Assembly: GCA_040754495.1 (NCBI GenBank)
Contig: JBFMCO010000056.1
Coordinates: 1 to 60,122 of the forward strand
From: Candidatus Micrarchaeota archaeon
GTDB taxonomy: Archaea; Micrarchaeota; Micrarchaeia; Anstonellales; Bilamarchaeaceae
Length of the DNA: 60,122 bases
Direction of reading: 5' to 3'
Numbering within the stretch: position 1 is the first letter of the stretch; each line of letters opens with the position of its first letter. The notes under the pieces were generated by a model. It saw only the letters and a list, made by a program, of their open reading frames with translations, had not been told where the DNA came from and did not search any database. Both the position numbers and the translations under genes were made by a program. Positions 1-60,122 of the stretch are shown here, piece by piece.

Positions 1-120
1 ATCAAGAAGCCACTGTGGAATAGGTATTATCGGAACATACATGCGGTCCAGCAGTCTATCCGCAACTTTGTCAAGAAGGGTTTCGTGATGCCCAAAATGT
101 TCGCCTATTTATGTCCCTGA
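1..120 (+). CDS. IS630-family transposase, C-terminal fragment (truncated by window edge)
   Basis: Open frame ending in TGA at 118-120 inside the inverted repeat; helix pattern LWNRYYRNIHAVQQSIRNF. Confidence 0.65.
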   Translation: MKKPLWNRYYRNIHAVQQSIRNFVKKGFVMPKMFAYLCP

Positions 121-123
121 CTA
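1..123 (+). mobile_element. Right (3') end of an IS630-like insertion sequence, ending in TA
   Basis: Frame 1 reads IKKPLWNRYYRNIHAVQQSIRNFVKKGFVMPKMFAYLCP*, resembling IS630 transposase C-termini. The reverse complement of 97..123 matches 60001..60027 at 21/27 positions. Terminal TA at 122-123. Confidence 0.75.
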
Positions 124-582
124 TTAAAGGTCCTAAATGAAGACGAAGTTGATGCTGGCTCTGTCAAGATAGAAATTGTTGATAGCGATTTTTATCTGAA
201 CCCTGGAAAGACAGAGCAGACCATCCTATCAAAGAGCGAAGCTCCATTTAACGAATTCAAATACACCGTTACTTTCGAACCAAAAAATTATGTCGAGCTG
301 AAAAGCGGAAGCACTTCGGTCAAAAAGAGGCTTGGAACTCTTGTTGCGACTTTTCGGGATGTCAATAACAAAGAACGGTCATTTGAAAAAAACCTCGGCA
401 TTATCACGGTAAAAAAAGAGCCGGTTGTCGAAGAAAATAATCCAGTAGAAATGACAAACCCAAGCATCGTGCGTCCTTTCCAAAACTACTCACTGCCCCA
501 TGAATCCAAGAGCATAAGTAGATCTTTTTGTACTCCGCCCTTTGCCCTCTTGATTCTATTGGTTTTATGCAGCCGAATCTAA
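121..582 (+). pseudogene. 3' remnant of a membrane-anchored surface protein gene interrupted by the IS
   Basis: 153-codon stop-free frame starting at the IS junction with no start codon there. Beta-rich body ending in hydrophobic CTPPFALLILLVLCSRI. Visibly more AT-rich than the rest of the window. Confidence 0.6.
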
Positions 583-596
583 TCCATCCCATCTCT

Positions 597-1523
597 TTAT
601 TTCTGGAACAGGTGCAGCCTCATCGAGTGCTCGCTGTCTATCGGAGCTACTGCACGCTCTTCAAGCCGTCTCATCCCAAGGTTGATGAAAAGCCCGATAA
701 GATCGCCCCTGTGCTTGATGGGCCTGACGACCGACCTCAGGAATAGGCTCACCGCCTCAATCGGTGCAGAAGGCGTTATCCTGAACGGGTCCTCTTCCAT
801 GACTACGGCGACGCCGCCCGGGACAAGGGCATCATGTATTGACTTTGCAAGCAGCGGCTTATCCTCATCAGCGATGAGGTGGAACGTCTGGGAGCACAAA
901 ACCGTGTTGAACCGCCCGCTTAGATGGTCCGGAAGCCTCAGGGCGTTGTAATCCGTGAAGCCCACCCTCCCGATACCCTGCAGCTTCTCCTCGGCCCTTG
1001 CCAGCATTCTCGCTGAGATTTCGTTCGCGTGTATCTGGTAGGTCAGGTCCGTTTGCTCGAAAAAAGGCTCGGGAGCGAGCATGGAGAAAGGGCCCCTCAG
1101 GTTTTCGGCCGCGCACATGAACTCGACTGCGTATTTGAGCGGCTCTCCGGTTCCTGCTGTCAAATCCAGAATCGGCAGCCTCAGGTAGGGCATGCCGAAT
1201 AAGAGGACGCGCCGTATCGCATCATAATGGCCAGTCCCGGCCATGTGCTCGTCGTATCTTTCCGCGAACCTGTCATAGAGCATAGAGAAGAAGCGGACGC
1301 GCTGGTCCGGGGCGAACCTGTCGTATATATCGTTGATGGCTTTCTGTATGGCATTAATGGTCTCGTGGTGTTTCCTCTTCTGTTGAGCGAATTCCTGCAC
1401 GACTGAAAATAAGTCCTGGGGGCCCATGGATTCGGGGTGGGCTTTGAGCATTTCGAGCATAGGTGCCGGAAGCACCGGCCCGCCCTTCGGCTCACTCTTA
1501 CGGAGTACCCTCCTCCCTGCCAT
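597..1523 (-). CDS. Class I SAM-dependent methyltransferase with N-terminal extension
   Basis: Motif I ILDLTAGTG, FNTVLCSQTFHLI, LVPGG. Confidence 0.8.
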   Translation of the reverse strand: MAGRRVLRKSEPKGGPVLPAPMLEMLKAHPESMGPQDLFSVVQEFAQQKRKHHETINAIQKAINDIYDRFAPDQRVRFFSMLYDRFAERYDEHMAGTGHYDAIRRVLLFGMPYLRLPILDLTAGTGEPLKYAVEFMCAAENLRGPFSMLAPEPFFEQTDLTYQIHANEISARMLARAEEKLQGIGRVGFTDYNALRLPDHLSGRFNTVLCSQTFHLIADEDKPLLAKSIHDALVPGGVAVVMEEDPFRITPSAPIEAVSLFLRSVVRPIKHRGDLIGLFINLGMRRLEERAVAPIDSEHSMRLHLFQK

Positions 1524-1608
1524 AAACCGTTTTCAAACACAACTGTTTAAATTCGCGGACGGTCGTGAAATCAATAACCTATAAATTTATTCCCACCATA
1601 CTCAGCGC

Positions 1609-2547
1609 ATGCAGTACAAGGTCGAGCTAATCTCATCAGCGGAGAAGGACTCCCTAATGAGGAAAATCTACTCGTCCGCGCTCTTCGAGCGCAAGGCCGT
1701 CATCCACGGGACCTGCGTGAAGTTCTTCACCGACAGCCACGATTTCAAGGACATGTGGGAGGACAACTTCGAGCAGATGCCGGACTGGCTGAGGCCGCAC
1801 GCGAGGCTGTTCGCGGTTTCGGGTTCCCGGTTGAGGGTCATGTACGAGCCGCTCTCGAAGACGGTAATCATCGAGGGCTGCGACTACTACGGCTGGGTAA
1901 AAAGCATCGCGCTCGCGCTCGTCGCGGAATTCATGGAGGACTTCACCTCCGAGCACCGCCGCTACTCGATACACGGCTCCTTCATAGACATGAGGGGAAG
2001 GGGCGTCGCGGTCATCGGGCCCTCCGGCAGCGGGAAGACCACCCTCACCTACGGCCTCCTGCTGGACAAGTGCTTCAACTTCGTGACGGACGACTGGTTT
2101 TTCGTCAGGCTCGCAGACAGCGAGACGCTCGTCTATTCCTCGGAGAAGAACTCGTACATCCGGGGCGACCTTTCTGACAGCTGGCCCGAGTACAAGAAGC
2201 TTGAAGGCATAAAGAAGGACAGCAGGGAGCGGGCTGTCGTGGACGTGAAGCGCCTGCTCGGCGGCGAGCGCATAAGGACTGATTCGACGCTTTCCCTCAC
2301 CGTGCTTCTCACAAGGGACAAATCGCTCCCCCCGCTGCAGAAGCTTTCTCCAGGGAGCGCCCTTGCATTCATGGTGAAGAACGACTTCTGCAATCCGCAC
2401 CAGCTTGCCCGCGGAAGGGAGAAGCTCGCGGCGAGGAAGGGATTCTTCAGGGAGCTATTCACCCGCGCTCCGGTGTACCTGCTCAACACGGTGGAAACGC
2501 CAAGGCAGAGCCTGGAGCGCTTGAAGGAACTTGCACAGGCGGTCTGA
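1609..2547 (+). CDS. HPr kinase/phosphorylase-like P-loop protein
   Basis: IHGSFIDMRGRGVAVIGPSGSGKTT followed by FVTDDW: the HprK-type H-G, Walker A and DD arrangement. Confidence 0.75.
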   Translation: MQYKVELISSAEKDSLMRKIYSSALFERKAVIHGTCVKFFTDSHDFKDMWEDNFEQMPDWLRPHARLFAVSGSRLRVMYEPLSKTVIIEGCDYYGWVKSIALALVAEFMEDFTSEHRRYSIHGSFIDMRGRGVAVIGPSGSGKTTLTYGLLLDKCFNFVTDDWFFVRLADSETLVYSSEKNSYIRGDLSDSWPEYKKLEGIKKDSRERAVVDVKRLLGGERIRTDSTLSLTVLLTRDKSLPPLQKLSPGSALAFMVKNDFCNPHQLARGREKLAARKGFFRELFTRAPVYLLNTVETPRQSLERLKELAQAV

Positions 2548-3386
2548 TGAAGGTAGCACTCATACAGATGTCCATGTCGGCAGACAAGGCATCGAACGTC
2601 TCGAAGGCGGTAAAAAAAATCGGCGAGGCAGCGGCAAAAGGCGCCGGCATCGTCTGCCTCCCGGAGCTTTTCACCTCCCCATATTTCCCCCAGGAGGAGA
2701 AGGCGGATGCGGAAAGATTTGCCGAAAGCGTGCCCGGGCCGACAACTGAAGCGCTCTCCAAAGCCGCAAAGCAGAACAAGGTGATCGTGGTCGGCGGGTC
2801 GGTTTTTGAGCGCTCGAACGGAAAGCTCTTCAACACCACGCCTGTTTTCGATGCCGGCGGCCGGATGCTGGGAACTTATCGTAAGATGCACATACCGCAC
2901 GACCCGGGCTTCTTCGAGCAGAACTATTTCGAGAAGGGCGACCTCGGCTACAAGGTGTTCGAAACCCGATACGGGAAACTGGGAACTCTCATCTGCTACG
3001 ACCAGTGGTTCCCGGAGGCCGCGAGGACGCTTGCGCTCATGGGCGCTGACATGATTTTCTATCCGACCGCAATCGGCGCCGTGGACGGCGTCGTGCAGAC
3101 AGAAGGGAGCTGGCAGGAGGCGTGGGAAACGGTCCAGCGCGGCCATGCCATCGCGAACGCGGCCGCAGTGTGCGCCGTGAACCGCGTCGGCAGGGAAGGA
3201 AAGACGAAATTCTGGGGCGGCTCGTTCATCTGCTCGCAGTTCGGGACGATCCTCGCGAGGGGTTCCGACAGGGAGGAGATAGTGATGGCGGATGTCGGGC
3301 CTGAGCTCGGAAAGCATGTCCGGGAGGGCTGGCGCTTCTTTTACAACCGCAGGCCCGAGACGTACGACAAACTGACGGAGCGATAG
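2547..3386 (+). CDS. aguB: N-carbamoylputrescine amidase (carbon-nitrogen hydrolase)
   Basis: Nitrilase triad CLPELF / YRKMHIP / ICYDQWFPE; adjacent to agmatine deiminase. Confidence 0.88.
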   Translation: MKVALIQMSMSADKASNVSKAVKKIGEAAAKGAGIVCLPELFTSPYFPQEEKADAERFAESVPGPTTEALSKAAKQNKVIVVGGSVFERSNGKLFNTTPVFDAGGRMLGTYRKMHIPHDPGFFEQNYFEKGDLGYKVFETRYGKLGTLICYDQWFPEAARTLALMGADMIFYPTAIGAVDGVVQTEGSWQEAWETVQRGHAIANAAAVCAVNRVGREGKTKFWGGSFICSQFGTILARGSDREEIVMADVGPELGKHVREGWRFFYNRRPETYDKLTER

Positions 3387-3387
3387 G

Positions 3388-4401
3388 ATGAAATACCACA
3401 TGCCGGCCGAATGGGAGCCTCACGAGGCTACATGGCTCTCATGGCCCAAGGACCCGCTGACTTTCCCCGAGCCTGTGCTTCCGAAAGTGGAGCAAGTCTA
3501 TATGGAAATGATGCTCGCCCTCAGCCCGCACGAGAGGGTGCATCTCCTTGTCGATGACGAGAAGGCGGAAGAAAAGGTCAGGAAGATGCTTGAAGAACGC
3601 GGCCCGACAAAGAACATCTACATCCATCGGATAAAGACCGTGGACGTGTGGATGCGCGACTACGGCCCCATCTTCGTCCGGGACAGGAAGGGCATGCTTC
3701 TCATGACCAAATGGCTCTTCAATGCCTGGGGCGGGAAATATGAGGAGCTGCTTGCAGACAACGGCGTCGTGGACGAGATATCCCCGATGCTCGCAATGGA
3801 TATAATCAAGCCGGGCATAATCCTCGAGGGCGGCTCCATAGAGGTGAACGGGAGGGGCACGCTTCTCACGACCGAGCAGTGCCTGCTCAACCAGAACCGG
3901 AACAAGATGTCGAAGTTCCAGCTCGAGGGATACCTGAAGGAATATCTCGGCGCCGCCAAAGTGGTCTGGCTCAAGGAAGGCATCGCCGGGGACGACACGG
4001 ACGGGCACATAGACGACATCGCCCGCTTCGTGAATCCCTCGACAATCCTCTGCGCGTACGAGGAGGACGCATCCGACGAGAACCACCTGATCCTAAAGAA
4101 GAACTTCGAGGACCTGCAGAAGGCAAAGGACCAGGACAGGAACCCGTTCGATGTGAGGCCCCTGCCGATGCCCGGGCCTGTCCGGTCGCCGCAAGGCAGG
4201 CTGCCGGCAAGCTATGCGAATTTCTACATAGGCAACGGGGCAGTCCTCCTCCCTGTCTTCGGGCACAAGAACGACGAGAAGGCAATCTCCCTGCTCGAGG
4301 AGTCATTCCCAGGCCGGAAGGTCGTGCCGATAAACTGCGAGCCCCTTGTCTGGGGGCTCGGCGCCATCCACTGCGTGACTCAGCAGCAGCCGAGGGCCTG
4401 A
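3388..4401 (+). CDS. aguA: Agmatine deiminase
   Basis: MPAEWEPH, WMRDYGP, EGGSIE, DTDGHIDD, GLGAIHCVTQQQP. Confidence 0.95.
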   Translation: MKYHMPAEWEPHEATWLSWPKDPLTFPEPVLPKVEQVYMEMMLALSPHERVHLLVDDEKAEEKVRKMLEERGPTKNIYIHRIKTVDVWMRDYGPIFVRDRKGMLLMTKWLFNAWGGKYEELLADNGVVDEISPMLAMDIIKPGIILEGGSIEVNGRGTLLTTEQCLLNQNRNKMSKFQLEGYLKEYLGAAKVVWLKEGIAGDDTDGHIDDIARFVNPSTILCAYEEDASDENHLILKKNFEDLQKAKDQDRNPFDVRPLPMPGPVRSPQGRLPASYANFYIGNGAVLLPVFGHKNDEKAISLLEESFPGRKVVPINCEPLVWGLGAIHCVTQQQPRA

Positions 4402-4461
4402 CCCGCTTCCGGGACGGCATTCTTAAAAATCTACCCTCCGACTCTTGCCCGAGGTGACCTC

Positions 4462-4692
4462 ATGGGTGGTGAAAAGATGAAAGCGAACGTGTGCGAAGGC
4501 TGCTGCGGCATGTGCGGAGCGTGCGGCATACTCGGCGGCATACTGGTGCTGGTCGCTGGCGCGGCGTTATTCATGTTCGGCAACGCGAATCTCGACCCCC
4601 GCATCTCGCATATGGCGGGCGGAGTCGCACTCGCGCTTTACGGCGTGGGGCTGCTCGTGCATGCGCTGAAACTCTGCCCAATGTGCAAGTGA
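4462..4692 (+). CDS. Small two-TM membrane protein with Cys-rich termini (start 4462 or 4477)
   Basis: CEGCCGMCGAC N-terminus, two hydrophobic helices, CPMC C-terminus; GAGGTGA RBS upstream. Confidence 0.75.
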   Translation: MGGEKMKANVCEGCCGMCGACGILGGILVLVAGAALFMFGNANLDPRISHMAGGVALALYGVGLLVHALKLCPMCK

Positions 4693-4735
4693 AGGGTTTT
4701 ATTCCCTTCCCGGCATCATATGCTTACGTTCCTCT

Positions 4736-5857
4736 ATGCTTAGCCTGTTGAAGGGAAACGGATTCTCCCGCCTGATTATCGTCTACCTGATGTGGCTCAT
4801 GAGCTGGGGCCTGGCCGCATCCATGTTCGAGGTCTATTTCTTCAACCTCGGCATGCCGATGCAGGACATCTATCTCGCGAACAGTTTCTGGTTCATGGCC
4901 GGGCTAATCGTCATCCCGCTCTTCCGCGGGTTCCACACCCGCAATTTCATGATGGCCGGAATCAGCATCGCGCTCTTCGCAGTCCTGCTGATGTTCTTCT
5001 TTCCCCACCCCTTCGTATCATACGCCTTCAGGTTCGTCGTCGGCGCAACGCACCTGTTCTTCTGGGCCCCGTTCAACACGCTTTACTACGAGCACAGGAA
5101 AGAGAACAACGCCGCGATGGGTGCGCTCTACTACTCCGCCGGGCCGTTCCTGTCCCTTTTCATCCCGGCAGTAGCCGGGTCCGTCGCGGCATTGCTGGGC
5201 TTCCAGGCGCTCTATCTCGCCTCCGCCCTGCTTTTCACATTTACGCTCGTGCTGTGCTTCTTCTTCGTGGAAAAGCGCCATTACGAATACGACCCCGTCG
5301 CAGCCCTCCGGGCCATAAACGGCCTCAAGTCGATCATCTTCCTCGAAGGCTTCTCGCCCATGGTCATCACCTCGGTAACGCTCGAAGTCATGCTCCTCAC
5401 GTTCACCGACAAGCCGCTGGAATACGGGGCGTTCCTGTCACTTGCGACAGTATTCTCCATACTCGCCGCAATGGTCGCGGCGAGGGCCTCGGACAGGATG
5501 AAGACGCGCAGGGAGCTCATCCTGCCTTTTGTAGCCTGCCTCTCCCTCTCTGTCGTCTTCGCGAGCTTCTCGCAGGATATCGCGACGTTCTTCGTCGCCT
5601 TCGGCCTCATCAACTTCTTCAGCCGCATCTTCTTCCCGCTGCCTCTCGCCCTGGTCGTGGACAACAGCAGGAACCTGGCACACAGCATGATAGGCCGCGA
5701 AATCGTCCTTACCGCAGGCAGGCTGTCCGGCGCCCTCTGCGGCTATGCCCTGTTCCTGTTCAGTGACATCCGCACCGTGCTGCTTTTCCAGGGCGCGGTC
5801 CTCCTCCTGTACGTGCCGCTTTTCGAGAACAGGAAGCGCAAGCTCGCGAAGCATTAG
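4736..5857 (+). CDS. MFS-type transporter
   Basis: Many hydrophobic segments; AARASDRMKTRR loop motif; two-fold MFS-like layout. Confidence 0.8.
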   Translation: MLSLLKGNGFSRLIIVYLMWLMSWGLAASMFEVYFFNLGMPMQDIYLANSFWFMAGLIVIPLFRGFHTRNFMMAGISIALFAVLLMFFFPHPFVSYAFRFVVGATHLFFWAPFNTLYYEHRKENNAAMGALYYSAGPFLSLFIPAVAGSVAALLGFQALYLASALLFTFTLVLCFFFVEKRHYEYDPVAALRAINGLKSIIFLEGFSPMVITSVTLEVMLLTFTDKPLEYGAFLSLATVFSILAAMVAARASDRMKTRRELILPFVACLSLSVVFASFSQDIATFFVAFGLINFFSRIFFPLPLALVVDNSRNLAHSMIGREIVLTAGRLSGALCGYALFLFSDIRTVLLFQGAVLLLYVPLFENRKRKLAKH

Positions 5858-6351
5858 CTCCTTTTGTTCTCTAAGGGGACAGGCACCACGAACGAGCACC
5901 TCGTGCCCTCGGGCGGCGGCGCTGCCCTCAGCCCGCTAAAGTCAATGCCCGTGGCCTTTATGATCTCCCTGGCGCCGAGCCTCTCCCCCGGGCTCACCCA
6001 TGCGTCCTCCACGAGAAGCCTTCCCCTGCCGTCCACGGAGACCGAGACGTTGAGCGTCAGGCGCTCCCCCTCCTGCGCTTTCGACATCCTCTTCAGGTCG
6101 TCGCCGTGCTCGCTTGCCGCGGCCTTCACCCGCCTCTCTATCTCGCTTGCTCCTGCCAGGGCCCTTCCGCACGCCTCCTCGGCATTTGAGCGGGCTGGCG
6201 CGGCTTTGGCCTCCCTCGCGCTGCCGGAATGGCCGGCCGTATACCCCCCCGCGAAACAGATCCCCGCAATGAGGACCGTGGCCGTAGCGAATCCAGCAGG
6301 CTTTATCCTGCTGCCTGCCGCGGCCGAAGCATCCACGAAACGGAGCCTCAT
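5854..6351 (-). CDS. Hypothetical membrane-anchored protein, possible TonB-C-like C-terminal domain
   Basis: N-terminal TM, Ala-rich helix, C-terminal LNVSVSVDGRGRL...FVVPVPL. Confidence 0.6.
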   Translation of the reverse strand: MRLRFVDASAAAGSRIKPAGFATATVLIAGICFAGGYTAGHSGSAREAKAAPARSNAEEACGRALAGASEIERRVKAAASEHGDDLKRMSKAQEGERLTLNVSVSVDGRGRLLVEDAWVSPGERLGAREIIKATGIDFSGLRAAPPPEGTRCSFVVPVPLENKRS

Positions 6352-6480
6352 ACCCCCACCTCCCTGTGCAATTTACATAGTAAATCTTTATAAAGTTGAA
6401 TCTTTTTCGCCCATTTCCTTCCAAATAGTATGAAAATTCATTTAAATATGGGCATTTTCAGGTGGATTCAACAAACAGAT

Positions 6481-7053
6481 TCACCGCTTGCGTGCCTCTA
6501 TCATGAAGACGTCCTTTCCGCGGTCCTTTATTATCTCGAATCCGGCCTTCCCCAGGTCGTCCATCAGGCTCTCCTTGGTGAATTTGGCGTCGAAAGGGTC
6601 GAAAGGAAGGAGGAGCGTGAGCGGCCACATGAACCCCTTTCCCTCGTCCATGATGTAAAAGTGCCCGCCGCTCCGTAAGACCCTGAAAGCCTCGGAGAGG
6701 GCTTTCCTGTATCCGGCAATGTGGTGGAGCGCGTTCGATTCGACGACGCAGTCGAAGCTCCCTTCCTTGAATGGCAGGGCCGTGGCGTCCGCCTGCATGA
6801 CCAGGACATCGCTGCCTTCAAGCAGCTTCCGGGCCTTTGCGACCTGCATCGCATCGTAATCAGTCGAAGTGAGCTTCACCCGGAAGCGTCTGGATATCTC
6901 CCTGCCCGTGAATCCGGCCCCGCAGCCGAACTCAAGGCAGTTCCCCCCGAGCCTGCAGAAATCCAGGAACCATTTGAGGAAGGTGTGCCTGAAAAAATAG
7001 TTGTATGCCCTGCTGTTGACAAGCGCCTTCTCAATCCATCTCATTTCTGCCAT
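6481..7053 (-). CDS. Class I SAM-dependent methyltransferase (type 11)
   Basis: CLEFGCGAG, ADATALPFKEGSFDCV, LHHI, RVLRSGG. Confidence 0.92.
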   Translation of the reverse strand: MAEMRWIEKALVNSRAYNYFFRHTFLKWFLDFCRLGGNCLEFGCGAGFTGREISRRFRVKLTSTDYDAMQVAKARKLLEGSDVLVMQADATALPFKEGSFDCVVESNALHHIAGYRKALSEAFRVLRSGGHFYIMDEGKGFMWPLTLLLPFDPFDAKFTKESLMDDLGKAGFEIIKDRGKDVFMIEARKR

Positions 7054-7077
7054 GGTTTCACGCCGGGCCGCGGCCCC

Positions 7078-7848
7078 TCAGATTTTCTCCACTCCGAGGT
7101 GCTCCCTGAAATAATCCACTGCGTGGAGCTGCATCTCCTTGTTGTCCTTGTAGCCGAACTGCTCGTGTAGCTGGAGCATGTACGGGTGCGGCGAGAAGTG
7201 CGGCACGGTTATGGCATACCCCTCCATGTCCATCGAGGCGGATTTCATGGACGCCCCGCCGTATTTCTCATAGACGCTCTTGAACCTGGCCGAAGTGGCC
7301 GCCTGCTCCCTCGACACTATCCTGCCTTCCACGCCCTGGTGTATGAATGTGAACGCGATGCGCTTCTTCTCAGGCTTGCCGGTGACAAGGTTCATCATTG
7401 GCTTCTCCACGGACGCGCTTATGCGCATCTCCCCGGCCCCGGCCTTCACCTCGTACTCGCCCTTCTCAAGATGGAGCAGGAGGAAAGAGGTGAAGAACTC
7501 CTTGGCATCCTTGAAGTTGACAGACTTGGACAGCACTATCAGCCGCTCGCCGGCGAAGAACAGCGAGCGCATGGCGCCGTGCGCGAAGCCGTTGCCGAGC
7601 CGCTCGTCGTCGAGGAGCACGTTCTGGAAGTAGTTGTTCGGGACGGCATAAGCGGCCCGCGCCTCGAACATCGGGTAGACGAGCCTGACCGGCCAGTTCA
7701 TGGAGCTGTAGACGGCCCTCTTTATCGGCGAAAGGCTCTCCGCCATGAGCTTCGTGTGCTCCATCCGGGATTTGTCCTCCTCGAGCATGCCGGATACGAG
7801 AGCACCGTACGCCTCCATAGCCTTCGCTTTCTGGCAGAGCTGGCACAT
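7078..7848 (-). CDS. Hypothetical protein with N-terminal CxxC
   Basis: 256-aa ORF with genome-typical GC3 bias; starts MCQLC; no family recognised. Confidence 0.75.
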   Translation of the reverse strand: MCQLCQKAKAMEAYGALVSGMLEEDKSRMEHTKLMAESLSPIKRAVYSSMNWPVRLVYPMFEARAAYAVPNNYFQNVLLDDERLGNGFAHGAMRSLFFAGERLIVLSKSVNFKDAKEFFTSFLLLHLEKGEYEVKAGAGEMRISASVEKPMMNLVTGKPEKKRIAFTFIHQGVEGRIVSREQAATSARFKSVYEKYGGASMKSASMDMEGYAITVPHFSPHPYMLQLHEQFGYKDNKEMQLHAVDYFREHLGVEKI

Positions 7849-7899
7849 GAAAGGAAAACGACCTTCGCCTTTTTTAAGTTTTATCGTGCCATAAAAGTC

Positions 7900-8976
7900 G
7901 TGGACAAGAAACAGCTTCTGCTGATTGGTTCAGGGTTAATAGTGCTGCTGCTCGTGATGGAGCCGTTCTTCTTCGGGGGAGGCGGCACCAGGACCGGCCC
8001 CTCCATCCAGCCTGGCAGGAACTACACCGGCACTACCATCTTCAACGGCAGCATAAGGACGTACGACCCCTACCTGTACCTGCCCGTGGACACCGACCAG
8101 TCCGTGATAAGCCAGCTCAGGCTGCTCGAGGCCGTGAGCGACGTCCGGGCAGAGCAGAACAGCTACGTCGTGCAGGTGAGGACGCGCGACGATGTCTTCC
8201 CGACCGCGGCATGGCTCATGGAACGGAACGTCACGTCATACTCCATCGCCAACGTCGCAGTCAACCAGGGCCTGGAGGTAAACACGAGCTCCGGCTTCAT
8301 CAACGCGACGGTCCCGGGCGGCGTCATACGCGTGGTGGCCGAGCCCCTGCTCGATGCCGGCCACGAGGTCACGGTTTCGATGGTGGCCGTAGTGAGTTCC
8401 GGCCTCCTCATAGACTACAGCTCCGCGTCCCTGCTCCTCCAGGAGGAGCAGTTCGTCATGAACGCGACGGTCGAGTCGCTGGAGCAGAAGATATACACGT
8501 ACTCCGTCCCGTGGGAGGAGAGGAACTCCCTCGGGGACCTCAGCCGGCTCGGGGAGGCGAGCTACAAGAAAGTCGATTCGATGGTGTTCCCCACGCCGCT
8601 GGACATCTCGCAGATAATGGCCAAGAAGCAGTTCAGCTACATAATCTACATCGACGCTTCCAGCGCGCAGGTCGAGCCGTCCTTCGACAACCTCACGATG
8701 CTCCAGGAGAACTTCGGGGACACCCTGTTCATGCTGCCGGACTCCACACTGGTCGTACGCACGAACGGCACGCCGGACCTTCCGTACGCGCCGGATTCGG
8801 TCTTCTACAGCTACAGGCTCAGGCTGCAAGACCCGCCGTACGATTTCGGCCAGGACACGCTCGCTTACGAGAGCTCGGTCGGGCGTGAAATCAACAGCAC
8901 GGTGGAGCTCAACGTCACCGCCCTCGTGCTGGGCGACAAGGTCCTCTCCATCAAACGTGTCTCGCTCCCATCCTGA
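7900..8976 (+). CDS. Membrane-anchored exported hypothetical protein (GTG start proposed)
   Basis: Only the 3' part of the 7186..8976 ORF is free of overlap with the opposite gene. It starts VDKKQLLLIGSGLIVLLLVM and has many NxT/S sequons. Confidence 0.75.
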   Translation: MDKKQLLLIGSGLIVLLLVMEPFFFGGGGTRTGPSIQPGRNYTGTTIFNGSIRTYDPYLYLPVDTDQSVISQLRLLEAVSDVRAEQNSYVVQVRTRDDVFPTAAWLMERNVTSYSIANVAVNQGLEVNTSSGFINATVPGGVIRVVAEPLLDAGHEVTVSMVAVVSSGLLIDYSSASLLLQEEQFVMNATVESLEQKIYTYSVPWEERNSLGDLSRLGEASYKKVDSMVFPTPLDISQIMAKKQFSYIIYIDASSAQVEPSFDNLTMLQENFGDTLFMLPDSTLVVRTNGTPDLPYAPDSVFYSYRLRLQDPPYDFGQDTLAYESSVGREINSTVELNVTALVLGDKVLSIKRVSLPS

Positions 8977-9484
8977 CGAGCTTCTTCATCCTCTGCTCGG
9001 CCTCTATGGCATCCAGGACCTCTACGGCTTTCTGGGGCACATGCTTGGTCCATGAGCGGTCGCCGTCGGCCATCAGCCTCCTTATGTTGGAGCCTTCCTT
9101 CGGGCCGCGGTCGTAGAACTCGATCTGCTTGACGAGGATGCCGTGCTTGGAGAAAAGCATCTTCACGAGCTGGTTGTTCGAATACACATCGTCGATGGCG
9201 GGGATGTGGTTGAAGACGTGCTCCACCCATATTCGGTTGTCATTGACGTCCGGCACGGGGACTATGACCATGCGGCCGAGGTCTCCTTTCGGGAAACAGC
9301 GCCGCATCATCTCTATCCTCTCGCCGCACGAAAACGGATTCTCGCTGCTGTAAGAATCCTCCGAGCTCCCGACGACAACCACCACCTCGTCGTACTTCCC
9401 CAGCAGCTTCCTGATAGCGTAATAATGGCCGTGGTGGAACGGCTGGAACCTTCCCACGAAAAGCGCGCGTTTTGGCATCTTCAT
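8951..9484 (-). CDS. nadM: Nicotinamide-nucleotide adenylyltransferase
   Basis: GRFQPFHHGH, ENPFSCGER, GSNIRR. Confidence 0.92.
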   Translation of the reverse strand: MKMPKRALFVGRFQPFHHGHYYAIRKLLGKYDEVVVVVGSSEDSYSSENPFSCGERIEMMRRCFPKGDLGRMVIVPVPDVNDNRIWVEHVFNHIPAIDDVYSNNQLVKMLFSKHGILVKQIEFYDRGPKEGSNIRRLMADGDRSWTKHVPQKAVEVLDAIEAEQRMKKLVRMGARHV

Positions 9485-9493
9485 CTCATCACT

Positions 9494-12400
9494 TCATGTC
9501 TGGGCCATCGCCTGCTTCAGCTTTATGCCGACCAGCTTCGATGCGCCGTCGGCCTTGGTGACCCCTATTACCGATTCGGCATGCGACATCACCGTGTCGT
9601 TGTGCGTCACCATGACGAACTGGCTGTCCCCGCTCATCCTGGCAACCAGGTCAGCGAGGTTCTTGCTGTTGGGCTTGTCGAGCGCGGCGTCCACCTCGTC
9701 GAGGATGTAGAACGGCGCGGGCTTGAAAAGCTGCAGCGCGAATATGAACATGAGGGCCACCAGGGTCTTCTCCCCGCCCGAGAGCGCATCGAGCGAGTGC
9801 TCCTGGTTGTTCCTCCTGAGCTTTATGAACAGCCCGCTTTCGAACGGGTTGGCAGGGTCGTTCAGGTAGAGGTGGCCCTGGCCGACGTTTATGTGCTTGA
9901 ACATGTTCGCGAAGTTCTGGCTGACCGCCTGGAAGGTCTCGAAGAAGGCGTCCTTCTTGTGCTCCTCTATCTCCCCTATCATTGCCAGTATCGCCTCCCG
10001 CTCGGTGTCGAGCTGGCCCATCTTCCCCTCGACCTCCTCTATCTCGGCCTTCTTCCGGTCGAACATCTCTATCGCGGCCATGTTCACGTTGCCCAGCGTC
10101 GCAAGCGTCCGCTCGGCCTCGCCCACCATGCGGGAAAGCTCCTCTCTGCCGGCATCAATCTGCTCGGCCCCCTCGTAAGATGCGAACTCCGCCTTCAGGT
10201 CCTCGAGCCTTGTCGTGGCGGTCGCCTTCCTGACCGTGAACTGGTTCATGTCCTTCTGCAGCCTCTCGAGCTCCAGCCTCGCATGGCCGCGCTTGCCCCC
10301 GAGCGTCTGAAGATGGCCCTCGAAGCCTTTCATCTGCTCGAAGAGCTTTTCGATTTCCTTGCTCGCCGAGCTTATCTTCTCCTCGAGCGCAGTGAGCTCC
10401 CTCTCCTCATCCTTCATCAGCCTGCTGGTCTCGCTGATTTTCGCGCGAGTCTCCCTCTCATCCTCTGCGAGCCTGCCCCGGCGCTCCTCCCTTGCCGAGC
10501 ACTGGTTCTTCCTGAGCGCGAGCTCGTTCCTCCGCCCGTCTATGGACGCCTTCAGCGATGAGACCTTCGCGCTGAGCTCCTCCCTCTTCTTAGAGCTCGC
10601 CTCGGTCTGCTTCATGAACGCCCCTTCCGCCTCCTCGAGGCGCTTCCTCAGCGAGGCGCCATCCTTTTCGAGCTTCAGGATTGCCGCGGCGAGCTCCTCC
10701 CTCTCCTTCTGCCTCTGCGCAACGGATTCCTCCAGGCTCTTTATGTCCGAGGCTATCTGCTCCCTGCGTCTGAAGAGGTGCTCGCTCTCCTTGCGCCTCT
10801 CCTGCGCCAGGCGCTCCTGCATCTCGAGCGTCTTTATCCTGACCTCCAGCTTCGAGCGCTCGCCCCGGATGCGGCTCTCCCCCTCCCTTATGGCCGAGAG
10901 CTCGCTCATGAACGCGTCCTTCGTGTCCTTCACGCCGGCCAGCTCGTCCTCTATCTTGCGGAGCATGTGGGCGCTCAGCATGCTGCTCTGCCCCCTGCCG
11001 CCGCTCACTATTCCGGAGCGCTCGAATATCTCGCCATCCAGCGTCACCATCCTGTGCGTTCCGACGCCGAGCTTCTTCGCGTCCGATACGGTGTCGACGA
11101 GCAGCGTGTCAGCAAACACGTACTCGACCGCCCTGCGCACATCCTCCTTGCAGCTTATGACCTCCCGGACAGAGGAGAACCTGCCGTTTTTCGCCGGTGC
11201 AGGCGTCCTTATCGAGTCGAGCGGGATGAACGTGGCCCTGCCTGCCCTGGCCTTCTTCAGCTTCTCTATAGTCGCGGTGGCGGTGTCCACGCTGTCCACG
11301 ACGACATACAGGAGCCTGGAGCCGCCCGCGGCCTCGACCGCGGCTGCATGCTCCGCATCGAATGCTATCAGGTCGGCGACAGTCCCGTATATGCCGCTGC
11401 CGCGGTCCTTTATCATCTCGGCGATGAAGCTGAGCGCGGGGTTGGCAAGGTGTGGCGACGTGCGGACCTTGAATATCGAGGCCTTCTCCTTGAGCTCCAG
11501 CATCTGCCTGTCGAGCTCATTCATCCGGGCGTTTATCTCCTTTATCCTGGAAAACGAGCCATCGAGTTCCCTGCCCAGCCTCTCGGCCTCCATGCGCAGG
11601 GCATTGACGTCCTCCACGGCCGCCTCCTCCTGGAGGTCCTTTGGAAGTATGCTGCCCTCCTCCTCCCTCTTGCTTTCGATGAGCTGCTTCTTTGCCGATG
11701 TCTCGGATTCGATGAATATGAGCTTCTCCCGGGCCGAGGACAAGCCTGCGTCGTGCGCTTCCACGGCCTTCCTCATTGCGGTCAGCGTCTGGTCCTCGGA
11801 GAACCCGCCGGCGGCAGCGAGCTCCTTTTCCGCATCCGCAAGGGCCGTGCGCAGGGACACCGACTCCTTCTCGATGGCCTCTATCGCCTCCCGCTCCCGC
11901 GCTATCTCGTCCTGGAGGCCTTCCCTCTCGCCCTTCATGGCAAGGAGGGCCCCCTCCCTGTCCTCGATGAACTGTTTCCTGGATGCCGCGGAGGCCTTGA
12001 GCTCCTCCAGCCTCCGTATGAGCGCGTTGGTCTTCTGCTTCGCCTGCATCTCGCTGCTTGTCTGCGCCCTCAACGCATCGACCTGGGAAATCTCCGCGTC
12101 GATTGCCGCAAGCTCCCGCTCTATCGCGGCCCTGGACGAGAGCAGCTTCTCCTCGCCCTTCACTGCCTCGGCAAGGTCCTTTTCAAGCTTCCCTATCTCG
12201 GTCCGGAGCAGGGTGCCCTTGGCGTTCGTGAGCATCTTCTTCGCTTCGGTATACTTCAGGGCGACTTCCTTCTCCCGCCCGAGCTCGTCGAGATACGCCC
12301 TGCGCTCGCCCAGGATGACCCTCGCCTCCTTTATCCGCTCCTCCACGGTCTGCAGCTCGCGCAGCGCCTCCTTCTTCTTCTCCTCGAAATCGGCTATCCC

Positions 12401-12862
12401 TGCCACGCTGTCTATTATGGCCCGCCTCTCCTTCCCGTTCATGCTGATTATGCGCTGGACCTCCCCCTGCGCGATGGTGTTCCTGCCGCTCTCGTCGAGG
12501 TTGTGCCTCTTGAGGGCCTCCAGGATGGCGCTCCGGGTGGTGCGCTTCCCGTTCAGCCTGTACCTGATTTTGCCGTCATCACGGATGGCGCGCTTTATCT
12601 CGTAGCCGTGCCCGTCGTTGTCGCTCCCGAAGACCAGCACGACCTCGGCGCTCTTGGAGCCGCTGTTTATGAGGTCCCGGACCTTCTTGGCCCGCAGCGA
12701 GCGCAGGCTGGTCTCGCCCATCGCGAACCGGATTGCGTCGCAGAGGTTGGATTTCCCGCTGCCATTGGGGCCTGCGAAGCATATGAACGTCTTTGGCAGT
12801 TGGATGTCCGCTGCCTTGAAAGATTTGAAATTCCTCAGTTTGAGGCGGGAGATGAAAACCAT
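9494..12862 (-). CDS. smc: Chromosome segregation SMC ATPase
   Basis: Walker A GPNGSGKSN, long coiled coils, hinge GIYGTVADLI...GRATFIPL, LSGGE, Walker B ILDEVD. Confidence 0.97.
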   Translation of the reverse strand: MVFISRLKLRNFKSFKAADIQLPKTFICFAGPNGSGKSNLCDAIRFAMGETSLRSLRAKKVRDLINSGSKSAEVVLVFGSDNDGHGYEIKRAIRDDGKIRYRLNGKRTTRSAILEALKRHNLDESGRNTIAQGEVQRIISMNGKERRAIIDSVAGIADFEEKKKEALRELQTVEERIKEARVILGERRAYLDELGREKEVALKYTEAKKMLTNAKGTLLRTEIGKLEKDLAEAVKGEEKLLSSRAAIERELAAIDAEISQVDALRAQTSSEMQAKQKTNALIRRLEELKASAASRKQFIEDREGALLAMKGEREGLQDEIAREREAIEAIEKESVSLRTALADAEKELAAAGGFSEDQTLTAMRKAVEAHDAGLSSAREKLIFIESETSAKKQLIESKREEEGSILPKDLQEEAAVEDVNALRMEAERLGRELDGSFSRIKEINARMNELDRQMLELKEKASIFKVRTSPHLANPALSFIAEMIKDRGSGIYGTVADLIAFDAEHAAAVEAAGGSRLLYVVVDSVDTATATIEKLKKARAGRATFIPLDSIRTPAPAKNGRFSSVREVISCKEDVRRAVEYVFADTLLVDTVSDAKKLGVGTHRMVTLDGEIFERSGIVSGGRGQSSMLSAHMLRKIEDELAGVKDTKDAFMSELSAIREGESRIRGERSKLEVRIKTLEMQERLAQERRKESEHLFRRREQIASDIKSLEESVAQRQKEREELAAAILKLEKDGASLRKRLEEAEGAFMKQTEASSKKREELSAKVSSLKASIDGRRNELALRKNQCSAREERRGRLAEDERETRAKISETSRLMKDEERELTALEEKISSASKEIEKLFEQMKGFEGHLQTLGGKRGHARLELERLQKDMNQFTVRKATATTRLEDLKAEFASYEGAEQIDAGREELSRMVGEAERTLATLGNVNMAAIEMFDRKKAEIEEVEGKMGQLDTEREAILAMIGEIEEHKKDAFFETFQAVSQNFANMFKHINVGQGHLYLNDPANPFESGLFIKLRRNNQEHSLDALSGGEKTLVALMFIFALQLFKPAPFYILDEVDAALDKPNSKNLADLVARMSGDSQFVMVTHNDTVMSHAESVIGVTKADGASKLVGIKLKQAMAQT

Positions 12863-13001
12863 CGCTTCAACCGGTGGCTAATCTCAGGGCAGGTTAAAAA
12901 GCGTTTCCCGCAGCGCTTCCACCACCGGCTAGTTAGTCATTTTTAAACACTTCTTAATACATTTATGGCCAGAGGCAACCGAAATCGCCAGGGAAACCCA
13001 T

Positions 13002-13946
13002 ATGTTCGCCACAAAGGTAAAAAGTACTGCCAAGCGGTCGGCAGCATTCGCCTCCATGTGCGTGCTTACCGCAGGCCTCATGCTTTCATGCAAGGATGGC
13101 GGCACTGCCGCCTCCCCGGGAGCCCAGCCCAGCGAAGCCGCAACGGCCGGCCCGTCACGGCCAGCCTCCCCGCGTGCGGACGCCCTGTATCCGGGATTCA
13201 CCAACGGCTGTCCCGAGTGGATGGTCCGCGTCCCCAGCCCGCCCCGGGATTTCTGCATAGACCGGTTCGAGGCATACGCCACCGAGCTCACGGAAAACGG
13301 GGAGGCCCCCCACCCGTCGTCCGTGCCCCCGAGGAACAAGAGGATACTCGCAAAGGTCGCGCCTGGAGCGCTTCCCCAGTCCTCGGTGAACCGCTTCCAG
13401 GCCGACGAGGCCTGCCGGAACGCGGGAAAGAGGCTCTGCACCGTCTTCGAATGGAAGCGCGCGTGCATGGGCCCGTCCGGGACCATCTTCCCGTACGGCG
13501 AAAAGGAGGTTGCCGGCAAATGCAACACGAGGAAGGTGCACATCCTTTCAGTCTTCTCCGGCAACGACAACAAAAAATGGAGCGCGTTCGACATGAACAA
13601 CCCCATGCTGAACAAGCTTGAAGGCTTCCTCGCGAAAACCGGCGCTTATCCGGAATGCCGGAGCGGGTATGGTACCTACGACCAGGTCGGAAACCTACAT
13701 GAATGGGTCAGCGACCTGGTGGATGAGCGCCTGGCCGGGAGCATGGGAGTCTCGGGCGGCGATGAACTGAAGGCCAGGCAGAAGATTCGGGAGATTGTCG
13801 GGCATGGCATTTTCATGGGCGGCTTCTACAGCACCGGGGCGCAGAACGGCACGGGCTGCGACTACATGACAATAGCGCACCTGCCGGACCATTTCGATTA
13901 TTCGACCGGATTCCGCTGCTGCGGCGATGCTGCGGGGATGAAATGA
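13002..13946 (+). CDS. Formylglycine-generating-enzyme (SUMF1/PvdO) domain lipoprotein
   Basis: FCIDRFE, CRNAGKRLCTVFEWKRAC, FPYG, YDQVGNLHEWV, STGFRCC; N-terminal LMLSC lipobox-like motif. Confidence 0.85.
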   Translation: MFATKVKSTAKRSAAFASMCVLTAGLMLSCKDGGTAASPGAQPSEAATAGPSRPASPRADALYPGFTNGCPEWMVRVPSPPRDFCIDRFEAYATELTENGEAPHPSSVPPRNKRILAKVAPGALPQSSVNRFQADEACRNAGKRLCTVFEWKRACMGPSGTIFPYGEKEVAGKCNTRKVHILSVFSGNDNKKWSAFDMNNPMLNKLEGFLAKTGAYPECRSGYGTYDQVGNLHEWVSDLVDERLAGSMGVSGGDELKARQKIREIVGHGIFMGGFYSTGAQNGTGCDYMTIAHLPDHFDYSTGFRCCGDAAGMK

Positions 13947-14293
13947 TGGGAAGGCGCCTCAGGCCGGCCGCGCGTAGGGATTCACCGGAGCGCACCCCTT
14001 TCACGCGGTTGGGATTCCTCACGCTCGTCCCTGATTCCGCGGACGGGATAACCAGGACTGTCGAGCTATACGCATGCCTTCTCCAGCACGATTCGCCCGC
14101 AGTCTCGCAGGCCCGGTTCCGCTCCCAGGGACACCTGGACCAGATAGATATATGCACCTCCATCTACTGCCTGTCCCCGGAAGCCGCAGGGAAACTCGTG
14201 AAAGAGCTCAGGATAATCGCCGAGATGAGCATTCACCGCGATGTGCGCATAGCCGCCCTGATGAAGCTCGTGGAGCTCGAGCTCTCGAAATGA
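13943..14293 (+). CDS. Hypothetical protein
   Basis: 116-aa ORF overlapping the upstream stop (ATGA). Confidence 0.55.
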   Translation: MMGRRLRPAARRDSPERTPFTRLGFLTLVPDSADGITRTVELYACLLQHDSPAVSQARFRSQGHLDQIDICTSIYCLSPEAAGKLVKELRIIAEMSIHRDVRIAALMKLVELELSK

Positions 14294-14321
14294 ATATAAT
14301 CCTCCGCTCCTGATTCCCGTC

Positions 14322-15272
14322 ATGAGGCAATTCATTGCCATCGCGGCGCTCGTCCTGCTCATTGGCTGCGCATCGCAAGGGCCTGATTCCCGGACGACCG
14401 CTTCCCGCTCCGAAGCCCTTCCTTCGGGCGCAGTAAAGATGGCTCCGTCGTCCGACCTGTACCCGCCAATCCTCCATGCGGAAGGGTGGGAGGCGCCGGT
14501 ACCGGTTCCCGGCCCGATAAACACGGCCGGCGCCGAGGATTCGCCCTTCGCGACCCCTGACGGCGGCACCCTGTACTTTTTCTTCACGCCCGACCCTAAT
14601 ATCCCGCCCGAAAAGCAGCTGCTTGACAACGTGACCGGTATCTGGGTGTCGGAAAAGCGCGGCGGGGCGTGGGATGAACCGGAGCGCGTCGTCCTGCAGG
14701 AGCCGGGCAAGCTCGCCCTTGATGGCTGCGAGTTCGTCCAGAACGATGTCATGTGGTTCTGCTCTGCGCGCGAGGGCTATAGCGGAATCAACCTTTTCAC
14801 GGCAAGGCGCGCGGGCGGGAAATGGGGCGGCATAGCCTACGCCGGGGACGTGCTTATGAAGGATTATCAGGCCGGGGAGATGCATCTTTCGGCCGATGGG
14901 AACGAATTATTTTTCCATTCCGGCCGGAGCGGCGGAAAGGGCGGCCTGGACCTCTGGATGAGCCGCAGGAGCGATGCTGGTTGGGGCGAGCCGGAGAACC
15001 TGGCCGTGCTCAACTCCGCTGATAACGAGGGCTGGCCGTACCTCTCGCAGGACGGCACCGAGCTGTGGTTCACGAGATTCTACCAGGGCAGTCCGGCAAT
15101 ATACCGCTCCATGCAGGCGAATGGCTCATGGGCGGAACCCGAACTCATCGTGTCGCAGTTCGCTGGCGAGCCTACTCTCGATAATGCAGGAAACCTGTAC
15201 TTCACGCACCACTACTACAAGGACGGGAAGATGCTCGAGGCGGACATCTACGTGGCATACAAGATTGGCTGA
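14322..15272 (+). CDS. PD40/TolB-like beta-propeller lipoprotein
   Basis: LLIGC lipobox; repeats INTAGAEDSPFATPDGGTLYF, HLSADGNELFF, LNSADNEGWPYLSQDGTELWF. Confidence 0.85.
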   Translation: MRQFIAIAALVLLIGCASQGPDSRTTASRSEALPSGAVKMAPSSDLYPPILHAEGWEAPVPVPGPINTAGAEDSPFATPDGGTLYFFFTPDPNIPPEKQLLDNVTGIWVSEKRGGAWDEPERVVLQEPGKLALDGCEFVQNDVMWFCSAREGYSGINLFTARRAGGKWGGIAYAGDVLMKDYQAGEMHLSADGNELFFHSGRSGGKGGLDLWMSRRSDAGWGEPENLAVLNSADNEGWPYLSQDGTELWFTRFYQGSPAIYRSMQANGSWAEPELIVSQFAGEPTLDNAGNLYFTHHYYKDGKMLEADIYVAYKIG

Positions 15273-15375
15273 AATTATGGCAAACATCGGAATTTTCAGG
15301 GCCGGCATCCCCCCTACCCTCCTGGTTTTCCACTAATAGACACCATTATAAATACCTTCATACATAAATTATAAC

Positions 15376-16302
15376 ATGCATACTCTCAGGTCCAGCCATA
15401 GGGATACTTACATCCATATCAGCTTGGCCAGTGACGTCCCTTCCGGCGCGCCTACCCTCAGGAACAAGGTGAGGGGTTCCCTCCCTGCCTTCGACCGCCT
15501 GCCCGGCAGGAAAGGGAGCTACAAGCTGGTCAACGAGCTCGGAAACGGGGGGATGGGCATTGTCTGCCTCGGCGAATCCGAATCCACCGGAAACAAGGTG
15601 GCAGTAAAATTTTCCCTGCCAGAGAGCAATTCCTATATCGCCAGGGAATACTATGCGCTTGAAGCGGTGGCTCACCCGAATATCGTCCAGGTGCTGGATG
15701 GCGGCGTCGTGGAAGGCAGGTATTTCCTCGTCATGGAGCTGCTGAGGGGCAATGACCTCCATTCCCTGATTTTCGCCCATAACGCGCTCGAGCCGGATGT
15801 TGCGATAGAGATAACCCTCCAGGCCCTGGATGGCCTTGGCGCGGCGCACCGGGCCGGCGTCCTTCACTGCGACCTCAAGCCGGCCAACATCTTCCTGGCG
15901 GATTCGGATGACTCAATGACCGTCAAGATTATCGACTTCGGGCTCTCCAAGAAGCTGGGGGAAGGCCCGTCGGGCCGGGGCTTCGGGACGCCCGGGTTCA
16001 TGGCGCCTGAACAGGCCGCCGGAGAGTACATGGACCAGAGGTCAGACATCTTTTCCCTGGGCGCAGTCCTGTTCAACATGCTCACCGGAAGGGAGCCTTT
16101 TTCAGGCACTAGCTATGAAAAAACGGTGCAGACGCTGAGCACCTGCCCCCCGCCGCCTTCCTCGCTGGCTCCCATGGTCCCCCAGGTGCTGGACAATATC
16201 GTCATGCGTGCAATGGAAAAGGACCCCGGGAAGCGGTTCGGGTGCGTGTCCGAATTCAGGGAAAGCCTCGAGCAGGCCCTTGGAGCTATTGCGTCTGCCT
16301 GA
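15376..16302 (+). CDS. Bacterial Pkn2-type Ser/Thr protein kinase
   Basis: LGNGGMG, VAVK, HPNIV, HCDLKPANI, DFG, GTPGFMAPEQ, RSDIFSLG. Confidence 0.93.
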   Translation: MHTLRSSHRDTYIHISLASDVPSGAPTLRNKVRGSLPAFDRLPGRKGSYKLVNELGNGGMGIVCLGESESTGNKVAVKFSLPESNSYIAREYYALEAVAHPNIVQVLDGGVVEGRYFLVMELLRGNDLHSLIFAHNALEPDVAIEITLQALDGLGAAHRAGVLHCDLKPANIFLADSDDSMTVKIIDFGLSKKLGEGPSGRGFGTPGFMAPEQAAGEYMDQRSDIFSLGAVLFNMLTGREPFSGTSYEKTVQTLSTCPPPPSSLAPMVPQVLDNIVMRAMEKDPGKRFGCVSEFRESLEQALGAIASA

Positions 16303-17074
16303 CTTTTTTTCCGGCAAGAGGTTTCGAGCGCTTCCAGAACTGGTCGAAATACGACCTGAATGAGTCCGCTATCTCCCTGCTCACTATCTCCATCGTAATG
16401 GGCTCGGCCGATATCGTGATTATAAGAGTGGTGTCCTTGAACACCTCTATCTCGGCCGGCGTGACCATGCCGGTTGGCATGTACCTTGCTTCGCAGAGGG
16501 GGAGGCTGTTCCTGTGGGCAATGACCTTCCTTTCCACATCCGCATTGAAGAGTATCCTGCACCTGATGCCCTGGGCCGCCCTTCTGCTGTGGTCGCTCCT
16601 CCAGAACCTCTCGAGCGCCTGCCATGTTTTGGCGCCGGGCGCGCCGAGGGCGCAATACACCTCGCCCCTTTTTAGCTTCAGGTAGAGGTGCTCGTGGGCC
16701 ACGCGGAGCCCCTTGAAGCCCTGGTAGACGGTGATGTTCTGGGTGCTCCCCTGCTGGCTGTGGAACGCCTCAAGGCTCGGCAGGAACCTTCCGAACTCCT
16801 CGTCGAGCCTCCCATACTCCTCCTGCCTCTCCCGGATGTAATCCCTTATCTTGGCAGGCTCGACGGCCTGGAAGCACCTCACTCCGCGCCTGTCCACGTG
16901 AGATGCCATCCCCTTCTTCTCGAGGCTGTCCATGACCAGATAAACCTTCGACCGTGATACGCCGGAATTCTTCGCTACCATTCCGGCGGCGCCAGGGCCG
17001 CTTTTCAGCAGGGCAAGATAGGCCTTTATCTCGCCCTTCGTCAGTCCGATCTTCTCGAGTATCGCCGTTTCCAT
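16286..17074 (-). CDS. TrmB-family transcriptional regulator
   Basis: LEKIGLTKGEIKAYLALL, SGVSRSKVYLVMDSLEKKG wHTH; C-terminal effector-type domain. Confidence 0.9.
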   Translation of the reverse strand: METAILEKIGLTKGEIKAYLALLKSGPGAAGMVAKNSGVSRSKVYLVMDSLEKKGMASHVDRRGVRCFQAVEPAKIRDYIRERQEEYGRLDEEFGRFLPSLEAFHSQQGSTQNITVYQGFKGLRVAHEHLYLKLKRGEVYCALGAPGAKTWQALERFWRSDHSRRAAQGIRCRILFNADVERKVIAHRNSLPLCEARYMPTGMVTPAEIEVFKDTTLIITISAEPITMEIVSREIADSFRSYFDQFWKRSKPLAGKKVRQTQ

Positions 17075-17117
17075 ACCTCCCGCTTTGCCCGGAAGGTTTT
17101 ATATTTGCACCTAACTT

Positions 17118-17150
17118 TGTCTCCCCATTGGGGGACGACATTATTTAAAT
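17118..17150 (+). promoter_or_regulatory. Palindrome (candidate operator) abutting the TATA box of the lipoprotein array
   Basis: TGTC-TCCCC-ATTG-GGGGA-C-GACA at 17118..17140, then TTATTTAAAT at 17141..17150, between divergent genes. Confidence 0.45.
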
Positions 17151-17201
17151 AGCACTTTGTTGTCATTTGTAAATCAAAATGTAATTCTAGGGTGGGATGA
17201 G

Positions 17202-18080
17202 ATGAAGCTTTATCGGAAGGAACGTCTTGGGGAGGAAAAACGGGGGGACGATGGCCGCAGGAAACTTCTGGGCGCGGCATTGCTTGGCGGAGGCCTGGCA
17301 CTTGGGGGCTGCGGCGACAGCATATACAACTACTATTACACCGGCCCTGATGGCGGGGCGAAAAACGCGGATTCCGCACCAAAATCCGATTCGCCCGTGG
17401 CGGATTCGCTCGCGGCCGATGCGTGCATATCGAATGCGAAGATTCGTTCATGCACGGATGCTGTCATAGTCGCCGGCTTTGTCAACCAGGGGGAGTCGCT
17501 TGTCATCCCGTCCCCCACCGGCGCCGGGAATTTCAAGCTCGCTCTTGACGACGGGCAGGTTCTCGACGGCAAGAACTACGCCGTCGTTTCCCTGCTGGAT
17601 GACTGCGGCAACATCCTGATGAAATCAAAAATCGGGGAGGGCTCAACAAAAAAGCTCGTGCTCGACGGCAGAACCCTTGAAGTGACCGTGGAGGAAGCGG
17701 CATTCGGCCTCACATTCGGAGCCAAGTGGGCCAACTTCACGGTCAAGGCACCCTGCGAGGATGCCACGCAGTACTGGTGCCCTGCAGTTGCCGGCATCCT
17801 GAACCAGGGGGAGAGCATCGCGGTCGACAACCTGAAATTCCAGCTCGACGACCTTGCGACGACCGGGGGGATTAACTCCGCGATTATCTCCGTGCTCGAT
17901 GCTAACGGCGCAATACTGACGAAGACCAAGGTCGCCGAAGGCACATCGGTCGAGGTCTCGTTCGCTGGCAAGCTGTACCTCTTGACCGTCAAGAGCGTCG
18001 CTCCTGGCTACACGTTCGGGGCCAAATGGGCCGACATAGAGATTTCCGGCAAGGCGGACAAGCCGTGCGGCTCGCCGTGA
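17202..18080 (+). CDS. Lipoprotein-like surface protein 1 (two tandem beta-sandwich-like repeats)
   Basis: Charged n-region plus LLGAALLGGGLALGGC; internal repeat G.lNQGES...SlLD..G.IL.K.K..EG...FGAKWA. Confidence 0.8.
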   Translation: MKLYRKERLGEEKRGDDGRRKLLGAALLGGGLALGGCGDSIYNYYYTGPDGGAKNADSAPKSDSPVADSLAADACISNAKIRSCTDAVIVAGFVNQGESLVIPSPTGAGNFKLALDDGQVLDGKNYAVVSLLDDCGNILMKSKIGEGSTKKLVLDGRTLEVTVEEAAFGLTFGAKWANFTVKAPCEDATQYWCPAVAGILNQGESIAVDNLKFQLDDLATTGGINSAIISVLDANGAILTKTKVAEGTSVEVSFAGKLYLLTVKSVAPGYTFGAKWADIEISGKADKPCGSP

Positions 18081-18101
18081 TATTTCGTTTGAGGTGGGGA
18101 T

Positions 18102-18602
18102 ATGAAGTTGAAGCGCGTTGATACCGGGAGTGATGCGGGAAGGCAGGCAGCTTTCGCAGCGAAAGCGCTGCTCGTCGGGACGCTGATTGCCGGATGCACG
18201 CCTGACGTGCACATCAACAACAAGTTCTACGACCCGAACGCAAGCGATGCGGGCTGCACATCCGTGACGAACTGCGCGAAGCAGGCGTTTTCCCTCCGGC
18301 CAAATGGGAGCAAGGCAGGTCCGGACAGGGTGGCCCTCGACGGATGGACCGTGAGGCTCGTGGAAATCTCCGATTCCGGGAGCACGAAAGCGGCAAAGCT
18401 GGAGTTCGAATCATGCGGGCAGAAGGCGGAGAGCGCCTTCCTGCCCAAGACCGTGGCGACGATTACCGCGGGGAGGGATTCCTTCTCCGTGAGCCTGGAC
18501 TCGATAGAGTACGACGCGGCGGGCCTTATGGTATACGTTTCGGTCGCTCCGGCCTGCAAAAACGACGCCGGGGCGAAGAAGAGCGACGCGAAAAAGGGGT
18601 AG
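18102..18602 (+). CDS. Lipoprotein-like surface protein 2
   Basis: ALLVGTLIAGC; GAGGTG RBS; paralog of 31026..31589. Confidence 0.8.
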   Translation: MKLKRVDTGSDAGRQAAFAAKALLVGTLIAGCTPDVHINNKFYDPNASDAGCTSVTNCAKQAFSLRPNGSKAGPDRVALDGWTVRLVEISDSGSTKAAKLEFESCGQKAESAFLPKTVATITAGRDSFSVSLDSIEYDAAGLMVYVSVAPACKNDAGAKKSDAKKG

Positions 18603-18608
18603 GGGGAT

Positions 18609-19151
18609 ATGCAGGGGACGCAGGAATGCATCGGAAGAAAGAAGGAGGGGGCGAGGCGAAATGCATGGCTGCTTGCCGGCGGCATCATGCTCGCGGCCGG
18701 ATGCGGCGGGCAGGATAGCAAATACGCGCCGCTGCCCCACAGCGACGCCTCGGCCAGGGACGGCCTCAGGACGGACGGCAAAAGGGATTCAAGGCCCTAC
18801 TCGAAAAAGGCAGATGCAAGGCCCGATACGGCCAAGCCCGATTCCAAACCGAAACCGGACAGCCGCCTGCCGTGCGCCGGCTCGCACGACGAAACTGTCC
18901 TGCAGAAGGTTTTCGAAAAGGGGCAGGACATCGAGGTCGGCGGCTACTACCTTACTTACAAGTCGTACACGGTCTCGACAGCCACCTTCGATATAAGGTG
19001 CGCGTCGGACGGTAAAGCCGTCGCGACCGGGTTCGTCTGCAAGATGGACAGCGCGGTGTCTGTCAGCGACGGCGCCAACAAGCTGACGCTGACCGTGCAC
19101 AACAAGAACACGTTCCAGGCGGTCGCCAGCGTGAGCGTTGATGCTTCATGA
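18609..19151 (+). CDS. Lipoprotein-like surface protein 3
   Basis: LLAGGIMLAAGC; K/P/D/S linker; C-terminal GGYYL...NKNTF domain. Confidence 0.8.
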   Translation: MQGTQECIGRKKEGARRNAWLLAGGIMLAAGCGGQDSKYAPLPHSDASARDGLRTDGKRDSRPYSKKADARPDTAKPDSKPKPDSRLPCAGSHDETVLQKVFEKGQDIEVGGYYLTYKSYTVSTATFDIRCASDGKAVATGFVCKMDSAVSVSDGANKLTLTVHNKNTFQAVASVSVDAS

Positions 19152-19158
19152 GGTGTTT

Positions 19159-20427
19159 ATGATGAAATTGACAAGGGAAACGAGGACGGAGCGCGTCGGT
19201 TCCGGTGCTAGGTGGGGGGCGAGGATGCTTGCAGTCGGGGCGCTTGCTGCTGCAGGATGCGGCGAGATAGGCGTGGATAACATGATTCCCATGCCCGGAA
19301 AGCGCGATGGAGGTTCCAGAGACGCAATTGCAGACCTCGCAAGGAAGGACGCGGCACTGGACGCGATGAAGGCTGATTCAAGGGGTGATGGCAGGCTTGA
19401 GGGCCACGCCAAAGACCTGAAGGGCGATGGCAAGGGGGCGGATTCCAGGCCGGCGGACTCAAAGGCGGATGGGTGCGTCGCGGTGAAAAGCCAGCTCGGA
19501 TGCTCGAATTCATTCCAGGCAGCTTCCGGATGGGTGTCCCTGGGCCAGACGCTCGACATAAAGGACACGCTCTCCTTCACGACCGTCATGCGCATCGGGT
19601 TCGAGGGAGTGGAAAGCCACAATGGGACGACCAGCGCCATTGTTTCCCTGATGGATTCATGCGGAAAGACGCTAACCAAAATCAAGGTCCCGCTGAAAGG
19701 CTCGGTGAGCGCGGGCTTCAACGGCCAGATGCTCGACATAAGCGCCGAGGAAATCAATGTCGGGATGAGCATTGGCGATGCCGGCCTGAAGCAGGGCTCT
19801 GCCAAGCTGTCGGTAAAAGTGCCATGCAACCTGGACGGGGGCACGCCTGATCTGAAGGGCGCCGACGCAGCGCAAAAGAAAGACTCCAAGCCACCTGCGG
19901 ACTCGAAGCCGGCTGCGGACAAGGCAACCGATTCCAAACCCAAGGCGGACTCTTCGCTACCAAAGCCTGACGCTGCGGTGAAGTCCGATTACAAGGTGGC
20001 GGACCTCCAATCCGCCGATTGGGCCGGCTGGGATTCGAAGAAGCCGGACTCGGCCCAAAAGGATGCCGCGAAATCGGATTCTTCTGCCAAACCCGATGCC
20101 AAGACGGTGATGCCGGACTCCAAGGCGGAAGGGGCGTCAAAATGCGCGGGCGTATACAACGAGCTCGTCACAGAAGGCGTTTTCCAGAAGGGCGCAGATA
20201 CGGAAGTGGGCGGCTACTACCTGAACTACAAGGCCTACACCCCCAAATCCGTTGTGATGGACATAAAATGCGCCTCAACCGGCGCGGCGGTCGCTTCGGG
20301 GGAGGCGTTCATAGTCGGGAAGCAGAAAACGCTCTCGCTCCAGGCCGATGGCAAGAAGCTCATCGTCACGGTGCTGAACAAGAACACGTTCCGCGCGGTG
20401 GCATCGGTCGAAGTGGACGACCTGTAG
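19159..20427 (+). CDS. Lipoprotein-like surface protein 4 (chimera of both domain types)
   Basis: LAVGALAAAGC; central domain like protein 1; C-terminal GGYYL...NKNTF domain; GAGGTG RBS. Confidence 0.8.
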   Translation: MMKLTRETRTERVGSGARWGARMLAVGALAAAGCGEIGVDNMIPMPGKRDGGSRDAIADLARKDAALDAMKADSRGDGRLEGHAKDLKGDGKGADSRPADSKADGCVAVKSQLGCSNSFQAASGWVSLGQTLDIKDTLSFTTVMRIGFEGVESHNGTTSAIVSLMDSCGKTLTKIKVPLKGSVSAGFNGQMLDISAEEINVGMSIGDAGLKQGSAKLSVKVPCNLDGGTPDLKGADAAQKKDSKPPADSKPAADKATDSKPKADSSLPKPDAAVKSDYKVADLQSADWAGWDSKKPDSAQKDAAKSDSSAKPDAKTVMPDSKAEGASKCAGVYNELVTEGVFQKGADTEVGGYYLNYKAYTPKSVVMDIKCASTGAAVASGEAFIVGKQKTLSLQADGKKLIVTVLNKNTFRAVASVEVDDL

Positions 20428-20435
20428 GTGTTTTC

Positions 20436-21149
20436 ATGAGAATGAAGAGGCACATAAATGGCGAGAAGGCTGGGGGGAGCCGCGGGCTCCATGCAGTTCC
20501 GTTTGCGGGAGCCGCGGCACTCCTGGCGCTGCAGGTATGCGTCTACGAATCGCCGGGCATACCGCTCTCCGGGCATGACTCCTTAACCCCTGATAAGGCA
20601 AAGGACGCGCGTGCAGAAACAAAGGCAAAGGATATTGCGCAGGACTACCTTTCAGACCGAAGCCGCGACGTGAAGCCGCAGGCCGACATGCCGGCAAAGC
20701 AGGATATCCGGGCTGACCTGAAGGCCGATGCAAAGAAGCCAGATTCCATGCAGAAGGACATGTCCAAAGACATGAAGCAGCCGTCGGACATGCCGAAGGA
20801 CGTCAAGGCGGCTATGGACCTGTCGAAGGATGCGAAGGGTCCTGCGGACACGTTCAGCCCTCTATGCAAGGGCGTGTTTAATGCTTCCGTGACAAGCGGC
20901 TCATTCCCGAAAGGGACGGACACTGGCCTCGGGGGCTACCTCCTCAATTATGTCTCTTACACAACGTCCACTGTAACGATGGATGTCAAATGCGGCTCGG
21001 ACAATTCCCCTGTCGCGGCAGGAGAGGTCTTCACGGTGGGGGTTGAAAAGACAATCCAGGTGCCGAAGGACGGCAAGAAAATCCGCATAACCGTGCTTAA
21101 CAAGAACACGTTCAATGCCACCTGCACGGTCTATGTAGAGAATATCTAG
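20436..21149 (+). CDS. Lipoprotein-like surface protein 5
   Basis: AGAAALLALQVC; KD-rich repetitive linker; C-terminal GGYLL...NKNTF domain; AGGTG RBS. Confidence 0.78.
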   Translation: MRMKRHINGEKAGGSRGLHAVPFAGAAALLALQVCVYESPGIPLSGHDSLTPDKAKDARAETKAKDIAQDYLSDRSRDVKPQADMPAKQDIRADLKADAKKPDSMQKDMSKDMKQPSDMPKDVKAAMDLSKDAKGPADTFSPLCKGVFNASVTSGSFPKGTDTGLGGYLLNYVSYTTSTVTMDVKCGSDNSPVAAGEVFTVGVEKTIQVPKDGKKIRITVLNKNTFNATCTVYVENI

Positions 21150-21175
21150 CTCCAGAATCTCCCACGACGATGGAG

Positions 21176-21209
21176 GCCGGGCGGGCCGGCTTTTGCCGGG
21201 CTCCCCGGC
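21176..21209 (+). terminator. GC-rich stem-loop between the lipoprotein array and tRNA-Ala (convergent)
   Basis: GCCGGG...CCGGC-TTTT-GCCGG...CCCCGGC. A terminator role is inferred from position only. Confidence 0.35.
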
Positions 21210-21302
21210 GTAAATGGGCTTGCGGTGAAATCCGCGGTTCACTTCCCGCCATTTTCCATGAGTCAAACTACGACTGTCTGCAACTGTTTAAAGAAGGAAA
21301 AA

Positions 21303-21446
21303 TGGACTCGGGGGGAAATGCGTTGGGTTTCCGGTTTTCCGTTTCCAGTTCCGTAACAAAACTGGGAACTCGAGACTGGAAACACAATCTCGCACCCCCG
21401 GCCTCTCCCATGCCAAGGGAGCGCTCTGCTGCTGAGCTACGAGCCC
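21303..21446 (-). tRNA. tRNA-Ala(GGC) with a 72-nt intron at 59/60
   Basis: Acceptor GGGCTCG/CGAGTCC with G3:U70 and A73; D stem GCTC/GAGC; anticodon arm CTCCC-TTGGCAT-GGGAG; T stem GGGGG/CCCCC. Intron 21317..21388. Confidence 0.88.
21317..21388 (-). other. Archaeal tRNA intron with strict hBHBh' motif
   Basis: h = T stem; H = TGCG/CGCA; bulges AG|A and TT|T; h' = TTG.GTTTCC/GGAAAC.CAA. Confidence 0.85.
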
Positions 21447-21532
21447 ATCTGGGCTTTTCCGCCGGGTATCCTCAGGATAAAAGCCCGCAAAACTTCCTGA
21501 AGTAATTATCGCCGGAATAAAATATAATCCCA

Positions 21533-21757
21533 TCAGGCAGGCGATATGAACGTGACAGAGTCGCCGCGCAGGAGCACGGTCCCGACGCCTCTCTTCACTT
21601 CACCGTTGACAAGCTGCTCGGCCTTCTCGAGCACTATGTTCATGTGCACGTCGTAGGCAACCATGACTCCCCTGAACTCGAAGCCGCCTTTCATCCCTAT
21701 GATGACGGTGTTGTTCAGCGAGCCGTTCAAAACGTCGAATGGTCTTCTCTCTGGCAT
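21533..21757 (-). CDS. Sm-like (Lsm/SmAP1) protein
   Basis: RPFDVL, FRGVMVAYDVHMNIVL, LLRGDSV. Confidence 0.95.
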   Translation of the reverse strand: MPERRPFDVLNGSLNNTVIIGMKGGFEFRGVMVAYDVHMNIVLEKAEQLVNGEVKRGVGTVLLRGDSVTFISPA

Positions 21758-21811
21758 TGTTTCACCTCAAAAAATTAAAGTTCTCCTTATCAACATGATA
21801 GGGTTTAAAAA

Positions 21812-22309
21812 TCACTCGTTGTTCACGATGGTCTCTATCCTTCCCGGGCCCTTGAAGATGATTATCCTGTCGGCCGTGTTCCGGAGCGCCGCGCTGAAAG
21901 CGACGTCCGTGGCGATTATCATCGTCTTCTTGCCGCGCGCCTTGGCCTTGACCAGGACCGGGCGGTAGTCGGTGTCCCTCGTCATGAGCGCTATCATGTC
22001 GATTCCTGGGTCCAGGACGTACTCCATCGCCTCTATGGCCATCGTCACGTCCACGTCCCCGGTGGTCACGATGGTCTCGAAGCCCTGGTTTATCATGGCC
22101 TCGATGAGCTTGTCGGAAGCGTACTGGTCCAGGTATATCCGGGCCACCCTTATGTTGCCGTATTTCGCGAGCTCCTTCTTTATCTCAACCAGGTCGACGT
22201 TGAACGCCTTGCGCAGTATGTTCGGGCCGTCCACTAGAAGCGCCATGTCGGGCCTCTCCTTCAGCTGCTCCTTCTTCCCGAAAATCCTCTGCAGGTCTAT
22301 CATGAGCAT
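21812..22309 (-). CDS. NYN/PIN-domain protein (TIGR00288-like)
   Basis: LLVDGPNI, GDVDVTMAIEA, TRDTDYRP, LRNTAD. Confidence 0.85.
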   Translation of the reverse strand: MLMIDLQRIFGKKEQLKERPDMALLVDGPNILRKAFNVDLVEIKKELAKYGNIRVARIYLDQYASDKLIEAMINQGFETIVTTGDVDVTMAIEAMEYVLDPGIDMIALMTRDTDYRPVLVKAKARGKKTMIIATDVAFSAALRNTADRIIIFKGPGRIETIVNNE

Positions 22310-22312
22310 GCC

Positions 22313-23041
22313 CTATATGCTGAAACCGAAGAACTCCATCGCGTTCCTGGATGTCGCCGCGGCCACTTCCGCGGCCCCGATGCCCTTCACTTCGGCGATG
22401 TAAGCGGCCGCCTCCCTTATGCTCTCGGGGGTGCGCCCCACATAAGGCGAGTCGCTCTCGACAAGGAGTCTATCGAGCGGCACACTATTAATAACTTTCC
22501 TGCGCTCCTTCGAGCGCATGTGGGCTACTGAGATGTATCCCCCGCCATCCACAATCCTCCGGGCCTGCTCCTCGCTCCCGGAATAGAAGTGCATGAGCAG
22601 CCTCATGCCTCTCGTCAGCCTGATTATGTCCTCGACCGCGTCCTTCGGGACCTCGTTGTCGGCGGGGTTGTTCCTGGAGTGTATGACGATGGGGAGCCCC
22701 ATCTCCCGGGCGAGCCCTATCATGCGGGAAAAGACGAGCACCTCCCCGTCGACGTGCGCTTTCGTGGTGGCCCACTTGTAGTCCAGGCCGACCTCGCCTA
22801 TGGCGTTCGGCCTGCTCTCCCGTATGAAAGACACCCACTCCTCCAGCTTCGATACGCCCTCCTTTACGGTCGTCTGCGGCGCGATGCCGAGGACGAAGGG
22901 GTAACCGCCAGCCCTGGCAGTCTCCACCGCCTTCCTGTTGGACGAGTGCGAGTATCCCACGACTACCGGGTATATGTCTGGGGGCAGGGCGTACCCTTTT
23001 TTCATGTCGAAAAGATGGCAGTGGGAATCGATTAGCGTCAT
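22313..23041 (-). CDS. tatD: TatD-family hydrolase
   Basis: IDSHCHL, AIGEVGLDY, IHSR, HFYSG, ESDSPY. Confidence 0.92.
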   Translation of the reverse strand: MTLIDSHCHLFDMKKGYALPPDIYPVVVGYSHSSNRKAVETARAGGYPFVLGIAPQTTVKEGVSKLEEWVSFIRESRPNAIGEVGLDYKWATTKAHVDGEVLVFSRMIGLAREMGLPIVIHSRNNPADNEVPKDAVEDIIRLTRGMRLLMHFYSGSEEQARRIVDGGGYISVAHMRSKERRKVINSVPLDRLLVESDSPYVGRTPESIREAAAYIAEVKGIGAAEVAAATSRNAMEFFGFSI

Positions 23042-23106
23042 AATCCAGGTTTAAAAACCTTAACCATTTATAACCTATAGTTCTCGAATTGTCGCCAGGT
23101 GTATTG

Positions 23107-23499
23107 ATGGTAGAGAAAGTTTTTGCTATAGCCAAAGAGCTAAGGGAAGGCAAGTACGTGCTCATAGACGACATCCCCTGCAAGGTCGTGGAGATAGAGA
23201 GCTCCAAGCCGGGCAAGCACGGCGCTGCCAAGATGAGGATTACGGGGATAGGAATATTCGAAGGCCAGAAGAAGACGCTGCTCTCGCCGGGCGACGCGGA
23301 CGTCGAGATACCTATAATCGAGAGGAAGAACGTCATGATTCTGTCCGTCTCGGGCAACAGCGCCCAGGTGATGGACCAGCAGAGCAACGAGGTCTACGAC
23401 CTCGAGCTGCCTGCCGACCTCGTTAGCGCAGTGGCCCCAGGCAAGGAGGCCGAGGTCATCGAGGCCATGGGAAGGAAGAAAATGGAGAGGGTCAAATGA
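23107..23499 (+). CDS. eif5a: Translation factor aIF-5A
   Basis: SKPGKHGAAK hypusination motif. Confidence 0.95.
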   Translation: MVEKVFAIAKELREGKYVLIDDIPCKVVEIESSKPGKHGAAKMRITGIGIFEGQKKTLLSPGDADVEIPIIERKNVMILSVSGNSAQVMDQQSNEVYDLELPADLVSAVAPGKEAEVIEAMGRKKMERVK

Positions 23500-23828
23500 A
23501 TGTGAATCTCTTGTCTACGACTGAGAACAAGCTCCTCGACCGCAAGGAAGTGCGGGCCGAAATCAGCTTCGACGGCGCGACCCCGAAGAGGGGCGAGCTC
23601 AAGAGCGCGGTCTGCCAGAAAATCGGCGCGAACCCGGACCTCGCGGTCCTGAGGAAGGTCGAGAGCGCCTTCGGGAGGAAGGCGGTCCGCGTCATGATGC
23701 ACGCTTATTCGACGAAGGAGGCCCTGATGGGGACCGAGCCGGTGCACGTGAAGGTAAGGGAAGGGCTCATGCAGAAGCCCGAGAAGAAGAAGGCCGCCCC
23801 TGCGCCCAAGAAGGCCAAGAAAGAGTGA
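23496..23828 (+). CDS. rps24e: 30S ribosomal protein S24e
   Basis: [16 protein letters not shown]; usual linkage with S27ae. Confidence 0.92.
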
Positions 23829-24007
23829 TGATTATGGCAGACGAGAAGAAGAAACCGGCAGCCGCGCCAGCGAAGAAGAAAGAAGCCAAGAAGCCTAAGG
23901 GGTACAAGCCCGGAAAGTCATGCCCGCGCTGCGGGGCAGGGGTCAGGCTGGCCGAGCACAAGGACAGGCGCTCCTGCGGCAAATGCGGGTACTTCGAGAG
24001 AAAATGA
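23825..24007 (+). CDS. rps27ae: 30S ribosomal protein S27ae
   Basis: [26 protein letters not shown]. Confidence 0.93.
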
Positions 24008-24636
24008 CACGCATCTTCCTTATCCTTTCCATACTTTCCATTCTCTCATTCCTTACGGTGCTCGGCTGCCAGGCGGCAGGGTTCCGTGAATGCTCGTTCA
24101 TTTCGGAGAATGCGACTCTTTTCGGCTCGGCCGCGATACACGTCGGCCTGCTCTCGCTTGCGCTCTTTTTCCTGTGGAAAGGCGGCTTCCGCAAGACGCT
24201 GGAATCGGTGGGGTTCCCGGGCGACATCAAGACGACCGCGGTCTTCACGGTAGTCACACTCGGCGCAGTCTTCACGGTCCTCCTGGTCCTCGGCGTCATC
24301 TTCCTTGTCGCGGGCTTCAGCGACCAGCAGAAGGTTTCCGACAAGATAGGGAGCCTCCCGCTGTACATGCTCGTCTTCGCAGCTCTCGCGGCCCCCGTGA
24401 GCGAGGAACTGTTCTTCAGGGGCCTCCTCGTCCAGCGCTGGGGAATCCTGCCCTCCTCGCTCGTGTTCGGGCTGATGCATTTCGCGTACGGCTCGGTGAT
24501 GGAGGTCGTGGGGGCGTTCTCCATCGGTCTCGTGCTGGCCGCATCATTCCGGCTCTCGAAGAGCATTACGCCGCCCATAATTGTCCACATCGTATACAAC
24601 ACGATAGCCATCGCGTTCATGAGGCTTTATTCATGA
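24004..24636 (+). CDS. CPBP (CAAX/Abi) intramembrane glutamic endopeptidase
   Basis: [21 protein letters not shown]; multiple TMs. Confidence 0.9.
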
Positions 24637-25604
24637 AAGTGCTAGGCATAGAATGCACCGCGCACACGCTTTCGGCGGGCATATGCGGGCGTGGCGAAAT
24701 CCTCTCGAACGTCATAGACACCTACTCCGGCGGCGGCGAGGGCCTGATTCCGAGGAAGATGGCCGACCACCATGCCGAGGTTTTCGCTGCGGTGGTCAAA
24801 AAGAGCCTCTCGGATGCCGGCCTCGGAATGGACGACATCGGCCTCGTCGCGTTCTCGCAGGGCCCGGGCATAGGCGCCCCGCTTTCGGTCGGCATAGCCG
24901 GGGCGAAATACCTCGCGCTCCGCCACGGCAAGGAGCTAATCGGAGTCAACCACGGCTACGCTCATGCAAAAATCAGCGAGCGCCTGTGCAGGATGGAGCG
25001 CCCGCTCGTGCTCTACCTCTCCGGGGGCAACAGCCAGATCCTCCAGGAAGACAAAGGCTATTACCATGTGCTCGGCGAGACGCTCGACATCGGAATAGGC
25101 AACCTTTTCGACAGCTTCGCCCGGGCCATAAAGATGGAGCACGCCCACGGCTCGGCCCTCTCGAAACTAGCGGAAGGCGGAAACTACGTCGAGCTTCCCT
25201 ACTCGGTGAAAGGGATGAACCTGGTTTTCTCGGGCCTCCTGACCGCGGCCGAGAAGGCGGCGCGGAGGCATGCGCACAGGGATGTCGCGTACTCACTGAT
25301 GGAAACATCCTTCGCGATGACATGCGAGGTCGCCGAGCGCGCGCTTTTCCTGACGAAAAAAAGGAGCCTGGTCGTCTGCGGCGGCGTCGCCCAGAACCGC
25401 AGGCTCCAGCAGATGCTGAAGACGATGTGCGAAGAGGACGGCGTGCGCTTCGGGGTCGCTCCGGACGAGTTCAACCGCGACAACGGCGCGATGATTGCGT
25501 ACGCCGGCTCCCTGCTGTACAAGAGATACGGGCCGATGCCTGTGGAAAAGTGCGTGCCAATCACGAATTATCGGATAGACCGGATGAAAGAGATGCTGGG
25601 CTGA
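24633..25604 (+). CDS. kae1: KEOPS N6-threonylcarbamoyltransferase Kae1
   Basis: LGIECTAHT, FSQGPG, NHGYAH, LYLSGGNSQ, RDNGAMIA. Confidence 0.93.
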   Translation: MKVLGIECTAHTLSAGICGRGEILSNVIDTYSGGGEGLIPRKMADHHAEVFAAVVKKSLSDAGLGMDDIGLVAFSQGPGIGAPLSVGIAGAKYLALRHGKELIGVNHGYAHAKISERLCRMERPLVLYLSGGNSQILQEDKGYYHVLGETLDIGIGNLFDSFARAIKMEHAHGSALSKLAEGGNYVELPYSVKGMNLVFSGLLTAAEKAARRHAHRDVAYSLMETSFAMTCEVAERALFLTKKRSLVVCGGVAQNRRLQQMLKTMCEEDGVRFGVAPDEFNRDNGAMIAYAGSLLYKRYGPMPVEKCVPITNYRIDRMKEMLG

Positions 25605-25985
25605 TCAGCCGAACTCCTCGATTTTCTTCCCGAGGGCCTGCGCGTTCTCCCAGTTTATCCCGAACGTCTTCTCGTTCTCCCGGAACAGCGAAAGCGGGAC
25701 GAAATACCACGGCTCGCGGTTCCTCCGCCAGCCGATGAAGCAGTTTATGCCGCTGATGTCCTCCCACCTTTTCAGGTTCTCGAACTGCTCCCTGTCTATG
25801 CTCAGGTTCCCCTTCTCCCACGCCTTGGCCTCGATGCCGAACTGCATTCCCCTCCTGAATACCAGGATGTCCGGGCTGAGCGAATTCACCCCGCTGCCGG
25901 CCGCCCTTATGACGCAGAATCCCCTTGTCGAGAAATGGTCTATGAGCTCCCTCTCTGCCCTGGAGCCTTTGCGGTATGAAAGCAT
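25605..25985 (-). CDS. hjc: Holliday junction resolvase Hjc
   Basis: YRKGSRAEREL, IRAAGSG, PDILV, GIEAK. Confidence 0.92.
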   Translation of the reverse strand: MLSYRKGSRAERELIDHFSTRGFCVIRAAGSGVNSLSPDILVFRRGMQFGIEAKAWEKGNLSIDREQFENLKRWEDISGINCFIGWRRNREPWYFVPLSLFRENEKTFGINWENAQALGKKIEEFG

Positions 25986-25996
25986 GCAGCGGATTC

Positions 25997-26866
25997 TCAG
26001 GCAGTCTTTATATTGCCGGCCGCTTCGATGGCCTGCTCCAGCTCGGCCATGTCTATCGGCTTCCTGAGGACCTTCATGGCTCCGGCGCACTTGAGTGCTT
26101 GCCTCTCATCCGAATCGGCCTCCGCGCTAGCGACTACTATAGCCGCGCGGTGGTCGAGGGCCTTTATTGCGGTAACGACCTGGAGGCCGTCCATCTCCGG
26201 CATGTGGAAATCCGTAATGACGACGTCTATGCCGCCCTGCATGTAGCGGGCGACCGCCTCTATCCCCCTGGAGAAAGCCACGGGCTCGTAGCCGAGCGCC
26301 TCCAGCACGTCGCGCATGGCCCCGAGGTTGTCCATATCGTCGTCCACGACCAGAACGCTGAGCGCCTTCCCCGCTTCCCTTTTTTCCGGCGATGCGGGGA
26401 CCTTGCCGCTGCTTTCCAGGACAAGCCCCGCCATTATTTTCATAAGGTCCGCGTCAAACGGCTTTCCCATGACCGCGGCAGCACCGCTAGCGTGGAACCT
26501 GTCCTCGTCTGCCACGCTCATGCCGCCGCTCAGGATGATTACCCTGGCAGCCGGGTCGTGCTTCCTTATCTCCTGAAGAAGCTCAAGCCCGCCCATCTCC
26601 GGCATCTGCCTCTCGGATATCACGAGGTCGAACCCGCCCTGCTTGTAGAGCGCAAGAGCCTCGATGGGGTTCACGCTCGTTGCGCACTCGTAGCCGCACC
26701 TGCCCAGGCCCCGCGTCAGCGCCTTGGCTACCATGGGGTCATCGTCAACAAGAAGAATCCTGGCATGCTTTCTGCCCTGAAGGGCTTCCGGCTCGGGCTT
26801 CCGCAGCGCCGCCTTGGGAAGCTCGCCCGGCAATCCTTCTGGGGCGGTTTTTTGCTTAGGCTCCAT
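25997..26866 (-). CDS. Response regulator with two tandem receiver domains and no output domain
   Basis: ILLVDDD...DLVISERQMPEMGG...MGKP, and VLVVDDD...DVVITDFHMPEMDG...LRKP. Confidence 0.9.
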   Translation of the reverse strand: MEPKQKTAPEGLPGELPKAALRKPEPEALQGRKHARILLVDDDPMVAKALTRGLGRCGYECATSVNPIEALALYKQGGFDLVISERQMPEMGGLELLQEIRKHDPAARVIILSGGMSVADEDRFHASGAAAVMGKPFDADLMKIMAGLVLESSGKVPASPEKREAGKALSVLVVDDDMDNLGAMRDVLEALGYEPVAFSRGIEAVARYMQGGIDVVITDFHMPEMDGLQVVTAIKALDHRAAIVVASAEADSDERQALKCAGAMKVLRKPIDMAELEQAIEAAGNIKTA

Positions 26867-26918
26867 AATGCGTAATTTATATCACATAATTTATAAAGCT
26901 AACACAAAATGCCGCCTC

Positions 26919-27833
26919 TCACGTCTGGTCGGCATATGCCCCCAGCCCCTTCACCTTCTTTATCGCGCAGATGGCCGCGTTGCATCCTTCGCCCGCGCTT
27001 TTCGCCATCTGCTGGTTCCCTCCTGTGCAGCCCCCTGCGGCGTAGCAGCCATCAATCGCGGTCCTGCCTTCCTTATCTATCACGAGGAAGCCCTCAGGCG
27101 TCGTGTCGAGCGCGAGCTTCTGGGCGAAGACAAGGGAGGTGACGCCTCCGAGAGCCAGGAATACGCCGTCGAACTTCAGTGCGCTCCCGTCGCGCAGGAC
27201 GAGCGCGTCGAGCCATTTTTCCCCCCTGAATTCGGCTATGCGGTCCTTGCCCAGTTTCACCCCGCCCTTTGCGCATTCGTCAAGCAGCTCCTTCGAAATC
27301 TCGAAGTCCCTGCCGTTCGATATTATTGTCACGTCCTTCGTGAGCCCCAGAAGCTCAATGGCCTCCTCCGCGGCATGGTTTCCGTTGCCTATGACAGCCA
27401 CCTTCTTGCCCTTGTACGGATAGCCGTCGCATGCGACGCACGTATGCACGCCTTTGCCAAGAAGCGCCTGGTCGTTCTTTATCCCGGGCATCTTCGCGGT
27501 CATGCCGCTCGCTATTATCAGCGTCTTCGATGTGAAAGACCGGTTGTCGGCGCTCTTCACGGTGAAGGAATCGCCCCTTTTGACGGCATGGACCGCCTCG
27601 TTCTCCACGAGCTCGGCCCCGTACTTCTTTATCTGCTCCGCGCCCCTCTCGAGTATCTCAGGGCCGGACATCGAATCCGCGGCGATGTAGTTCCCCACGC
27701 TCTGCGCGAAATGGAGCTGGCTTTTTTCGGGAATCCCTATGACCAGCGTCTTCAGCTTCGCCCTCGCCGCGAACACGGCCGCGGTCATGCCTGCTATCCC
27801 CGCGCCTATGATAATCGTATCATAATCAGCCAT
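26919..27833 (-). CDS. trxB: Thioredoxin reductase-like FAD oxidoreductase
   Basis: IIGAGIAG, CVACDG, IGNGNHAAEEA, YAAGGC. Confidence 0.85.
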   Translation of the reverse strand: MADYDTIIIGAGIAGMTAAVFAARAKLKTLVIGIPEKSQLHFAQSVGNYIAADSMSGPEILERGAEQIKKYGAELVENEAVHAVKRGDSFTVKSADNRSFTSKTLIIASGMTAKMPGIKNDQALLGKGVHTCVACDGYPYKGKKVAVIGNGNHAAEEAIELLGLTKDVTIISNGRDFEISKELLDECAKGGVKLGKDRIAEFRGEKWLDALVLRDGSALKFDGVFLALGGVTSLVFAQKLALDTTPEGFLVIDKEGRTAIDGCYAAGGCTGGNQQMAKSAGEGCNAAICAIKKVKGLGAYADQT

Positions 27834-27876
27834 GCCACCAAATGGCAGGCTGGGTTTTTATCTTTTTTCGGAAGCC

Positions 27877-28326
27877 CTAAAGATTAGATTCGATGGTGCG
27901 CATGAGGATGTCCGGCTCTACGGGCTTCTTCAGGACGGCTAACGCCCCCGCCTGCATTAACCTCGCTTTCTCGTCCTCGTCGGCCCCGCCGCTGCACACG
28001 ATGACCTTTGCCGAAGGTTCGAGCCGCTTTATGGCGATGAGCATCTCAAGCCCGTTCATATGCGGCATGTGCATGTCGCTGACAACAAGGTCTATGCCGC
28101 CTGCCTTGTAAGTTTCCAGCCCTTCCAGGCCGTTGTTTGCAGTCCTGGACGAATAGCCCTTAATCTCCAGGAACATCCCGGCCGTTTCTGTGAAATCCCG
28201 GTCATCGTCCACAACGAGGATGGTCGCGCTCTTCCGGATGCGGTCTGGTCCCGCTGGTTTTTGGGCAGGAAACGGAGCGCCGTCCCTCCCCGCTCCCTTC
28301 CATGGAGTCTTGGGTTCAAGTATCAT
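27877..28326 (-). CDS. Single-domain response regulator
   Basis: ILVVDDD, DLVVSDMHMPHMNG, VCSG, LKKP. Confidence 0.9.
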   Translation of the reverse strand: MILEPKTPWKGAGRDGAPFPAQKPAGPDRIRKSATILVVDDDRDFTETAGMFLEIKGYSSRTANNGLEGLETYKAGGIDLVVSDMHMPHMNGLEMLIAIKRLEPSAKVIVCSGGADEDEKARLMQAGALAVLKKPVEPDILMRTIESNL

Positions 28327-28369
28327 GTTTAGTCACTTTATGCGACCGTATTTATAAACATAACCCCGC

Positions 28370-29140
28370 TTACATCTCTGGCGCTTCCAGCATCGCCCTC
28401 ACCACGCTGCGCGCCGCCTCTCCCAGGTTGGGCTCGCCCCCTTTGAGAACCCAGCCTCTCCGCAGGGCTATCCTTCTCAGGACCTCCTCGGAATCCTGCG
28501 CCCCGGCAAGGTCGACATCGAACCTCTCCCCGAGCCATTTCCGCAAAGTCTCGCTCCGGAGCGCCTCTTCGATGAACCTGTGCGCGTGGTAAAGCTCGTC
28601 CCCCTGCACGTTTATCGCGCCTTTCCGCGCGAGCTCGTCCTTGTGCTCCCTCTCCGGGAAAAGCCCCCGGTAGTCGCTGACCATGATGGTGTTGGTCACA
28701 TTCACCCACTGTATGTTCTTCGTCGTCCCCGCAACGGCCGAGACTTTGGCGGCCTTCCTTTTCGCGAGCAGGTTGATGAGCGTGCTTTTCCCCACGTTGG
28801 GATAGCCGACGAGGAGCGCCTTGATGGGCCGTTTCCGGGTGCGGGCGAGGATGGCGTCAATGACGGCCCTCCTCTGCTTCGGGTCAGGGTCCTTGGCGCT
28901 GATATACATGCCGCTGTGCGGCAGCGCCGGCCGGGCAGTCCCGGGGGGCAGGAGGTCCGCCTTGTTCGCGATGAGAATCAGGCGGTTCGAGCCGGCCATC
29001 CTTTCGGCGACCGGCAGCCTGGTTCCGGCCACATCGCGCGCGTCGAGGACCTCGATCACGACGTCCGCGCCGTGCACCATGTCCTCCAGCGCGGCCCATT
29101 TGTTCATCCTGCCGCGGTCTCTCAGGCTCTCCATTACCAT
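28370..29140 (-). CDS. Circularly permuted GTPase (RbgA/YlqF-like)
   Basis: NKADL precedes GYPNVGKS, then GTT and DYRG. Confidence 0.9.
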   Translation of the reverse strand: MVMESLRDRGRMNKWAALEDMVHGADVVIEVLDARDVAGTRLPVAERMAGSNRLILIANKADLLPPGTARPALPHSGMYISAKDPDPKQRRAVIDAILARTRKRPIKALLVGYPNVGKSTLINLLAKRKAAKVSAVAGTTKNIQWVNVTNTIMVSDYRGLFPEREHKDELARKGAINVQGDELYHAHRFIEEALRSETLRKWLGERFDVDLAGAQDSEEVLRRIALRRGWVLKGGEPNLGEAARSVVRAMLEAPEM

Positions 29141-30168
29141 TAAAACTCCCCGATGACTTTCTTCAGCAGCCTTATGTCGGCCTCGACGTCGCCCTCGTGC
29201 GCCACCGCGACTGTCGAGTGTATGTAGCGCGTCGGGATGCAGACCGCTATGGAAGCTATCCCGCCCTTTATATTATGGACAGAGGCCGCGTCGGTCGCCC
29301 CGCCCTCTATGACCTCGAGCTGGATGGGTATCTTGCTCTTGCCAGCGATTTCCACCACCTTTTTGGCCATCCTGCTCTCCGCGACGTTCCCCCGCGCGCT
29401 TGCCTCGACGAGCGCCACCGCCGGCCCCTTGCCAAGATATACCGGCGCATCGTGCGGCATCAGCTCCGGGTGGTCCCCCGCCACGGACGTATCCACTGCT
29501 ATGAAAGCGCGCGGCTCGAGCTTGTAGCTCGCTGTCATCGCGCCCTTGCCGAAAGTGGAGACCTCCTCCTGCACGGTTCCCATGAGCACAACGTTGCCGG
29601 GCAGGCCTTTCGCGAGCTGGAGCAGGACGTAGCATCCGAGGCGGTTGTCCAGGGCCTTGCCTGACATCATCTTCGCGCCCATCCTTCCGAACCTCGTCGG
29701 GAACGTTACCGTGTCCCCGATTTCTATCCCCATCTTCGCGGCCTCCTTGGCGCTGGATGCGCCGACGTCTATGAACAGGTGCTTGTAGTCGATGGTGGCC
29801 TTCCTCTCCTCGTCCTTCATGATGTGCGGCGGCTTGCTCCCGATGACTCCGGGCACCATCCCCCTCTTCGTCCTCACCACGACCTGCTGGTTCACGAGGG
29901 TCCTGTCGTCTATCCCCCCAATCTTGATGAACCGCACGTACCCTTTCTCATCGACGTGCTTCACCATCAGCCCTATCTCGTCCATGTGCGCGCCGAGGAT
30001 GAGGGGGGTCTTCCCGAGCGACTTGTATGCGAGGATGTTGCCGAAATTGTCCCGCTCGACCTTCAGGCCGCGCTTTTTGAACTCGGCGGCCATGAGGGCA
30101 GCGATCTCGTCTTCCTGTGAGCTCACGCCGTAGGCTTCCGACAGCCGCTTCATCAGCTCGTAATCCAT
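29140..30168 (-). CDS. M42-family (TET-like) aminopeptidase
   Basis: AHMDEIG, KALDNRLG, VQEEV, VD, YIHS. Confidence 0.92.
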   Translation of the reverse strand: MDYELMKRLSEAYGVSSQEDEIAALMAAEFKKRGLKVERDNFGNILAYKSLGKTPLILGAHMDEIGLMVKHVDEKGYVRFIKIGGIDDRTLVNQQVVVRTKRGMVPGVIGSKPPHIMKDEERKATIDYKHLFIDVGASSAKEAAKMGIEIGDTVTFPTRFGRMGAKMMSGKALDNRLGCYVLLQLAKGLPGNVVLMGTVQEEVSTFGKGAMTASYKLEPRAFIAVDTSVAGDHPELMPHDAPVYLGKGPAVALVEASARGNVAESRMAKKVVEIAGKSKIPIQLEVIEGGATDAASVHNIKGGIASIAVCIPTRYIHSTVAVAHEGDVEADIRLLKKVIGEF

Positions 30169-30229
30169 AAAAACACCGGCTCATTAACCCGGCTCACATT
30201 ATTAATCGTTTTTCAGCAAATATGGTAAC

Positions 30230-30991
30230 ATGCTTGAGAACAGCTTCGTCCATCTCCCTGATTTCGGCCCGCGGAGGGAGCGGAGGCTCTGGGGCAGCGG
30301 CGTGGAGAGCTGGGACGACTTCCTCGGGCGCTTTTGCGATTCGCCGTACCACCGCCTCGCGTGCTCAATCCTCGAGCACTCCAAGGACGCGCTGAGGCAC
30401 AATGACGCCAATTATTTCGGCGACATGCTCCCGCGCGAGGACGCCTGGCGCAGCTTCCCGCATTTTCGGAGGGTCGCTTACCTGGACATCGAGACCACGG
30501 GCCTCGCGCCAGAGACCGACTACGTCACGGTCATCGGAGTATTCGACGGCTCGCGGACGCACAGCTACGTCCACGGGCAAAATCTCGACGAATTCCAGGA
30601 TGACATGAAGAAGTACGACCTCATAGTAACGTTCAACGGCTCCCTGTTCGACATCCCCTTCCTCAGGAAGCACATCGGCGGCCTCAGGCTGAGCCGGCTC
30701 CATGTGGACTTGCGCTTCGTCCTCGCCTCGCTCGACGTGCGGGGCGGCCTCAAGAAAATCGAGCAGAAGTTCGGCCTTGAGAGGGAAGACGACCTCAAGG
30801 GCCTCACGGGCTACGACGCGGTCAAATTGTGGCAGGCGTACATCAAGAGGAACGACAATGATGCGCTGGACAAGCTGGTGCGCTACAACTCCGCGGACAT
30901 CTCGAACCTGAAAGTCCTGATGGAATGGTCGTACAAGGAGAAAAGGCTCAGGACAGGATTCGACGAGATAATGAACGGAAAAGAAAAATAA
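30230..30991 (+). CDS. RNase H-like (YprB/DEDD) exonuclease domain protein
   Basis: AYLDIETTGL, TFNGSLFDIP, HVDL, GGLKKIE, YNSADI. Confidence 0.88.
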   Translation: MLENSFVHLPDFGPRRERRLWGSGVESWDDFLGRFCDSPYHRLACSILEHSKDALRHNDANYFGDMLPREDAWRSFPHFRRVAYLDIETTGLAPETDYVTVIGVFDGSRTHSYVHGQNLDEFQDDMKKYDLIVTFNGSLFDIPFLRKHIGGLRLSRLHVDLRFVLASLDVRGGLKKIEQKFGLEREDDLKGLTGYDAVKLWQAYIKRNDNDALDKLVRYNSADISNLKVLMEWSYKEKRLRTGFDEIMNGKEK

Positions 30992-31025
30992 AACCGGCAA
31001 CCGGATGCAGAAGACCGGAAACAGC

Positions 31026-31589
31026 TCAGCCCGAGCCGCCGGCGCCGCCGTCCGAAGAGCTGTCCGGGCCCGCGTCCACCGGGCACTCGGATGCCACGGG
31101 CACTACGCGCACCTTGACAAGCAGTCCGGAAGCGTCGTACGCCATGCTCTCGACAGTGACCTCGAACGATTCCTCGTTAGCGGTCATGGTCGTGCTCGCG
31201 CCGGGGGCGACATCGACGGTCGCCGGCTCCGCTTCGCATCCGGCAAGCTCAAGCTTAGCGAGCCTCGCGCTGCCCGATTCGACTATCTGGACGAACCTGA
31301 GAGTGCCGTTCCCCAGTGTCACGGTGTCCGAGCCGGCGCTGTTCTCTGCCTCCCTGAGATTGCCTTCAACCGCCTCGCAGCCGATGCGTATCATGCAGGC
31401 GCCTCCGTCAGGCGCGGTCGGGTCGTAAGGTATCGGATTGACGTTCACATCCACGCATGCAGGCGCAGAAGCGAGCGCAGCCGCAAGGACCGCTTTACCC
31501 GCGAATCCGGCCTTCCTACTGTTCTCCTTTCTCTCGCAAGAAACCGTTTGTCTAATCCCCAATCTCCCACCCTCCAGAAAAGTTTTCAA
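31026..31589 (-). CDS. Lipoprotein-like surface protein, paralog of 18102..18602
   Basis: AVLAAALASAPAC; LRFVQIVESGSARLAKLE...YDASGL aligns with VRLVEISDSGSTKAAKLE...YDAAGL. Confidence 0.75.
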   Translation of the reverse strand: MKTFLEGGRLGIRQTVSCERKENSRKAGFAGKAVLAAALASAPACVDVNVNPIPYDPTAPDGGACMIRIGCEAVEGNLREAENSAGSDTVTLGNGTLRFVQIVESGSARLAKLELAGCEAEPATVDVAPGASTTMTANEESFEVTVESMAYDASGLLVKVRVVPVASECPVDAGPDSSSDGGAGGSG

Positions 31590-31686
31590 ATAATATAGTC
31601 ATGGCATACGTTTTAAATGGTTCTTGCTGGGAGGACGTGTTAGTGCCAGGCAAGTATTAAGAAGAGTGGCTGACGTTAAGGATTTC

Positions 31687-32772
31687 ATGAGGGGCGCCAT
31701 ACTGTTGCTTATCGCTGGGGTATTGCTGGCCGGCTGTGCGCAGCCGCAGGACGTAGGGAACCAGACCGGCAATGAGACCAATCTGACAGCGCCGGTCGAG
31801 GAATGCTCCGGCCCGGTATGCGGCGCCGACAACAATACCTACACTACCGACTGCGAGGCGGAGCTTGCGGGCGTCTCCATACTCCATCTTGGCGAGTGCG
31901 TGGTCGAGGAATGCACTGACAGCGACGGAGGCATGAACGCCACTTCGGCCGGCACTGCCGTGAAAGGGGAGCAGGAATTTGCGGACTACTGCGACACGGA
32001 CGGAAAGCTCCAGGAATACGGATGCGCAGACAGCGGCATCGTCGTGGTCGCTCTCGAATGCGCACAAGGCGAGGAATGCAAGGACGGCGCGTGCGCGCCG
32101 CTGCCCCCGCCACCGCCGCCGGAGAACGTGACGCCGCCGGTCGAGCCGGGATGCGTCGGCCCCCTCCAGCCTGATGCAGGCGTGAAGGGGAACGTGACCT
32201 GGAACGGCACGGCATATTCCGATTCGTGCGTCGAGTTCCGCGTCGTGAAGGAATACTACTGCAGGGACGGGAAGGCCGAGGCGATAAACACGCCGTGCGA
32301 TGCCGGCTACGGCTGCGAAAACGGCGCCTGCGTTTGGCAGCCTTTCGAGTGCAGCGAGACCGACTCCGGCAACGATACCGAGGTCAAGGGAAGGACGATA
32401 GTGACCAAGGGGCTAAACACCCCATTCGACCAAACGGATTTTTGCGAGAACGAGGCTTACATCAACGAGAACTACTGCCTTGAGAACGGCACTGCGGTGA
32501 CCGAAACGGTCCCCTGCGACAGCGGCATGAAATGCGTCCAGGGCAGGTGCGTCGACAGCCTATGCAGCGACACGGACGACGGCCTGAATTATTTCAAGAG
32601 GGGCGTGGCGTCGGCCGGAGGCGATTCGTTCGAGGACAACTGCTTCGACGATTATACCATACAGGAATACTACTGCTACGGGGACGAAGTCCGGGACAAA
32701 ATCACCTCCTGCCCGGACGGCTACATCTGCAGCCAGAACAACAAGAAATGCGTGGAAGGCAGCATCGGCTGA
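31687..32772 (+). CDS. Cys-rich lipoprotein with a Kazal-like module and four six-Cys repeats
   Basis: VLLAGC; PVCGADNNTYTTDC...GEC; repeats of the form C.D.D.G......G....D.C.....EY.C....C..G..C..G.C. Confidence 0.85.
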   Translation: MRGAILLLIAGVLLAGCAQPQDVGNQTGNETNLTAPVEECSGPVCGADNNTYTTDCEAELAGVSILHLGECVVEECTDSDGGMNATSAGTAVKGEQEFADYCDTDGKLQEYGCADSGIVVVALECAQGEECKDGACAPLPPPPPPENVTPPVEPGCVGPLQPDAGVKGNVTWNGTAYSDSCVEFRVVKEYYCRDGKAEAINTPCDAGYGCENGACVWQPFECSETDSGNDTEVKGRTIVTKGLNTPFDQTDFCENEAYINENYCLENGTAVTETVPCDSGMKCVQGRCVDSLCSDTDDGLNYFKRGVASAGGDSFEDNCFDDYTIQEYYCYGDEVRDKITSCPDGYICSQNNKKCVEGSIG

Positions 32773-33186
32773 TTTTTCCCTCTTTTTCCTCCTCTTTGCT
32801 GTGGTTTTCCACAGTTTTCCGAAAAACCTTGGTCTTACTGCTCATCCGGCACGCCGGATGATAGATATATTTTTAAATCCTGCCAGCGTACGGTAGAACC
32901 CCATGCAAAAGTTGCGCACCTTTGGGTCGCGCAGACAGGATTCAGGCTTTGTGCCGTCTCCGCTACCGGTATCCAGGTTTCAGGGTTCCGGGGGCTTGAG
33001 GCAGTGTTCTGCGCTAATGGTGCGCGCGGCGACCGGGTGACCAGGATGTTCGGGTGGATACTTAAGACCGATTGGGATATCAACCGTGTGATGAGATGGT
33101 ATTCGAGGCGGCACGTGCGGCCGAGGGCAACCTGCAGGCAGTGCTGAACCGCCCCTCTCTTTAATTTTCTCTTTTTTATTCTCTTC

Positions 33187-33636
33187 ATGGAGCTTTATCT
33201 TGTCCAGCACGGCGAGGCAAAGAGCGAAGCGGAAGACCCCGAGCGGCCGCTGAGCGAAAGGGGGAAGAAGGAGGCGGGCAAGGTCGCAAGGCGCCTTGCG
33301 GAATCCGGAATCAGGCCCGACGAGGTTTTCCATTCGCAAAAGCTAAGGGCGAAGCAGACTGCCGACATCTTCTCCTCTGCATTGCGCTCACGCTCGCTCG
33401 AGATGCAGGGCCTCAAGCCGAACGACGACCCGGCGATTGCGCGCGATTTTGTAGAGGGCCAGGGACGGAGCGTCATGCTCGTTGGCCACATGCCGCACCT
33501 CTCCCGGCTCGCCTCCCTCCTCATAACCGGAAACCCCGAACACGAAACCATCTCGTTCCGCATGGGCGCATGCGTGTGCCTCGTGAAGGAGGAGCGGTGG
33601 AAGGTGAAGTGGATTCTCACTCCTGAACTCGCCTGA
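33187..33636 (+). CDS. sixA: Phosphohistidine phosphatase SixA-like
   Basis: LYLVQHGEA, LSERG, SQKLRAKQTA, LVGHMP. Confidence 0.88.
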   Translation: MELYLVQHGEAKSEAEDPERPLSERGKKEAGKVARRLAESGIRPDEVFHSQKLRAKQTADIFSSALRSRSLEMQGLKPNDDPAIARDFVEGQGRSVMLVGHMPHLSRLASLLITGNPEHETISFRMGACVCLVKEERWKVKWILTPELA

Positions 33637-34030
33637 GCGTCCTTATCGCGCCCGCGCTCCCGTCGACTTCAAGCATCTGGCCATCCTTTATGAGGGCGTA
33701 GATGTCCCCGCCGGGCATGTCCACCATGGGTATCCTCGATATTATCGCGCCCACCGCGATTATCGGCTCTGCGCTGATGTTGATTATCGCAGCAGGCGCG
33801 CGGCCGCCCTTCGCAAGCTGGAGCATCACGTAGGACCCGACCGTGGAGCCCTTGCCGTTGGGGAACACGAGCACTTTGCCGGCGACGTTTTTCCCCTCGA
33901 GCGGATGGTTCTTCTCGATGACGTTCCCGGTTGCGGGGTCCACGCCGCCGAGGAACCCGACCGGCTCTGCCGAAAGCAGCGCCGGGCCGGACGCCTTCCC
34001 CCTTGAAATCGGCCTTGCGGTCATCTCCAT
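33617..34030 (-). CDS. Aconitase X small (swivel, DUF126) subunit; phosphomevalonate dehydratase small subunit
   Basis: GFLGGVDPATG, GKGSTVGSYV, AEPIIAVGA. Confidence 0.9.
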   Translation of the reverse strand: MEMTARPISRGKASGPALLSAEPVGFLGGVDPATGNVIEKNHPLEGKNVAGKVLVFPNGKGSTVGSYVMLQLAKGGRAPAAIINISAEPIIAVGAIISRIPMVDMPGGDIYALIKDGQMLEVDGSAGAIRTLRRVQE

Positions 34031-34034
34031 GTCA

Positions 34035-35210
34035 TCACCTGTAAAGGATGTCCCCGATGTCCCCGAAGGCCACGCGCTGCCTGCAGAGGTTCGGGAGGTA
34101 TTTTGCAGCCTTCCCGGAGTTCGTTCCAGTGACGCGATAGCCCATCTGCTCGAGCGGGCAGACAACCATGCAGGTGTCGGCAACAACCTTCCCGCCCGCT
34201 GCTTCGATATCCCGCGCATACCCCAGCCTCACGGCCTCGTCCTTCGTCTTCCTCGCGGTGCATACCCAGAATCCGCAGGTGGGCTTTCTTTCGGAGACCA
34301 TGCGCGCCACCTCCCGTATCTCGTTGAGCGATGCGTGCGGGCAGCCGATGGTAACGAGGTCGGGCTTCGCGGCGCAATCCATCCTCCCTTTCTCCGCGGC
34401 AAGCTCCTTTGCGCCAAATGGCACGGCCTCCGCGTCCTCCGCCACGCTCCACTCGGGCGTGATGCCTTTTGCGAAGAACAGCGGGACTGAGCCTGTGGCG
34501 GCCATGGATGCGCCAAGGACCTTGAGCTGCTCCTCGCTCGCGCGGTTCATCCCGGTGAATGCAGGATACCTGTCCTTCGCCATCGAGCCGATAGCATAGC
34601 CCAGCGCCCCGAAATCAGCGGTGGTCCGGAGCTCGCAGCCGGACACGTCCACGACGAGCCTCGCGACCCTGTTCTCAGGCGCATGCAGCCCGTAGTACGG
34701 CGTCACCCCGCATATCGCGGCGGCGAGCGCTGACGGGCCTCCCTCCCTGTTCGTGCACGCCCCGAGCACCGAATTGGCGAAGGCGACTGCGCTGGATTCG
34801 GCCCATGCGACATGCTCGCCCCTTCCGGGCCGTATGCCGATGAAATACGGCGTGCAGGTGCATGTCTTCATGATGCCCATCCCGGAATACGCGTCGAGGA
34901 TGGCTATCTGCTTCATCGCGAAATCCTCCGGCACCCCCATCTCCTTCCACTGCTCCGCGTCCATGCCAGCCGGATTCAGGAACGTCGGGATGCGCGTGCG
35001 CGCCCCCTTGATTGCAAGGCCCTGCAGGTACTCCAGGCCGGCCTGCCCTATCGTCTTGAAGGACACGCCGGAGACCTGCGCGCTGGACACGGGCACCATC
35101 CTTTCCGCGCAATAAATCCGGCCGAGCGCGACGAGTATCTCCATTGACTCGCGCGCGGCCTCCCCCCTCTCGCCGTCGAACATCGCCTGCTCTTCTTTGC
35201 TCAGCTCCAT
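34035..35210 (-). CDS. Aconitase X large subunit; phosphomevalonate dehydratase large subunit
   Basis: SAQVSGVS, TCTCTPY, AWAESSA, IGCPH, DTCMVVCP, TNSGKAA. Confidence 0.9.
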   Translation of the reverse strand: MELSKEEQAMFDGERGEAARESMEILVALGRIYCAERMVPVSSAQVSGVSFKTIGQAGLEYLQGLAIKGARTRIPTFLNPAGMDAEQWKEMGVPEDFAMKQIAILDAYSGMGIMKTCTCTPYFIGIRPGRGEHVAWAESSAVAFANSVLGACTNREGGPSALAAAICGVTPYYGLHAPENRVARLVVDVSGCELRTTADFGALGYAIGSMAKDRYPAFTGMNRASEEQLKVLGASMAATGSVPLFFAKGITPEWSVAEDAEAVPFGAKELAAEKGRMDCAAKPDLVTIGCPHASLNEIREVARMVSERKPTCGFWVCTARKTKDEAVRLGYARDIEAAGGKVVADTCMVVCPLEQMGYRVTGTNSGKAAKYLPNLCRQRVAFGDIGDILYR

Positions 35211-35232
35211 CCAATCAGTCCTTCCGCATCGA

Positions 35233-36537
35233 TCACAAATACTCTCCCGGCTCGACCTTCTTCCATCCGGCCTTCGTGAAGTTCTTGCCGTGCGCGACGA
35301 GCGGCTTCGTGGCATCCATGCCCATCTTGGCCGTGTCGTAGGTGTGCGGGTCCGCGCTGGGGTCCAGCGAGGAGCCTTTCTGCCCTGTTTTTATCACGAC
35401 GCCCTTGTCCGCCTGGAGCCGTGTAGCTATCGCCCATTCGACCTCGCTAGGGTCGTCCACGTCTATATCATCATCCACAATTACCACGTGCTTCAGGGAC
35501 TTGTGGCCGGCAAATGCCGCTTCTATGGCCTTTTTTCCGTCCCCCTCTCCCCCCTTTTTTATCGAAACGACCGCATGGAGCCAGGAGCATCCGCCCGGGG
35601 TGATGTTCACGCGCCTGCAATCGCAGACCTTGCCCACCTCGTTGTAAATCGTCGGCTCCTTGGGCATGCCCATCAGCACCTTGTGCTCGAGGCCTCCCGG
35701 AAGGAGGATATGCCAGATTGCGCCGTCCCTGTGATACATCCTCGTGAAGCGCATGACCCGCTGCTTCCTCACGACATCATACGTCTCGGTGAGGTCAATA
35801 AACGGGCCTTCGTCATGCTGCTCCTCCGTTATCCTCGCTTCGAATGCGAACTCGCAATCGGCCGGCACCCCGATTCCGTTGCGCAGCCTCACCGTCTTCA
35901 CTGGCGAGAGGGTATTCGCGAACTCCAGCTCGTCCTGCCCGAGCTTCACCGAAGTCGCGGCCGAGAGAAGGACGTTGATGGGAGCCCCGACTATCACCGC
36001 GACATCAAGCTCCCCGCCCGCCCTGCCGATGAACTCGTTCAGGTGCCTGGGCAGGATGCGGATTACCGCCTTGTCCCTGCCTATGACCATCATCCTGTGG
36101 AACGACAGGTTCCGCCCGAGCTCCTCATCCTGCGCCACGACGACCGCAGACGACAGGTACGGCCCGCCGTCCCTTTCCGCATGCAGCGGTATCGGGAGGG
36201 AGCCCAGGTCCACCTCGTCGGTGCTGTTTTCGAGAACCGGCCCCCCTGGGACGGTCTCGGGCTTTGTTGGATTGTTGATGGCCTGCACAAGCCTCTGCAT
36301 CAGCCCTTCCTTCGGGACGCCCAGATAATCGCAGACAAGCTCCCTCGTGGAGAACACGTTCCCGGCGGCGGGGAATTTTGAACCTGTTACCTCCGGCACA
36401 TAAAGCGGGTTGCCGTCCGTCGCGTGCATCAGGCCCGCAAGCTCCAGGTTCTTCGGAACCGCCTTCCTGGCCGTCCTCATCCTCCCCTCCTTCCGCAGCC
36501 TCTGCAAAAAATCCCTGAAAGACGTCATCCTTCCCAC
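35233..36537 (-). CDS. UbiD-family decarboxylase (anhydromevalonate phosphate decarboxylase by context)
   Basis: DGGPY, RNLSFHR, EGPFIDLT, EHKVLMG, GGCSWLH, VDDDIDV, SSLDPS. Confidence 0.88.
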   Translation of the reverse strand: MGRMTSFRDFLQRLRKEGRMRTARKAVPKNLELAGLMHATDGNPLYVPEVTGSKFPAAGNVFSTRELVCDYLGVPKEGLMQRLVQAINNPTKPETVPGGPVLENSTDEVDLGSLPIPLHAERDGGPYLSSAVVVAQDEELGRNLSFHRMMVIGRDKAVIRILPRHLNEFIGRAGGELDVAVIVGAPINVLLSAATSVKLGQDELEFANTLSPVKTVRLRNGIGVPADCEFAFEARITEEQHDEGPFIDLTETYDVVRKQRVMRFTRMYHRDGAIWHILLPGGLEHKVLMGMPKEPTIYNEVGKVCDCRRVNITPGGCSWLHAVVSIKKGGEGDGKKAIEAAFAGHKSLKHVVIVDDDIDVDDPSEVEWAIATRLQADKGVVIKTGQKGSSLDPSADPHTYDTAKMGMDATKPLVAHGKNFTKAGWKKVEPGEYL

Positions 36538-37061
36538 CTTTTTCCGAGACTATGCTCCAGGCCGAGCTGGTCCAGAACCCGCGCCGCCACGAAGTCTATC
36601 AAGTCATCCACGCTTTGCGGCCGGCCGTAGAAGCCGGGCGACGCAGGCAGCACGACCGCCCCCGCGAGCGTTACCGTTTCCATGTTCCTTATGCCTATCA
36701 GCGAATACGGCGTCTCGCGCACAACGAGTATCAGCTTCTTCCTCTCCTTGAGCGCCACCTCTGCCGCGCGGGGGATGAGCCCGGAGCCGCTCCCGGAAGC
36801 TATCTCGCCGAGGCTCCTCATGGAGCACGGTATCACGACCATGGCGTCCGCGGCGCTGGAACCCGAGGCGAAGGGGCAGGACAAATCATCCTCGGCGTAA
36901 TCCGCTTCCGGGAGGGCAAAACCCTCCATCGCAGCGACTTTCCTCGCCCCGGAGCTTATGACCACCTTCGTCTCCGCCTCCCTAATCCCGCGCAGGACGG
37001 AAACCATCCTGCCGGCGTACTGAAGGCCGGAGGCTCCGGTTATGGCCAAAAGAACCCGCAT
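36525..37061 (-). CDS. ubiX: Flavin prenyltransferase UbiX
   Basis: AITGASG, ASGS, PCSMRSL, LIPRAA, RETP, PASPGFY. Confidence 0.93.
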   Translation of the reverse strand: MRVLLAITGASGLQYAGRMVSVLRGIREAETKVVISSGARKVAAMEGFALPEADYAEDDLSCPFASGSSAADAMVVIPCSMRSLGEIASGSGSGLIPRAAEVALKERKKLILVVRETPYSLIGIRNMETVTLAGAVVLPASPGFYGRPQSVDDLIDFVAARVLDQLGLEHSLGKRWEG

Positions 37062-37140
37062 GACATGTAATATTTTTTTCACTTTAAAAACCCCCCGGCC
37101 GGGGCCGAAAGCTTTTATCGCTTGCCTCCGAACACTTACC

Positions 37141-37902
37141 ATGAGGATAGTGAAAATAGGGGGCAGCATCATCACCGACAAATCCGGCTACATGAAGGCG
37201 AGGCCGGAGAACATCGAAAAGCTCGCGAAGGCCGTCGCGGCGATATGGCGAAGGGGAGCGCGCGACCTCGTGCTTGTCCATGGGGCGGGCTCTTTCGGCC
37301 ATGCGCTCGTGATAAACCACGGCATAGGCGAGGGAGTGAAGAACGCCCTCCACCGCGTGGGATACGCGGACACGCACGCCGCCTGCAGCGAGCTGTCTCT
37401 CATGATTGTCCGGGCTCTGATAGGGAACGGCGCCCCTGCGGTGCCGCTCCCGCCTGCTGTCGTCCTTGGACTCAGGGACAAGCGCATCTCCCGCTTCGAT
37501 GTCAGGCTCGTCACCGATTATTTGCAGGGCGGCTACCTGCCGGTGCTCTACGGGGACATGGCCCCGGACACGCTCCTTGGCGGCTATCCCTGCTCCGGTG
37601 ACCAGATAGTCTCATACCTGGGCAAGGGCGCGGAGATGCTCGTGCTGGCGACTGACGTGGACGGCGTCCTGGACGAAAAAGGCAACGTCGTCCCGCTTAT
37701 CACGCGCTCGAACTTCGCGGAAGTGTCGAAGCACCTCAAGCACACGGCGAACGACGTTACGGGCGGCATGAAAGGAAAAATTGAGGAGCTGCTCGCCCTC
37801 GACACGGTAGCATACATAGTGAACGGCTCGCACCCGGAGCGCATCGAGGCGGTCTTTTCCGGGAAGCCCGTACTATGCACACAGGTAAATGAGAAAAGAT
37901 AA
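37141..37902 (+). CDS. ipk: Isopentenyl phosphate kinase
   Basis: KIGGSIITDK, HGAGSFGH, GDQI, DVTGGMKGK. Confidence 0.93.
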   Translation: MRIVKIGGSIITDKSGYMKARPENIEKLAKAVAAIWRRGARDLVLVHGAGSFGHALVINHGIGEGVKNALHRVGYADTHAACSELSLMIVRALIGNGAPAVPLPPAVVLGLRDKRISRFDVRLVTDYLQGGYLPVLYGDMAPDTLLGGYPCSGDQIVSYLGKGAEMLVLATDVDGVLDEKGNVVPLITRSNFAEVSKHLKHTANDVTGGMKGKIEELLALDTVAYIVNGSHPERIEAVFSGKPVLCTQVNEKR

Positions 37903-37981
37903 GGCGCTGCCTGAACAAGTAAAATTCGTCGAATGGAGATTGCAGCTCGCATTTTTAAACAATCCGCGTCCTCTTGCTCCC

Positions 37982-38674
37982 ATGCGCAACAAGGCCGCCC
38001 TTGAGAGGGTGGGATGGATGCTCGGGCGCATGCATGCCGAAGCTGCAAAGCGCGGTGCGCCGGTCTTTCATGCGGAGCGCCGGACGAGGGGCAGCCCTTT
38101 CAAGATACTCGTATTCACCATGCTGTCCGCGCGCACGAAGGACGGGACCACGATTGACGCGGTCGAGCGCCTTTTCATGGAAGCCGGCACGCCGGACCAA
38201 ATCCTCGCGCTAGGCCAAAAAAGGCTCGAGAAGGTCCTTTATGGCGTCGGATTCTATCGCGTGAAGGCGAAGAACCTTCTCGCTATCTGCCGCATGGTTG
38301 CGGCTAGCGGCGGGCGCGTGCCGGACACAATTGAAGGCATGCTCGCATTGCCGGGCGTCGGCCGGAAGACCGCCAACATCGTCCTTGCCCGCGCATTCGG
38401 GAAAAGCGCACTCGGAGTGGACGTCCACGTGCACAGGATAAGCAACCGGCTCGGCATCGTCAGGACGAAAAAGCCGGAGGAGACTGAGCGCGCGCTTTTG
38501 AAAGCCGTCCCGGGGAAATACCTTCGCACCCTGAACCGCGATTTCGTCGCCTTCGGGCAGACCGTATGCACGCCGCCGCGGCCCAAGTGCGGAATCTGCC
38601 CGCTCAACCAGCTCTGCCACCGCGTGGGCGTGAAAGAGCCTTGCGGGAGGTGCCGGTTCGGCAGGCGCTCTTAG
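37982..38674 (+). CDS. nth: Endonuclease III (HhH-GPD, 4Fe-4S); start uncertain, could be 37889
   Basis: LSARTKD, GFYRVKA, LPGVGRKTA, VDVHVHR, CTPPRPKCGICPLNQLC. Confidence 0.92.
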   Translation: MRNKAALERVGWMLGRMHAEAAKRGAPVFHAERRTRGSPFKILVFTMLSARTKDGTTIDAVERLFMEAGTPDQILALGQKRLEKVLYGVGFYRVKAKNLLAICRMVAASGGRVPDTIEGMLALPGVGRKTANIVLARAFGKSALGVDVHVHRISNRLGIVRTKKPEETERALLKAVPGKYLRTLNRDFVAFGQTVCTPPRPKCGICPLNQLCHRVGVKEPCGRCRFGRRS

Positions 38675-39582
38675 CGCGGCTTGCTGTCTACGCTCGTGGC
38701 GAAGGAAACGAATCCTTCCCTGCTGAGCGCGGCGGCTATCGATTCCGCATGCTTCCTGTCTTTGGCAAGGGCGATGCAGCTTCCGCCCCCTCCGCCCCCG
38801 GTGAGCTTGGCACCAAGGGCTCCTGCCTCAGTTGCGAGCGCGGCTATCCTGTCGTTCCTCTCATCTGATACGCCAAGCTCCGAGAGAAGGGCCTGGTTCG
38901 CGTTCATCAGGCTCCCGATTTCGTCAATCTTTCCCTTCTCTATGAACTTCCTGCCCTCGGTTGCTATCTTGAAATACTCGTCCCTGAGCTGCTGGAACTC
39001 CCCCTCGTCCGCCTCCTTGAACCTGCGCACCGCCTCTATCATCTTCGGCGTCGAGCCTATCTTGCCAGTCATCGAGACCACGAAATCCAGCGGCCTCTCC
39101 AGCTCAAGCTTCATGAACTTGTTCTCGAGCGGCGTTCTCCCCCTCGTGAATTCCAGGACTCCCCGGTGCGTGGCGATATAATTGTCTATGCCGCTCGGGT
39201 TCCCGTGGAAGGCCTTCTCGCCCTCGTAAGCGTAGCGGTTGACCTGCTCGGGCTCCAGATGCAGCCGCTTCTCGTCGGCAAGCGCCCTGACGAGGCCGAC
39301 GCAGAACGCTGCGGACGAGCCGAGGCCGCCCTCGGTCGGAAGGTCTCCGGTCAGGTGGACGTCATAGCTTTCCTTTATGCCCATCGCGGAGAGCACGCTG
39401 GCTATGCCGGCAAGGCTCAGCTCCTCGACCACCCTCTGCTTCGTTATTATCCTGTTCTTGTCGGACTTCCTGACCTCTACGTTCGCGGTGTTCGAAATCC
39501 CTGCCGCGACGGCAGGCGCGCCGTAGACCACGAAATGCTCCCCGAATATTATAATCTTGCCATGTCCTGTTCCCTTTCCCAT
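38671..39582 (-). CDS. mvk: Mevalonate kinase
   Basis: GKIIIFGEHFVVYG, PTEGGLGSSAA, HGNPSGID, GAKLTGGGGGG. Confidence 0.93.
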   Translation of the reverse strand: MGKGTGHGKIIIFGEHFVVYGAPAVAAGISNTANVEVRKSDKNRIITKQRVVEELSLAGIASVLSAMGIKESYDVHLTGDLPTEGGLGSSAAFCVGLVRALADEKRLHLEPEQVNRYAYEGEKAFHGNPSGIDNYIATHRGVLEFTRGRTPLENKFMKLELERPLDFVVSMTGKIGSTPKMIEAVRRFKEADEGEFQQLRDEYFKIATEGRKFIEKGKIDEIGSLMNANQALLSELGVSDERNDRIAALATEAGALGAKLTGGGGGGSCIALAKDRKHAESIAAALSREGFVSFATSVDSKPR

Positions 39583-39591
39583 GTCAACACC

Positions 39592-40356
39592 TTATCCTTT
39601 CGGCTTCCTTCCCCTGACCTTAGGGGGCTTTATGTCCGGATACGCTTCAGTGAGCATCTCGGGGCTCGCATACGGCTTGTAACCGATTTTTTCCAGCCTC
39701 CTGCACAGGGAGAACGCACCGGTCCCGGCATCCATCCCGCGCATGGCCTCCGCCAGGTTTCCGAACGACTTCCTCTTGCCTCCTTCGGCGCCTCCGTCCG
39801 CGCCCGTTTTGGCTCCGGCAAAATCGAACGCCTTGTTCACTATGGTGTGGTTTATCCCGCTCAGGATTCCGGACACCTCATAGTCCTGCACCTTTTCCAG
39901 CCCGAGCTTCTTTATCGCGACCCACTGCCCGTATTTCCCTATGAACCCTATGAAATCCCCCGTCTCCTCCTCGACCGGCTTGAGCGACTCTGACGGGGGC
40001 GTTTTGAACTGCACCCCTGCTTTGGCGAGGAGCCGGTTGAGGAGATAGGATTCCGCAGCAGGAATCAGTCCGGGCTTCGGCAGCGTGGCAAGGAGCTTCG
40101 CCCGAAGCTCGCCGGGCGCGATGCCATCGAAGAACGCCGCAACCGCGCCGGGTCCATTCCCCTTCGGCTCGGCAAGCTTTTCTATCGCGGCCATGTCGAT
40201 GCCGGAGAATTTGAAAGCGTACGGCTCTATCATTTCGCTGACGTATCCGAGCGCCCCTGCGGCGTCCGCCGGAGTTTTCCCGGATAAGTCGAACCTGATG
40301 CCGAGCCTGAAATCCTTGTACGCCCCGGTGAATATTATCTCGTCCTGTCCGTCCAT
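39592..40356 (-). CDS. DUF2666-like protein with an internal duplication
   Basis: Two similar modules, IIFTGAYKDF...YAFKFSG and IGFIGKYGQW...KAFDFAG; ends PKVRGRKPKG. Family recalled, not searched. Confidence 0.6.
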   Translation of the reverse strand: MDGQDEIIFTGAYKDFRLGIRFDLSGKTPADAAGALGYVSEMIEPYAFKFSGIDMAAIEKLAEPKGNGPGAVAAFFDGIAPGELRAKLLATLPKPGLIPAAESYLLNRLLAKAGVQFKTPPSESLKPVEEETGDFIGFIGKYGQWVAIKKLGLEKVQDYEVSGILSGINHTIVNKAFDFAGAKTGADGGAEGGKRKSFGNLAEAMRGMDAGTGAFSLCRRLEKIGYKPYASPEMLTEAYPDIKPPKVRGRKPKG

Positions 40357-40530
40357 AAGACCGCCTCCGGTCCCCCCGCCTTTGTATGCGAGGGCATTAA
40401 TAAAAACCCAATCGGTCAAATCAGATTCCAGCATCCAGTTTCCTGTATCCGGAAGGGACGGCAAAACTGGAAACCTGCGACGGGAAACCTATTGGTGGAA
40501 TCTCAGAAACATCAGGGTTTCCTGAGTCTT

Positions 40531-40687
40531 GCCCCTGTAGCGCAGTCCGCCTTTTGGGAAAAGGCGGTCCAAAACCGCCTGATGAAAACCCTTCGGGTTT
40601 TGGGTCGTTTCAAACAAAAGCCGGGCGTCACGGTAGCGCGCGTCCTTGGTAAGGACGAGGTCCGGGGTTCAAATCCCCGCGGGGGCT
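40531..40687 (+). tRNA. tRNA-Thr(GGU) with an 85-nt intron at 15/16
   Basis: Acceptor GCCCCTG/CGGGGGC, U73; spliced D-loop AG|CGGTA; anticodon arm CGTCC-TTGGTAA-GGACG; T arm CGGGG-TTCAAAT-CCCCG. Intron 40546..40630. Confidence 0.88.
40546..40630 (+). other. Archaeal tRNA intron with relaxed HBh' motif
   Basis: H = GCGC/GCGT; bulges AG|T and CA|C; h' = CCG.CTTTTG/CAAAAG.CGG; no outer h helix. Confidence 0.8.
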
Positions 40688-40727
40688 TACATCTGCACTT
40701 CTTCTGTTATCCGCTTTTTGCGCAGAT

Positions 40728-40764
40728 GGTTTCCGGTTTCGGGTTCAGGGTTTCCGGTCCCGGG
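40728..40764. repeat. Short tandem array of degenerate TTCCGGT/ACCGGAA heptamers
   Basis: TTCCGGT TTCGGGT TCAGGGT TTCCGGT. Similar arrays at 21325..21352, 30993..31022, 32964..32992, 40466..40489, 56393..56418, 56692..56725 and 56760..56780. Confidence 0.7.
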
Positions 40765-40838
40765 CTTATAAACCGCAAACTTCGATTTTTGATAACAATC
40801 TTTATAATCATATTCTATCATTACTATACACGATACTC

Positions 40839-41978
40839 ATGGTCAAGGTAGAGGCAGACGGGGGGCTTAGGGTAAGGGAGGCCCTCGGCGGCATCATTCG
40901 CTCGGCACAGCTCAAGCCGATGCTGGACCGGTTCAAGGACAGGTCCGTGGAGCTTGGCATCGGCGTCACTATTGCCGATTCAGCAGTCAAATTCGTCCAG
41001 GGCGCCGGGGTTTGCGAGGAGGATGCGTCTGCCCTCGTTGCCGGCAGCCTCCTGAGGGGCCTGAGCTTCGAAGTCGGTTCAGACCTCGACCTCATCCCGA
41101 GGGTCGGCGAGCTTGTAAAGGCGCTCCAGGCAGAAAAAACCGGCCTCCTCACGAGCACGGAATTCCTGCTCGAATTCGCCCAGATGCTCCAGCATTCGAA
41201 GAACGCCGACGACCTGCATGCTCTCGCCACCATCTGCGTCGAGGTCTATTCTGCCAACAGGCCAGGCTCCCGCCCGGCCAGCCTCTCCGAAATCTCGAAC
41301 CCGGACCTGATTGTCGAGATGACGCGCGATTATGTCGAGCTTTTCCTTACGGTCAGGGCCGGCCAGGCTGCCAGGGAAATGCCCGCTCCGGCGGGCGTGG
41401 AGCAGCCGGCCGGAGCGCCTGCCCCGGAAGAAAGGAGAGCGCCCTCGTCGCTCCCTCCGGGAACGTTCATGGCGGAGGTCCAGGCAATGCAGGACCTGGT
41501 GAGCCAGACCTATGGAAACGGCAGGGGGAATGGGCCCAGCGTAAGCGTGGAAATCCTCGCGTGGTCCACCGGGGAGGTGGCGCTCAGGGACATATCCATA
41601 AATGACGTCTCGGTCTCAGCCAAGTTCGCAATCAGCCATGGGAGGCTCCCCGTGTTTTTCCTCGACATCGCCCCGTCTTATCTCAGGACGCAGGAGCTGA
41701 AGTGCTTCACGTCCGGCCCGGTCGAGGAGAGAATCGCCGCTGAATCCCAGGTCTCGGCGCTCCTGGGAATGGTGGAGCGCCTCACCCCGCACGGAACAAT
41801 CTACACAGAAAAAGAGGTCCGGGCCGTCCTGGAGCGCTTCGGCCTCGACAGCCTCATGGCCCTTGTGCATCCCTCGAACTTCGTTCTCGAGACGCTGTCA
41901 CCTGCTCCATCGATAATCGTTCCTGGGAACAACGCAGTGGAAGAGCTGGCAAGGATAGCCGGGCGGAAAACGGGCTGA
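40839..41978 (-). CDS. Hypothetical protein
   Basis: 379-aa ORF with genome-typical codon bias; Pro/Ala linker separating two regions. Confidence 0.75.
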
Positions 41979-43337
41979 TTATAAGTCGAGGGCGTTCCCG
42001 TAGGCCATCGCTGCCTTCCTGATGGCGTACATCATCGAGAAGTGCCTCGCCCTGAGCGCCTCAATGTTCCAGCTCTCTATGCCTTCCGCGTCCGCGATGA
42101 GGCCGTAAGCGTCTGCTATGTTGCGGAGGGCCCTTTCGCCCATGCTATTGACCGGGCCCCCGTGGAGCCTCAGCGTGTCGGAAAGTATCGCCTTCTCATC
42201 CTCCCCGAGCGTGCCGTCTTCCTTCCTGTACTTCAGGTAATGCGCCCGCACCATCTTGTGGCCGGGGTGGTCGAGGCATTCGAAGGCGGACCAGAACTGC
42301 TCCCAGTCCTCCTCGCTGAGCACGCCCTCGCGCCGTATGTCCATGAAGCGCCCGAATATCGCCGAGCTTCTCATCTCGCTGAATGCCGCCCGGTATTCCT
42401 CCGGGACCATCTCCGCTTCTATGTTCGCGGTGCAGACGAGGTGATAAATCGCCTTTGCGACCGCGCGCACGCGCAGGTCCGCGATATTTTCCAGCGTCTT
42501 CGTGGCCGGCATCTCCAGGGCGGCCTGCTCGAGAACCTGCGCGTCGAACGCCTTCCCGTACTGCAGGTGCATGTCGAATATCTTCCTGTCTATGAATTCG
42601 AGAAGCGCCTTGCCTTTCAGCTCGGACGGGGCCCAGATGGTGCTCTCCATCCCGTCGACCATGTAGGTGAACTGCGAATGATTGTTGCCCTCGGCCGGCC
42701 CGTCGTACATGACCTTCCGGCTCTCGAGCTGCTCCTCAGCGACCTGGAGCGGGGCCGCAGGCGGGCGGGAATTGCGCCTCTTCCTGAGCGCCTCCTCCCT
42801 GCGCGTACTGGCGGTCGTCCCGATGGAGACGATGCGGGCAATCTTCTCCACTTCGCCTACCGGGTCCCCGCTTTCCATTATCGCGTCTTTGAGGGGAACC
42901 GTGTAAGTGTCAGCGCCTATCGCGACCTTGAACTGGACTCTGGAGTCGTTCCTTCTCTCCCCGACTATCTCGCCCTCCACGCCTATCCTGCGGAGGGCAG
43001 CATAAAGGGCTTCCTTGATGTCCGCCGGCGCCTGCTCGTTTTCAGGCGCCTTCGCGGAGGCCTGCGGGGCGCTTGCCCTCCTGGCGAGTATGTCCCTGGC
43101 AATACCCACGACGCGCGCCTCGAAGGCGTTCTTGTCCCTGAGGCCCTGGACGATGAACATCATGGACTCTTTTATGATAAGGCTCTGCCATATCTGCTCT
43201 TCCACCGGATTCCTGCCGGGTTCCCTGTCCTGCACCATGAGGCCGCTCACAAGGGTCGCCCTGCCGAGGAAGCGTTTCTTTTCTGCCGGCGCGGGTTCCG
43301 CTCCGGGTCCTGCTAGCTTTCTCTCCGGGGGGCGCAT
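41979..43337 (-). CDS. Hypothetical protein, possible degenerate HD-like C-terminal domain
   Basis: 452 aa; C-terminal LDHPGH...LRLHGG...RNIADAY. Confidence 0.7.
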   Translation of the reverse strand: MRPPERKLAGPGAEPAPAEKKRFLGRATLVSGLMVQDREPGRNPVEEQIWQSLIIKESMMFIVQGLRDKNAFEARVVGIARDILARRASAPQASAKAPENEQAPADIKEALYAALRRIGVEGEIVGERRNDSRVQFKVAIGADTYTVPLKDAIMESGDPVGEVEKIARIVSIGTTASTRREEALRKRRNSRPPAAPLQVAEEQLESRKVMYDGPAEGNNHSQFTYMVDGMESTIWAPSELKGKALLEFIDRKIFDMHLQYGKAFDAQVLEQAALEMPATKTLENIADLRVRAVAKAIYHLVCTANIEAEMVPEEYRAAFSEMRSSAIFGRFMDIRREGVLSEEDWEQFWSAFECLDHPGHKMVRAHYLKYRKEDGTLGEDEKAILSDTLRLHGGPVNSMGERALRNIADAYGLIADAEGIESWNIEALRARHFSMMYAIRKAAMAYGNALDL

Positions 43338-43695
43338 CTTAACACATCATGGAGGATAATCCCTGTATATATGTGGCATTTCTTCTATTTAAATGTTGCG
43401 CAACGCCACCCCTGACAGCGCTTTCGGCATCCCAACATGAATCAGCCGTTTTCCACCGAATGGAAGTTGCCGTCCCGGTCGCGGGTGAACCGGTGCGACA
43501 CATTTATCCTGCAGACAAACTGGCCGCTCTCGTTCTGGGCGAGCGGCGACCAAAGACCCTTGTATATATGGCAATGCGGGCACGCCGGCATGGAAACACC
43601 TGTTTTTTTACTGGTCGGACCAGATTAGCGCTGGTAGATTTATAAAGATTTACGGCATCCGCCGATGAAAAGCTATTTTAACCTGCTCGGACGAT

Positions 43696-44391
43696 GTGAT
43701 GCCCATGGACGGCCATCTGGGTTTACGCGAACTGCTGCTTGTGGGCCTGCTGATAGTCGGGCTGGCGGCAGCTGTTTTCCTGCTCTTCGGAGGCAGGCCA
43801 GCCACCCCTGCCGCGCCTGAGCCTCCGCCTGAGGAGCCGGCCGCCGCGCCTGAAGATGAGGCTCCTCTTGCCGCAGCTCCTGAGGAGCCATCCCAGGCCG
43901 AACCGGAAGCGGAGGCAAACGTGACCAACAAGAGCGTGGGGCAGCTCCTCGACGAAGGAGTGCTGAGGGCAGATTCGCGCTTCTACCAGGAAGTTGAAAC
44001 CGGCAAATACGACATAAAGGCATACCAGTGGGCCCTGGGCTCGTTCGGCATGCCGCCCGACAGCGTCCCGCTCAAGGAAAACGACCTGAGGGCATCCTCA
44101 GTCCGCTTCGATGGCCGTTACGAGGACAGCCTGAGGGGGTTCGGATTCAAGACATACCAGCCCCAGAACCTCAGCGGCCCGCCGAGAATATACGGGACCG
44201 CGGTGTTCCTGTCTTCGCCCGGCCCGCTCCCGTCCGGTAAGTTCGACGTGGAGTTCGACCCGCACCCCGAAGGTACGCAGATAATAGAAGACTGCACGGT
44301 CCTGACCTCGGAGGAGCTCCAGACCGGGACGGGCGCGGCATTCACGGTTTACGATATAAGCTGCAAGATAATGTACGGTGCGTTCCCATGA
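43696..44391 (+). CDS. Membrane-anchored exported protein
   Basis: N-terminal TM, P/E/A linker, domain starting KSVGQLL that is shared with the next gene. Confidence 0.75.
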   Translation: MMPMDGHLGLRELLLVGLLIVGLAAAVFLLFGGRPATPAAPEPPPEEPAAAPEDEAPLAAAPEEPSQAEPEAEANVTNKSVGQLLDEGVLRADSRFYQEVETGKYDIKAYQWALGSFGMPPDSVPLKENDLRASSVRFDGRYEDSLRGFGFKTYQPQNLSGPPRIYGTAVFLSSPGPLPSGKFDVEFDPHPEGTQIIEDCTVLTSEELQTGTGAAFTVYDISCKIMYGAFP

Positions 44392-45152
44392 GACTGCTGA
44401 TGCTTTTGTTAGCCGGAGCCCTGCTGTTCGCAGGTTGCGCAACTCCACCTGCCGGAAACCAGACCGGGCCGGTCCAGACTCCGCCAGCCCAGCCCAACGC
44501 AACGCCGCCGGCGATGGCATGCTCGGAATACTGCCTCACACTGCCGCACATCCAGTGCGTCGGGGAATGGAAGATATCCGGCACCTACCCCAACTGCGTA
44601 TGCGAGTACGAATGCACCACCGCCAACGAAACAGGAAACGGGGAACCGGAAACCAACGCGACACCGCCGGCAGCGCCGCCGGAAGAGCCCCTCGCCACGC
44701 CAACCACCAAGTCCGTATCCCAGCTCCTCTATGACGCCATGGCGAGGACCGAGAGCGACTTCTACCGCGAGAACGACGGCTCTTTCATCCAGAAGAACTA
44801 CACCTGGGTCAGGAAGACCCTCCAGCCCGGAGGCCTGGCTTACGACGCGCCAGCTGATGACGTGAAATTCGACGGGAAGGCAATCGCCTCCATCGAGGCG
44901 TTCGGCTATACAGTATTCGAAGACCAGGCAGATGATGTCAAAAAGGCATACGGCGCCGCAATCTTCAAGGCGAAAACCACGCCTCTCGACTCATATACCG
45001 GCTCCGACGCGTTCGACATCAATTACTTCTACCAGCAGGAGAACGGCCTCCTCAAGGACTGCTGGGCCTACACCCGGGACTACAACGTGAACCAGGCAGA
45101 TGACTGGTTAGTGACGTATGTCTTCAGGTGCGAGAAAGTGCTTGACAAATGA
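44388..45152 (+). CDS. Lipoprotein with a six-Cys module, paralog of the upstream gene
   Basis: LLFAGC; CSEYCLTLPHIQCVGEWKISGTYPNCVCEYEC; KSVSQLL domain. Confidence 0.8.
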   Translation: MRLLMLLLAGALLFAGCATPPAGNQTGPVQTPPAQPNATPPAMACSEYCLTLPHIQCVGEWKISGTYPNCVCEYECTTANETGNGEPETNATPPAAPPEEPLATPTTKSVSQLLYDAMARTESDFYRENDGSFIQKNYTWVRKTLQPGGLAYDAPADDVKFDGKAIASIEAFGYTVFEDQADDVKKAYGAAIFKAKTTPLDSYTGSDAFDINYFYQQENGLLKDCWAYTRDYNVNQADDWLVTYVFRCEKVLDK

Positions 45153-45203
45153 GGCAGGGCAATATATAACAGAAAGAAAGGATTTCCGCTCCGTCCATCC
45201 CTT

Positions 45204-45356
45204 TCAGAGGGATCTCAGGAAGCCGCTCGAATCCAGCTTGAACTTGTGAGCCGGGTTTGATGTGCACCTGAACTCGTTCTCCCCCTTGGAGAGCGTAGAG
45301 TTCATCCCGTGGCTCATGCTGCACTCGGGGCATCCCATCTGATATTCGTTCGTCAT
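45204..45356 (-). CDS. Small Zn-ribbon-like protein (50 aa, below the ORF-track cutoff)
   Basis: MTNEYQMGCPECSMSHGMNSTLSKGENEFRCTSNPAHKFKLDSSGFLRSL; GGAGT RBS; TTTATAAA at 45424..45431. Confidence 0.7.
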   Translation of the reverse strand: MTNEYQMGCPECSMSHGMNSTLSKGENEFRCTSNPAHKFKLDSSGFLRSL

Positions 45357-45509
45357 GGGAATCTACTCCGCCGATTAGCTATCGGCATACTTTACTGGTC
45401 GTGGTTCGCTAACTCGGATAAAATTTATAAAGGTATGTTCCTCCGGCGTCAAACCGAAACTCTTTCGGCCGTCCTAATCCTTAATAACTTTACCATTTAT
45501 ATCAGCACC

Positions 45510-48500
45510 ATGCGACTCCCGGCTGTTATAGCGCTGATGATGCTTGCGGGCCTTTCGTTTTCCCTTGCCAACGTTACCGGCTGCATGAATATCAGCTCGT
45601 CCGACACCTACGAATTGACGGGCGCTATTGCCGGAGCTAACATATCCGGATACCCGAATATCGTCGGAAACGTATGCCTGAGGATATCTGTCTCGAACGT
45701 GGCTCTCGACTGCAAAGGATTCACGCTCACCGGCGCCGGAGCCCCTACTGCCGGCATCGCGGCTGAAGAGTCGTCCGCCGCCCCCATAAGCAATGTGACG
45801 ATTAAAAACTGCGTCATCACCAACTACACCCAGGGCATTATACTCGAGAACACCCACTCCTCCCTCGTGTACAACAACACCGCCTTCAACAACACCCACA
45901 ACGGCTTCTTCATAACCTTCAACAGCAGCGGGAACAACATCAGCTCGAACGTCGCGTTCAACAACACTTTCGCCGGGTCGGACAGCGATGCCGCCTTCAT
46001 AGTATTCGGTTCCGACAGCAACGTCCTCTCGAGCAACAGGGCATACGACAACTCTATGCACGGATTCTTCCTGCTCTCTGCAAGCGGCAACTCCCTCGTC
46101 TCCAACAACGCGACCAACCACCCGCTCTCCGGATTCAGGGTTTCCGCGAGCGGGAACTCGCTCGCATCCAACATAGCGCTCGACGACAACATCGGCTTCA
46201 ACGTCTCGGGCTCCAGCAACAATTTCACTGGCAACACCGCGAACAACAGCGGCCAGCAGGGATTCCTTCTTGAGGGCGGCTCAGGCAACCGCCTCACCGG
46301 CAACACCGCAGCCCACAGCTCGGACCCCGGCTTCCTCGCGCGGCTGGGTGCGACCGGCGACACGTTCCTCTCGAATTTCGCATACAACAACTCCAACACC
46401 GGATTTTTCATGTCCTCCGGGAGCCACAACCTTAGCGGCAACCTCGCGGACCTCAACAATGGCGCCGGGTTCTTCGTAAACTCCGGCTCCAACACGCTCT
46501 CAGCGAACAACGCCACGAGGTCCATCGGGCCCGGCTTCTACGCCTTCAGCGGCGCCACCAGCACTGATTTCTCGGACAACTACGCGTCCGACAACGACGA
46601 CGAGGGCTTTCTCATCCAGAGCGACAGCAACACCTTCTTCGGTGACCGCGCCGAGAACAACACCTACGGGTTCCTGCTGGATTCCGGAGCGGACTTCAAC
46701 GCGCTTACTGACGTCACCGGCTCGTTCAACTCTGTAGACGGCCTGCTCGTCGATTCGGATGGCAATTCCGTGGACCCGTCGTTCTTCTGCAACAACACGG
46801 GCAACGGCATCACGATAACCGGCGCTTCGGGCAACTCGGTCTCCGATTCCGTCGCCTGCAACAACACGAACGACGGCCTCTACGCGGAGGATTCCACGGG
46901 CCTCACCCTCGCCGGCAACTCATTCAGCGGCAACACCCAGAACGGGGTCGAGTTCGACAACGTCAATTCGAGTTCCGTCTCTTCGAGCAACGCCACGGCC
47001 AACGGGAACAACGGCTTCACCGCCGCGGACGGCGTTTCCCTCTCGTTTTCCGGGAACTCGGCGAGCGGCAGCGGCGGGAGCGGATTCATCATCAACAACG
47101 GGACCGGAGTCAACCTGACGGCAAATGCCGGCTCGGGCAATTCTATCAACGGCTTCCTGGTCTCAGGCGGTACGGGCATCCGTCTTTCCGGCAACAACGC
47201 GTCAGGAAACAGCTTCAGCGGGGTCATCCTCACCGGCTCGGCCAACAACACGCTTAGCGGCAATAACGCATCGTCCAATTCGGTTTCGGGCTTCAGGCTC
47301 CTGTCCACCCCAAGCGCCAACCTTTCCACGAACAGCGCTTCAGGCAACGGCGCGGATGGATTCTTCCTGTCAGGCTCGTTGGGCGGCGTTTTCCTCTCCA
47401 ACAACGCCTCAGGCAACACGGGCGACGGCTTCGACTTCGGCACGAGCTCTTCCTACCTCATGACGTACGACACAGCCTCCGGAAACGGCGGCTACGGCAT
47501 GCTCTTCACGTCCAGCCCGGGCGGCATCCCGCAAAACGCAACCATAACCTCGAACGGACTGGATGGCATGGCGTTCTTCTCGAGCCCGGGCGGCATCCCT
47601 CAATACAACAACGTCTCGGGCAACTCCGGCAACGGCATCACGATGGTCTCAAGCGGGGGCAAGATACCTATCGGCAACATCATCGGCGGAAACTCCGGGG
47701 ACGGCATATACTCCGATGACAGCGGGGGCAGCATATTCGACTCCAACGTCATCTTCTCGAACGGAGGCAACGGCCTTGCGGCGTACAACGATTCCGGAGG
47801 CATATACGGCCCTAACGTCATTTTCGGAAACGGCCTGAACGGAATCCTCGTCTCCAATATTAACTCAACCATCTTCTACCTCAGCAACATCTCGAACAAC
47901 AGCCTCGACGGCATTGCGGTCACCGGCGCCTCGGGAGGCAATATCATAAGCGACAACATCGTTGACGGCAACGGTGCGGACGGTATCTCCGTCGACGCAA
48001 GCCCTGCCAACACCCTGCAGAACAACACGCTCTTTGGCAACGCCGCGAACGGCCTTTACCTCTTCGATTCAAACGGAACGGCGCTTGTCTCGAACCACTA
48101 TTACAACAACACGCTTGACCTAGCGGTGGAATCCGCCTTCGGCAACCCGTTCAATTACTCGATGGCCGGGAATGTCTTCGACAACCCCTCCGGCGGATTT
48201 TCGAACTACACGAACCTCTCCATCACGGACCAGGTGGAGCTGGACGGCTTCCACAGCATAAGCTGGGATAACCAGCCTGCGCCCCCTCCTCTCCCCATCA
48301 ACCAGGTCAGCTTCAGGGGCAAGTTCGCCAACATAACGCTGTGGTTCGGCTCGACTTCGATAGACAACATCACATGGCACTGGCTTGACTCGGAGACGGC
48401 GGGCTACAATGAAGCCACGTTCAGGCTCTGGGAATTCGATGCGGGCGGCTGGGCCGTAGTGAACGGAACGCCGGACATCACGGCTAACACGCTGTCCCTT

Positions 48501-49646
48501 GCGAACGTCAGCACCTTCAGCGATTTCGCCATCCTGCAGAACAACCCCCAGCCTTCCCCCGATGATGGGGGCGCTCCGTCCGGTGAGGCGCTCTCAGTAG
48601 CTCTCGCGCCGTCCTGCAACGGATTCATCGTGAGGGTGAAAGACGGCGGCGACCCTGTCGCGGACGCGTTCGTTGAAGGAACCGACGCCACCCACGGCAC
48701 GGAGTTCAGCCCCAGATACACCAACGAGTCCGGCGAGGCGTACTTCGGCACGTGCGACATAGATGTTTCCATGGAAGTGTCTTCTGGCGGCCTCAGCGGG
48801 GACGCATCAGGATTCGCCGCGTGCGGAGCCTGCGCTGAATGCGCATCCGACCTGGACTGTCTCGATACCGAGCAGTGCGTCGCACAGCAGTGCGTGCCCC
48901 TCTATTGCGAGGGCGGCCAGGCAGTGGACCACTCCTGCGAGCCTTATGAATGCACGTCGGACAGCGACTGCCCGCAGGGTCTGCAGTGCGTAGGCCACGA
49001 GTGCGTCGAGGCCTTCGAATGCGATGAAAACTCCGACTGCCTGCCTGCGCAGTTCTGCGAAATAGCCCCCGGCCAGGCGGGCGGAAGCTGCAAGGACGTG
49101 CAGTGCGCCTGCGGCACTATAATGGACCATGCCTGCGTCAGCTTCGAGTGCTGCGCGGACAGCGACTGCGATGCGGGGGAGCGGTGCATCTCAAATGCGT
49201 GCGTGCAGGCGGACGTAACCTGCCCATCGACCGGCCTTGTCGGCGACGAGAAGACCTGCGAGGCGAAGGAGGACGGCGAGGTTTGCACTGACTGCGACTT
49301 CGTAATCACCGACCCCTCAGGCAAAAACTTCACGGGCAAGACCGATGAGAACGGCAATTTCGGCTTACCCCTGCAGTTCGAAGGCACATACCGCGTGGCC
49401 CTGCTCAGGAACGGCACGGTGGTGAAGGTCATAGAGGTCAAGGCATTCCCGAAAGCCGAGAGCGGCGGCGGGGAGGAGAAGCCCCCTGCGCTGATTAGCG
49501 AGGAGATGGTCCAGGCGGGCCTCATCATCCTTCTAGTCGCGCTTGCCATCGGCGGCATACTCTACTGGAGGAAAGGGCAGGGAAAGAAGCCTGCCGCACC
49601 CCAGAAGGCCCCCGAGGCCAAGCCTCCGGCCAAGGCCGGGAAGTAA
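45510..49646 (+). CDS. Giant parallel beta-helix (NosD/CASH-like) surface protein A
   Basis: Signal peptide, many N/S-rich beta-helix rungs, Cys-rich repeats, C-terminal TM and Lys-rich tail. Confidence 0.88.
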   Translation: MRLPAVIALMMLAGLSFSLANVTGCMNISSSDTYELTGAIAGANISGYPNIVGNVCLRISVSNVALDCKGFTLTGAGAPTAGIAAEESSAAPISNVTIKNCVITNYTQGIILENTHSSLVYNNTAFNNTHNGFFITFNSSGNNISSNVAFNNTFAGSDSDAAFIVFGSDSNVLSSNRAYDNSMHGFFLLSASGNSLVSNNATNHPLSGFRVSASGNSLASNIALDDNIGFNVSGSSNNFTGNTANNSGQQGFLLEGGSGNRLTGNTAAHSSDPGFLARLGATGDTFLSNFAYNNSNTGFFMSSGSHNLSGNLADLNNGAGFFVNSGSNTLSANNATRSIGPGFYAFSGATSTDFSDNYASDNDDEGFLIQSDSNTFFGDRAENNTYGFLLDSGADFNALTDVTGSFNSVDGLLVDSDGNSVDPSFFCNNTGNGITITGASGNSVSDSVACNNTNDGLYAEDSTGLTLAGNSFSGNTQNGVEFDNVNSSSVSSSNATANGNNGFTAADGVSLSFSGNSASGSGGSGFIINNGTGVNLTANAGSGNSINGFLVSGGTGIRLSGNNASGNSFSGVILTGSANNTLSGNNASSNSVSGFRLLSTPSANLSTNSASGNGADGFFLSGSLGGVFLSNNASGNTGDGFDFGTSSSYLMTYDTASGNGGYGMLFTSSPGGIPQNATITSNGLDGMAFFSSPGGIPQYNNVSGNSGNGITMVSSGGKIPIGNIIGGNSGDGIYSDDSGGSIFDSNVIFSNGGNGLAAYNDSGGIYGPNVIFGNGLNGILVSNINSTIFYLSNISNNSLDGIAVTGASGGNIISDNIVDGNGADGISVDASPANTLQNNTLFGNAANGLYLFDSNGTALVSNHYYNNTLDLAVESAFGNPFNYSMAGNVFDNPSGGFSNYTNLSITDQVELDGFHSISWDNQPAPPPLPINQVSFRGKFANITLWFGSTSIDNITWHWLDSETAGYNEATFRLWEFDAGGWAVVNGTPDITANTLSLANVSTFSDFAILQNNPQPSPDDGGAPSGEALSVALAPSCNGFIVRVKDGGDPVADAFVEGTDATHGTEFSPRYTNESGEAYFGTCDIDVSMEVSSGGLSGDASGFAACGACAECASDLDCLDTEQCVAQQCVPLYCEGGQAVDHSCEPYECTSDSDCPQGLQCVGHECVEAFECDENSDCLPAQFCEIAPGQAGGSCKDVQCACGTIMDHACVSFECCADSDCDAGERCISNACVQADVTCPSTGLVGDEKTCEAKEDGEVCTDCDFVITDPSGKNFTGKTDENGNFGLPLQFEGTYRVALLRNGTVVKVIEVKAFPKAESGGGEEKPPALISEEMVQAGLIILLVALAIGGILYWRKGQGKKPAAPQKAPEAKPPAKAGK

Positions 49647-49726
49647 TTTTTTTATTTATGTTAACAGGCAGCGCAGAGTGGCTGCCACTGCGGTATGATT
49701 TTAAAGCCTAACGCAGATTCCATCCC

Positions 49727-52700
49727 ATGCGGCCTTTTGCATTTTTGGCGATACTGCTGGTTATCTCAGGATTTGCTTTTTCGGTGGACATTTCAGCCTG
49801 CACCAACATCACGGGCTCCAACTCGATCTACAACCTGACAACCAGCGTCAGCGGAGCCCCTTTCCCGTATTACTTCGGCTCTTACAATACCTGCATGCTG
49901 ATAAGCGCATCGAACATAACCCTGGACTGCGGCGGGAACAGCATAACAACGACCGATGACAGCAGTATCGTGATAATCAACGCGTCAAACGTCACAGTTC
50001 GGAACTGCATCCTCAACAACGGCACTGGCATAGAGCTCCTCAGTGCCGGCATCGGTGTGGACGGCCCCCAAAACAGCCAGATAACCAACAACCAGATAAA
50101 CCCCAGCTTCGCAGGCATCAGCGGCGTCCTTTCTTTCGGCGCCGCAGGAAACAACACCATCAGCGGCAACAACATCACCGGCGGGACTTACGGCGTATGG
50201 GAGCCAGGTGAAAATTCCACCATCTCCAATAACCGCTTCCTTAACCAGGGCTCAATCGGGCTGGTGGATGGCGGCTTCAACAATACCGCGACGAACAACT
50301 ACATAAACGGGAGCGGCGGGTTCGGCATGATGCTTGACGGTTCCAACCTCAACGTCATGTCGAACGTGGTAGGGAACAGCACCGATGTAGGAATTTACGT
50401 GAATGCTTACAACTCTACGATCTCCGACAACAACGTCTCCTCCAGCGGCGGACACGGCGTACAGATGGGCGACGGCGGCTCCGACGACGAGGCCAATTTC
50501 GTCGTGCTTTCGGGCAACCGGATATCCTCGAGTGGCGGAAACGGAATCCATGTCGAGGGCAGCACCGATAATCTGATACAGGGCAATATCATATCAGGCG
50601 CGAGCGTGGGCATCTGGCTGCAGAACGGCTTCGGCGAGGGCTTCCACCCTGCCGTGGACAACAGCTTCAGCAACAACGTAGTATCCGGGAGCAGCAGCAA
50701 CGGCGTCTACCTTACCGGCGTCTCTTCGAACAACTTCACGGAGAACAACGTGTCTTTCAACGGGGATGACGGCCTTTTCGTAGACTCGTCGTCCTCAATC
50801 TTCATTGACCCCTCGTATTTCTGCAACAACACGGGCAATGGGCTCACAATCAATGCCTCGACCAACGTGACCGTGACGGACTCCGTCTTCTGCAACAACA
50901 CCGGCAGCGGCCTTCTCGTATTCCTCTCCAATAACAGCCTGATATCAAACAACACGGCGCTGAACCACTCGAGCATCTCCAATGCATTCGACATACAGAA
51001 CAGCACCGGAATAAACCTGAGCGGCAATGTCGCGGATGATGCGAACGTCGGCTTCAATCTCTTATTCAGCCCCTCAAACATACTTGCGAACAACACGGCC
51101 CTCGACACAAGCACCGGCTTCCTTCTCAGTTTCAGCGGAAACAACGTGCTGTCGGGAAATAACGCGTCTAACGGGGGACTGGGCTACCGGAACTCGTTCA
51201 GCTCCGACAATACGACCTTCCTGAACAACTATGCCCAAAACAACACCCTTGCCGGTTTCTTCGTGGCCGAAGGCTCGGATAATGTCACGCTCCGCGCCAA
51301 CACCGCCCTGAACAACAGCCTCCAGGGCTTCGAAGTCACAATCGGCTCCGACAACAACACCCTGGAATCGAACCTGGCCTCCAGGAACGGCGGCACAGGC
51401 TTCATTATAATAACAAACACCGGAAACAACCTGACCAACAACACGGCGTTCAATAACACGGGGGCGGGCTTCGAGTGCTCATCCGCAAATAATTCCCTCT
51501 TAATCAACAACACGGCCACCTTCAACGGAGGAAGGGGGCTGCTGCTAAGCTCGTGCCACAATAACCTGATAAGCGACGGCATCTTCAACAACAACTCCAA
51601 TACCGGGGTCCAGGCGTCCTTCAGCACGAACAACACCTTCCGGAGGAACGTCGTCGCGAACAACACGTTCGGCGGCTTCACGATAGCCCAGGGCTCGAAC
51701 GACAGCGTAATCGCCAACAACACCGTTTTCCTCACTACCGACGCATACTCATTCAGCCTCAGCTCGAGCAGGAACCTGGTGGCGAACAACACCGCATTCA
51801 ACAACTCAGGAACCGGCTTCCGCGCGGTCTCGGCAGCCAACAACAATACGTTCCTGAACAACACGGCCTACCGCAACGCGATAGGTTTCGACATGACCTC
51901 TGCAAACGGGAACAACCTCACGGGCAACACCGCGCACTCGAACACGCAGGCAGGAGTAACGATAGGCGGCGCGACCACGAACGTCTCCACGCACCACATC
52001 TACAACAACACGGTCGGCCTTGCCCTCAGCGGGAATCTCTTCAGCGTCAGCCTGAGGGAGGTAATATTCGACAACCCCGCCGGCAATTTCGCTGACTTCA
52101 CGAACGTCAGCCTGAACGACACCATCCCGGTATCCGGCGGCTCATACAACATGACTTGGAGCGCCCTCCCGGCCGCGCTGCCCGGTTTCACCGGCTCGTT
52201 TGCGAACAAGCACCTGAATATCACCAACACCTCGTCAAACGCTTCCATAGACAGCATCACCTGGCACTGGACGAACACCGAGTCAGCAAGCTACCTCGAA
52301 GAACGCTTCGAGGTCTGGAAATACAACGCCTCGGGCTGGTCCCAGGTTTCTGCAACCCTTGACCCCGGGACGAATACCCTGAGCGTGGCCAGCCTCGGGC
52401 CGTTCAGCGTTTTCTCGATACTGCAGAACGACGGCTGCCCCGCGCCAATAGCGTCGCCGGGCACATACCTCCTGAATGGCAGCGTGGTCGGCGCCTCGAA
52501 CGATGCCTCCCCGCTCTCCAACTTCAGCTGCATCAAGATAGCGTCTTCGGACGTGGCCCTGGACTGCCAGGGCTTCAGCGTTACCGACAACGGCACCGCG
52601 GGAACGACCTACGGCATTCTGCTGAACAATTCCGCTACGAACGTAACCGTAAGGAACTGCGTGGTCTCCGGCTACAGCGTCGGCATGAGGACCATCTCGT

Positions 52701-55700
52701 CCGACAACGGGCTGTTCGTCAACAACACCGCGTTCAACAACTCGCTCTACGGATTCAACCTGGACAGCTCATCGGATTCGAACCTGCTTGCCAACAACAC
52801 CGCATACAACAACACGGCCGGCTTCTTCCTCGTGGGCACGGCAAACGGCAACAACCTCACGAACAACACCGCCCACAGCAACGTCAACTACGGAATAATC
52901 CTCCAGTCCGGCGCGCTGCTCAACCGCCTGGTTTCCAACCTTGCCTACAACAACTCGTTTGCAGGATTCGGCGTCCTAATAGGCTCCAACACGAATACGC
53001 TCTTTAACAACATCGGCCATTCGAACGGGCAATTCGGGTTCTATCTGGATACGGTCAACTCGACCAACATGACCAGCAACACAGCGTACAACAACTCCAA
53101 CTCCGGCATCGAGCTCGTATCGAGCCCGGCCAACCTCCTTGCCGACAACAACGCCTCGAACAACAGCTTCGACGGGCTGGTCCTGGTAACCTCCAGCAAC
53201 AACGTGGTCGACCCGTCGTACTTCTGCGGCAACGGGGATGACGGCATCTACGTTTCGTCCTCCAGCGGCTCGCTCATCACTGACAACGTCGCCTGCAACA
53301 ACGGCGGCAACGGGATAGAGGTATCCGCCTCGTCCAGCGTCACGCTGGGAAATAACAGCGTCTTCGGCAACTCCGACCACGGTATATTCCTGTCGTCGGT
53401 GACCTTCAGCAGCCTTGCCGGAAACGGCGTCTACAACAACAGCGGGGCTTTCGTCTCAGGCATATACCTTGGCTCCTCGTCCAACAACACGCTCTCAGGC
53501 AACACCGTGTACAACAACTCCGTCTATGGCATCCGGCTTTTCGCGAGCTCGGACAACAACCTCACCAACAACTCTGCATACGACAACTTCAACGGGATAT
53601 TCGCTGCGACCTCGCCATTCAACAACCGCTTCGTGAATAACACTGCGCACGACAACCCCAACGACGGCTTCACGGTATCGGGCGGCGGCGGGAACTTCTT
53701 CAGCGGCAACACGGCCTACCTCAACTCAAGGGGCTTCAATCTCGATACCGGCCCGGACAACACCCTGAGCGGCAACGCTGCATACAACAACTCCAACGGG
53801 TTCAGCCTGGCGGCAAGCGACAACAACTCGCTGGGCAGCAACCTCGCCTACAACAACACCAACACCGGATTCAGGCTGGAGGTGGGCTCGGACGGCAACA
53901 CCCTGTCCAACAACACGGCCACGGAAAACCTTTACGGTTTCAGGGTCGAATCCGGCTCGGACGACAACGACCTCACGAGCAACAATGGCTCCGGCAACAT
54001 ATTATCCGGCCTTGTCATAACCGACTCGAACGGCAACACGGTCGACCCGTCGTTCTTCTGCAACAACGGAGGAAGCGGCATCGAAGTGGACAACTCGAAC
54101 GATACCATTGTCGAAGATTCGACCGCCTGCCTCAACGGCGATGACGGCGTCCAGGTCACAGGCTCCACGGATATCACGCTGGACAACGTGAGCGCCTACA
54201 ACAACACGAACGGATTCAGCTTCCTCTTCGGAGGCTCCACGAGCGGAAACGCCTTCTCCAACAATGCCTACAACAACAGCGCCTCGGGCTTCTCCGTATC
54301 AGTGGAAAACATGCTGGGCTTCAACTTCACCGACAATAACGCAGCCGAGAACGGCGCGAACGGCTTCACGGTCAACGGGGCCGCAAGCGACCTCGTGCTC
54401 TTCCAGGACAACAACGCGACCGATAACGCCGACATGGGCTTCGACGTGGAGAACCTCGACCTCGTCAGCGTCATACACAACAATGCAACCGGGAACGGCG
54501 GCATAGCGTTCTACCTGTTCAGCACCCAGTCCTACCTGCTCCCTGTCCACAACAACACCGCGACCGGCAACGGCGGCGACGGCTTCGTCTTCGAAAGCGC
54601 CGAGGCCAATGTCTCGGGTAACCTGGCCGATTCCAACGGCGGCTCGGGCTTCATCTTCGACGACATGTTCATGGGCGGAACGTCCATCCTGAACAACACC
54701 GCCTCAGGAAACGCGGGCAACGGCTTCGATGCAAAGTCCTTCATCGGAACCTCCGGCCTTCTCGTGAACAACACGGCCCGCAGCAACGGGCAGGCCGGCC
54801 TGTACGCAGCGTCGCTCCTTGCCCCGACCATGGCGGTGGGCGACCACTACTACAACAACAGCCCCGACTTCCTGGCAAACGGCACCGGAATCAACGTGAC
54901 GCTCTCAGGGGTGGTCTTCGACAGCCCGGCCGGCCTCTACCCGGACTACACCAACCTGTCCCTCAACGACACCGTGGCATCGGCATACTCCATAGACTGG
55001 ACGAACAACGCCAGCAGCCTGCCTCTTCCGGGGAACCATATCTCATTCGCGCAGAAGTTCGTCAATATAACGAACCTCTCCGGAAACGTTTCCATAGATT
55101 CAATAGTATGGCACTGGCTCGATTCCGAGACCGGAGGATACAACGAGGCGCAGTTCCAGCTGTGGAAGTTCAACCCCATAAGCCTCTGGGCATTCCAGAA
55201 CCAGAGCCCTGACACGGCCACGAACACCCTGTCTCTCAGCAACCTCAGCAGCTTCAGCGACTTTGCAATCCTGCAGAACGCGCCGCAGCAGCCGCAGCCG
55301 GAGGACGGGCAGCCTTCCGAGGAAGGCCTCGATGTGGGGATAAAGCCATCCTGCAACGGCTTCATAATAACCGTAAAAGACAGCGGCGACGCGGTAGAGG
55401 ACGCATTCGTTGAAATCAACGACGAGACGCACGGCACGGAGCTCAGCCCGAGATACACCAACTCCTCTGGCCAGGCATTCGTAGACATCTGCGACATAGA
55501 AGTCAGCATAGACGCCACGAAGTCCGGCAAGGACGGCTCAAAATCAGGCTTCGCGGCCTGCGGCATCTGCCCGGAGTGCGCGACAGACGAGGACTGCCTC
55601 GGAAGCGAGCAGTGCACCAACCAGCAGTGCGTGCCAATCTACTGCCCTGACGGCGAGGCAGTCGACCATGCCTGCGAGCTTTACGAATGCACATCCGACA

Positions 55701-56362
55701 ACGACTGCCCCGAAGGGCAGCAGTGCATCGGCCACGAGTGCAAGACGGTCTTCGAGTGCGATGGCAACGAGGACTGCCTGCCTGCGCAGTTCTGCGAAAT
55801 ACCTATCGGGCAGCCGGGCGGAAGCTGCAAGGACGTGCAGTGCGCCTGCGGCACTATAATGGACCATGCCTGCATCAGCTTCGAGTGCTGCTCAGACAGC
55901 GACTGCCCGGCCGGGGGGCGGTGCATCTCCAACGCATGCGTGCAGGCGGACGTCACCTGCCCGTCTACAGGCGTAGTGGGCGACGAGAAGACCTGCGAGG
56001 CGAAGGAGGACGGACAGGCTTGCGAGGACTGCGATTATATCGTCACCGACCCCTCAGGCAAGAACTTCACCGGGCGTACGGACGAGAACGGCAACTTTGA
56101 CCTTCCGCTGCGGTTCGAGGGCACCTACAGGGTGGCCCTCCTCAGGAACGGCACGGTGGTAAAGGTCATCGAGGTCAAGGCCTTCCCGAAGGGTGAAGGG
56201 GAAGGGGATGGAAAACCGTCCGCCGCAGGATTTGATGCGGCCACCGCGATCTTCATAATCGTCCTTGCCCTCCTTGTGGTGGCGGGGCTGCTGTACTGGA
56301 GGAAAAGGGGGAAGAAGGCTGAGCCGAAAGCGGCCAAGGCCGATAAGCCCCCGGCAAAGTAG
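49727..56362 (+). CDS. Giant parallel beta-helix surface protein B (2211 aa)
   Basis: Same architecture as A, with the beta-helix plus SIDSI.WHW module present twice; C-terminal TM. Confidence 0.9.
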   Translation: MRPFAFLAILLVISGFAFSVDISACTNITGSNSIYNLTTSVSGAPFPYYFGSYNTCMLISASNITLDCGGNSITTTDDSSIVIINASNVTVRNCILNNGTGIELLSAGIGVDGPQNSQITNNQINPSFAGISGVLSFGAAGNNTISGNNITGGTYGVWEPGENSTISNNRFLNQGSIGLVDGGFNNTATNNYINGSGGFGMMLDGSNLNVMSNVVGNSTDVGIYVNAYNSTISDNNVSSSGGHGVQMGDGGSDDEANFVVLSGNRISSSGGNGIHVEGSTDNLIQGNIISGASVGIWLQNGFGEGFHPAVDNSFSNNVVSGSSSNGVYLTGVSSNNFTENNVSFNGDDGLFVDSSSSIFIDPSYFCNNTGNGLTINASTNVTVTDSVFCNNTGSGLLVFLSNNSLISNNTALNHSSISNAFDIQNSTGINLSGNVADDANVGFNLLFSPSNILANNTALDTSTGFLLSFSGNNVLSGNNASNGGLGYRNSFSSDNTTFLNNYAQNNTLAGFFVAEGSDNVTLRANTALNNSLQGFEVTIGSDNNTLESNLASRNGGTGFIIITNTGNNLTNNTAFNNTGAGFECSSANNSLLINNTATFNGGRGLLLSSCHNNLISDGIFNNNSNTGVQASFSTNNTFRRNVVANNTFGGFTIAQGSNDSVIANNTVFLTTDAYSFSLSSSRNLVANNTAFNNSGTGFRAVSAANNNTFLNNTAYRNAIGFDMTSANGNNLTGNTAHSNTQAGVTIGGATTNVSTHHIYNNTVGLALSGNLFSVSLREVIFDNPAGNFADFTNVSLNDTIPVSGGSYNMTWSALPAALPGFTGSFANKHLNITNTSSNASIDSITWHWTNTESASYLEERFEVWKYNASGWSQVSATLDPGTNTLSVASLGPFSVFSILQNDGCPAPIASPGTYLLNGSVVGASNDASPLSNFSCIKIASSDVALDCQGFSVTDNGTAGTTYGILLNNSATNVTVRNCVVSGYSVGMRTISSDNGLFVNNTAFNNSLYGFNLDSSSDSNLLANNTAYNNTAGFFLVGTANGNNLTNNTAHSNVNYGIILQSGALLNRLVSNLAYNNSFAGFGVLIGSNTNTLFNNIGHSNGQFGFYLDTVNSTNMTSNTAYNNSNSGIELVSSPANLLADNNASNNSFDGLVLVTSSNNVVDPSYFCGNGDDGIYVSSSSGSLITDNVACNNGGNGIEVSASSSVTLGNNSVFGNSDHGIFLSSVTFSSLAGNGVYNNSGAFVSGIYLGSSSNNTLSGNTVYNNSVYGIRLFASSDNNLTNNSAYDNFNGIFAATSPFNNRFVNNTAHDNPNDGFTVSGGGGNFFSGNTAYLNSRGFNLDTGPDNTLSGNAAYNNSNGFSLAASDNNSLGSNLAYNNTNTGFRLEVGSDGNTLSNNTATENLYGFRVESGSDDNDLTSNNGSGNILSGLVITDSNGNTVDPSFFCNNGGSGIEVDNSNDTIVEDSTACLNGDDGVQVTGSTDITLDNVSAYNNTNGFSFLFGGSTSGNAFSNNAYNNSASGFSVSVENMLGFNFTDNNAAENGANGFTVNGAASDLVLFQDNNATDNADMGFDVENLDLVSVIHNNATGNGGIAFYLFSTQSYLLPVHNNTATGNGGDGFVFESAEANVSGNLADSNGGSGFIFDDMFMGGTSILNNTASGNAGNGFDAKSFIGTSGLLVNNTARSNGQAGLYAASLLAPTMAVGDHYYNNSPDFLANGTGINVTLSGVVFDSPAGLYPDYTNLSLNDTVASAYSIDWTNNASSLPLPGNHISFAQKFVNITNLSGNVSIDSIVWHWLDSETGGYNEAQFQLWKFNPISLWAFQNQSPDTATNTLSLSNLSSFSDFAILQNAPQQPQPEDGQPSEEGLDVGIKPSCNGFIITVKDSGDAVEDAFVEINDETHGTELSPRYTNSSGQAFVDICDIEVSIDATKSGKDGSKSGFAACGICPECATDEDCLGSEQCTNQQCVPIYCPDGEAVDHACELYECTSDNDCPEGQQCIGHECKTVFECDGNEDCLPAQFCEIPIGQPGGSCKDVQCACGTIMDHACISFECCSDSDCPAGGRCISNACVQADVTCPSTGVVGDEKTCEAKEDGQACEDCDYIVTDPSGKNFTGRTDENGNFDLPLRFEGTYRVALLRNGTVVKVIEVKAFPKGEGEGDGKPSAAGFDAATAIFIIVLALLVVAGLLYWRKRGKKAEPKAAKADKPPAK

Positions 56363-56490
56363 GGTTGCAGAAGGGTTCCGGCGCCTCTCAGGACCGGAAA
56401 CAGGGAACCGGAAACCCCTCAGCCGCTGCTGAGTGGAGAAGAATAATAAAAAATTCGCCCCAACCGCGATTTGAACGCGGACAGCAACCT

Positions 56491-56674
56491 TTCCGCCTTT
56501 TGGAAAAAGGCGGCCCAAAACCTGTTGTCGATTTTGCCTTTGCGGGCAAAATAACTTTCAAAAAACCCGAAAGGGTTTTTCAATCGCAGGTTTTTTGGGC
56601 GCTTTTTTCCCAAAACGACAGGGAGCGAAGCTCCCTGTGCCCCATTGTTCGATTCGAACAATAGGGAAGCGCAA
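56491..56674 (-). other. 184-nt canonical-position tRNA intron made of tandem hairpins
   Basis: H = CTGC/GCGG; 3' bulge AA|A closed by the anticodon stem; h' is weak. Confidence 0.78.
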
Positions 56675-56691
56675 CCGCAGGGTTGCGTCCT

Positions 56692-56725
56692 TTCTGTTTC
56701 CGGCACCCGGTTTCGGGTTTCGGAT
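56692..56725 (-). other. 34-nt D-loop tRNA intron made of heptamers; exact junction uncertain by about 1 nt
   Basis: CTG/CAG and TCCG/CGGA helices with an AA|A bulge; removal gives D-loop AACCTGGATA. Confidence 0.7.
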
Positions 56726-56915
56726 ATCCAGGTTAGACTATTGGGGCAGCAATAATGTCTCCCGTCTCCGGTTTCCGGTCAAGGGAGCGGATTTTTGCCC
56801 GATGGACAGATTTAAATAGGTATAGCTTTTAAATTATTCTCTGCATTTTCTCGGTGGTGTTTGGCCTTCCCGAGGGCAGGCCGGCTCATCACTTTCTCAA
56901 AAGTCAGGTGGTATA

Positions 56916-57062
56916 TTGAAAAGATGCATAACCTGCGGAAGAAATACCAAGGATTTCGCGGAATTCCCGTGCCCGGAGTGCGACGAGCGCATCGTCCGGT
57001 GCCACTACTGCAGGGAGAACCGCAACAAGTACGTGAGCCAGTGCGGCTTCACAGGCCCATAG
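56916..57062 (+). CDS. Zn-finger protein of the HVO_2753/DUF1610 type (TTG start)
   Basis: MKRCITCG...FPCPECDERIVRCHYCRENRNKYVSQCGFTGP; AGGTGG RBS; directly upstream of aEF-1beta. Confidence 0.88.
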   Translation: MKRCITCGRNTKDFAEFPCPECDERIVRCHYCRENRNKYVSQCGFTGP

Positions 57063-57070
57063 GTGCGTAG

Positions 57071-57328
57071 ATGGATAAGTTCAACGTCGCGGCCCAGGTA
57101 AAGATTTATGTTGACGACCCGGCCTCGCTGCCGGGTGTTAAGGCGGGCATAGAGAAGCTCGCAAAAGTGCAGAAGTTCTGGGAAGAGGATGTCGGCTTCG
57201 GCATCAAGGTCCTCAAAGCCAACCTTCTGCTTACTGACGACGAGGGCGGCATGGAGAAGCTCGAATCGTCCATCCGCAATCTCAAGGGAGTGAGCGAATT
57301 AGAGGTCGAGACAGTAACAAGGGTGTAA
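57071..57328 (+). CDS. ef1b: Elongation factor 1-beta
   Basis: EEDVGFGIKVL, DDEGGMEKLE, GVSELEV. Confidence 0.9.
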   Translation: MDKFNVAAQVKIYVDDPASLPGVKAGIEKLAKVQKFWEEDVGFGIKVLKANLLLTDDEGGMEKLESSIRNLKGVSELEVETVTRV

Positions 57329-57330
57329 TC

Positions 57331-57984
57331 ATGGTCAAGAAACAGGAGAAGAAGCCGGCTGCGCCGAAAAAGCCCGTGAAGGAGGAGAAAGAGGACTTCA
57401 GGGGCATAGTGCGCATCGCCGGGAAGGACGTGAAGGGAGAGGTCAGCCTGACAAGGGCCCTGACGCGCGTACGGGGCATCGGCCACACAATGGCGGTTGC
57501 CGCAGCCGCCATCGTAAGGGACGAGCTTTCGATAGACCCGAAGGGCCGGGTGGGAGACCTCAGCGAGGCCCAGATAGAAAGCATCGACAAGGTGCTTCAC
57601 AACCTAGAGAACCACAAGGTCCCGGCATTCCTGCTGAACCGCCGCGGCGATTTCGCGAGCGGCAACAACAGGCATATCATCATGAACGACCTCATATTCG
57701 AGACGTCGCAGGACGTCGACAGGGAGAAGAAGGCCAACAGCTGGATTGGCTATCGGCATACATACGGCCAGAAGGTGAGGGGCCAGCGCACAAGGAACAC
57801 CGGAAGGACCGGCATGGCGGTCGGAGTCCTGAGAAAGGCGATAATCGCCGCCCAGGGCGGAGCTGCTGCAGGCGCCAAGCCGGGTGCTCCGGGAGCCGCT
57901 GCGGCCCCGGCAGCCGGTGCCAAGGCCCCTGCGGCGGCGCCGGCGGCAGCCGCGAAGCCTGCGGCGAAAGCGGAAAAGAAGTGA
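57331..57984 (+). CDS. rps13: 30S ribosomal protein S13
   Basis: FRGIVRIAGKD, LLNRRGD, GYRHTYGQKVRGQRTRNTGR. Confidence 0.96.
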   Translation: MVKKQEKKPAAPKKPVKEEKEDFRGIVRIAGKDVKGEVSLTRALTRVRGIGHTMAVAAAAIVRDELSIDPKGRVGDLSEAQIESIDKVLHNLENHKVPAFLLNRRGDFASGNNRHIIMNDLIFETSQDVDREKKANSWIGYRHTYGQKVRGQRTRNTGRTGMAVGVLRKAIIAAQGGAAAGAKPGAPGAAAAPAAGAKAPAAAPAAAAKPAAKAEKK

Positions 57985-57988
57985 TGCT

Positions 57989-58552
57989 ATGGGCGATCCT
58001 AGGAAGCTGCGGAACAAATATGAGCGCCCCAAAAAGCTTTGGGACGCAGACAGGCTGAAAGAGGAGAAGACGCTGAAGACAGAATACGGGCTGCGGAACA
58101 TGCGCGAGCTGTGGCGCTCCACAGCAGAGCTGAAGAAATACCGCAGGGAAGCCCGGCGCCTCCTCTCGCTCACCGAGGAAGAGAGGCGCGACGATGCGCG
58201 GAAGGTGCTCCAGAAGCTTGCACGGCTCGGTATCCTCAAGGAGGGGGCCGTCCTGGACGACGTCCTTTCGCTCGAGGTCAGGAATATCCTCGAGAGGCGC
58301 CTCCAGACGCTGGTGCTCCGCAAGGGCCTTGCGCGCACCGTTTCCCAGTCAAGGCAGCTGATCACCCATGGGTTCATAGCGATAAACGGAAGGAAGGTCA
58401 CTCGCCCGAGCTACGTAGTGAGCCTGGACGAGGAGCCGTCGCTTTCACACGCCCGCGAGATTGACATCAGCGTGAAGGCCCCTGAGGAGAAGCCTCCGGA
58501 GAAACCTGCCGAGGCGAAGGAGGAGAAGCCGGCCGAGCCGACTGCCGGCTGA
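57989..58552 (+). CDS. rps4: 30S ribosomal protein S4
   Basis: MGDPRK...[31 protein letters not shown]. Confidence 0.96.
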
Positions 58553-58562
58553 AGGTGTTTTT

Positions 58563-59033
58563 ATGGTCGAGAAAACAGAAGAGCCTGCCAAGGCCGAGGC
58601 GCCAAAGCCTCCGGCCGAGGCGCCGAAGGAAGAAGTGAGGAAGCCGAGGAAGATCCGGCTCGCCGTAGTCCATGTATACTCCTCCAAGAACGACACGATA
58701 ATAACCGCAACGGACGTCAGCGGCGCCGAGACGCTCGCATGGGCGAGCGGCGGCATGGTCGTCAAGTCCCACCGCGAGGAAGGCAGGCCGTATGCGGCCA
58801 TGCAGGCCGCGCTGAGGGTCGTCAACAGCCTGAAGGAAAAGGGCATCACGCACGTTCATGTGAGGATACGCGCCCCCGGCGGCGTCGGGATGAAGACTCC
58901 CGGAGCCGGAGCCCAGGCCGTCGTCAGGACGATAGCCAGGACCGGGGTCCGCATAGGCAGGATTGAGGACGTCACTCCCTTGCCCACCGATTCGATGAAG
59001 AGGAAGGGCGGCAGAAGAGGAAGAAGAGTATGA
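58563..59033 (+). CDS. rps11: 30S ribosomal protein S11
   Basis: [37 protein letters not shown]. Confidence 0.96.
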
Positions 59034-59731
59034 AGCTTGTCCTTGATAAGAAGCAGGGCAACAGGATAGAAGTCATCGCCAAGGGCACAGGCACATCGTT
59101 TGCCAACATGGTGCGCCGGTACTCGCTGTCGCGCATACCTGTCCTCGCCATCGAGGCGGTCACGTTCTATGACAATTCGACCGCTTTCTGGGACGAGTAC
59201 ATCGCGCACAGGCTCGGCCTTATGCCGATAACGACGCCCGCCAACGTCCCGGAGAGCACCGAGGTCGTGTTCTCCCTGGATGCCGAGGGGCCGAAGGTCG
59301 TGTACGCTTCTGACATGGTGAGCTCGGACAAGGAAATAACCGTCGCGAAAGGGAACATCCCGATTGTGACTCTCGGGCCGAACCAGCACCTGCGCTTCGA
59401 GGGCAAGGCGGTGCTCGGCAACGCGATGAAGCACGCGAAGTTCCAGGCCGGGCTCCTCAGCTACGGCGTTGAGAATGATGGCCTGCGCATCATGGTGGAG
59501 AGCTTCTTCCAGATGGAGCCCGCCGAAGTCGTAACGCGCTCATGCGACATGATCGAGGCCGACATCGAGGCAATAGAGGCCGCGCTCGGCAAGAAGAGCG
59601 AGAAAAAGAAGAAGCCGGCCAAGAAAAAGGCTCCGAAGGAGAAAGAATCCAAGGAGAAGGAAGCCGAAGAAGAAAAGCCGAAAGAGAAGAAGAAGGAATC
59701 CAAGGAAGAAGCAGAAGAGAAGAAAGAGTAA
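59030..59731 (+). CDS. rpoD: RNA polymerase subunit Rpo3 (D)
   Basis: [37 protein letters not shown]. Confidence 0.95.
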
Positions 59732-59839
59732 TCGGTGGTCGGCTTCGATCACTTACCCTTATTTTCAAAGTTCCTGCGGAGTAAAACCTAAGGAAGTTTG
59801 ATAGAAAATTTACCCGGGGTTCTCCGGAGGAAATTTTCT

Positions 59840-59923
59840 GCAGGGGTGGCAGAGCGGTCAAATGCGCCAGCTTGAGGGGCTGGTGGGTTAGTCCCTTCGA
59901 GAGTTCAAATCTCTTCCCCTGCA
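59840..59923 (+). tRNA. tRNA-Leu(GAG), intronless
   Basis: GCAGGGG/CCCCTGC, A73; CCAGC-TTGAGGG-GCTGG; long variable arm; GAGAG-TTCAAAT-CTCTT. Confidence 0.92.
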
Positions 59924-60000
59924 TACTACTTCAAGCTCAGGTCTTCCCGATTTGGGCATAATTCTGCCCCAAGGGGCACGAACCCTAAAAAGTTATCTTA

Positions 60001-60122
60001 TAGTCTAGGACAAAATTAGACGAACTTTTATAAATTGTCCTCCGTAGATACTATCTATGGTCTGGCATCTACCAAAAGGAGATGAATTCCTCCCCAAAAT
60101 ATCCGTTGAAGAGTTAAGGCAA
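60001..60122 (+). mobile_element. Left (5') end of an IS630-like insertion sequence
   Basis: Begins TAGTCTAGGACAAAATTAGACGAAC, the inverted-repeat partner of 97..123; an ORF starts at 60057. Confidence 0.72.
60057..60122 (+). CDS. Probable transposase N-terminus (runs off the window)
   Basis: MVWHLPKGDEFLPKISVEELRQ, 56 nt inside the IS left end. Confidence 0.55.
   Translation, partial: MVWHLPKGDEFLPKISVEELRQ

Follow-up and report, generated by a model that had tools for sequence, protein, structure and literature searches.

Features of the locus

The window, meaning the whole 60,122-nt stretch analysed here, comes from a Micrarchaeota archaeon, a small, symbiotic-type host. It carries three mapped tRNA genes, tRNA-Ala(GGC), tRNA-Thr(GGU) and tRNA-Arg(GCG), and arrays of a degenerate heptamer that lie in tRNA introns, in intergenic spacers and in coding sequence (Table 1). 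The assembly, about 80% complete, was annotated with home-made gene calls.

Table 1. tRNA genes, introns and heptamer arrays of the window
Feature	Coordinates	Strand	Remarks
T-type array, weak, borderline	1814..1832	+	in CDS 1609-2547
tRNA-Ala(GGC) gene	21303..21446	-	72 nt of exons and a 72-nt intron; read from sequence
T-loop (59/60) intron of tRNA-Ala(GGC)	21317..21388	-	A + heptamer hairpin + CGCA + TT
T-type array	21323..21352	+	GGTTTCC GGTTTTCC GTTTCCA GTTCC; in tRNA sense, 3' (A-type) arm of the Ala(GGC) intron hairpin
A-type arm	21357..21384	+	ACTGGGA ACTCGAG ACTGGAAAC; pairs with 21323-21352
A-type array	30990..31022	+	AAACCGG CAACCGG ATGCAGA AGACCGG AAAC
T-type array, weak	32964..32992	+	within a 414-nt spacer of tandem genes
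Polar pair	40438..40489	.	T-type arm 40438-40452, A-type arm 40464-40489; hairpin possible
tRNA-Thr(GGU)	40531..40687	+	D-loop intron of about 85 nt (about 40547-40631); read from sequence
T-type array	40726..40764	+	GGTTTCC GGTTTCG GGTTCAG GGTTTCC GGTCCCG; 39 nt downstream of tRNA-Thr (trailer or spacer)
A-type array	44628..44655	+	in CDS 44388-45152 (predicted lipoprotein); in-frame reading ETGNGEPET
A-type array	56393..56418	+	31 nt past the stop codon of the 2,192-aa ORF 49784-56362
tRNA-Arg(GCG) gene, two introns	56456..56747	-	exon join from intronless orthologs in genomes G022 and G054
Canonical (37/38) intron of tRNA-Arg(GCG)	56491..56674	-	184 nt; other small hairpin modules, no heptamers
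D-loop intron of tRNA-Arg(GCG)	56692..56725	-	34 nt; ATCCGAAAC CCGAAAC CGGGTGC CGGAAAC AGAA; nearly all heptamer units
T-type array	56760..56781	+	between A/T-rich promoter boxes (56811-56840) and the tRNA-Arg 5' end

An earlier note on this DNA had placed heptamer arrays in an Ala intron and in an Arg D-loop intron, and these tRNA assignments are correct: tRNA-Ala(GGC) spans 21446-21303 and tRNA-Arg(GCG) 56747-56456, both on the minus strand. tRNA-Ala(GGC) was missed by ARAGORN and its Rfam score (26.3 bits) is under the cut-off; tRNA-Thr gave an Rfam half match at 40624-40679 and was recovered by our own tRNA finder. The tRNA-Arg(GCG) gene is the sole copy found in the assembly.

An objective scan for 7-nt periodicity, which required agreement with the periodic consensus at 12 or more of 14 positions, picked up all eight degenerate arrays cited in that note, with calls at 21323-21346, 30990-31006, 32976-32991, 40464-40477, 40726-40746, 56393-56417, 56706-56723 and 56760-56781. 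The stretch read there as a heptamer array at 21325-21352 is indeed one, but it makes up just one of the two arms of a hairpin. The array at 30990-31022 takes up the entire 34-nt spacer of two convergent genes. The polar pair lies 42 nt upstream of tRNA-Thr, which has heptamer arrays on both flanks; in a related strain's contig the tRNA and the far flank are matched, but 97 other letters replace 40690-40765. A short T-type stub, GGGTTCCGG, stands just ahead of the array at 56393-56418. No arrays had been noticed in coding sequences, yet a clear one is present at 44628-44655, inside a variable low-complexity linker of the predicted lipoprotein, whose G022 ortholog has a 10-aa gap directly after the array position.

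A dispersed heptamer family

The family consensus in this genome is NGTTTCC (GGTTTCC; GGAAACC on the other strand), a unit rich in self-complementary CCGG and free of stop codons in any frame. We detected roughly 200 or more dispersed, short, degenerate tandem arrays, commonly of 3-4 units each, with the unit number ranging from 2 to 7. Allowing at most two mismatches, the window contains 11 matches to GGTTTCCGGTTTCC, whereas 100 shuffles gave 0.60 on average (maximum 3), and genome-wide 1,626 windows of 21 nt have at least 17 matches, compared to 3-4 in order-3 Markov simulations. Chance is excluded as the source of the arrays. The proposal that tRNA introns and intergenic spacers draw their arrays from one family was borne out. 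About one third of the two-unit matches genome-wide are at simulation level, and for this reason 32964-32992 and 30993-31022 are regarded as weak members.

Within the family-level clade to which this genome belongs, 32 of 37 sampled genomes have the unit; it is missing from nearly all of about 160 other genomes of the class. A degenerate three-unit pattern gave 286 matches in this genome, up to 352 in congeners and two or fewer in about 20 congeners. Two syntenic congeners lack every one of the window arrays at the corresponding position; at least 13 genera keep the unit while its sites turn over, a behaviour also known from DNA uptake sequences and other recognition motifs.

Placement and polarity of the arrays

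Array density is about 10-fold higher in non-coding than in coding DNA (1.11 vs 0.11 per kb). Arrays occupy 26 of 77 convergent spacers (34%), 66 of 489 tandem spacers (13.5%) and 17 of 252 divergent spacers (6.7%), and are mostly stop-proximal, just past gene 3' ends. Where arrays are opposed, the T-rich arm comes first in 28 cases and second in one, and after stop codons the T-arm is first in 48 cases vs 22; the polar pair gives the same reading on either strand.

The high occupancy of convergent spacers, the stop-proximal, T-arm-first placement, the strand-independent polar pair and the persistence of the unit across genera despite site turnover would suit a functional cis-element, i.e. sites for a conserved protein or RNA-binding factor of this clade, or hairpins acting in both directions at 3' ends to stop or stabilise transcripts, the intron copies being by-products. 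Heptamer repeats of Xanthomonas are placed alike and are mostly transcribed (PMC4692102). We nevertheless consider such a function rather unlikely; as to the protein-binding site proposed in the earlier note, the results speak neither for it nor against it. The sites are not conserved between syntenic congeners, about 20 congeners are essentially devoid of arrays, and arrays occur in CDS linkers and introns too. The arms of a pair do not co-vary (0.436 for the own partner, 0.473 for other partners), meaning that compensatory change does not maintain the exact hairpin, and a U-rich arm 5' of the hairpin is unlike known terminator design. Oligo-T tracts are rarer downstream of array-bearing genes (15.7% vs 28.7%), although this is because the remaining spacer is shorter.

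REP and REPIN sequences, which are served by RAYT transposases, are short extragenic bacterial repeats near gene 3' ends that form inverted doublets and hairpins. The heptamer arrays share with them the fixed order of the inverted pairs, the hundreds of copies, chiefly extragenic near 3' ends, and the patchy copy number among species. Together with the sharp outer edges of the arrays and four TnpB genes in this genome, these likenesses would agree with a REPIN- or MITE-like mobile hairpin, in which the whole T-arm/loop/A-arm unit was moved by a transposase in trans and solitary arrays are decayed halves. This is quite improbable, since no Y1 (RAYT/IS200) transposase was found in the approximately 80% complete assembly, target duplications are absent at the two tRNA sites, and the arms are 7-nt periodic, unequal and of variable unit number (2 to 7). 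No conserved terminal or loop sequence and no full-length consensus was found across the arrays, and near-identical copies occur only as passengers in a separate 173-bp MITE with its own terminal repeats.

Array edges are sharp on the outside and ragged on the inside, and paired arms of unequal length enclose unrelated loops of 3-74 nt. These edges are predicted by a model of break-repair tailing, in which a strand-specific activity would extend the 3' ends of broken DNA with GGTTTCC units; the arrays would then be repair scars, two tailed ends being joined in the T-then-A order. The model predicts the 28:1 polarity without further assumptions, as well as unequal and non-co-varying arms, solitary arrays, and the absence of target duplications and of a conserved loop. 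It is a model only and appears highly improbable: neither a reverse transcriptase nor a telomerase-like gene was found in the assembly (80% complete), the unrelated loops between the arms differ from the direct CCGG junction of its simplest form, and to our knowledge no unit-adding activity at DNA breaks has been described in archaea.

Unit conservation, strict polarity and 3'-end bias are not predicted for simple neutral junk; they imply a conserved generator or reader, none of which was found.

Arrays within tRNA genes

Arrays are present at 8 of 35 tRNA loci, every one of them far longer than a mature tRNA. The tRNA genes contain 1.8 arrays per kb and their 100-nt flanks 2.7, compared to 0.94 per kb in other non-coding DNA; the suspected enrichment near tRNAs is thus real, but modest. 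In the three mapped tRNA genes the arrays are confined to parts that would be removed from the transcript (intron interiors, a probable 5' leader, a trailer), in agreement with the earlier suggestion that they are tolerated in tRNAs only if removed. The array at 56760-56781 is probably part of a transcribed 5' leader removed by RNase P; in orthologs the stretch 5' of tRNA-Arg is 12-56 nt long and holds heptamers in none. The intron of tRNA-Thr consists of a different hairpin module, CCGCCTTTT...AAAAGGCGG.

The minimum-energy fold of the Ala intron contains the T stem, a UGCG:CGCA helix, 3-nt bulges and an inner helix, and this model is a strict bulge-helix-bulge motif with the heptamer hairpin as its inner helix. 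The orthologs of tRNA-Ala(GGC) in 10 congeners are identical save for the intron, which is absent from 11 congener orthologs; the empty site GGGGGTGCGAG/TCCCCCC (slash, insertion point) is seen in 10 congeners. The intron matches that of tRNA-Ala(CGC) on contig C4 at 68 of 72 bases, and tRNA-Ala(GGC) appears to have gained it as a copy of this paralog's intron. The likely direction is Ala(CGC) to Ala(GGC), for which gene conversion suffices because the flanking exons of the two isoacceptor genes are identical. In tRNA-Ala(CGC) or tRNA-Ala(UGC) genes, 12 congeners have introns at the 59/60 site with unrelated interiors and, in nearly all, a common 3' end, CGCA-NN. The Ala(CGC) intron of one congener, G012, is a homologous heptamer intron. 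Intron length had been expected to change in 7-nt steps; in this sole homologous pair the lengths are 72 (this genome) vs 78 nt and the indels are of 1, 3 and 4 nt, at variance with that expectation.

The predicted fold of the tRNA-Arg D-loop intron (-21.4 kcal/mol; z -4.4; share of the ensemble, 79%) is a relaxed bulge-helix-bulge, each splice point lying in an internal loop next to a 3-bp helix, CUG:CAG. The intron's site, GGAT/AGGAC, is empty in 20 of 26 orthologs, two syntenic congeners among them. The six occupied genomes show five different interiors (G041 and G046 have one in common) and a shared 3' end, [AC]CAGA[ACT]. A small tree built from the Arg loci is star-shaped, and gains and losses are therefore not polarisable.

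The genome encodes, judging by sequence, a splicing endonuclease of the broad-specificity epsilon2 type, a 391-aa EndA with a full-length match to PDB 4fz2 (E 1e-132). Strict and relaxed motifs, 59/60 introns included, are both substrates in vitro for the ARMAN-2 epsilon2 enzyme (PMC3239211).

Proposed tolerated insertion and takeover of intron interiors

We suggest, with a probability of about 55%, that the arrays are tolerated inserted DNA of one family and that in the window they took over the interiors of existing tRNA introns. A sequence-specific process that persists throughout one family-level Micrarchaeota clade would lay down arrays, themselves unconstrained in position, and these would survive where added sequence harms little, beyond gene 3' ends and in variable protein linkers, and within tRNA genes only in transcript parts that are removed. 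The arrays would to this extent be neutral. In the tRNA introns they would provide the inner helix (h') of the bulge-helix-bulge, while the few bases that pair with the exon as the central helix are retained; with a broad-specificity epsilon2-type endonuclease such an intron should still be excisable, and both the Ala and the Arg inserts would be spliced out. Most probably the repeat took over the interiors of two pre-existing non-canonical introns, the Ala T-loop 59/60 intron and the Arg D-loop intron, the former then being copied from tRNA-Ala(CGC) to its paralog tRNA-Ala(GGC), probably via gene conversion. Since both sites carry unrelated interiors with shared ends, replacement of the inner hairpin is the simplest reading, and we infer takeover rather than creation of introns.

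The earlier note had viewed the repeat as a possible intron-gain route. De novo gain, with an array inserted into an intact Arg D-loop and earlier into the Ala T-loop so as to make a cleavable bulge-helix-bulge, is possible but unlikely. The Arg intron is almost all heptamer at a site that most orthologs have empty, its last unit, GGAAACAG, itself gives the CAG of the central helix, the CCGG-rich unit makes helices easily, and the encoded endonuclease is of broad specificity; a 2026 preprint on Asgard tRNA introns described repeated gains at splice-competent sites, leaving the arrival route open. At only 4-6 nt, the shared intron ends comprise precisely what a splice motif there requires, and independent gains could converge on them. 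However, introns with unrelated interiors and similar ends occupy both sites elsewhere, including in another genus (G265), an older intron with interior turnover accounts for the data equally well, the Ala(GGC) intron looks like a paralog copy and not a fresh insertion, and no half-way state was seen. Takeover of the intron interiors by the heptamer repeat, i.e. remodelling of tRNA introns, is therefore preferred.

Comparison with known repeats and introns

Cyanobacterial STRR sequences are another dispersed heptameric repeat family. Dispersed bacterial heptamers also include GGGAATC in Xanthomonas and GGGGA(C/T)T in Nostoc (Rehm et al. 2015, PMC4692102, available sections). The arrays described here resemble the bacterial families in their hundreds of short 7-nt tandem arrays genome-wide, non-coding excess and clade-specific unit and, as far as those sections go, resemble the Xanthomonas and Nostoc repeats in favouring about four units within about 50 nt of stop codons, with few in divergent spacers. 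They differ in that the host is archaeal, the arrays form strictly polar inverted, hairpin-capable pairs, the unit has only GG and lacks the GGG tracts underlying quadruplex formation in Xanthomonas and Nostoc, and the arrays also make up the inside of tRNA introns, a feature absent from bacteria. The TAACTGA repeats of Beggiatoaceae lie just upstream of start codons (MacGregor 2015, PMC4679880), unlike the present arrays, which lie after stops.

Neither the double unit nor repeats in Micrarchaeota turned up in full-text literature searches. Array location, polarity, turnover, clade spread and placement in tRNA genes are what is new. Candidatus Micrarchaeum acidiphilum ARMAN-2 likewise has 59/60 and other non-canonical introns, several per gene (PMC3239211; PMC3488258), and an epsilon2-type endonuclease (Hirata 2012, PMC3488258), whereas a dispersed repeat as intron substance is unmentioned in the available parts of the ARMAN-2 accounts (Fujishima 2011, PMC3239211; PMC3488258).

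Transposed, near-identical non-canonical introns in different tRNA genes of one genome have been described in Thermoproteales (Fujishima et al. 2010, Mol Biol Evol 27:2233, as cited in PMC3239211). The near-identical Ala(GGC) and Ala(CGC) introns are similar to that case as described there, but here the host genes are two isoacceptor paralogs whose flanking exons are identical, and the intron body belongs to a mostly intergenic repeat family; this apparent copying bears on the routes of intron gain in archaeal tRNA genes.

The heptamer family

We detected head-to-tail arrays of one degenerate 7-nt unit, reading GGTTTCC on one strand and GGAAACC on the other, at very many loci of the studied Candidatus Micrarchaeota genome (assembly of 1.63 Mb in 72 contigs, 59.5% G+C, approximately 80% complete, with the window as contig C56). 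The eight arrays of the window that the earlier note had cited are all real, with the degenerate period-7 pattern at every place; in the intron of tRNA-Ala(GGC), the arm described there was confirmed, but the second arm of the hairpin had been overlooked. The heptamer frequency far exceeds expectation. The sequence GGTTTCCGGTTTCC with up to two mismatches was found 11 times in the window against 0.60 expected, a number reached by 0 of 100 shuffles, and genome-wide 1,626 windows of 21 nt carried at least 17 of 21 consensus matches, where order-3 Markov simulations gave 3-4. For windows of 28 nt matching at 21 or more positions, the numbers were approximately 1,990 versus 0-5 simulated. Clustering of the matches produced 332 raw arrays; about one third of the two-unit arrays are at the simulated background, so that roughly 200 or more of the 332 are real. 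The intergenic k-mers of the genome are dominated by archaeal A/T-rich promoter boxes.

With all arrays turned to one orientation, the unit reads N-G-T-T-T-C-C, its first base being free. It contains no stop codon in any frame and, as read from the sequence, only GG on either strand, lacking the GGG per unit of a G-quadruplex. The arrays have sharp outer edges and inner edges decaying towards GTTTTG, and no conserved flank, terminus or target motif was found for the arrays of this genome. Runs of good units comprise two units in 34 arrays, three in 50, four in 39, five in 11, six in 3 and seven in 2, with a threshold-dependent mode of 3-4 units.

Opposed arrays up to 80 nt apart are arranged with the T-rich arm (reading GGTTTCC) first and the A-rich arm (reading GGAAACC) second in 28 cases versus 1 reversed, an order that holds on both strands, the reverse complement of such a pair being the same arrangement. 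Viewed as inverted doublets, these pairs have this fixed order and a varying number of units, with neither a full-length consensus nor a conserved loop. The opposed pairs fold as hairpins; complementarity of an arm to its own partner (0.436) is no better than to partners from other loci (0.473), indicating that exact pairing of the arms is not maintained, and no compensatory change between the hairpin arms of array pairs was found. Duplex energies, which are noisy in GC-rich DNA, supported the polarity for non-coding arrays only (61:34).

Arrays are approximately 10 times denser in non-coding than in coding DNA (1.11 vs 0.11 per kb), according to gene calls of a home-made hexamer-scored caller that replaced a first ORF mask, which over-called coding DNA. 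They occur in 34% of the spacers between convergent genes, in 13.5% of those between tandem genes and in 6.7% of those between divergent genes. Within tandem spacers they lie in the half nearer the stop codon, and the first arm after a stop codon is the T-rich type in 48 cases vs 22. Oligo-T (T5 or longer) is found downstream of 15.7% of array-bearing genes vs 28.7%. We did not count this deficit as evidence that arrays substitute for terminators, since it is explained by the shorter remainder of the spacer outside the array. The earlier note had noticed no arrays in coding sequences; one was found in frame in the variable linker of a predicted lipoprotein, whose ortholog in the syntenic congener G022 has a 10-aa gap in the linker directly after the array position.

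Features discussed, with positions in the window unless a contig (C) or locus (L) number precedes them
Feature	Position	Strand	Remark
tRNA-Ala(GGC)	21446-21303	minus	
tRNA-Ala(GGC) trailer	21230-21303		compared loci L002, L003, L005, L007
tRNA-Thr(GGU)	40531-40687		D-loop intron without heptamers
In-frame array in coding sequence	44628-44655		read ETGNGEPET; variable linker of predicted lipoprotein
Long ORF	45435-49646	plus	~1,400 aa
Long ORF	49784-56362	plus	~2,190 aa
tRNA-Arg(GCG)	56747-56456	minus	
tRNA-Arg(GCG) D-loop intron	56725-56692		34 nt, nearly all heptamer units
Region from promoter boxes to tRNA-Arg 5' end	56748-56840		compared loci L012-L020
Small hairpin modules of second repeat family	40531-40687, 56491-56674		further loci L028-L036
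Second EndA-like ORF	C31:19181-19687 (L039:1276-1782)		168 aa
MITE-like element, copy 1	C4:12969-13141		173 bp; copies 88-97% identical
MITE-like element, copy 2	C31:22816-22988		
MITE-like element, copy 3	C40:17773-17950		

Arrays in and around tRNA genes

Enrichment near tRNA genes, for which the earlier note had suggested a test, is real and modest: 1.8 arrays per kb within tRNA loci and 2.7 in their 100-nt flanks, against 0.94 in other non-coding DNA. An array lies inside the gene at 8 of the 35 tRNA loci called in the genome by a home-made finder. ARAGORN found one tRNA in the window and Rfam two, most tRNA genes being broken by introns and missed by both. The flanking of intron-bearing genes by arrays held on both sides of tRNA-Thr(GGU), with a polar pair (T-rich arm, then A-rich arm) 42 nt before the gene and an array 39 nt after it. 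A further array separates the 5' end of tRNA-Arg(GCG) from its promoter boxes and probably lies in the leader, which would be transcribed.

The insert of tRNA-Ala(GGC) comprises 72 nt between T-loop positions 59 and 60 and consists of A, the heptamer hairpin, CGCA and TT. Its minimum-energy fold contains the T stem, the UGCG:CGCA helix and a long inner helix, with two 3-nt bulges, and so modelled is a strict bulge-helix-bulge. For the D-loop intron of tRNA-Arg(GCG), the D-arm and intron have a predicted fold of -21.4 kcal/mol (z -4.4), which makes up 79% of the ensemble, and both splice points lie within internal loops (3x3 and 4x2) flanking the 3-bp helix CUG:CAG, which in this predicted structure is a relaxed bulge-helix-bulge. 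Removal of the Ala and Arg inserts, with predicted joins at 21389|21316 and 56726|56691, restores standard tRNAs identical to the intronless orthologs. The canonical intron of tRNA-Arg(GCG), of 184 nt, carries other hairpin modules.

The splicing endonuclease of the genome, on contig C14, is an EndA of 391 aa that has an N-terminal and a catalytic domain and matches PDB 4fz2 over its full length (E 1e-132). On our reading of PMC3488258, we take this structure to be that of the epsilon2 endonuclease from ARMAN-2 (Ca. Micrarchaeum acidiphilum). The genome would therefore appear to encode an endonuclease for non-canonical and relaxed motifs, and the match lends support to its affiliation with the Micrarchaeota. 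A second EndA-like ORF matches the catalytic domain only (E 4.6e-8) and has a heptamer array directly upstream.

Among congeners, tRNA-Arg begins about 12 to 63 nt after the conserved A/T-rich promoter boxes. Long unrelated inserts occupy this interval in the studied genome and in the syntenic congeners G022 and G054, which makes the tRNA-Arg leader a site of sequence turnover as well. The trailers of tRNA-Ala(GGC) hold a hairpin in the studied genome and in congeners. Its far arm complements the 3' end of the tRNA together with the trailer (GTCCATTTTCC ... GGAAAATGGAC), and the congeners have another unit like it further on; the hairpin may be a processing structure or the remnant of an integration site. 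A second repeat family of small hairpin modules, CCGCCTTTT(N)AAAAGGCGG followed by CCCAAAAC, fills the D-loop intron of tRNA-Thr and the canonical intron of tRNA-Arg; in many congeners it also fills Ala tRNA introns, in the T-loop and elsewhere.

Origin of the heptamer introns

The intron site of tRNA-Ala(GGC) is empty (GGGGGTGCGAG|TCCCCCC) in ten congener orthologs and in the congener G012. The studied genome carries the same 72-nt intron in tRNA-Ala(CGC) on contig C4, with four differences (68/72 identical) and identical flanking exons; by comparison of these copies, one Ala intron has demonstrably been copied between paralogs. In 12 congeners, Ala(CGC) or Ala(UGC) has a T-loop 59/60 intron; these introns have unrelated interiors, mostly the CCGCCTTTT hairpin module, and nearly all keep the 3' end CGCA-NN. 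The Ala(CGC) intron of G012, of 78 nt, is a homologous heptamer intron. In the simplest history, Ala(CGC) would have held an old T-loop intron, heptamers would have replaced its interior in the lineage of G012 and the studied genome, and the heptamer intron would then have been copied into Ala(GGC) in the latter. The expectation that orthologous introns vary by 7 nt was not borne out, as the only pair of homologous introns (72 vs 78 nt) showed indels of 1, 3 and 4 nt.

The Arg D-loop site GGAT|AGGAC is empty in 20 of 26 orthologs, and the six filled sites, one of them in another genus, contain five different interiors with the common 3' end [AC]CAGA[ACT]. The shared bases are those needed to pair with the D-loop CUGG, and both homology and convergence fit: introns may have arrived repeatedly at a hot spot, or the interior of one old intron may have been exchanged rapidly. 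A tree of nine genomes built on two proteins was an unresolved star that did not polarise gain vs loss. The earlier note had proposed the heptamers as a possible route of intron gain. That they form intron bodies was confirmed, but takeover of the interior of existing introns appears more likely than de novo creation by heptamer insertion, with creation a possible origin for the Arg intron.

According to a 2026 preprint on Asgard introns, their arrival route is still open, and the case described here addresses how the numerous non-canonical introns of archaeal tRNA genes are acquired and renewed. It provides a traceable source of intron sequence, a mostly intergenic repeat family that makes up the bodies of several tRNA introns as well. 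The same splice sites are found in related genomes empty, with other modules or with heptamers, and together with the copy between paralogs this makes the turnover of intron interiors separable from intron creation.

Distribution in the clade

Contig C8 of G022 and contig C1 of G054 are syntenic with the window at ~70-75% nucleotide identity, and none of the window arrays has a counterpart at the orthologous places there; the relatives are too distant for a base-by-base alignment of intergenic sites. The exact double unit was found 17 times in the studied genome and 0-4 times in each of 24 congeners drawn. The degenerate three-unit pattern gave 352 hits in G010, 286 in the studied genome, 129 in G003, 121 in G044, 84 in G012 and 2 or fewer in about 20 congeners, with 0-19 hits in backward-read controls. 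In a survey of 200 genomes, which were drawn under the phylum setting and belong to one class without exception, the pattern was present in 32 of 37 same-family genomes (at least 13 genera, at most 237 hits) and at background in almost all of the ~160 genomes of other families. The exceptions, G159 (family f19, 82 hits) and G131 (f22, 22 hits), are well above control and could be due to horizontal spread or independent expansion.

Loci from two other genera show the heptamer unit, one with a pair of T-rich and then A-rich arms. Contigs from three groundwater DNA runs are short, come from relatives and contain no 7-nt step indels; one of them (X1) matches tRNA-Thr and its far flank, with 97 other letters replacing 40690-40765, the stretch that contains the trailer array. 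Conservation of the unit throughout a deep clade, combined with turnover of its sites, implies a generator or reader that is itself conserved.

Comparison with known systems and potential mechanism

The closest described systems are the bacterial heptamer repeat families. According to Rehm et al. (PMC4692102), Xanthomonas GGGAATC and Nostoc GGGGAYT form hundreds of arrays with four units preferred, over-represented in non-coding DNA, within 50 bp of stop codons and depleted between divergent genes. The arrays described here are likewise many, non-coding, stop-proximal and scarce between divergent genes; they differ from that account in a unit without GGG tracts, a strictly polar pairing and a role in tRNA introns. 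The Beggiatoaceae TAACTGA repeats stand before start codons (PMC4679880), unlike the present heptamers, which follow stop codons. Full-text literature searches gave no match for the double unit or for repeats in Micrarchaeota. The polar heptamer family, with its clade-wide unit and changing sites, gives the still unexplained heptamer repeats of bacteria a counterpart in the archaea.

PMC3239211 describes the non-canonical introns and epsilon2 endonuclease of ARMAN-2, the enzyme cleaving strict and relaxed motifs including a 59/60 intron, and the introns reported here are substrates testable with a known enzyme. That paper also cites similar introns in different tRNA genes of Thermoproteales (Fujishima 2010), and the T-loop introns of Ala(GGC) and Ala(CGC), absent from Ala(GGC) orthologs, resemble these transposed introns as described there.

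A more speculative reading, with a probability of about one in five, is that a conserved strand-specific activity of one family-level clade within the Micrarchaeota writes or reads the GGTTTCC arrays, which would supply hairpin-forming sequence for tRNA intron interiors and protein linkers and possibly for new introns. Such an activity could come from a polymerase for 3'-end tailing or repair, or from a dedicated factor that binds DNA or RNA, for example a reader of transfer/uptake or 3'-end signals. In the approximately 80% complete assembly, PF01797 (Y1, RAYT/IS200-like transposase) had no match and no reverse transcriptase was found; the four TnpB genes of the genome do not adjoin arrays. 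No target-site duplication was detected at the Ala and Arg tRNA sites, and the heptamer arrays do not show the defined terminal inverted repeats with target-site duplication of a MITE.

The only near-identical copies of heptamer arrays are passengers of a MITE-like element with three copies, which has terminal inverted repeats CAGTAnnTCCGAAC and a heptamer hairpin at its centre. The two very long ORFs that stand side by side in the window share similar stretches with each other and, by blast, with several places in congeners.

Follow-up and report, generated by a model that had tools for sequence, protein, structure and literature searches.

A palindromic hairpin module as the probable end-piece of a fast-changing, putatively enzyme-spliced family of tRNA introns in Micrarchaeota

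According to the summaries of Fujishima et al. (2010) in PMC4090602 and PMC3239211, the transposed tRNA introns of the Thermoproteales are patchily distributed among close relatives and are removed by a broad-specificity endonuclease, the mechanism of their spread being unknown. The other described case closest to the one treated here is Candidatus Micrarchaeum acidiphilum ARMAN-2, which has disrupted tRNA genes and an epsilon-2 endonuclease of three units (PMC3239211; structure 4fz2, PMC3488258), and whose tRNAs, in the available text of that account, are interrupted by more than one intron, at sites in the D, anticodon and T loops, and have relaxed bulge-helix-bulge (BHB) motifs (PMC3239211). 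How archaeal tRNA introns arrive is a question that is still open (10.64898/2026.10.13.758758).

In this work we analysed a stretch of 60,122 nucleotides (hereafter the window) from a Candidatus Micrarchaeota genome, in which a preliminary description had reported the same hairpin element inside two tRNA introns, in opposite orientation relative to their host genes. A pattern search of the whole window recovers exactly two matches to this 31-mer, at 40546-40576 and 56492-56522, both on the + strand and, as originally reported, identical at 29 of 31 positions (2/31 differ), with no match in 100 dinucleotide-preserving shuffles (expected by chance, 0). Since the 21-nt hairpin is itself palindromic, its loop (GGG/GGA) and the tail of 9 nt alone distinguish the two orientations; the assignment is reliable, because covariance model R1 puts both copies on the + strand with 52-54 bits. 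From the analysis presented below, introns of a fast-changing and putatively enzyme-spliced tRNA intron family in Micrarchaeota probably have the 31-mer hairpin as their standard end-piece.

The first copy is in the tRNA-Thr(GGU) gene (40531-40687, + strand; exons 40531-40545 and 40631-40687), which is identified by an Rfam tRNA match on its 3' part and by intronless orthologues in five congeners, which read GCGCAG-CGGTAGCGC across the site and define the exon junction; the acceptor, anticodon and T arms are kept in the fold. The D-loop (15/16) intron (40546-40630, + strand) is 85 nt long, of the single-module type, and delimited by these orthologues, with which a relaxed BHB drawn from the sequence agrees. 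It starts with the 5'-terminal module (40546-40586, + strand; exact pattern match, 52.3 bits with R1), the element beginning, as had been stated, at the very first intron base, and composed of a U, the hairpin CCGCC-UUUU-GGG-AAAA-GGCGG (40547-40567), the tail UCCAAAACC and then GCCUGAUGA. Further inward are the hairpin H2 (AAAACCC-UUC-GGGUUUU, 40585-40601, + strand), of a type that recurs in many introns of the family, and a distal copy of the hairpin 3' arm (AAAAGCCGG, 40616-40624, + strand), supported by the MFE fold and by arm covariation in orthologues.

The second copy is in the tRNA-Arg(GCG) gene (56456-56747, - strand; exons 56747-56725, 56690-56675 and 56490-56456), whose mature sequence is given by the fully intronless orthologues of the congeners G022 and G054. 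The anticodon-loop (37/38) intron (56491-56674, - strand), delimited by orthologue comparison (intronless orthologues read CTGCG(A/G)-AGGTTG at the site), has 184 nt, belongs to the two-module long type and folds as a long rod (z = -9.6). The 31-mer belongs to its 3'-terminal module (56491-56532; pattern match, 54.3 bits with R1), which reads on the + strand, inverted with respect to the - strand tRNA, so that the element ends, again as reported, at the penultimate intron base; its GCGG could pair with the anticodon-loop bases CUGC. A third copy, absent from the preliminary description, forms the 5' end of the same intron (56590-56674, - strand; weak R1 match at 56579-56619). This module is interrupted, reading UU-GCGCUU, a 51-nt insertion, UUUUGGGAAAAAAGCGC and the tail CCAAAAAAC, and the same layout is found uninterrupted in the orthologues of G011 and G021. 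The nested insertion (56616-56666, - strand) forms two hairpins, judging from sequence and fold, within the module hairpin; similar insertions lie where stem and T-run meet in five more module hairpins of the genome and in one of G020, and a BLAST search gave no high-identity copies of it. Between the two modules, H2 (56561-56580), the counterpart of the Thr hairpin already recognised in both introns by its AAAACCC..GGGTTTT arms, is followed in tRNA orientation by a further hairpin, H3 (56531-56552), the pair spanning 56531-56580 on the - strand. The gene contains a second, D-loop intron of 34 nt (56691-56724, - strand), delimited by the orthologue junction, without a module and composed of CCGAAAC/GGAAAC heptads, and the orthologues read GTCTAACCTGGATA-GGAC across this site. 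ARAGORN in default mode (no intron search) detected one of the three tRNA genes of the window, and tRNA genes with module introns are missed by standard tRNA finders.

The module has a common architecture: one or two U come first, then a 9-bp hairpin (N5-TTTT-NNN-AAAA-N5') in which the five outer pairs vary and the four U-A pairs are invariant, followed by a (C)CAAAAC tail and some ten further bases that read roughly YGGYUGUU. The covariance model finds approximately 40 copies in the genome at E < 1e-4, which share the non-palindromic tail and the bases beyond it. All five outer stem pairs covary, with 99.4% of the cells paired, and in a stem-free search 24 of 24 copies had perfect stems, a proportion expected at 0.8% if pentamers were paired at random. 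The sharing of modules and whole introns extends over at least 20 different tRNA genes, and about three quarters of the roughly 46 copies of the genome lie inside tRNA genes. Copy number ranges from 0 to 55 across the sampled species of the genus (hundreds of copies in total), with the module being present in 23 of the 24 sampled genus genomes and in 4 of the 16 from other families of the order. Exact 29-mer matches elsewhere come almost all from Micrarchaeota/Bilamarchaeaceae assemblies. One bacterial assembly also contains two exact matches, with unrelated flanks. Rfam has no match at the modules (its hits being restricted to tRNA, RNase P RNA and sub-threshold noise, over 27 loci), the 3' arm plus tail has no exact match in viral contigs, and our literature search found no publication describing this family. 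Considering these data together, we think it probable that a protein-spliced (BHB) intron family of one genus-level group of Micrarchaeota has the 31-mer as its terminal module.

The intronic modules obey a strict geometry, with the hairpin placed against the splice site and the tail pointing inward, at the 5' end, at the 3' end or at both. In the genome, the 18 modules at 5' ends are all forward and the 17 at 3' ends all inverted (35/35), and in about 35 other Micrarchaeota assemblies the 46 5'-end and 26 3'-end copies follow the same rule (72/72), the intron ends having been classified by eye (in the other assemblies, from the flanks). Under this rule, modules at opposite intron ends have to be reverse complements of each other. 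Of the two 31-mers, that of Thr belongs to the module at the 5' end of its intron and that of Arg to the module at the 3' end, in the intron that also has the interrupted 5' module. The inversion between them, which had been taken to suggest movement at the DNA level, is therefore a matter of intron architecture and constitutes no evidence of DNA movement.

Comparison with congeners reveals a considerable turnover of these introns. The Thr D-loop intron is absent in five congeners, module-bearing in six (with different stems) and unrelated in one, and the Arg 37/38 intron is absent in two, short and module-less in five and module-bearing in the rest. Orthologous tRNA sites are thus occupied, empty or rebuilt (empty, short-intron, one-module and two-module states were all seen), and the module stems differ among orthologous introns at one site. 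Strain-level empty sites, looked for via an identical neighbouring protein, are not on record. These observations bear on the reading in which there is no element at all, the likeness of the two 31-mers being due to chance, to generic hairpin composition or to ancient static intron remnants. The match does consist mostly of a simple GC-clamped T4/A4 palindrome, and the two bacterial matches with unrelated flanks would suit such an origin; nevertheless, this reading has a negligible probability in our view, in face of the empty shuffles, of a non-palindromic tail and following bases common to some 40 genomic copies where only two had been known (i.e., a real repeat family), of the hundreds of copies in the genus, and of orthologous sites at which the Thr and Arg introns are present, absent or rebuilt, and are not static.

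Regarding splicing, the joined exons reproduce the intronless orthologues exactly, both for Thr (G019, G046, G008, G054 and G052) and for Arg (G022 and G054). In the MFE fold of the Thr intron, the 5' arm pairs long-range with the distal 3' arm, and not in the local hairpin, the predicted helix closing the intron beside the splice sites as the outer helix of a BHB. The relaxed BHB drawn by hand on this basis has a 4-bp helix (predicted between G10-C13 and GCGU), two 3-nt bulges (AG|U and CA|C), a 9-bp outer helix and no lower helix, and the predicted cuts both follow base 2 of a 3-nt bulge, leaving the D-loop AGCGGUA, as in the intronless G019. This geometry is kept, with covarying stems, in G044 (UGCGC/GCGCA) and G022 (GAAAC/GGUUC). 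For the Arg intron, no part of a BHB is clear except the central helix (CUGC/GCGG) and the bulge on the 3' side; the free-energy fold does not display the motif, and we arrived at no canonical form of it. Long-range pairing is favoured by the free-energy folds of both window introns, whereas local hairpins are favoured by the compensated local stems and by the fact that in many introns one end has a stem unlike that of the other, and both structures may form. Since the stems differ in many two-module introns, the closing helix is not a simple duplex of the 5' arm and the 3' arm.

The genome encodes a predicted epsilon-2 splicing endonuclease, a full-length homologue of the ARMAN-2 enzyme: a 391-aa ORF has two tRNA_int_endo matches and aligns with the ARMAN-2 epsilon-2 structure 4fz2 at E = 1e-132 (residues 4-391). 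Taken together, the sequence, the folds and the covariation suggest the following scheme, in which the splicing, the hairpins and the function of the tail are all predictions. The exon-proximal arm of the hairpin would supply the helix beside the splice-site bulge, with the flanking U or AA supplying the bulge bases; in single-module introns, such as that of Thr, the distal copy of the 3' arm and the 5' arm would close the BHB, in two-module introns the tails would pair with each other, and the broad-specificity epsilon-2 endonuclease of the genome would cut at the bulges.

The distinction between intronic and intergenic copies, which had been proposed as a check, shows that 11 of the approximately 46 genomic copies are outside tRNA introns. 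Among the 22 congeners that were aligned, most have an rpl23/rpl2 spacer of 8-22 nt, and a single one reaches 62 nt; in the genome and in G041, its approximately 40 extra bases are a solo module, of which G006 has a truncated copy. In pyrF, an in-frame module (+21 nt) is present in the genome and in G018 and absent in 23 other congeners. These empty-site comparisons show that the module entered non-intron DNA, namely an operon spacer and a coding sequence, at the DNA level, although each insertion counts as one event, since the species that carry it (two or three per insertion) are related. Neither the rpl23/rpl2 nor the pyrF insertion has a visible target-site duplication. A copying of the module stem from the insertion target (inverted target duplication) was considered and rejected, given that the rpl23/rpl2 copy equals the module of a tRNA-Ile intron in its GAAAC stem, tail and following bases. 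Likewise, we considered that the pyrF copy could be a spliced mRNA intron, the excess of 21 nt being exactly the hairpin length, but no BHB is seen and the tail lies in the retained part; translation through the module appears more likely. Other modules are located behind the 3' ends of tRNA and RNase P RNA genes, with their T-run at the expected terminator position.

The existence of such insertions partly supports the proposal of a REP/MITE-like element that shelters in, or creates, introns, given that the module is a real dispersed repeat which inserts outside introns. The inversion argument fails, and the search for a linked Y1/TnpA(REP)-type transposase, which had been named as a check, gives a REP/RAYT-type system no support. 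No Y1 transposase (PF01797) was found in the genome (80% complete), nor in G011, G023, G015, G021 and G006, which, with 33-55 module copies each, are the most module-rich beside it. Y1 genes occur in 9 of 40 genus genomes, unrelated to module copy number, and these genomes are not the module-rich ones. Derivation from a classical REP/REPIN or IS200/IS605 miniature element, i.e., single-stranded DNA hairpins moved by a Y1 enzyme (RAYT/TnpA) in either orientation, would account for short palindromes with compensated stems, for the frequent inverted doublets (as in REPINs and BIMEs), for the conserved flanking T and tail, and could draw on the Y1 genes in the genus. We consider it improbable, because these genes are missing from the six genomes mentioned, most copies lie within stable-RNA genes and are not extragenic, the hairpin-outward rule is unlike orientation-blind insertion, and the ends of TnpB-type genes carry no module (none within 300 nt downstream of the four TnpB-like ORFs). 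One TnpB-like gene, on C66, was examined as a possible partner and discarded: it lies about 600 nt from a module-bearing tRNA gene, and nothing connects the two. A limited search for an autonomous element with module ends also found none; the two best-spaced convergent pairs (G006:C30 and G023:C4), 1.3 and 2.7 kb apart, enclose ordinary genes (SHMT, a methyltransferase and small housekeeping genes).

How, then, does the family spread? The module of about 40 nt is also a dispersed palindromic DNA repeat present in non-intron DNA; it probably persists for the most part at sites where splicing removes it or where it does no harm, and it would build or rebuild intron ends, going beyond sheltering in introns. 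As a more tentative proposal, which we hold to be possible without calling it likely, the module would be a portable and self-contained cassette of splice-site sequence, able to spread as DNA with no transposase of its own. One or two copies landing in a tRNA gene would create a spliceable intron, each bringing the bulge bases and the helix for the broad-specificity endonuclease. If true, this would be a direct and observable mechanism of archaeal tRNA intron gain, and the second hairpin element, which has split module hairpins several times, would be a recursive instance of it.

The mobile unit could instead be the whole intron (as proposed for the Thermoproteales), copied in fixed orientation between tRNA genes, either by recombination or via an RNA intermediate (in which an intron, excised or circular, would be joined to a different pre-tRNA and then reverse-transcribed), with the modules conserved as splicing signals and the non-intron copies being debris or co-opted, for instance as terminators behind stable RNA genes. 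The long introns provide arguments for this alternative, which we regard as unlikely. Relative to their own tRNA, they have a single orientation in 11 of 12 cases, and the order H2-then-H3 is also found in 11 of the 12 long introns examined (the twelfth not being orientable in either comparison); for those of Arg(GCG), Ile(GAU), Thr(CGU) and Pro(UGG), forward alignments score 126-160, against 83-98 when reversed. By the logic of the preliminary description itself, a single orientation is what an oriented process is expected to produce, and oriented copying or selection fits better than orientation-blind transposition of whole introns. A central hairpin common to four short two-module introns in different tRNAs, the intronic location of about 90% of the copies in other assemblies (flanks judged by eye) and the T-runs at terminator positions point in the same direction. 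Against the whole intron as the unit, the genome (80% complete) has no reverse transcriptase (PF00078) that we could find, the rpl23/rpl2 spacer and pyrF took solo modules of about 40 nt and not introns, and module stems differ among orthologous introns at one site. Moreover, two-module introns, in spite of their inverted ends, often have unlike stems at these ends, and a short intron on C58, whose end modules are swapped, gives a slightly better alignment when reversed; both observations indicate that modules reassort independently of the intron core.

Among described repeats, the REP, BIME and REPIN sequences of bacteria are short palindromes, often arranged as inverted doublets that fold as one long hairpin, which are associated with RAYT transposases and vary greatly in copy number between relatives. 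The module resembles them in being a short palindrome, in its inverted doublets and in its variable copy number; unlike them, it has no RAYT/Y1 gene that tracks it and no GTAG/CGTC tag, it resides mostly at intron ends inside RNA genes and the splice site fixes its orientation. Another case is that of the Rickettsia palindromic elements (RPE), which enter protein-coding genes in frame and are also found in RNA genes. By this description, the module shares with them a palindrome tolerated in frame inside an ORF (pyrF) as well as its presence in RNA genes, but there is only one coding case, the module is much shorter and its main habitat is the tRNA intron. With MITEs (non-autonomous DNA transposons) it has in common the inverted ends of two-module introns; however, the stems at these ends often differ, the rpl23/rpl2 and pyrF insertions have no visible target-site duplication, and the limited search found no autonomous relative with the same ends.

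The module family is most directly compared with the two archaeal systems. ARMAN-2 shares its phylum with our genome, which encodes the full-length endonuclease homologue described above; the available text of the ARMAN-2 account covers intron positions and enzyme specificity, with example introns of 13-25 nt, and contains no shared hairpin module or repeat family (PMC3239211). As in the Thermoproteales, by the summaries cited above, similar introns occur in non-orthologous tRNA genes and are patchy among relatives. What sets the Micrarchaeota family apart from them is the defined hairpin-plus-tail end-module with compensated stems and strict outward orientation, its occurrence beyond introns as well, namely within a spacer, within an ORF and past the 3' ends of stable RNA genes, and its setting in DPANN Micrarchaeota with an endonuclease of the epsilon-2 type. 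The module family provides a defined sequence unit with which archaeal tRNA intron gain can be followed, and its copies in a spacer and in a protein gene are a concrete lead on the origin of these introns. The strict end geometry, the range of 0-55 copies within one genus, the insertions outside introns and the mixed states of orthologous sites make intron gain testable, both by population metagenomics and by in vitro cleavage, the structure of the enzyme being already solved.

The degenerate 31-mer of the preliminary description, seen there in two tRNA introns, matches the window exactly twice (40546-40576 and 56492-56522, both on the + strand) and not once in 100 dinucleotide-preserving shuffles of it, so both copies are real. 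They belong to a family and are not an isolated pair. In the genome of the window (1.63 Mb, 72 contigs, 80% complete), fuzzy matching, a structure-aware regular expression and a covariance model built on 36 copies (R1) yielded about 40 copies, against the reservation that there might be only two, alike through generic hairpin composition. The consensus module consists of usually a T, a hairpin N5-TTTT-NNN-AAAA-N5', a (C)CAAAAC tail and about 10 more conserved bases. The four T-A stem pairs are invariant; at the five outer pairs, at least nine sequences were found, with complementarity kept (99.4% of cells paired) and both-sided changes at all five. The first catalogue demanded a stem; when the search was rerun without this condition, perfect stems were present in 24 of 24 matches, versus 0.8% expected for random pentamer pairs.

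R1 finds 0 to 55 copies per genome within the genus, and is present in 23 of the 24 genomes sampled there versus 4 of 16 from other families of the order. A search of 185,000 species genomes for the exact 29-mer with the CCGCC stem returned 96 stretches (80 of them fetched), nearly all from assemblies of Micrarchaeota, Candidatus Bilamarchaeum or Bilamarchaeaceae. Two exact matches with unrelated flanks (L154, L183) lie in a bacterial bin, labelled uncultured Ruminococcaceae UMGS1591; misbinned DNA or a hairpin of terminator type is the probable explanation.

In the window, ARAGORN in default mode (without intron search) reported only an intronless tRNA-Leu (59839-59924), and Rfam this gene plus a partial tRNA (its 3' part, 40624-40679); the two interrupted tRNA genes were defined by sequence reading and orthologue comparison. 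tRNA-Thr(GGU) (40531-40687, + strand) has an 85-nt D-loop intron (40546-40630), and tRNA-Arg(GCG) (56456-56747, - strand) has a 34-nt D-loop intron (56691-56724) and a second, 184-nt intron at position 37/38 (56491-56674). As first described, the element begins with the opening base of the Thr intron, and in the longer Arg intron its end falls on the penultimate base; both introns contain an AAAACCC..GGGTTTT hairpin (40585-40601 and 56561-56580). The Arg 37/38 intron additionally has a 5' module, overlooked at first because a 51-nt insertion (56616-56666) splits its hairpin; the tail part is a weak R1 match (56579-56619).

Insertions of this kind form a second small element (46-58 nt, either orientation), which splits module hairpins at a variable stem/T-run (or A-run/stem) junction and consists of two adjacent hairpins, of which the first has compensated inner stems and the form CCCTAT(T/G)G...CATGGG(G). 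This genome contains at least six copies (56616-56666 of the window, - strand; about 24650-24845 on contig C28, 11940-11998 on C59 and 13470-13530 on C50; 13975-14030 on C4) and G020 one (L076); BLAST returned no high-identity copies of the element. The Arg D-loop intron is built of GGAAAC/CCGAAAC heptad runs, also seen in the spacers flanking both tRNA genes (e.g. 40460-40480, 56400-56420, 56760-56780). In Thr-type introns, UGAUGA directly follows the tail (window 40576-40590; C14:25210-25225; C14:46166-46230), and the copy at C14:46138 has a CUGA further on, with a likeness to box C/D or a kink-turn.

Every copy in the genome was classed by its flanks. The 18 modules at the 5' ends of tRNA introns are all forward relative to the tRNA and the 17 at 3' ends all inverted, many introns being occupied at both ends (exon, hairpin-tail, tail'-hairpin, exon); the hairpin always adjoins the splice site, the tail always points inward, and no intronic copy has its tail against the exon. 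Among the 80 fetched copies, classed by eye, 46 are forward at a 5' end, 26 inverted at a 3' end, one directly behind a tRNA 3' end, five in unclear context and two in the bacterial bin, with none against the rule. Since the Thr copy occupies a 5' end and the Arg copy a 3' end, their mutual inversion, once taken to suggest DNA-level movement, is a matter of architecture and uninformative on how the element moves. In the long introns, which contain inner hairpins H2 (AAAACCC..GGGTTTT) and H3 (ATTTTGCC..GGCAAAAT), H2 precedes H3 in tRNA orientation in 11 of 12 cases from this genome and the fetched loci (eight oriented automatically, three by eye; the twelfth, L203, gave no orientation), and for long introns from four tRNAs the forward alignment is much better than the reversed one. 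By the very logic of the preliminary description, this single orientation suggests that whole introns are subject either to an oriented process or to selection.

The RNA role of the module was approached through folds, sequence and orthologue comparison. In the minimum-free-energy fold of the Thr intron, the 5' arm of the hairpin pairs with a second 3'-arm copy at 40616-40624 and not with its local partner. In a relaxed bulge-helix-bulge motif drawn by hand with this helix, D-stem bases G10-C13 would pair with GCGU, leaving bulges A14 G15 | U16 (5') and C A | C (3'), each cut after its second base; the predicted product has the D-loop AGCGGUA of the intronless G019 orthologue. G044 (UGCGCUUUUU / AGAAAGCGCA, then GUGC, AA|C) and G022 (GAAACUUUU / AAAAGGUUC, then GCGU, AA|C) show this geometry again on other stems, so the long-range helix also covaries, and a distal arm copy was seen by eye in other single-module introns of the genome (Cys GCA, Asp GUC, Ile UAU, Phe and a D-loop intron on C14). 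In Arg, the final four bases of the hairpin (GCGG) may pair with CUGC of the anticodon loop and leave an AA|A bulge; no canonical upper helix could be drawn by hand for this 37/38 intron, whose free-energy fold is a long rod (z = -9.6). The two stems differ in many two-module introns, so that local hairpins, and not a duplex of 5' and 3' arms, must flank the bulges there. The genome encodes a 391-aa three-unit endonuclease matching the ARMAN-2 epsilon-2 structure 4fz2 (E = 1e-132), predicted to be able to handle such relaxed substrates; for the ARMAN-2 enzyme, PMC3239211 reports in vitro cutting of both strict and relaxed motifs.

These introns are not static, as had been considered possible. 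At position 15/16 of tRNA-Thr(GGU), compared in 12 genomes of the genus including this one, there is no intron in G019, G046, G008, G054 and G052, an unrelated heptad-type intron in G010, and module-bearing introns with four different stems in the present genome, G050 (two modules), G044, G022, G023 (decayed) and G012. At position 37/38 of tRNA-Arg(GCG), G022 and G054 have no intron, G008, G050, G007, G016 and G042 short ones (13-37 nt) without module, G014 a minimal two-module intron, G011 and G021 long two-module introns resembling that of the window, and G041 and G046 decayed single modules; in G020, a nested insertion like that of the window interrupts the hairpin. In several species, a module-started intron is also present in the T-loop of this tRNA.

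Eleven copies in the genome are non-intronic: three directly follow a tRNA 3' end and one that of RNase P RNA, one separates rpl23 from rpl2, one comes after a stop codon on C16, one lies inside a pyrF-like (orotidine-5'-phosphate decarboxylase) ORF (C14:17192-17219, locus L004), and the remaining four are in other spacers. We looked for empty sites at two of them. The rpl23/rpl2 spacer, aligned in 22 congeners, measures 8-22 nt in most, with G018 at 62 nt; in the present genome and G041, about 40 extra bases beginning at the stop codon form a complete module, which G006 has in truncated form. In stem, tail and the bases that follow, the inserted module agrees with the 5' module of the tRNA-Ile intron, so the stem arrived with the element. 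In pyrF, the present genome and G018 have hairpin and tail in frame within the ORF (+21 nt, reading RLLGKGAPKRG); the remaining 23 congeners in the alignment lack it. The stretch concerned also varies in length in other species. No target-site duplication is visible at either insertion. These two comparisons independently support insertion at the DNA level.

Three modules whose T-runs reach up to six bases start right where mature tRNAs end (C14:44064-44095, C22:18773-18804, C23:10332-10359), in the expected terminator position; on C23, the T-arm and acceptor end of the neighbouring tRNA are duplicated, and the module follows the duplicate. The 17 nt at the end of RNase P RNA (GACTATGCCCCTCACTT) are present in two copies spaced about 130 nt apart at C61:120-340 (L025) and likewise in G022; in both genomes a module directly follows the first of the two. 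An 88-nt unit starting at this 3' end recurs on four other contigs, and relatives (L252, L253, L259, L262) have there a large-loop variant, GAAA(A/C)TTT-[about 19 nt]-AAA(T/G)TTTC-ATCAAAC. At C68:10740-10768 (L027), a tRNA 3' part lies behind an inverted module, with no 5' part visible within 200 nt and a lipoprotein-like gene starting where it would be sought; the locus may represent a split tRNA, a tRNA with a very long intron, or a fragment.

Concerning a mobilising enzyme, neither a Y1 transposase nor a reverse transcriptase was found in the genome (80% complete). Y1 transposases, the linked partner first proposed, occur in 9 of 40 congeners and in none of the six most module-rich genomes. 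No module lies at the ends of the four TnpB-like genes, and a search of viral contigs for exact matches to the 3' arm plus tail gave none. Widely spaced convergent module pairs were rejected as an autonomous element, since they enclose housekeeping genes.

Taken together, the data support the broader part of the original proposal, namely a palindromic repeat from which tRNA intron ends are formed and which also moves as DNA. The orientation argument did not stand, and no Y1 transposase tracks the copies. Disruption of tRNA genes in Micrarchaeota and the epsilon-2 enzyme are already known (PMC3239211, PMC3488258); full-text searches on tRNA introns in connection with Micrarchaeota, palindromic or repeat elements returned no description of the module. 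The route of intron arrival is still described as open in a 2026 preprint on Asgard archaea (10.64898/2026.10.13.758758). In behaviour, the module comes closest to the "transposed" paralogous tRNA introns of Thermoproteales, whose mechanism is given as unknown in PMC4090602; in form, the closest known systems are the bacterial REP doublets (REPINs), from which it is set apart by transposase and location.

Follow-up and report, generated by a model that had tools for sequence, protein, structure and literature searches.

Disrupted tRNA genes and a three-unit splicing endonuclease (EndA) of the epsilon-2 type have been described in ARMAN-2 (Candidatus Micrarchaeum acidiphilum) (Fujishima et al. 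2011, PMC3239211; Hirata et al. 2012, PMC3488258; PMC12397907), and in vitro this enzyme cleaves relaxed (hBH/BHL) motifs as well as strict ones (PMC3239211). A second system is found in Thermoproteales, with their transposed tRNA introns (Fujishima et al. 2010, summarised in PMC4033280), which serve as a positive control in a preprint (bioRxiv 10.64898/2026.10.13.758758). Of tRNA introns, a 2026 preprint on Asgard archaea states that "how they arrive remains open".

The locus analysed here comes from the same phylum as ARMAN-2, and the genome that carries it (hereafter G000; assembly 80% complete) encodes an EndA of the same architecture. As in ARMAN-2, there are multiple introns per tRNA, located at canonical and non-canonical sites (59/60 in orthologs), and relaxed hBH/BHL motifs. 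It differs from ARMAN-2 by its lineage (Bilamarchaeaceae-like, GC content 59.5%), by the proportion of interrupted genes (26 of the 33 recognisable tRNA genes, versus 56% reported for ARMAN-2), by introns of up to 184-213 nt and by a recognisable family of hairpin-ended introns. Multi-intron tRNA genes in the company of an epsilon-2 EndA are already known in Micrarchaeota: what is added here is a series of 24 orthologs and a modular, nested intron family that crosses isotypes. Judging from the sequences, the locus is very probably a functional and apparently sole tRNA-Arg(GCG) gene with two EndA-cut introns, the longer of which is an enlarged member of that family.

The window, i.e. the whole 60,122-nt stretch of DNA that was analysed, carries the gene on its minus strand (Table 1). 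In the initial annotation, a tRNA-Arg(GCG) interrupted by introns of 34 and 184 nt had been proposed within 292 nt. Removal of both introns indeed leaves a 74-mer that ARAGORN folds into a mismatch-free cloverleaf and identifies as tRNA-Arg(GCG), and this predicted product is identical at 74/74 positions to the intronless gene of a related genome (G188). The introns represent 218/292 nt (74.7%) of the gene, in agreement with the 75% announced. All of the expected landmarks, namely U8, A14, G18 G19, U33, the T loop GUUCAAAUC and a 7-bp acceptor stem, are present, as seen in the spliced sequence and in the alignment of the G188 gene with the Rfam tRNA model RF00005, in which this identical gene obtains 55.6 bits (E 2e-11; gathering score 29). 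The identity elements of tRNA-Arg, known from bacterial and other systems, are C35, G36, A20 and a purine at position 73. Here C35, G36, A20 and G73 are all present, and they are conserved across the 24 orthologs. A20, whose presence had been deemed plausible, does lie in the D loop (AACCUGGAUA); it is kept in 24/24 orthologs and is also found in Arg(CCG) and Arg(UCG) of the same genome. The gene does not encode CCA at the end of exon 3. The T run that follows the discriminator, which occurs at the same place in all orthologs whose 3' flank was inspected, is likely a transcription terminator. Taken at the level of sequence, these comparisons confirm the locus as a real tRNA gene and no chance pattern.

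Table 1. Coordinates of the tRNA-Arg(GCG) gene and of its parts in the window
Feature	Position	Strand	Length (nt)	Remarks
Whole tRNA-Arg(GCG) gene	56456-56747	minus	292	22+34+17+184+35 (exon 1, intron 1, exon 2, intron 2, exon 3)
Exon 1	56726-56747	minus	22	acceptor 5' strand, U8 A9, D-stem 5' strand, D loop to U20a; ends ...CCTGGAT
Intron 1	56692-56725	minus	34	D loop, 20a/21; CCGAAAC/CCGGAAAC-type heptamers; relaxed BHB
Exon 2	56675-56691	minus	17	AGGACGCAACCCTGCGG: A21, D-stem 3' strand, G26, anticodon stem 5' strand, C32 U33 G34 C35 G36 G37
Anticodon GCG	56676-56678	minus		within exon 2
Intron 2	56491-56674	minus	184	canonical position 37/38; hBH/BHL-type motif
M1	56616-56666	minus	51	double hairpin inside the 5' arm of HP1
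P1 5' strand	56590-56598	minus		CCAAAAAAC; pairs with GTTTTGG (56515-56521); part of the family consensus structure
M2	56555-56585	minus		central hairpin; AAAAACCC-UUUC-GGGUUUUU plus flanks
M3	56531-56552	minus		extra hairpin, AUUUUGCC...GGCAAAAU; only in long family members
HP2	56493-56513	minus		9-bp palindromic end hairpin, CCGCCUUUU-UCC-AAAAGGCGG
Exon 3	56456-56490	minus	35	AGGTTG...TTGGGGCG: A38, anticodon stem 3' strand, 4-nt variable loop, T arm GUUCAAAUC, acceptor 3' strand, G73
T6 run	56448-56453	minus		2 nt past the discriminator

In its unspliced form, the gene elicits no ARAGORN call, either by default or with introns allowed up to 300 nt, and the region 56300-56900 returns only noise from Rfam, both at the gathering threshold and with E values of up to 10 admitted. 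Standard tRNA finders likewise miss most other tRNA genes of G000, where the Rfam tRNA model rises above threshold at only 14 places. As a result of these omissions, such metagenome-assembled genomes look tRNA-poor and may fail quality criteria based on tRNA counting.

Orthologs were collected by searching the DNA of relatives and parsing the matches from their exons outwards, which yielded the gene in 23 other genomes of the same genus, hence 24 genes with that of G000. Genes for aEF-1beta and ribosomal protein S13 flank the tRNA gene collinearly in most of them. Each of the 24 genes reduces to a 74-nt tRNA once zero to three introns are removed at 20a/21, 37/38 and 59/60: D-loop introns (20a/21) of 32-45 nt occur in 6/24 genes, anticodon-loop introns (37/38) of 13-184 nt in 22/24, and T-loop introns (59/60) of 31-118 nt in 9/24. 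Gene length ranges from 74 to 294 nt; the 292-nt gene of the window ties for second longest, and its 184-nt intron is the longest single intron of the series. Exon 1 is 100% identical in at least nine further genomes of the genus. Besides G188, the gene is intronless in G022, at the syntenic locus, where the sole difference is at position 37 (A for G; 57.5 bits with the Rfam tRNA model). G000, G021 and G188 have identical exons while their intron totals are 218, 163 and 0 nt, respectively; selection therefore acts on the exons. On an EndA tree (FastTree), which is a rough guide only, being drawn from a single gene with no support values shown and two empty rows, the intron-free G022 and G188 are sisters inside a clade with G000 and G182, each of which has a D-loop and a 37/38 intron. 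This topology weakly suggests that one complete and precise loss of introns may have occurred in the G022/G188 lineage.

Four of the Arg(GCG) orthologs have three introns each (D loop, 37/38 and T loop 59/60). The T-loop introns reach 112-118 nt, and several begin with the same hairpin followed by a CCAAAAAC module. The loci concerned by these observations are L019 (G011), L143 (G023), L134 (G178), L132 (G182), L139 (G189), L142 (G184) and L144 (G012).

The 184-nt intron proved to have relatives in tRNA genes of other isotypes. In G000, Arg(CCG), Glu(UUC), Glu(CUC) and Gly(CCC) have introns of 103-105 nt that align with a mean column identity of 78%, in an alignment that also contains the Arg(GCG) intron of G001. 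The family fold comprises a 10-bp hairpin, HP1, then a helix, P1 (AAAAC/GUUUU), enclosing the central hairpin M2, and finally the 9-bp hairpin HP2; compensatory changes are found in both end hairpins. Intron 2 follows this layout, with two additions, M3 and M1. The latter lies between GCGCTT (56667-56672) and TTTTGGGAAAAAAGCGC (56599-56615, the T run of HP1), i.e. it interrupts HP1, which is uninterrupted in the orthologous introns of G014, G018 and G024. Inserts resembling M1 are found at the same place of HP1 in Leu(CAG) of G000 and Glu(UUC) of G011; two tRNAs of G021 have one in the 5' arm of HP2. In Thr(CGU), HP2 has an insert in its 3' arm that matches M1 at 35/54 positions as the reverse complement, compared with 30/59 as read, a difference that is no more than suggestive of a copy of M1 in reverse complement. 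In Val(GAC) and Leu(CAG), the same HP2 spot is taken by a double hairpin of a second type.

The initial annotation had raised the possibility that the long intron is nested. Structurally, this is borne out by the insertion of M1 into an otherwise continuous hairpin; as regards splicing, the idea finds no counterpart, for the boundaries of M1 show no convincing BHB or separate splice motif, and M1 therefore need not be spliced separately.

In global alignments, intron 2 shares 81% identity with the intron of Glu(UUC) in G011 and 79% with that of Leu(CAG) in G000, versus at most 58% for the orthologous Arg(GCG) introns. For G182, which is among the closest relatives on the rough EndA tree, the identity with its 77-nt intron is only 34%. 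Since intron 2 is closer to Glu and Leu introns than to its Arg orthologs, introns are exchanged between tRNA genes; transposition, gene conversion through the conserved ends and an RNA-mediated path are candidate routes. A covariance model of the family detects about 27 loci in G000, with the present intron at 44 bits. Run against 151 evenly sampled genomes of the phylum, it found the family in 5/7 genomes of the same genus, in 0/20 genomes of other genera of the same taxonomic family, weakly in one genome of another taxonomic family and in none elsewhere; the model is narrow (five sequences), so this distribution is a lower bound. In the genomes searched, the family is essentially confined to one genus, and no description of a hairpin-ended tRNA intron family was found in the literature searched.

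Eight family copies were not placed in tRNA genes by a simple finder. They include, in G000, C4:14052-14150, C29:3031-3126, C28:26812-26882, C50:30730-30819 and C23:10270-10364, the last of which abuts the 3' end of a tRNA-Gly(GCC). We did not retain these as free copies of the family: several have tRNA-like flanks and are probably genes with T-loop introns.

The behaviour of these introns, and only their behaviour, recalls that of the Thermoproteales introns as summarised in the review: near-identical introns occur in different isotypes and positions, introns are closer to non-orthologous than to orthologous ones, and gains and losses are rapid between related genomes. As far as that summary goes, the differences are the phylum, the endonuclease, which is of the epsilon-2 type here and not alpha2-beta2, and the family itself, with its three-helix architecture, palindromic end hairpins, nested modules and restriction to about one genus. 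A tentative reading, which we regard as plausible if somewhat more apt to be wrong than right, is that the 184-nt intron consists of modules nested in one another, each of them mobile in its own right: a three-helix intron that moves, or is converted, between unrelated tRNA genes and between species of the genus, and a 51-nt element that inserts into the stems of its terminal palindromes, whichever the arm and perhaps whichever the orientation. In that case, the genus would constitute a second natural system for the spread of protein-spliced introns, after Thermoproteales and more tractable. Whatever the route, a hairpin-ended family common to unrelated tRNA genes is a clue to how introns spread: one orthologous gene varies from 74 to 294 nt over 24 species of a single genus, with modules shared across isotypes, and the ortholog series offers dated gains, losses and exchanges that are open to direct testing.

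The marked secondary structure of intron 2 could also mean that it is kept after excision as a functional stable RNA, either a circular structured RNA or a guide RNA. There is a precedent in Haloferax volcanii, where the 105-nt intron of tRNA-Trp carries a box C/D guide RNA. The two introns have in common that they are long, structured 37/38 introns of an archaeal tRNA and that they are excised by EndA (a prediction in the present case). The minimum free energy of intron 2 is -85.1 kcal/mol, compared with -52.4 +/- 4.2 kcal/mol for shuffled sequences (z = -7.8). Moreover, the hairpins are conserved in the family with compensatory changes, M2 contains one G.U pair in 5/5 sequences, and all full-length family copies lying in tRNA genes of G000 are in the sense orientation. 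Against a retained RNA stands, first, the sequence itself: unlike the Haloferax intron, neither intron 1 nor intron 2 contains a C/D box (RUGAUGA or CUGA), and no Rfam family was matched at E up to 10, nor was there any snoRNA-type match of note. Second, the length of this intron in the orthologs ranges from 0 to 163 nt, and two species lack it altogether; no part of it is therefore indispensable for this tRNA. Third, palindromes may be maintained at the DNA level as well. A function for the excised 184-nt RNA is possible but unsupported, and we hold this explanation to be improbable; the reading of intron 2 as an enlarged member of a family of exchanged introns is preferred.

Intron 1 is of a different nature. 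Tandem Repeats Finder (TRF) lists 324 tandem arrays of period 7 in G000, the commonest unit of which is AAACCGG (GGAAACC/GGTTTCC; 57 arrays plus close variants). These heptamer arrays are intergenic, lie beside many tRNA genes and are found inside at least four of them, including the present gene, where they make up intron 1. The six D-loop introns at 20a/21 share only their last few bases, which correspond to the helix strand and the bulge. We read this as an old, polymorphic site whose interior turns over quickly and, in G000, has been taken over by the heptamer repeat. Heptamer arrays also occur in the window at 56757-56780, 56380-56415, 40728-40758 and 44628-44654; the leader (CCGGAAACC) and trailer (GGTTTCCGG) heptamers are complementary, and the trailer copy lies beyond the T-run terminator.

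The presence of such a repeat, together with the proportion of intervening sequence (75% of the gene), could be taken as the sign of a decaying pseudogene, overrun by repeats, whose cloverleaf is a mere remnant and which yields no mature tRNA: indeed, intron 1 consists of the commonest simple repeat of the genome and its BHB is imperfect. Several observations make this very unlikely. Compared with the intronless gene of G188, the exons show zero substitutions, and the likely terminator has kept its T run. Interruption is no mark of decay in this genome either: 26 of the 33 recognisable tRNA genes exceed 95 nt, i.e. are interrupted, which makes interruption the norm in G000. Finally, no other gene for the same tRNA was found in the assembly, although CGC is in use. 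CGC and CGU account for 15/51 Arg codons in three neighbouring ORFs, and the search for another Arg(GCG) gene, suggested at the outset, came back empty: none was found in a census of 33 tRNA genes of the 80%-complete assembly, and DNA searches of the assembly returned no further copy of exon 1 or exon 3. The census was made of tRNA genes with an intact T arm and acceptor; it replaced a scan of the whole genome for anticodon arms with GCG, which, given its loose T-loop filter, returned hundreds of chance matches and was uninformative. The other Arg genes in the census are Arg(CCG), Arg(UCG) and Arg(UCU). We therefore retain the reading of a functional gene with two introns, and this gene is ordinary for G000. 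The length of the 184-nt intron had been noted as unusual for an archaeal tRNA. This holds with respect to a review that puts archaeal tRNA introns at "less than 100 nt" (PMC4033280), but not within G000, where Ile-GAU, Thr-CGU, Val-GAC and Leu-CAG have 37/38 introns of 140, 185, 189 and 213 nt, respectively; the 184-nt intron is typical of a class there.

The enzymes that such a gene calls for are encoded in the genome. The 391-aa EndA of G000 (L020:889-2064) is a full-length match to the ARMAN-2 epsilon-2 structure 4FZ2 (E 1e-132), and G000 also encodes RtcB (551 bits). The same epsilon-2-type EndA is present in 38/40 genomes of the genus and is widespread in records labelled Micrarchaeota. 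A second, short EndA-like frame is found at G000 C31:19406-19636 (L021:1276-1782, plus strand; PF01974, 32.9 bits; 168-aa ORF).

The splice junctions were compared with the geometry of the bulge-helix-bulge (BHB) motif. In its strict form (hBHBh'), this motif consists of a 4-bp helix and two 3-nt bulges on opposite strands, with the cut after the second base of the bulge. Neither intron conforms to the strict form; both conform to relaxed ones. For intron 2, C32-C35 (56677-56680) pairs at all four positions with GCGG (56493-56496), which corresponds to intron bases -6 to -3, and the resulting helix stacks directly on the 5-bp anticodon stem, both being intact in G000. The 3' site lies in the bulge A-A^A38. 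At the 5' site (G36-G37^U), the structure opens into a multi-helix junction without an inner helix h', which makes it an hBH/BHL motif. The 3' strand of the BHB helix is also the last 4 nt of HP2, i.e. the foot of a very stable stem, out of which it must be pulled; the BHB-competent conformer has a free energy of -88.9 kcal/mol, compared with a minimum of -92.8 kcal/mol, hence a cost of 3.9 kcal/mol. Among the 22 orthologous introns at 37/38, the helix has 4/4 pairs in 13 and 3/4 pairs in nine, with GCGG, GCAG, GTGG, GCTG, GAGG, ACAG or ACGG as the 3' strand; A38 is invariant, and the last two bases of the intron vary.

The fold predicted for intron 1 comprises the D stem, a 3x3 internal loop containing the 3' site (AA^A), a CUG/CAG helix extended by a G19.A pair, the 5' site (AU^A) and an intron hairpin. 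The cuts are symmetric: on either strand they fall two bases 3' of the helix. This motif is relaxed in two ways: the helix includes one G.A pair, and the 3' site lies within the 3x3 internal loop and not in a bulge. In the orthologs with a D-loop intron, the partner of CUGG is CCAG or CCGG (4/4 pairs) in four genes and ACAG (3/4 pairs) in G011 and G000, and GGAT/.../AGGAC is the only register that fits all six genes. Altogether, at least three of four helix pairs can form in 35/37 introns at the three sites, compared with about 15% expected per random site (related genomes are not independent). The helix is conserved across homologous introns, with covariation, its 3' strands being variable. 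The junctions CTGGAT/AGGAC and CTGCGG/AGGTTG, which had been put forward from the window sequence, are thus backed by BHB geometry and by the 23 other orthologs.

A different register was considered for the long intron. If it were cut 2 nt further 5' at both ends, the loop would read CUGCAAA and the product would be a tRNA-Cys(GCA), which is the call made by ARAGORN, with a 184-nt intron, once intron 1 is removed. The shifted register breaks the BHB geometry, unlike the Arg register, which provides a 4/4 helix and a 3-nt bulge. It gives no sensible loop with ortholog introns ending in AT, AC, AG, CA or TA, and in the intronless genes the loop is CUGCGAA (G022) and CUGCGGA (G188). In addition, the discriminator of tRNA-Cys is U73, and here it is G73. 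The Cys register, highly improbable on the combined grounds of geometry, orthologs and discriminator, was rejected in favour of Arg(GCG). Last, the suggestion that the 184-nt insert is a self-splicing group I-like intron, prompted by its position (37/38) and its size near 200 nt, as in small introns of bacterial tRNA anticodon loops (PMC4033280), and by the existence of group I introns in archaea (PMC6125680), is scarcely credible in view of the absence of any RF00028/Intron_gpI or other ribozyme match at E up to 10 in 56300-56900, a structure that is a chain of simple hairpins with no ribozyme core detected, a BHB motif of relaxed type at the junctions together with a gene for the cognate endonuclease, and family members as short as 13-33 nt in orthologs. 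More generally, Rfam returns only noise in that region, which rules out the known families, group I introns and C/D RNAs among them, as far as the models reach.

We propose that transcription of the minus strand would give a precursor of about 300 nt or more, from which the three-unit EndA would cut 34 nt at 20a/21 and 184 nt at 37/38 by recognising the two BHB-like motifs. RtcB would then join the three exons and, after addition of CCA, the 74-nt tRNA would be charged and would read CGU and CGC. The gene would supply natural substrates for an epsilon-2 endonuclease: a 184-nt multi-helix intron, and a D-loop intron built from repeats with a G.A pair in the helix.

Other tRNA genes are present in the window. 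A hidden tRNA-Thr(GGU) of 157 nt lies at 40531-40687 (plus strand); its 83-nt D-loop intron starts after ...GCGCAGT and shows first the end hairpin of the family, then CCAAAAC and then a CUGAUGA motif, and Rfam detects only a partial tRNA (40624-40679, 36.4 bits). The hairpins of this intron and of the Arg(GCG) intron look inverted with respect to each other only in that HP1 is set against HP2, the mirror-image ends of elements with the same orientation. A sub-threshold tRNA-like match (21385-21446, minus strand, 26.3 bits) may be another interrupted gene. An intronless tRNA-Leu(GAG) is found at 59840-59923 (plus strand, 53.6 bits). Finally, the neighbour of the Arg(GCG) gene on the plus strand, at 49727-56362, encodes a 2211-aa right-handed beta-helix/NosD repeat protein (Pfam E 1e-121), probably a giant surface protein, and ends 94 bases from the 3' end of the tRNA.
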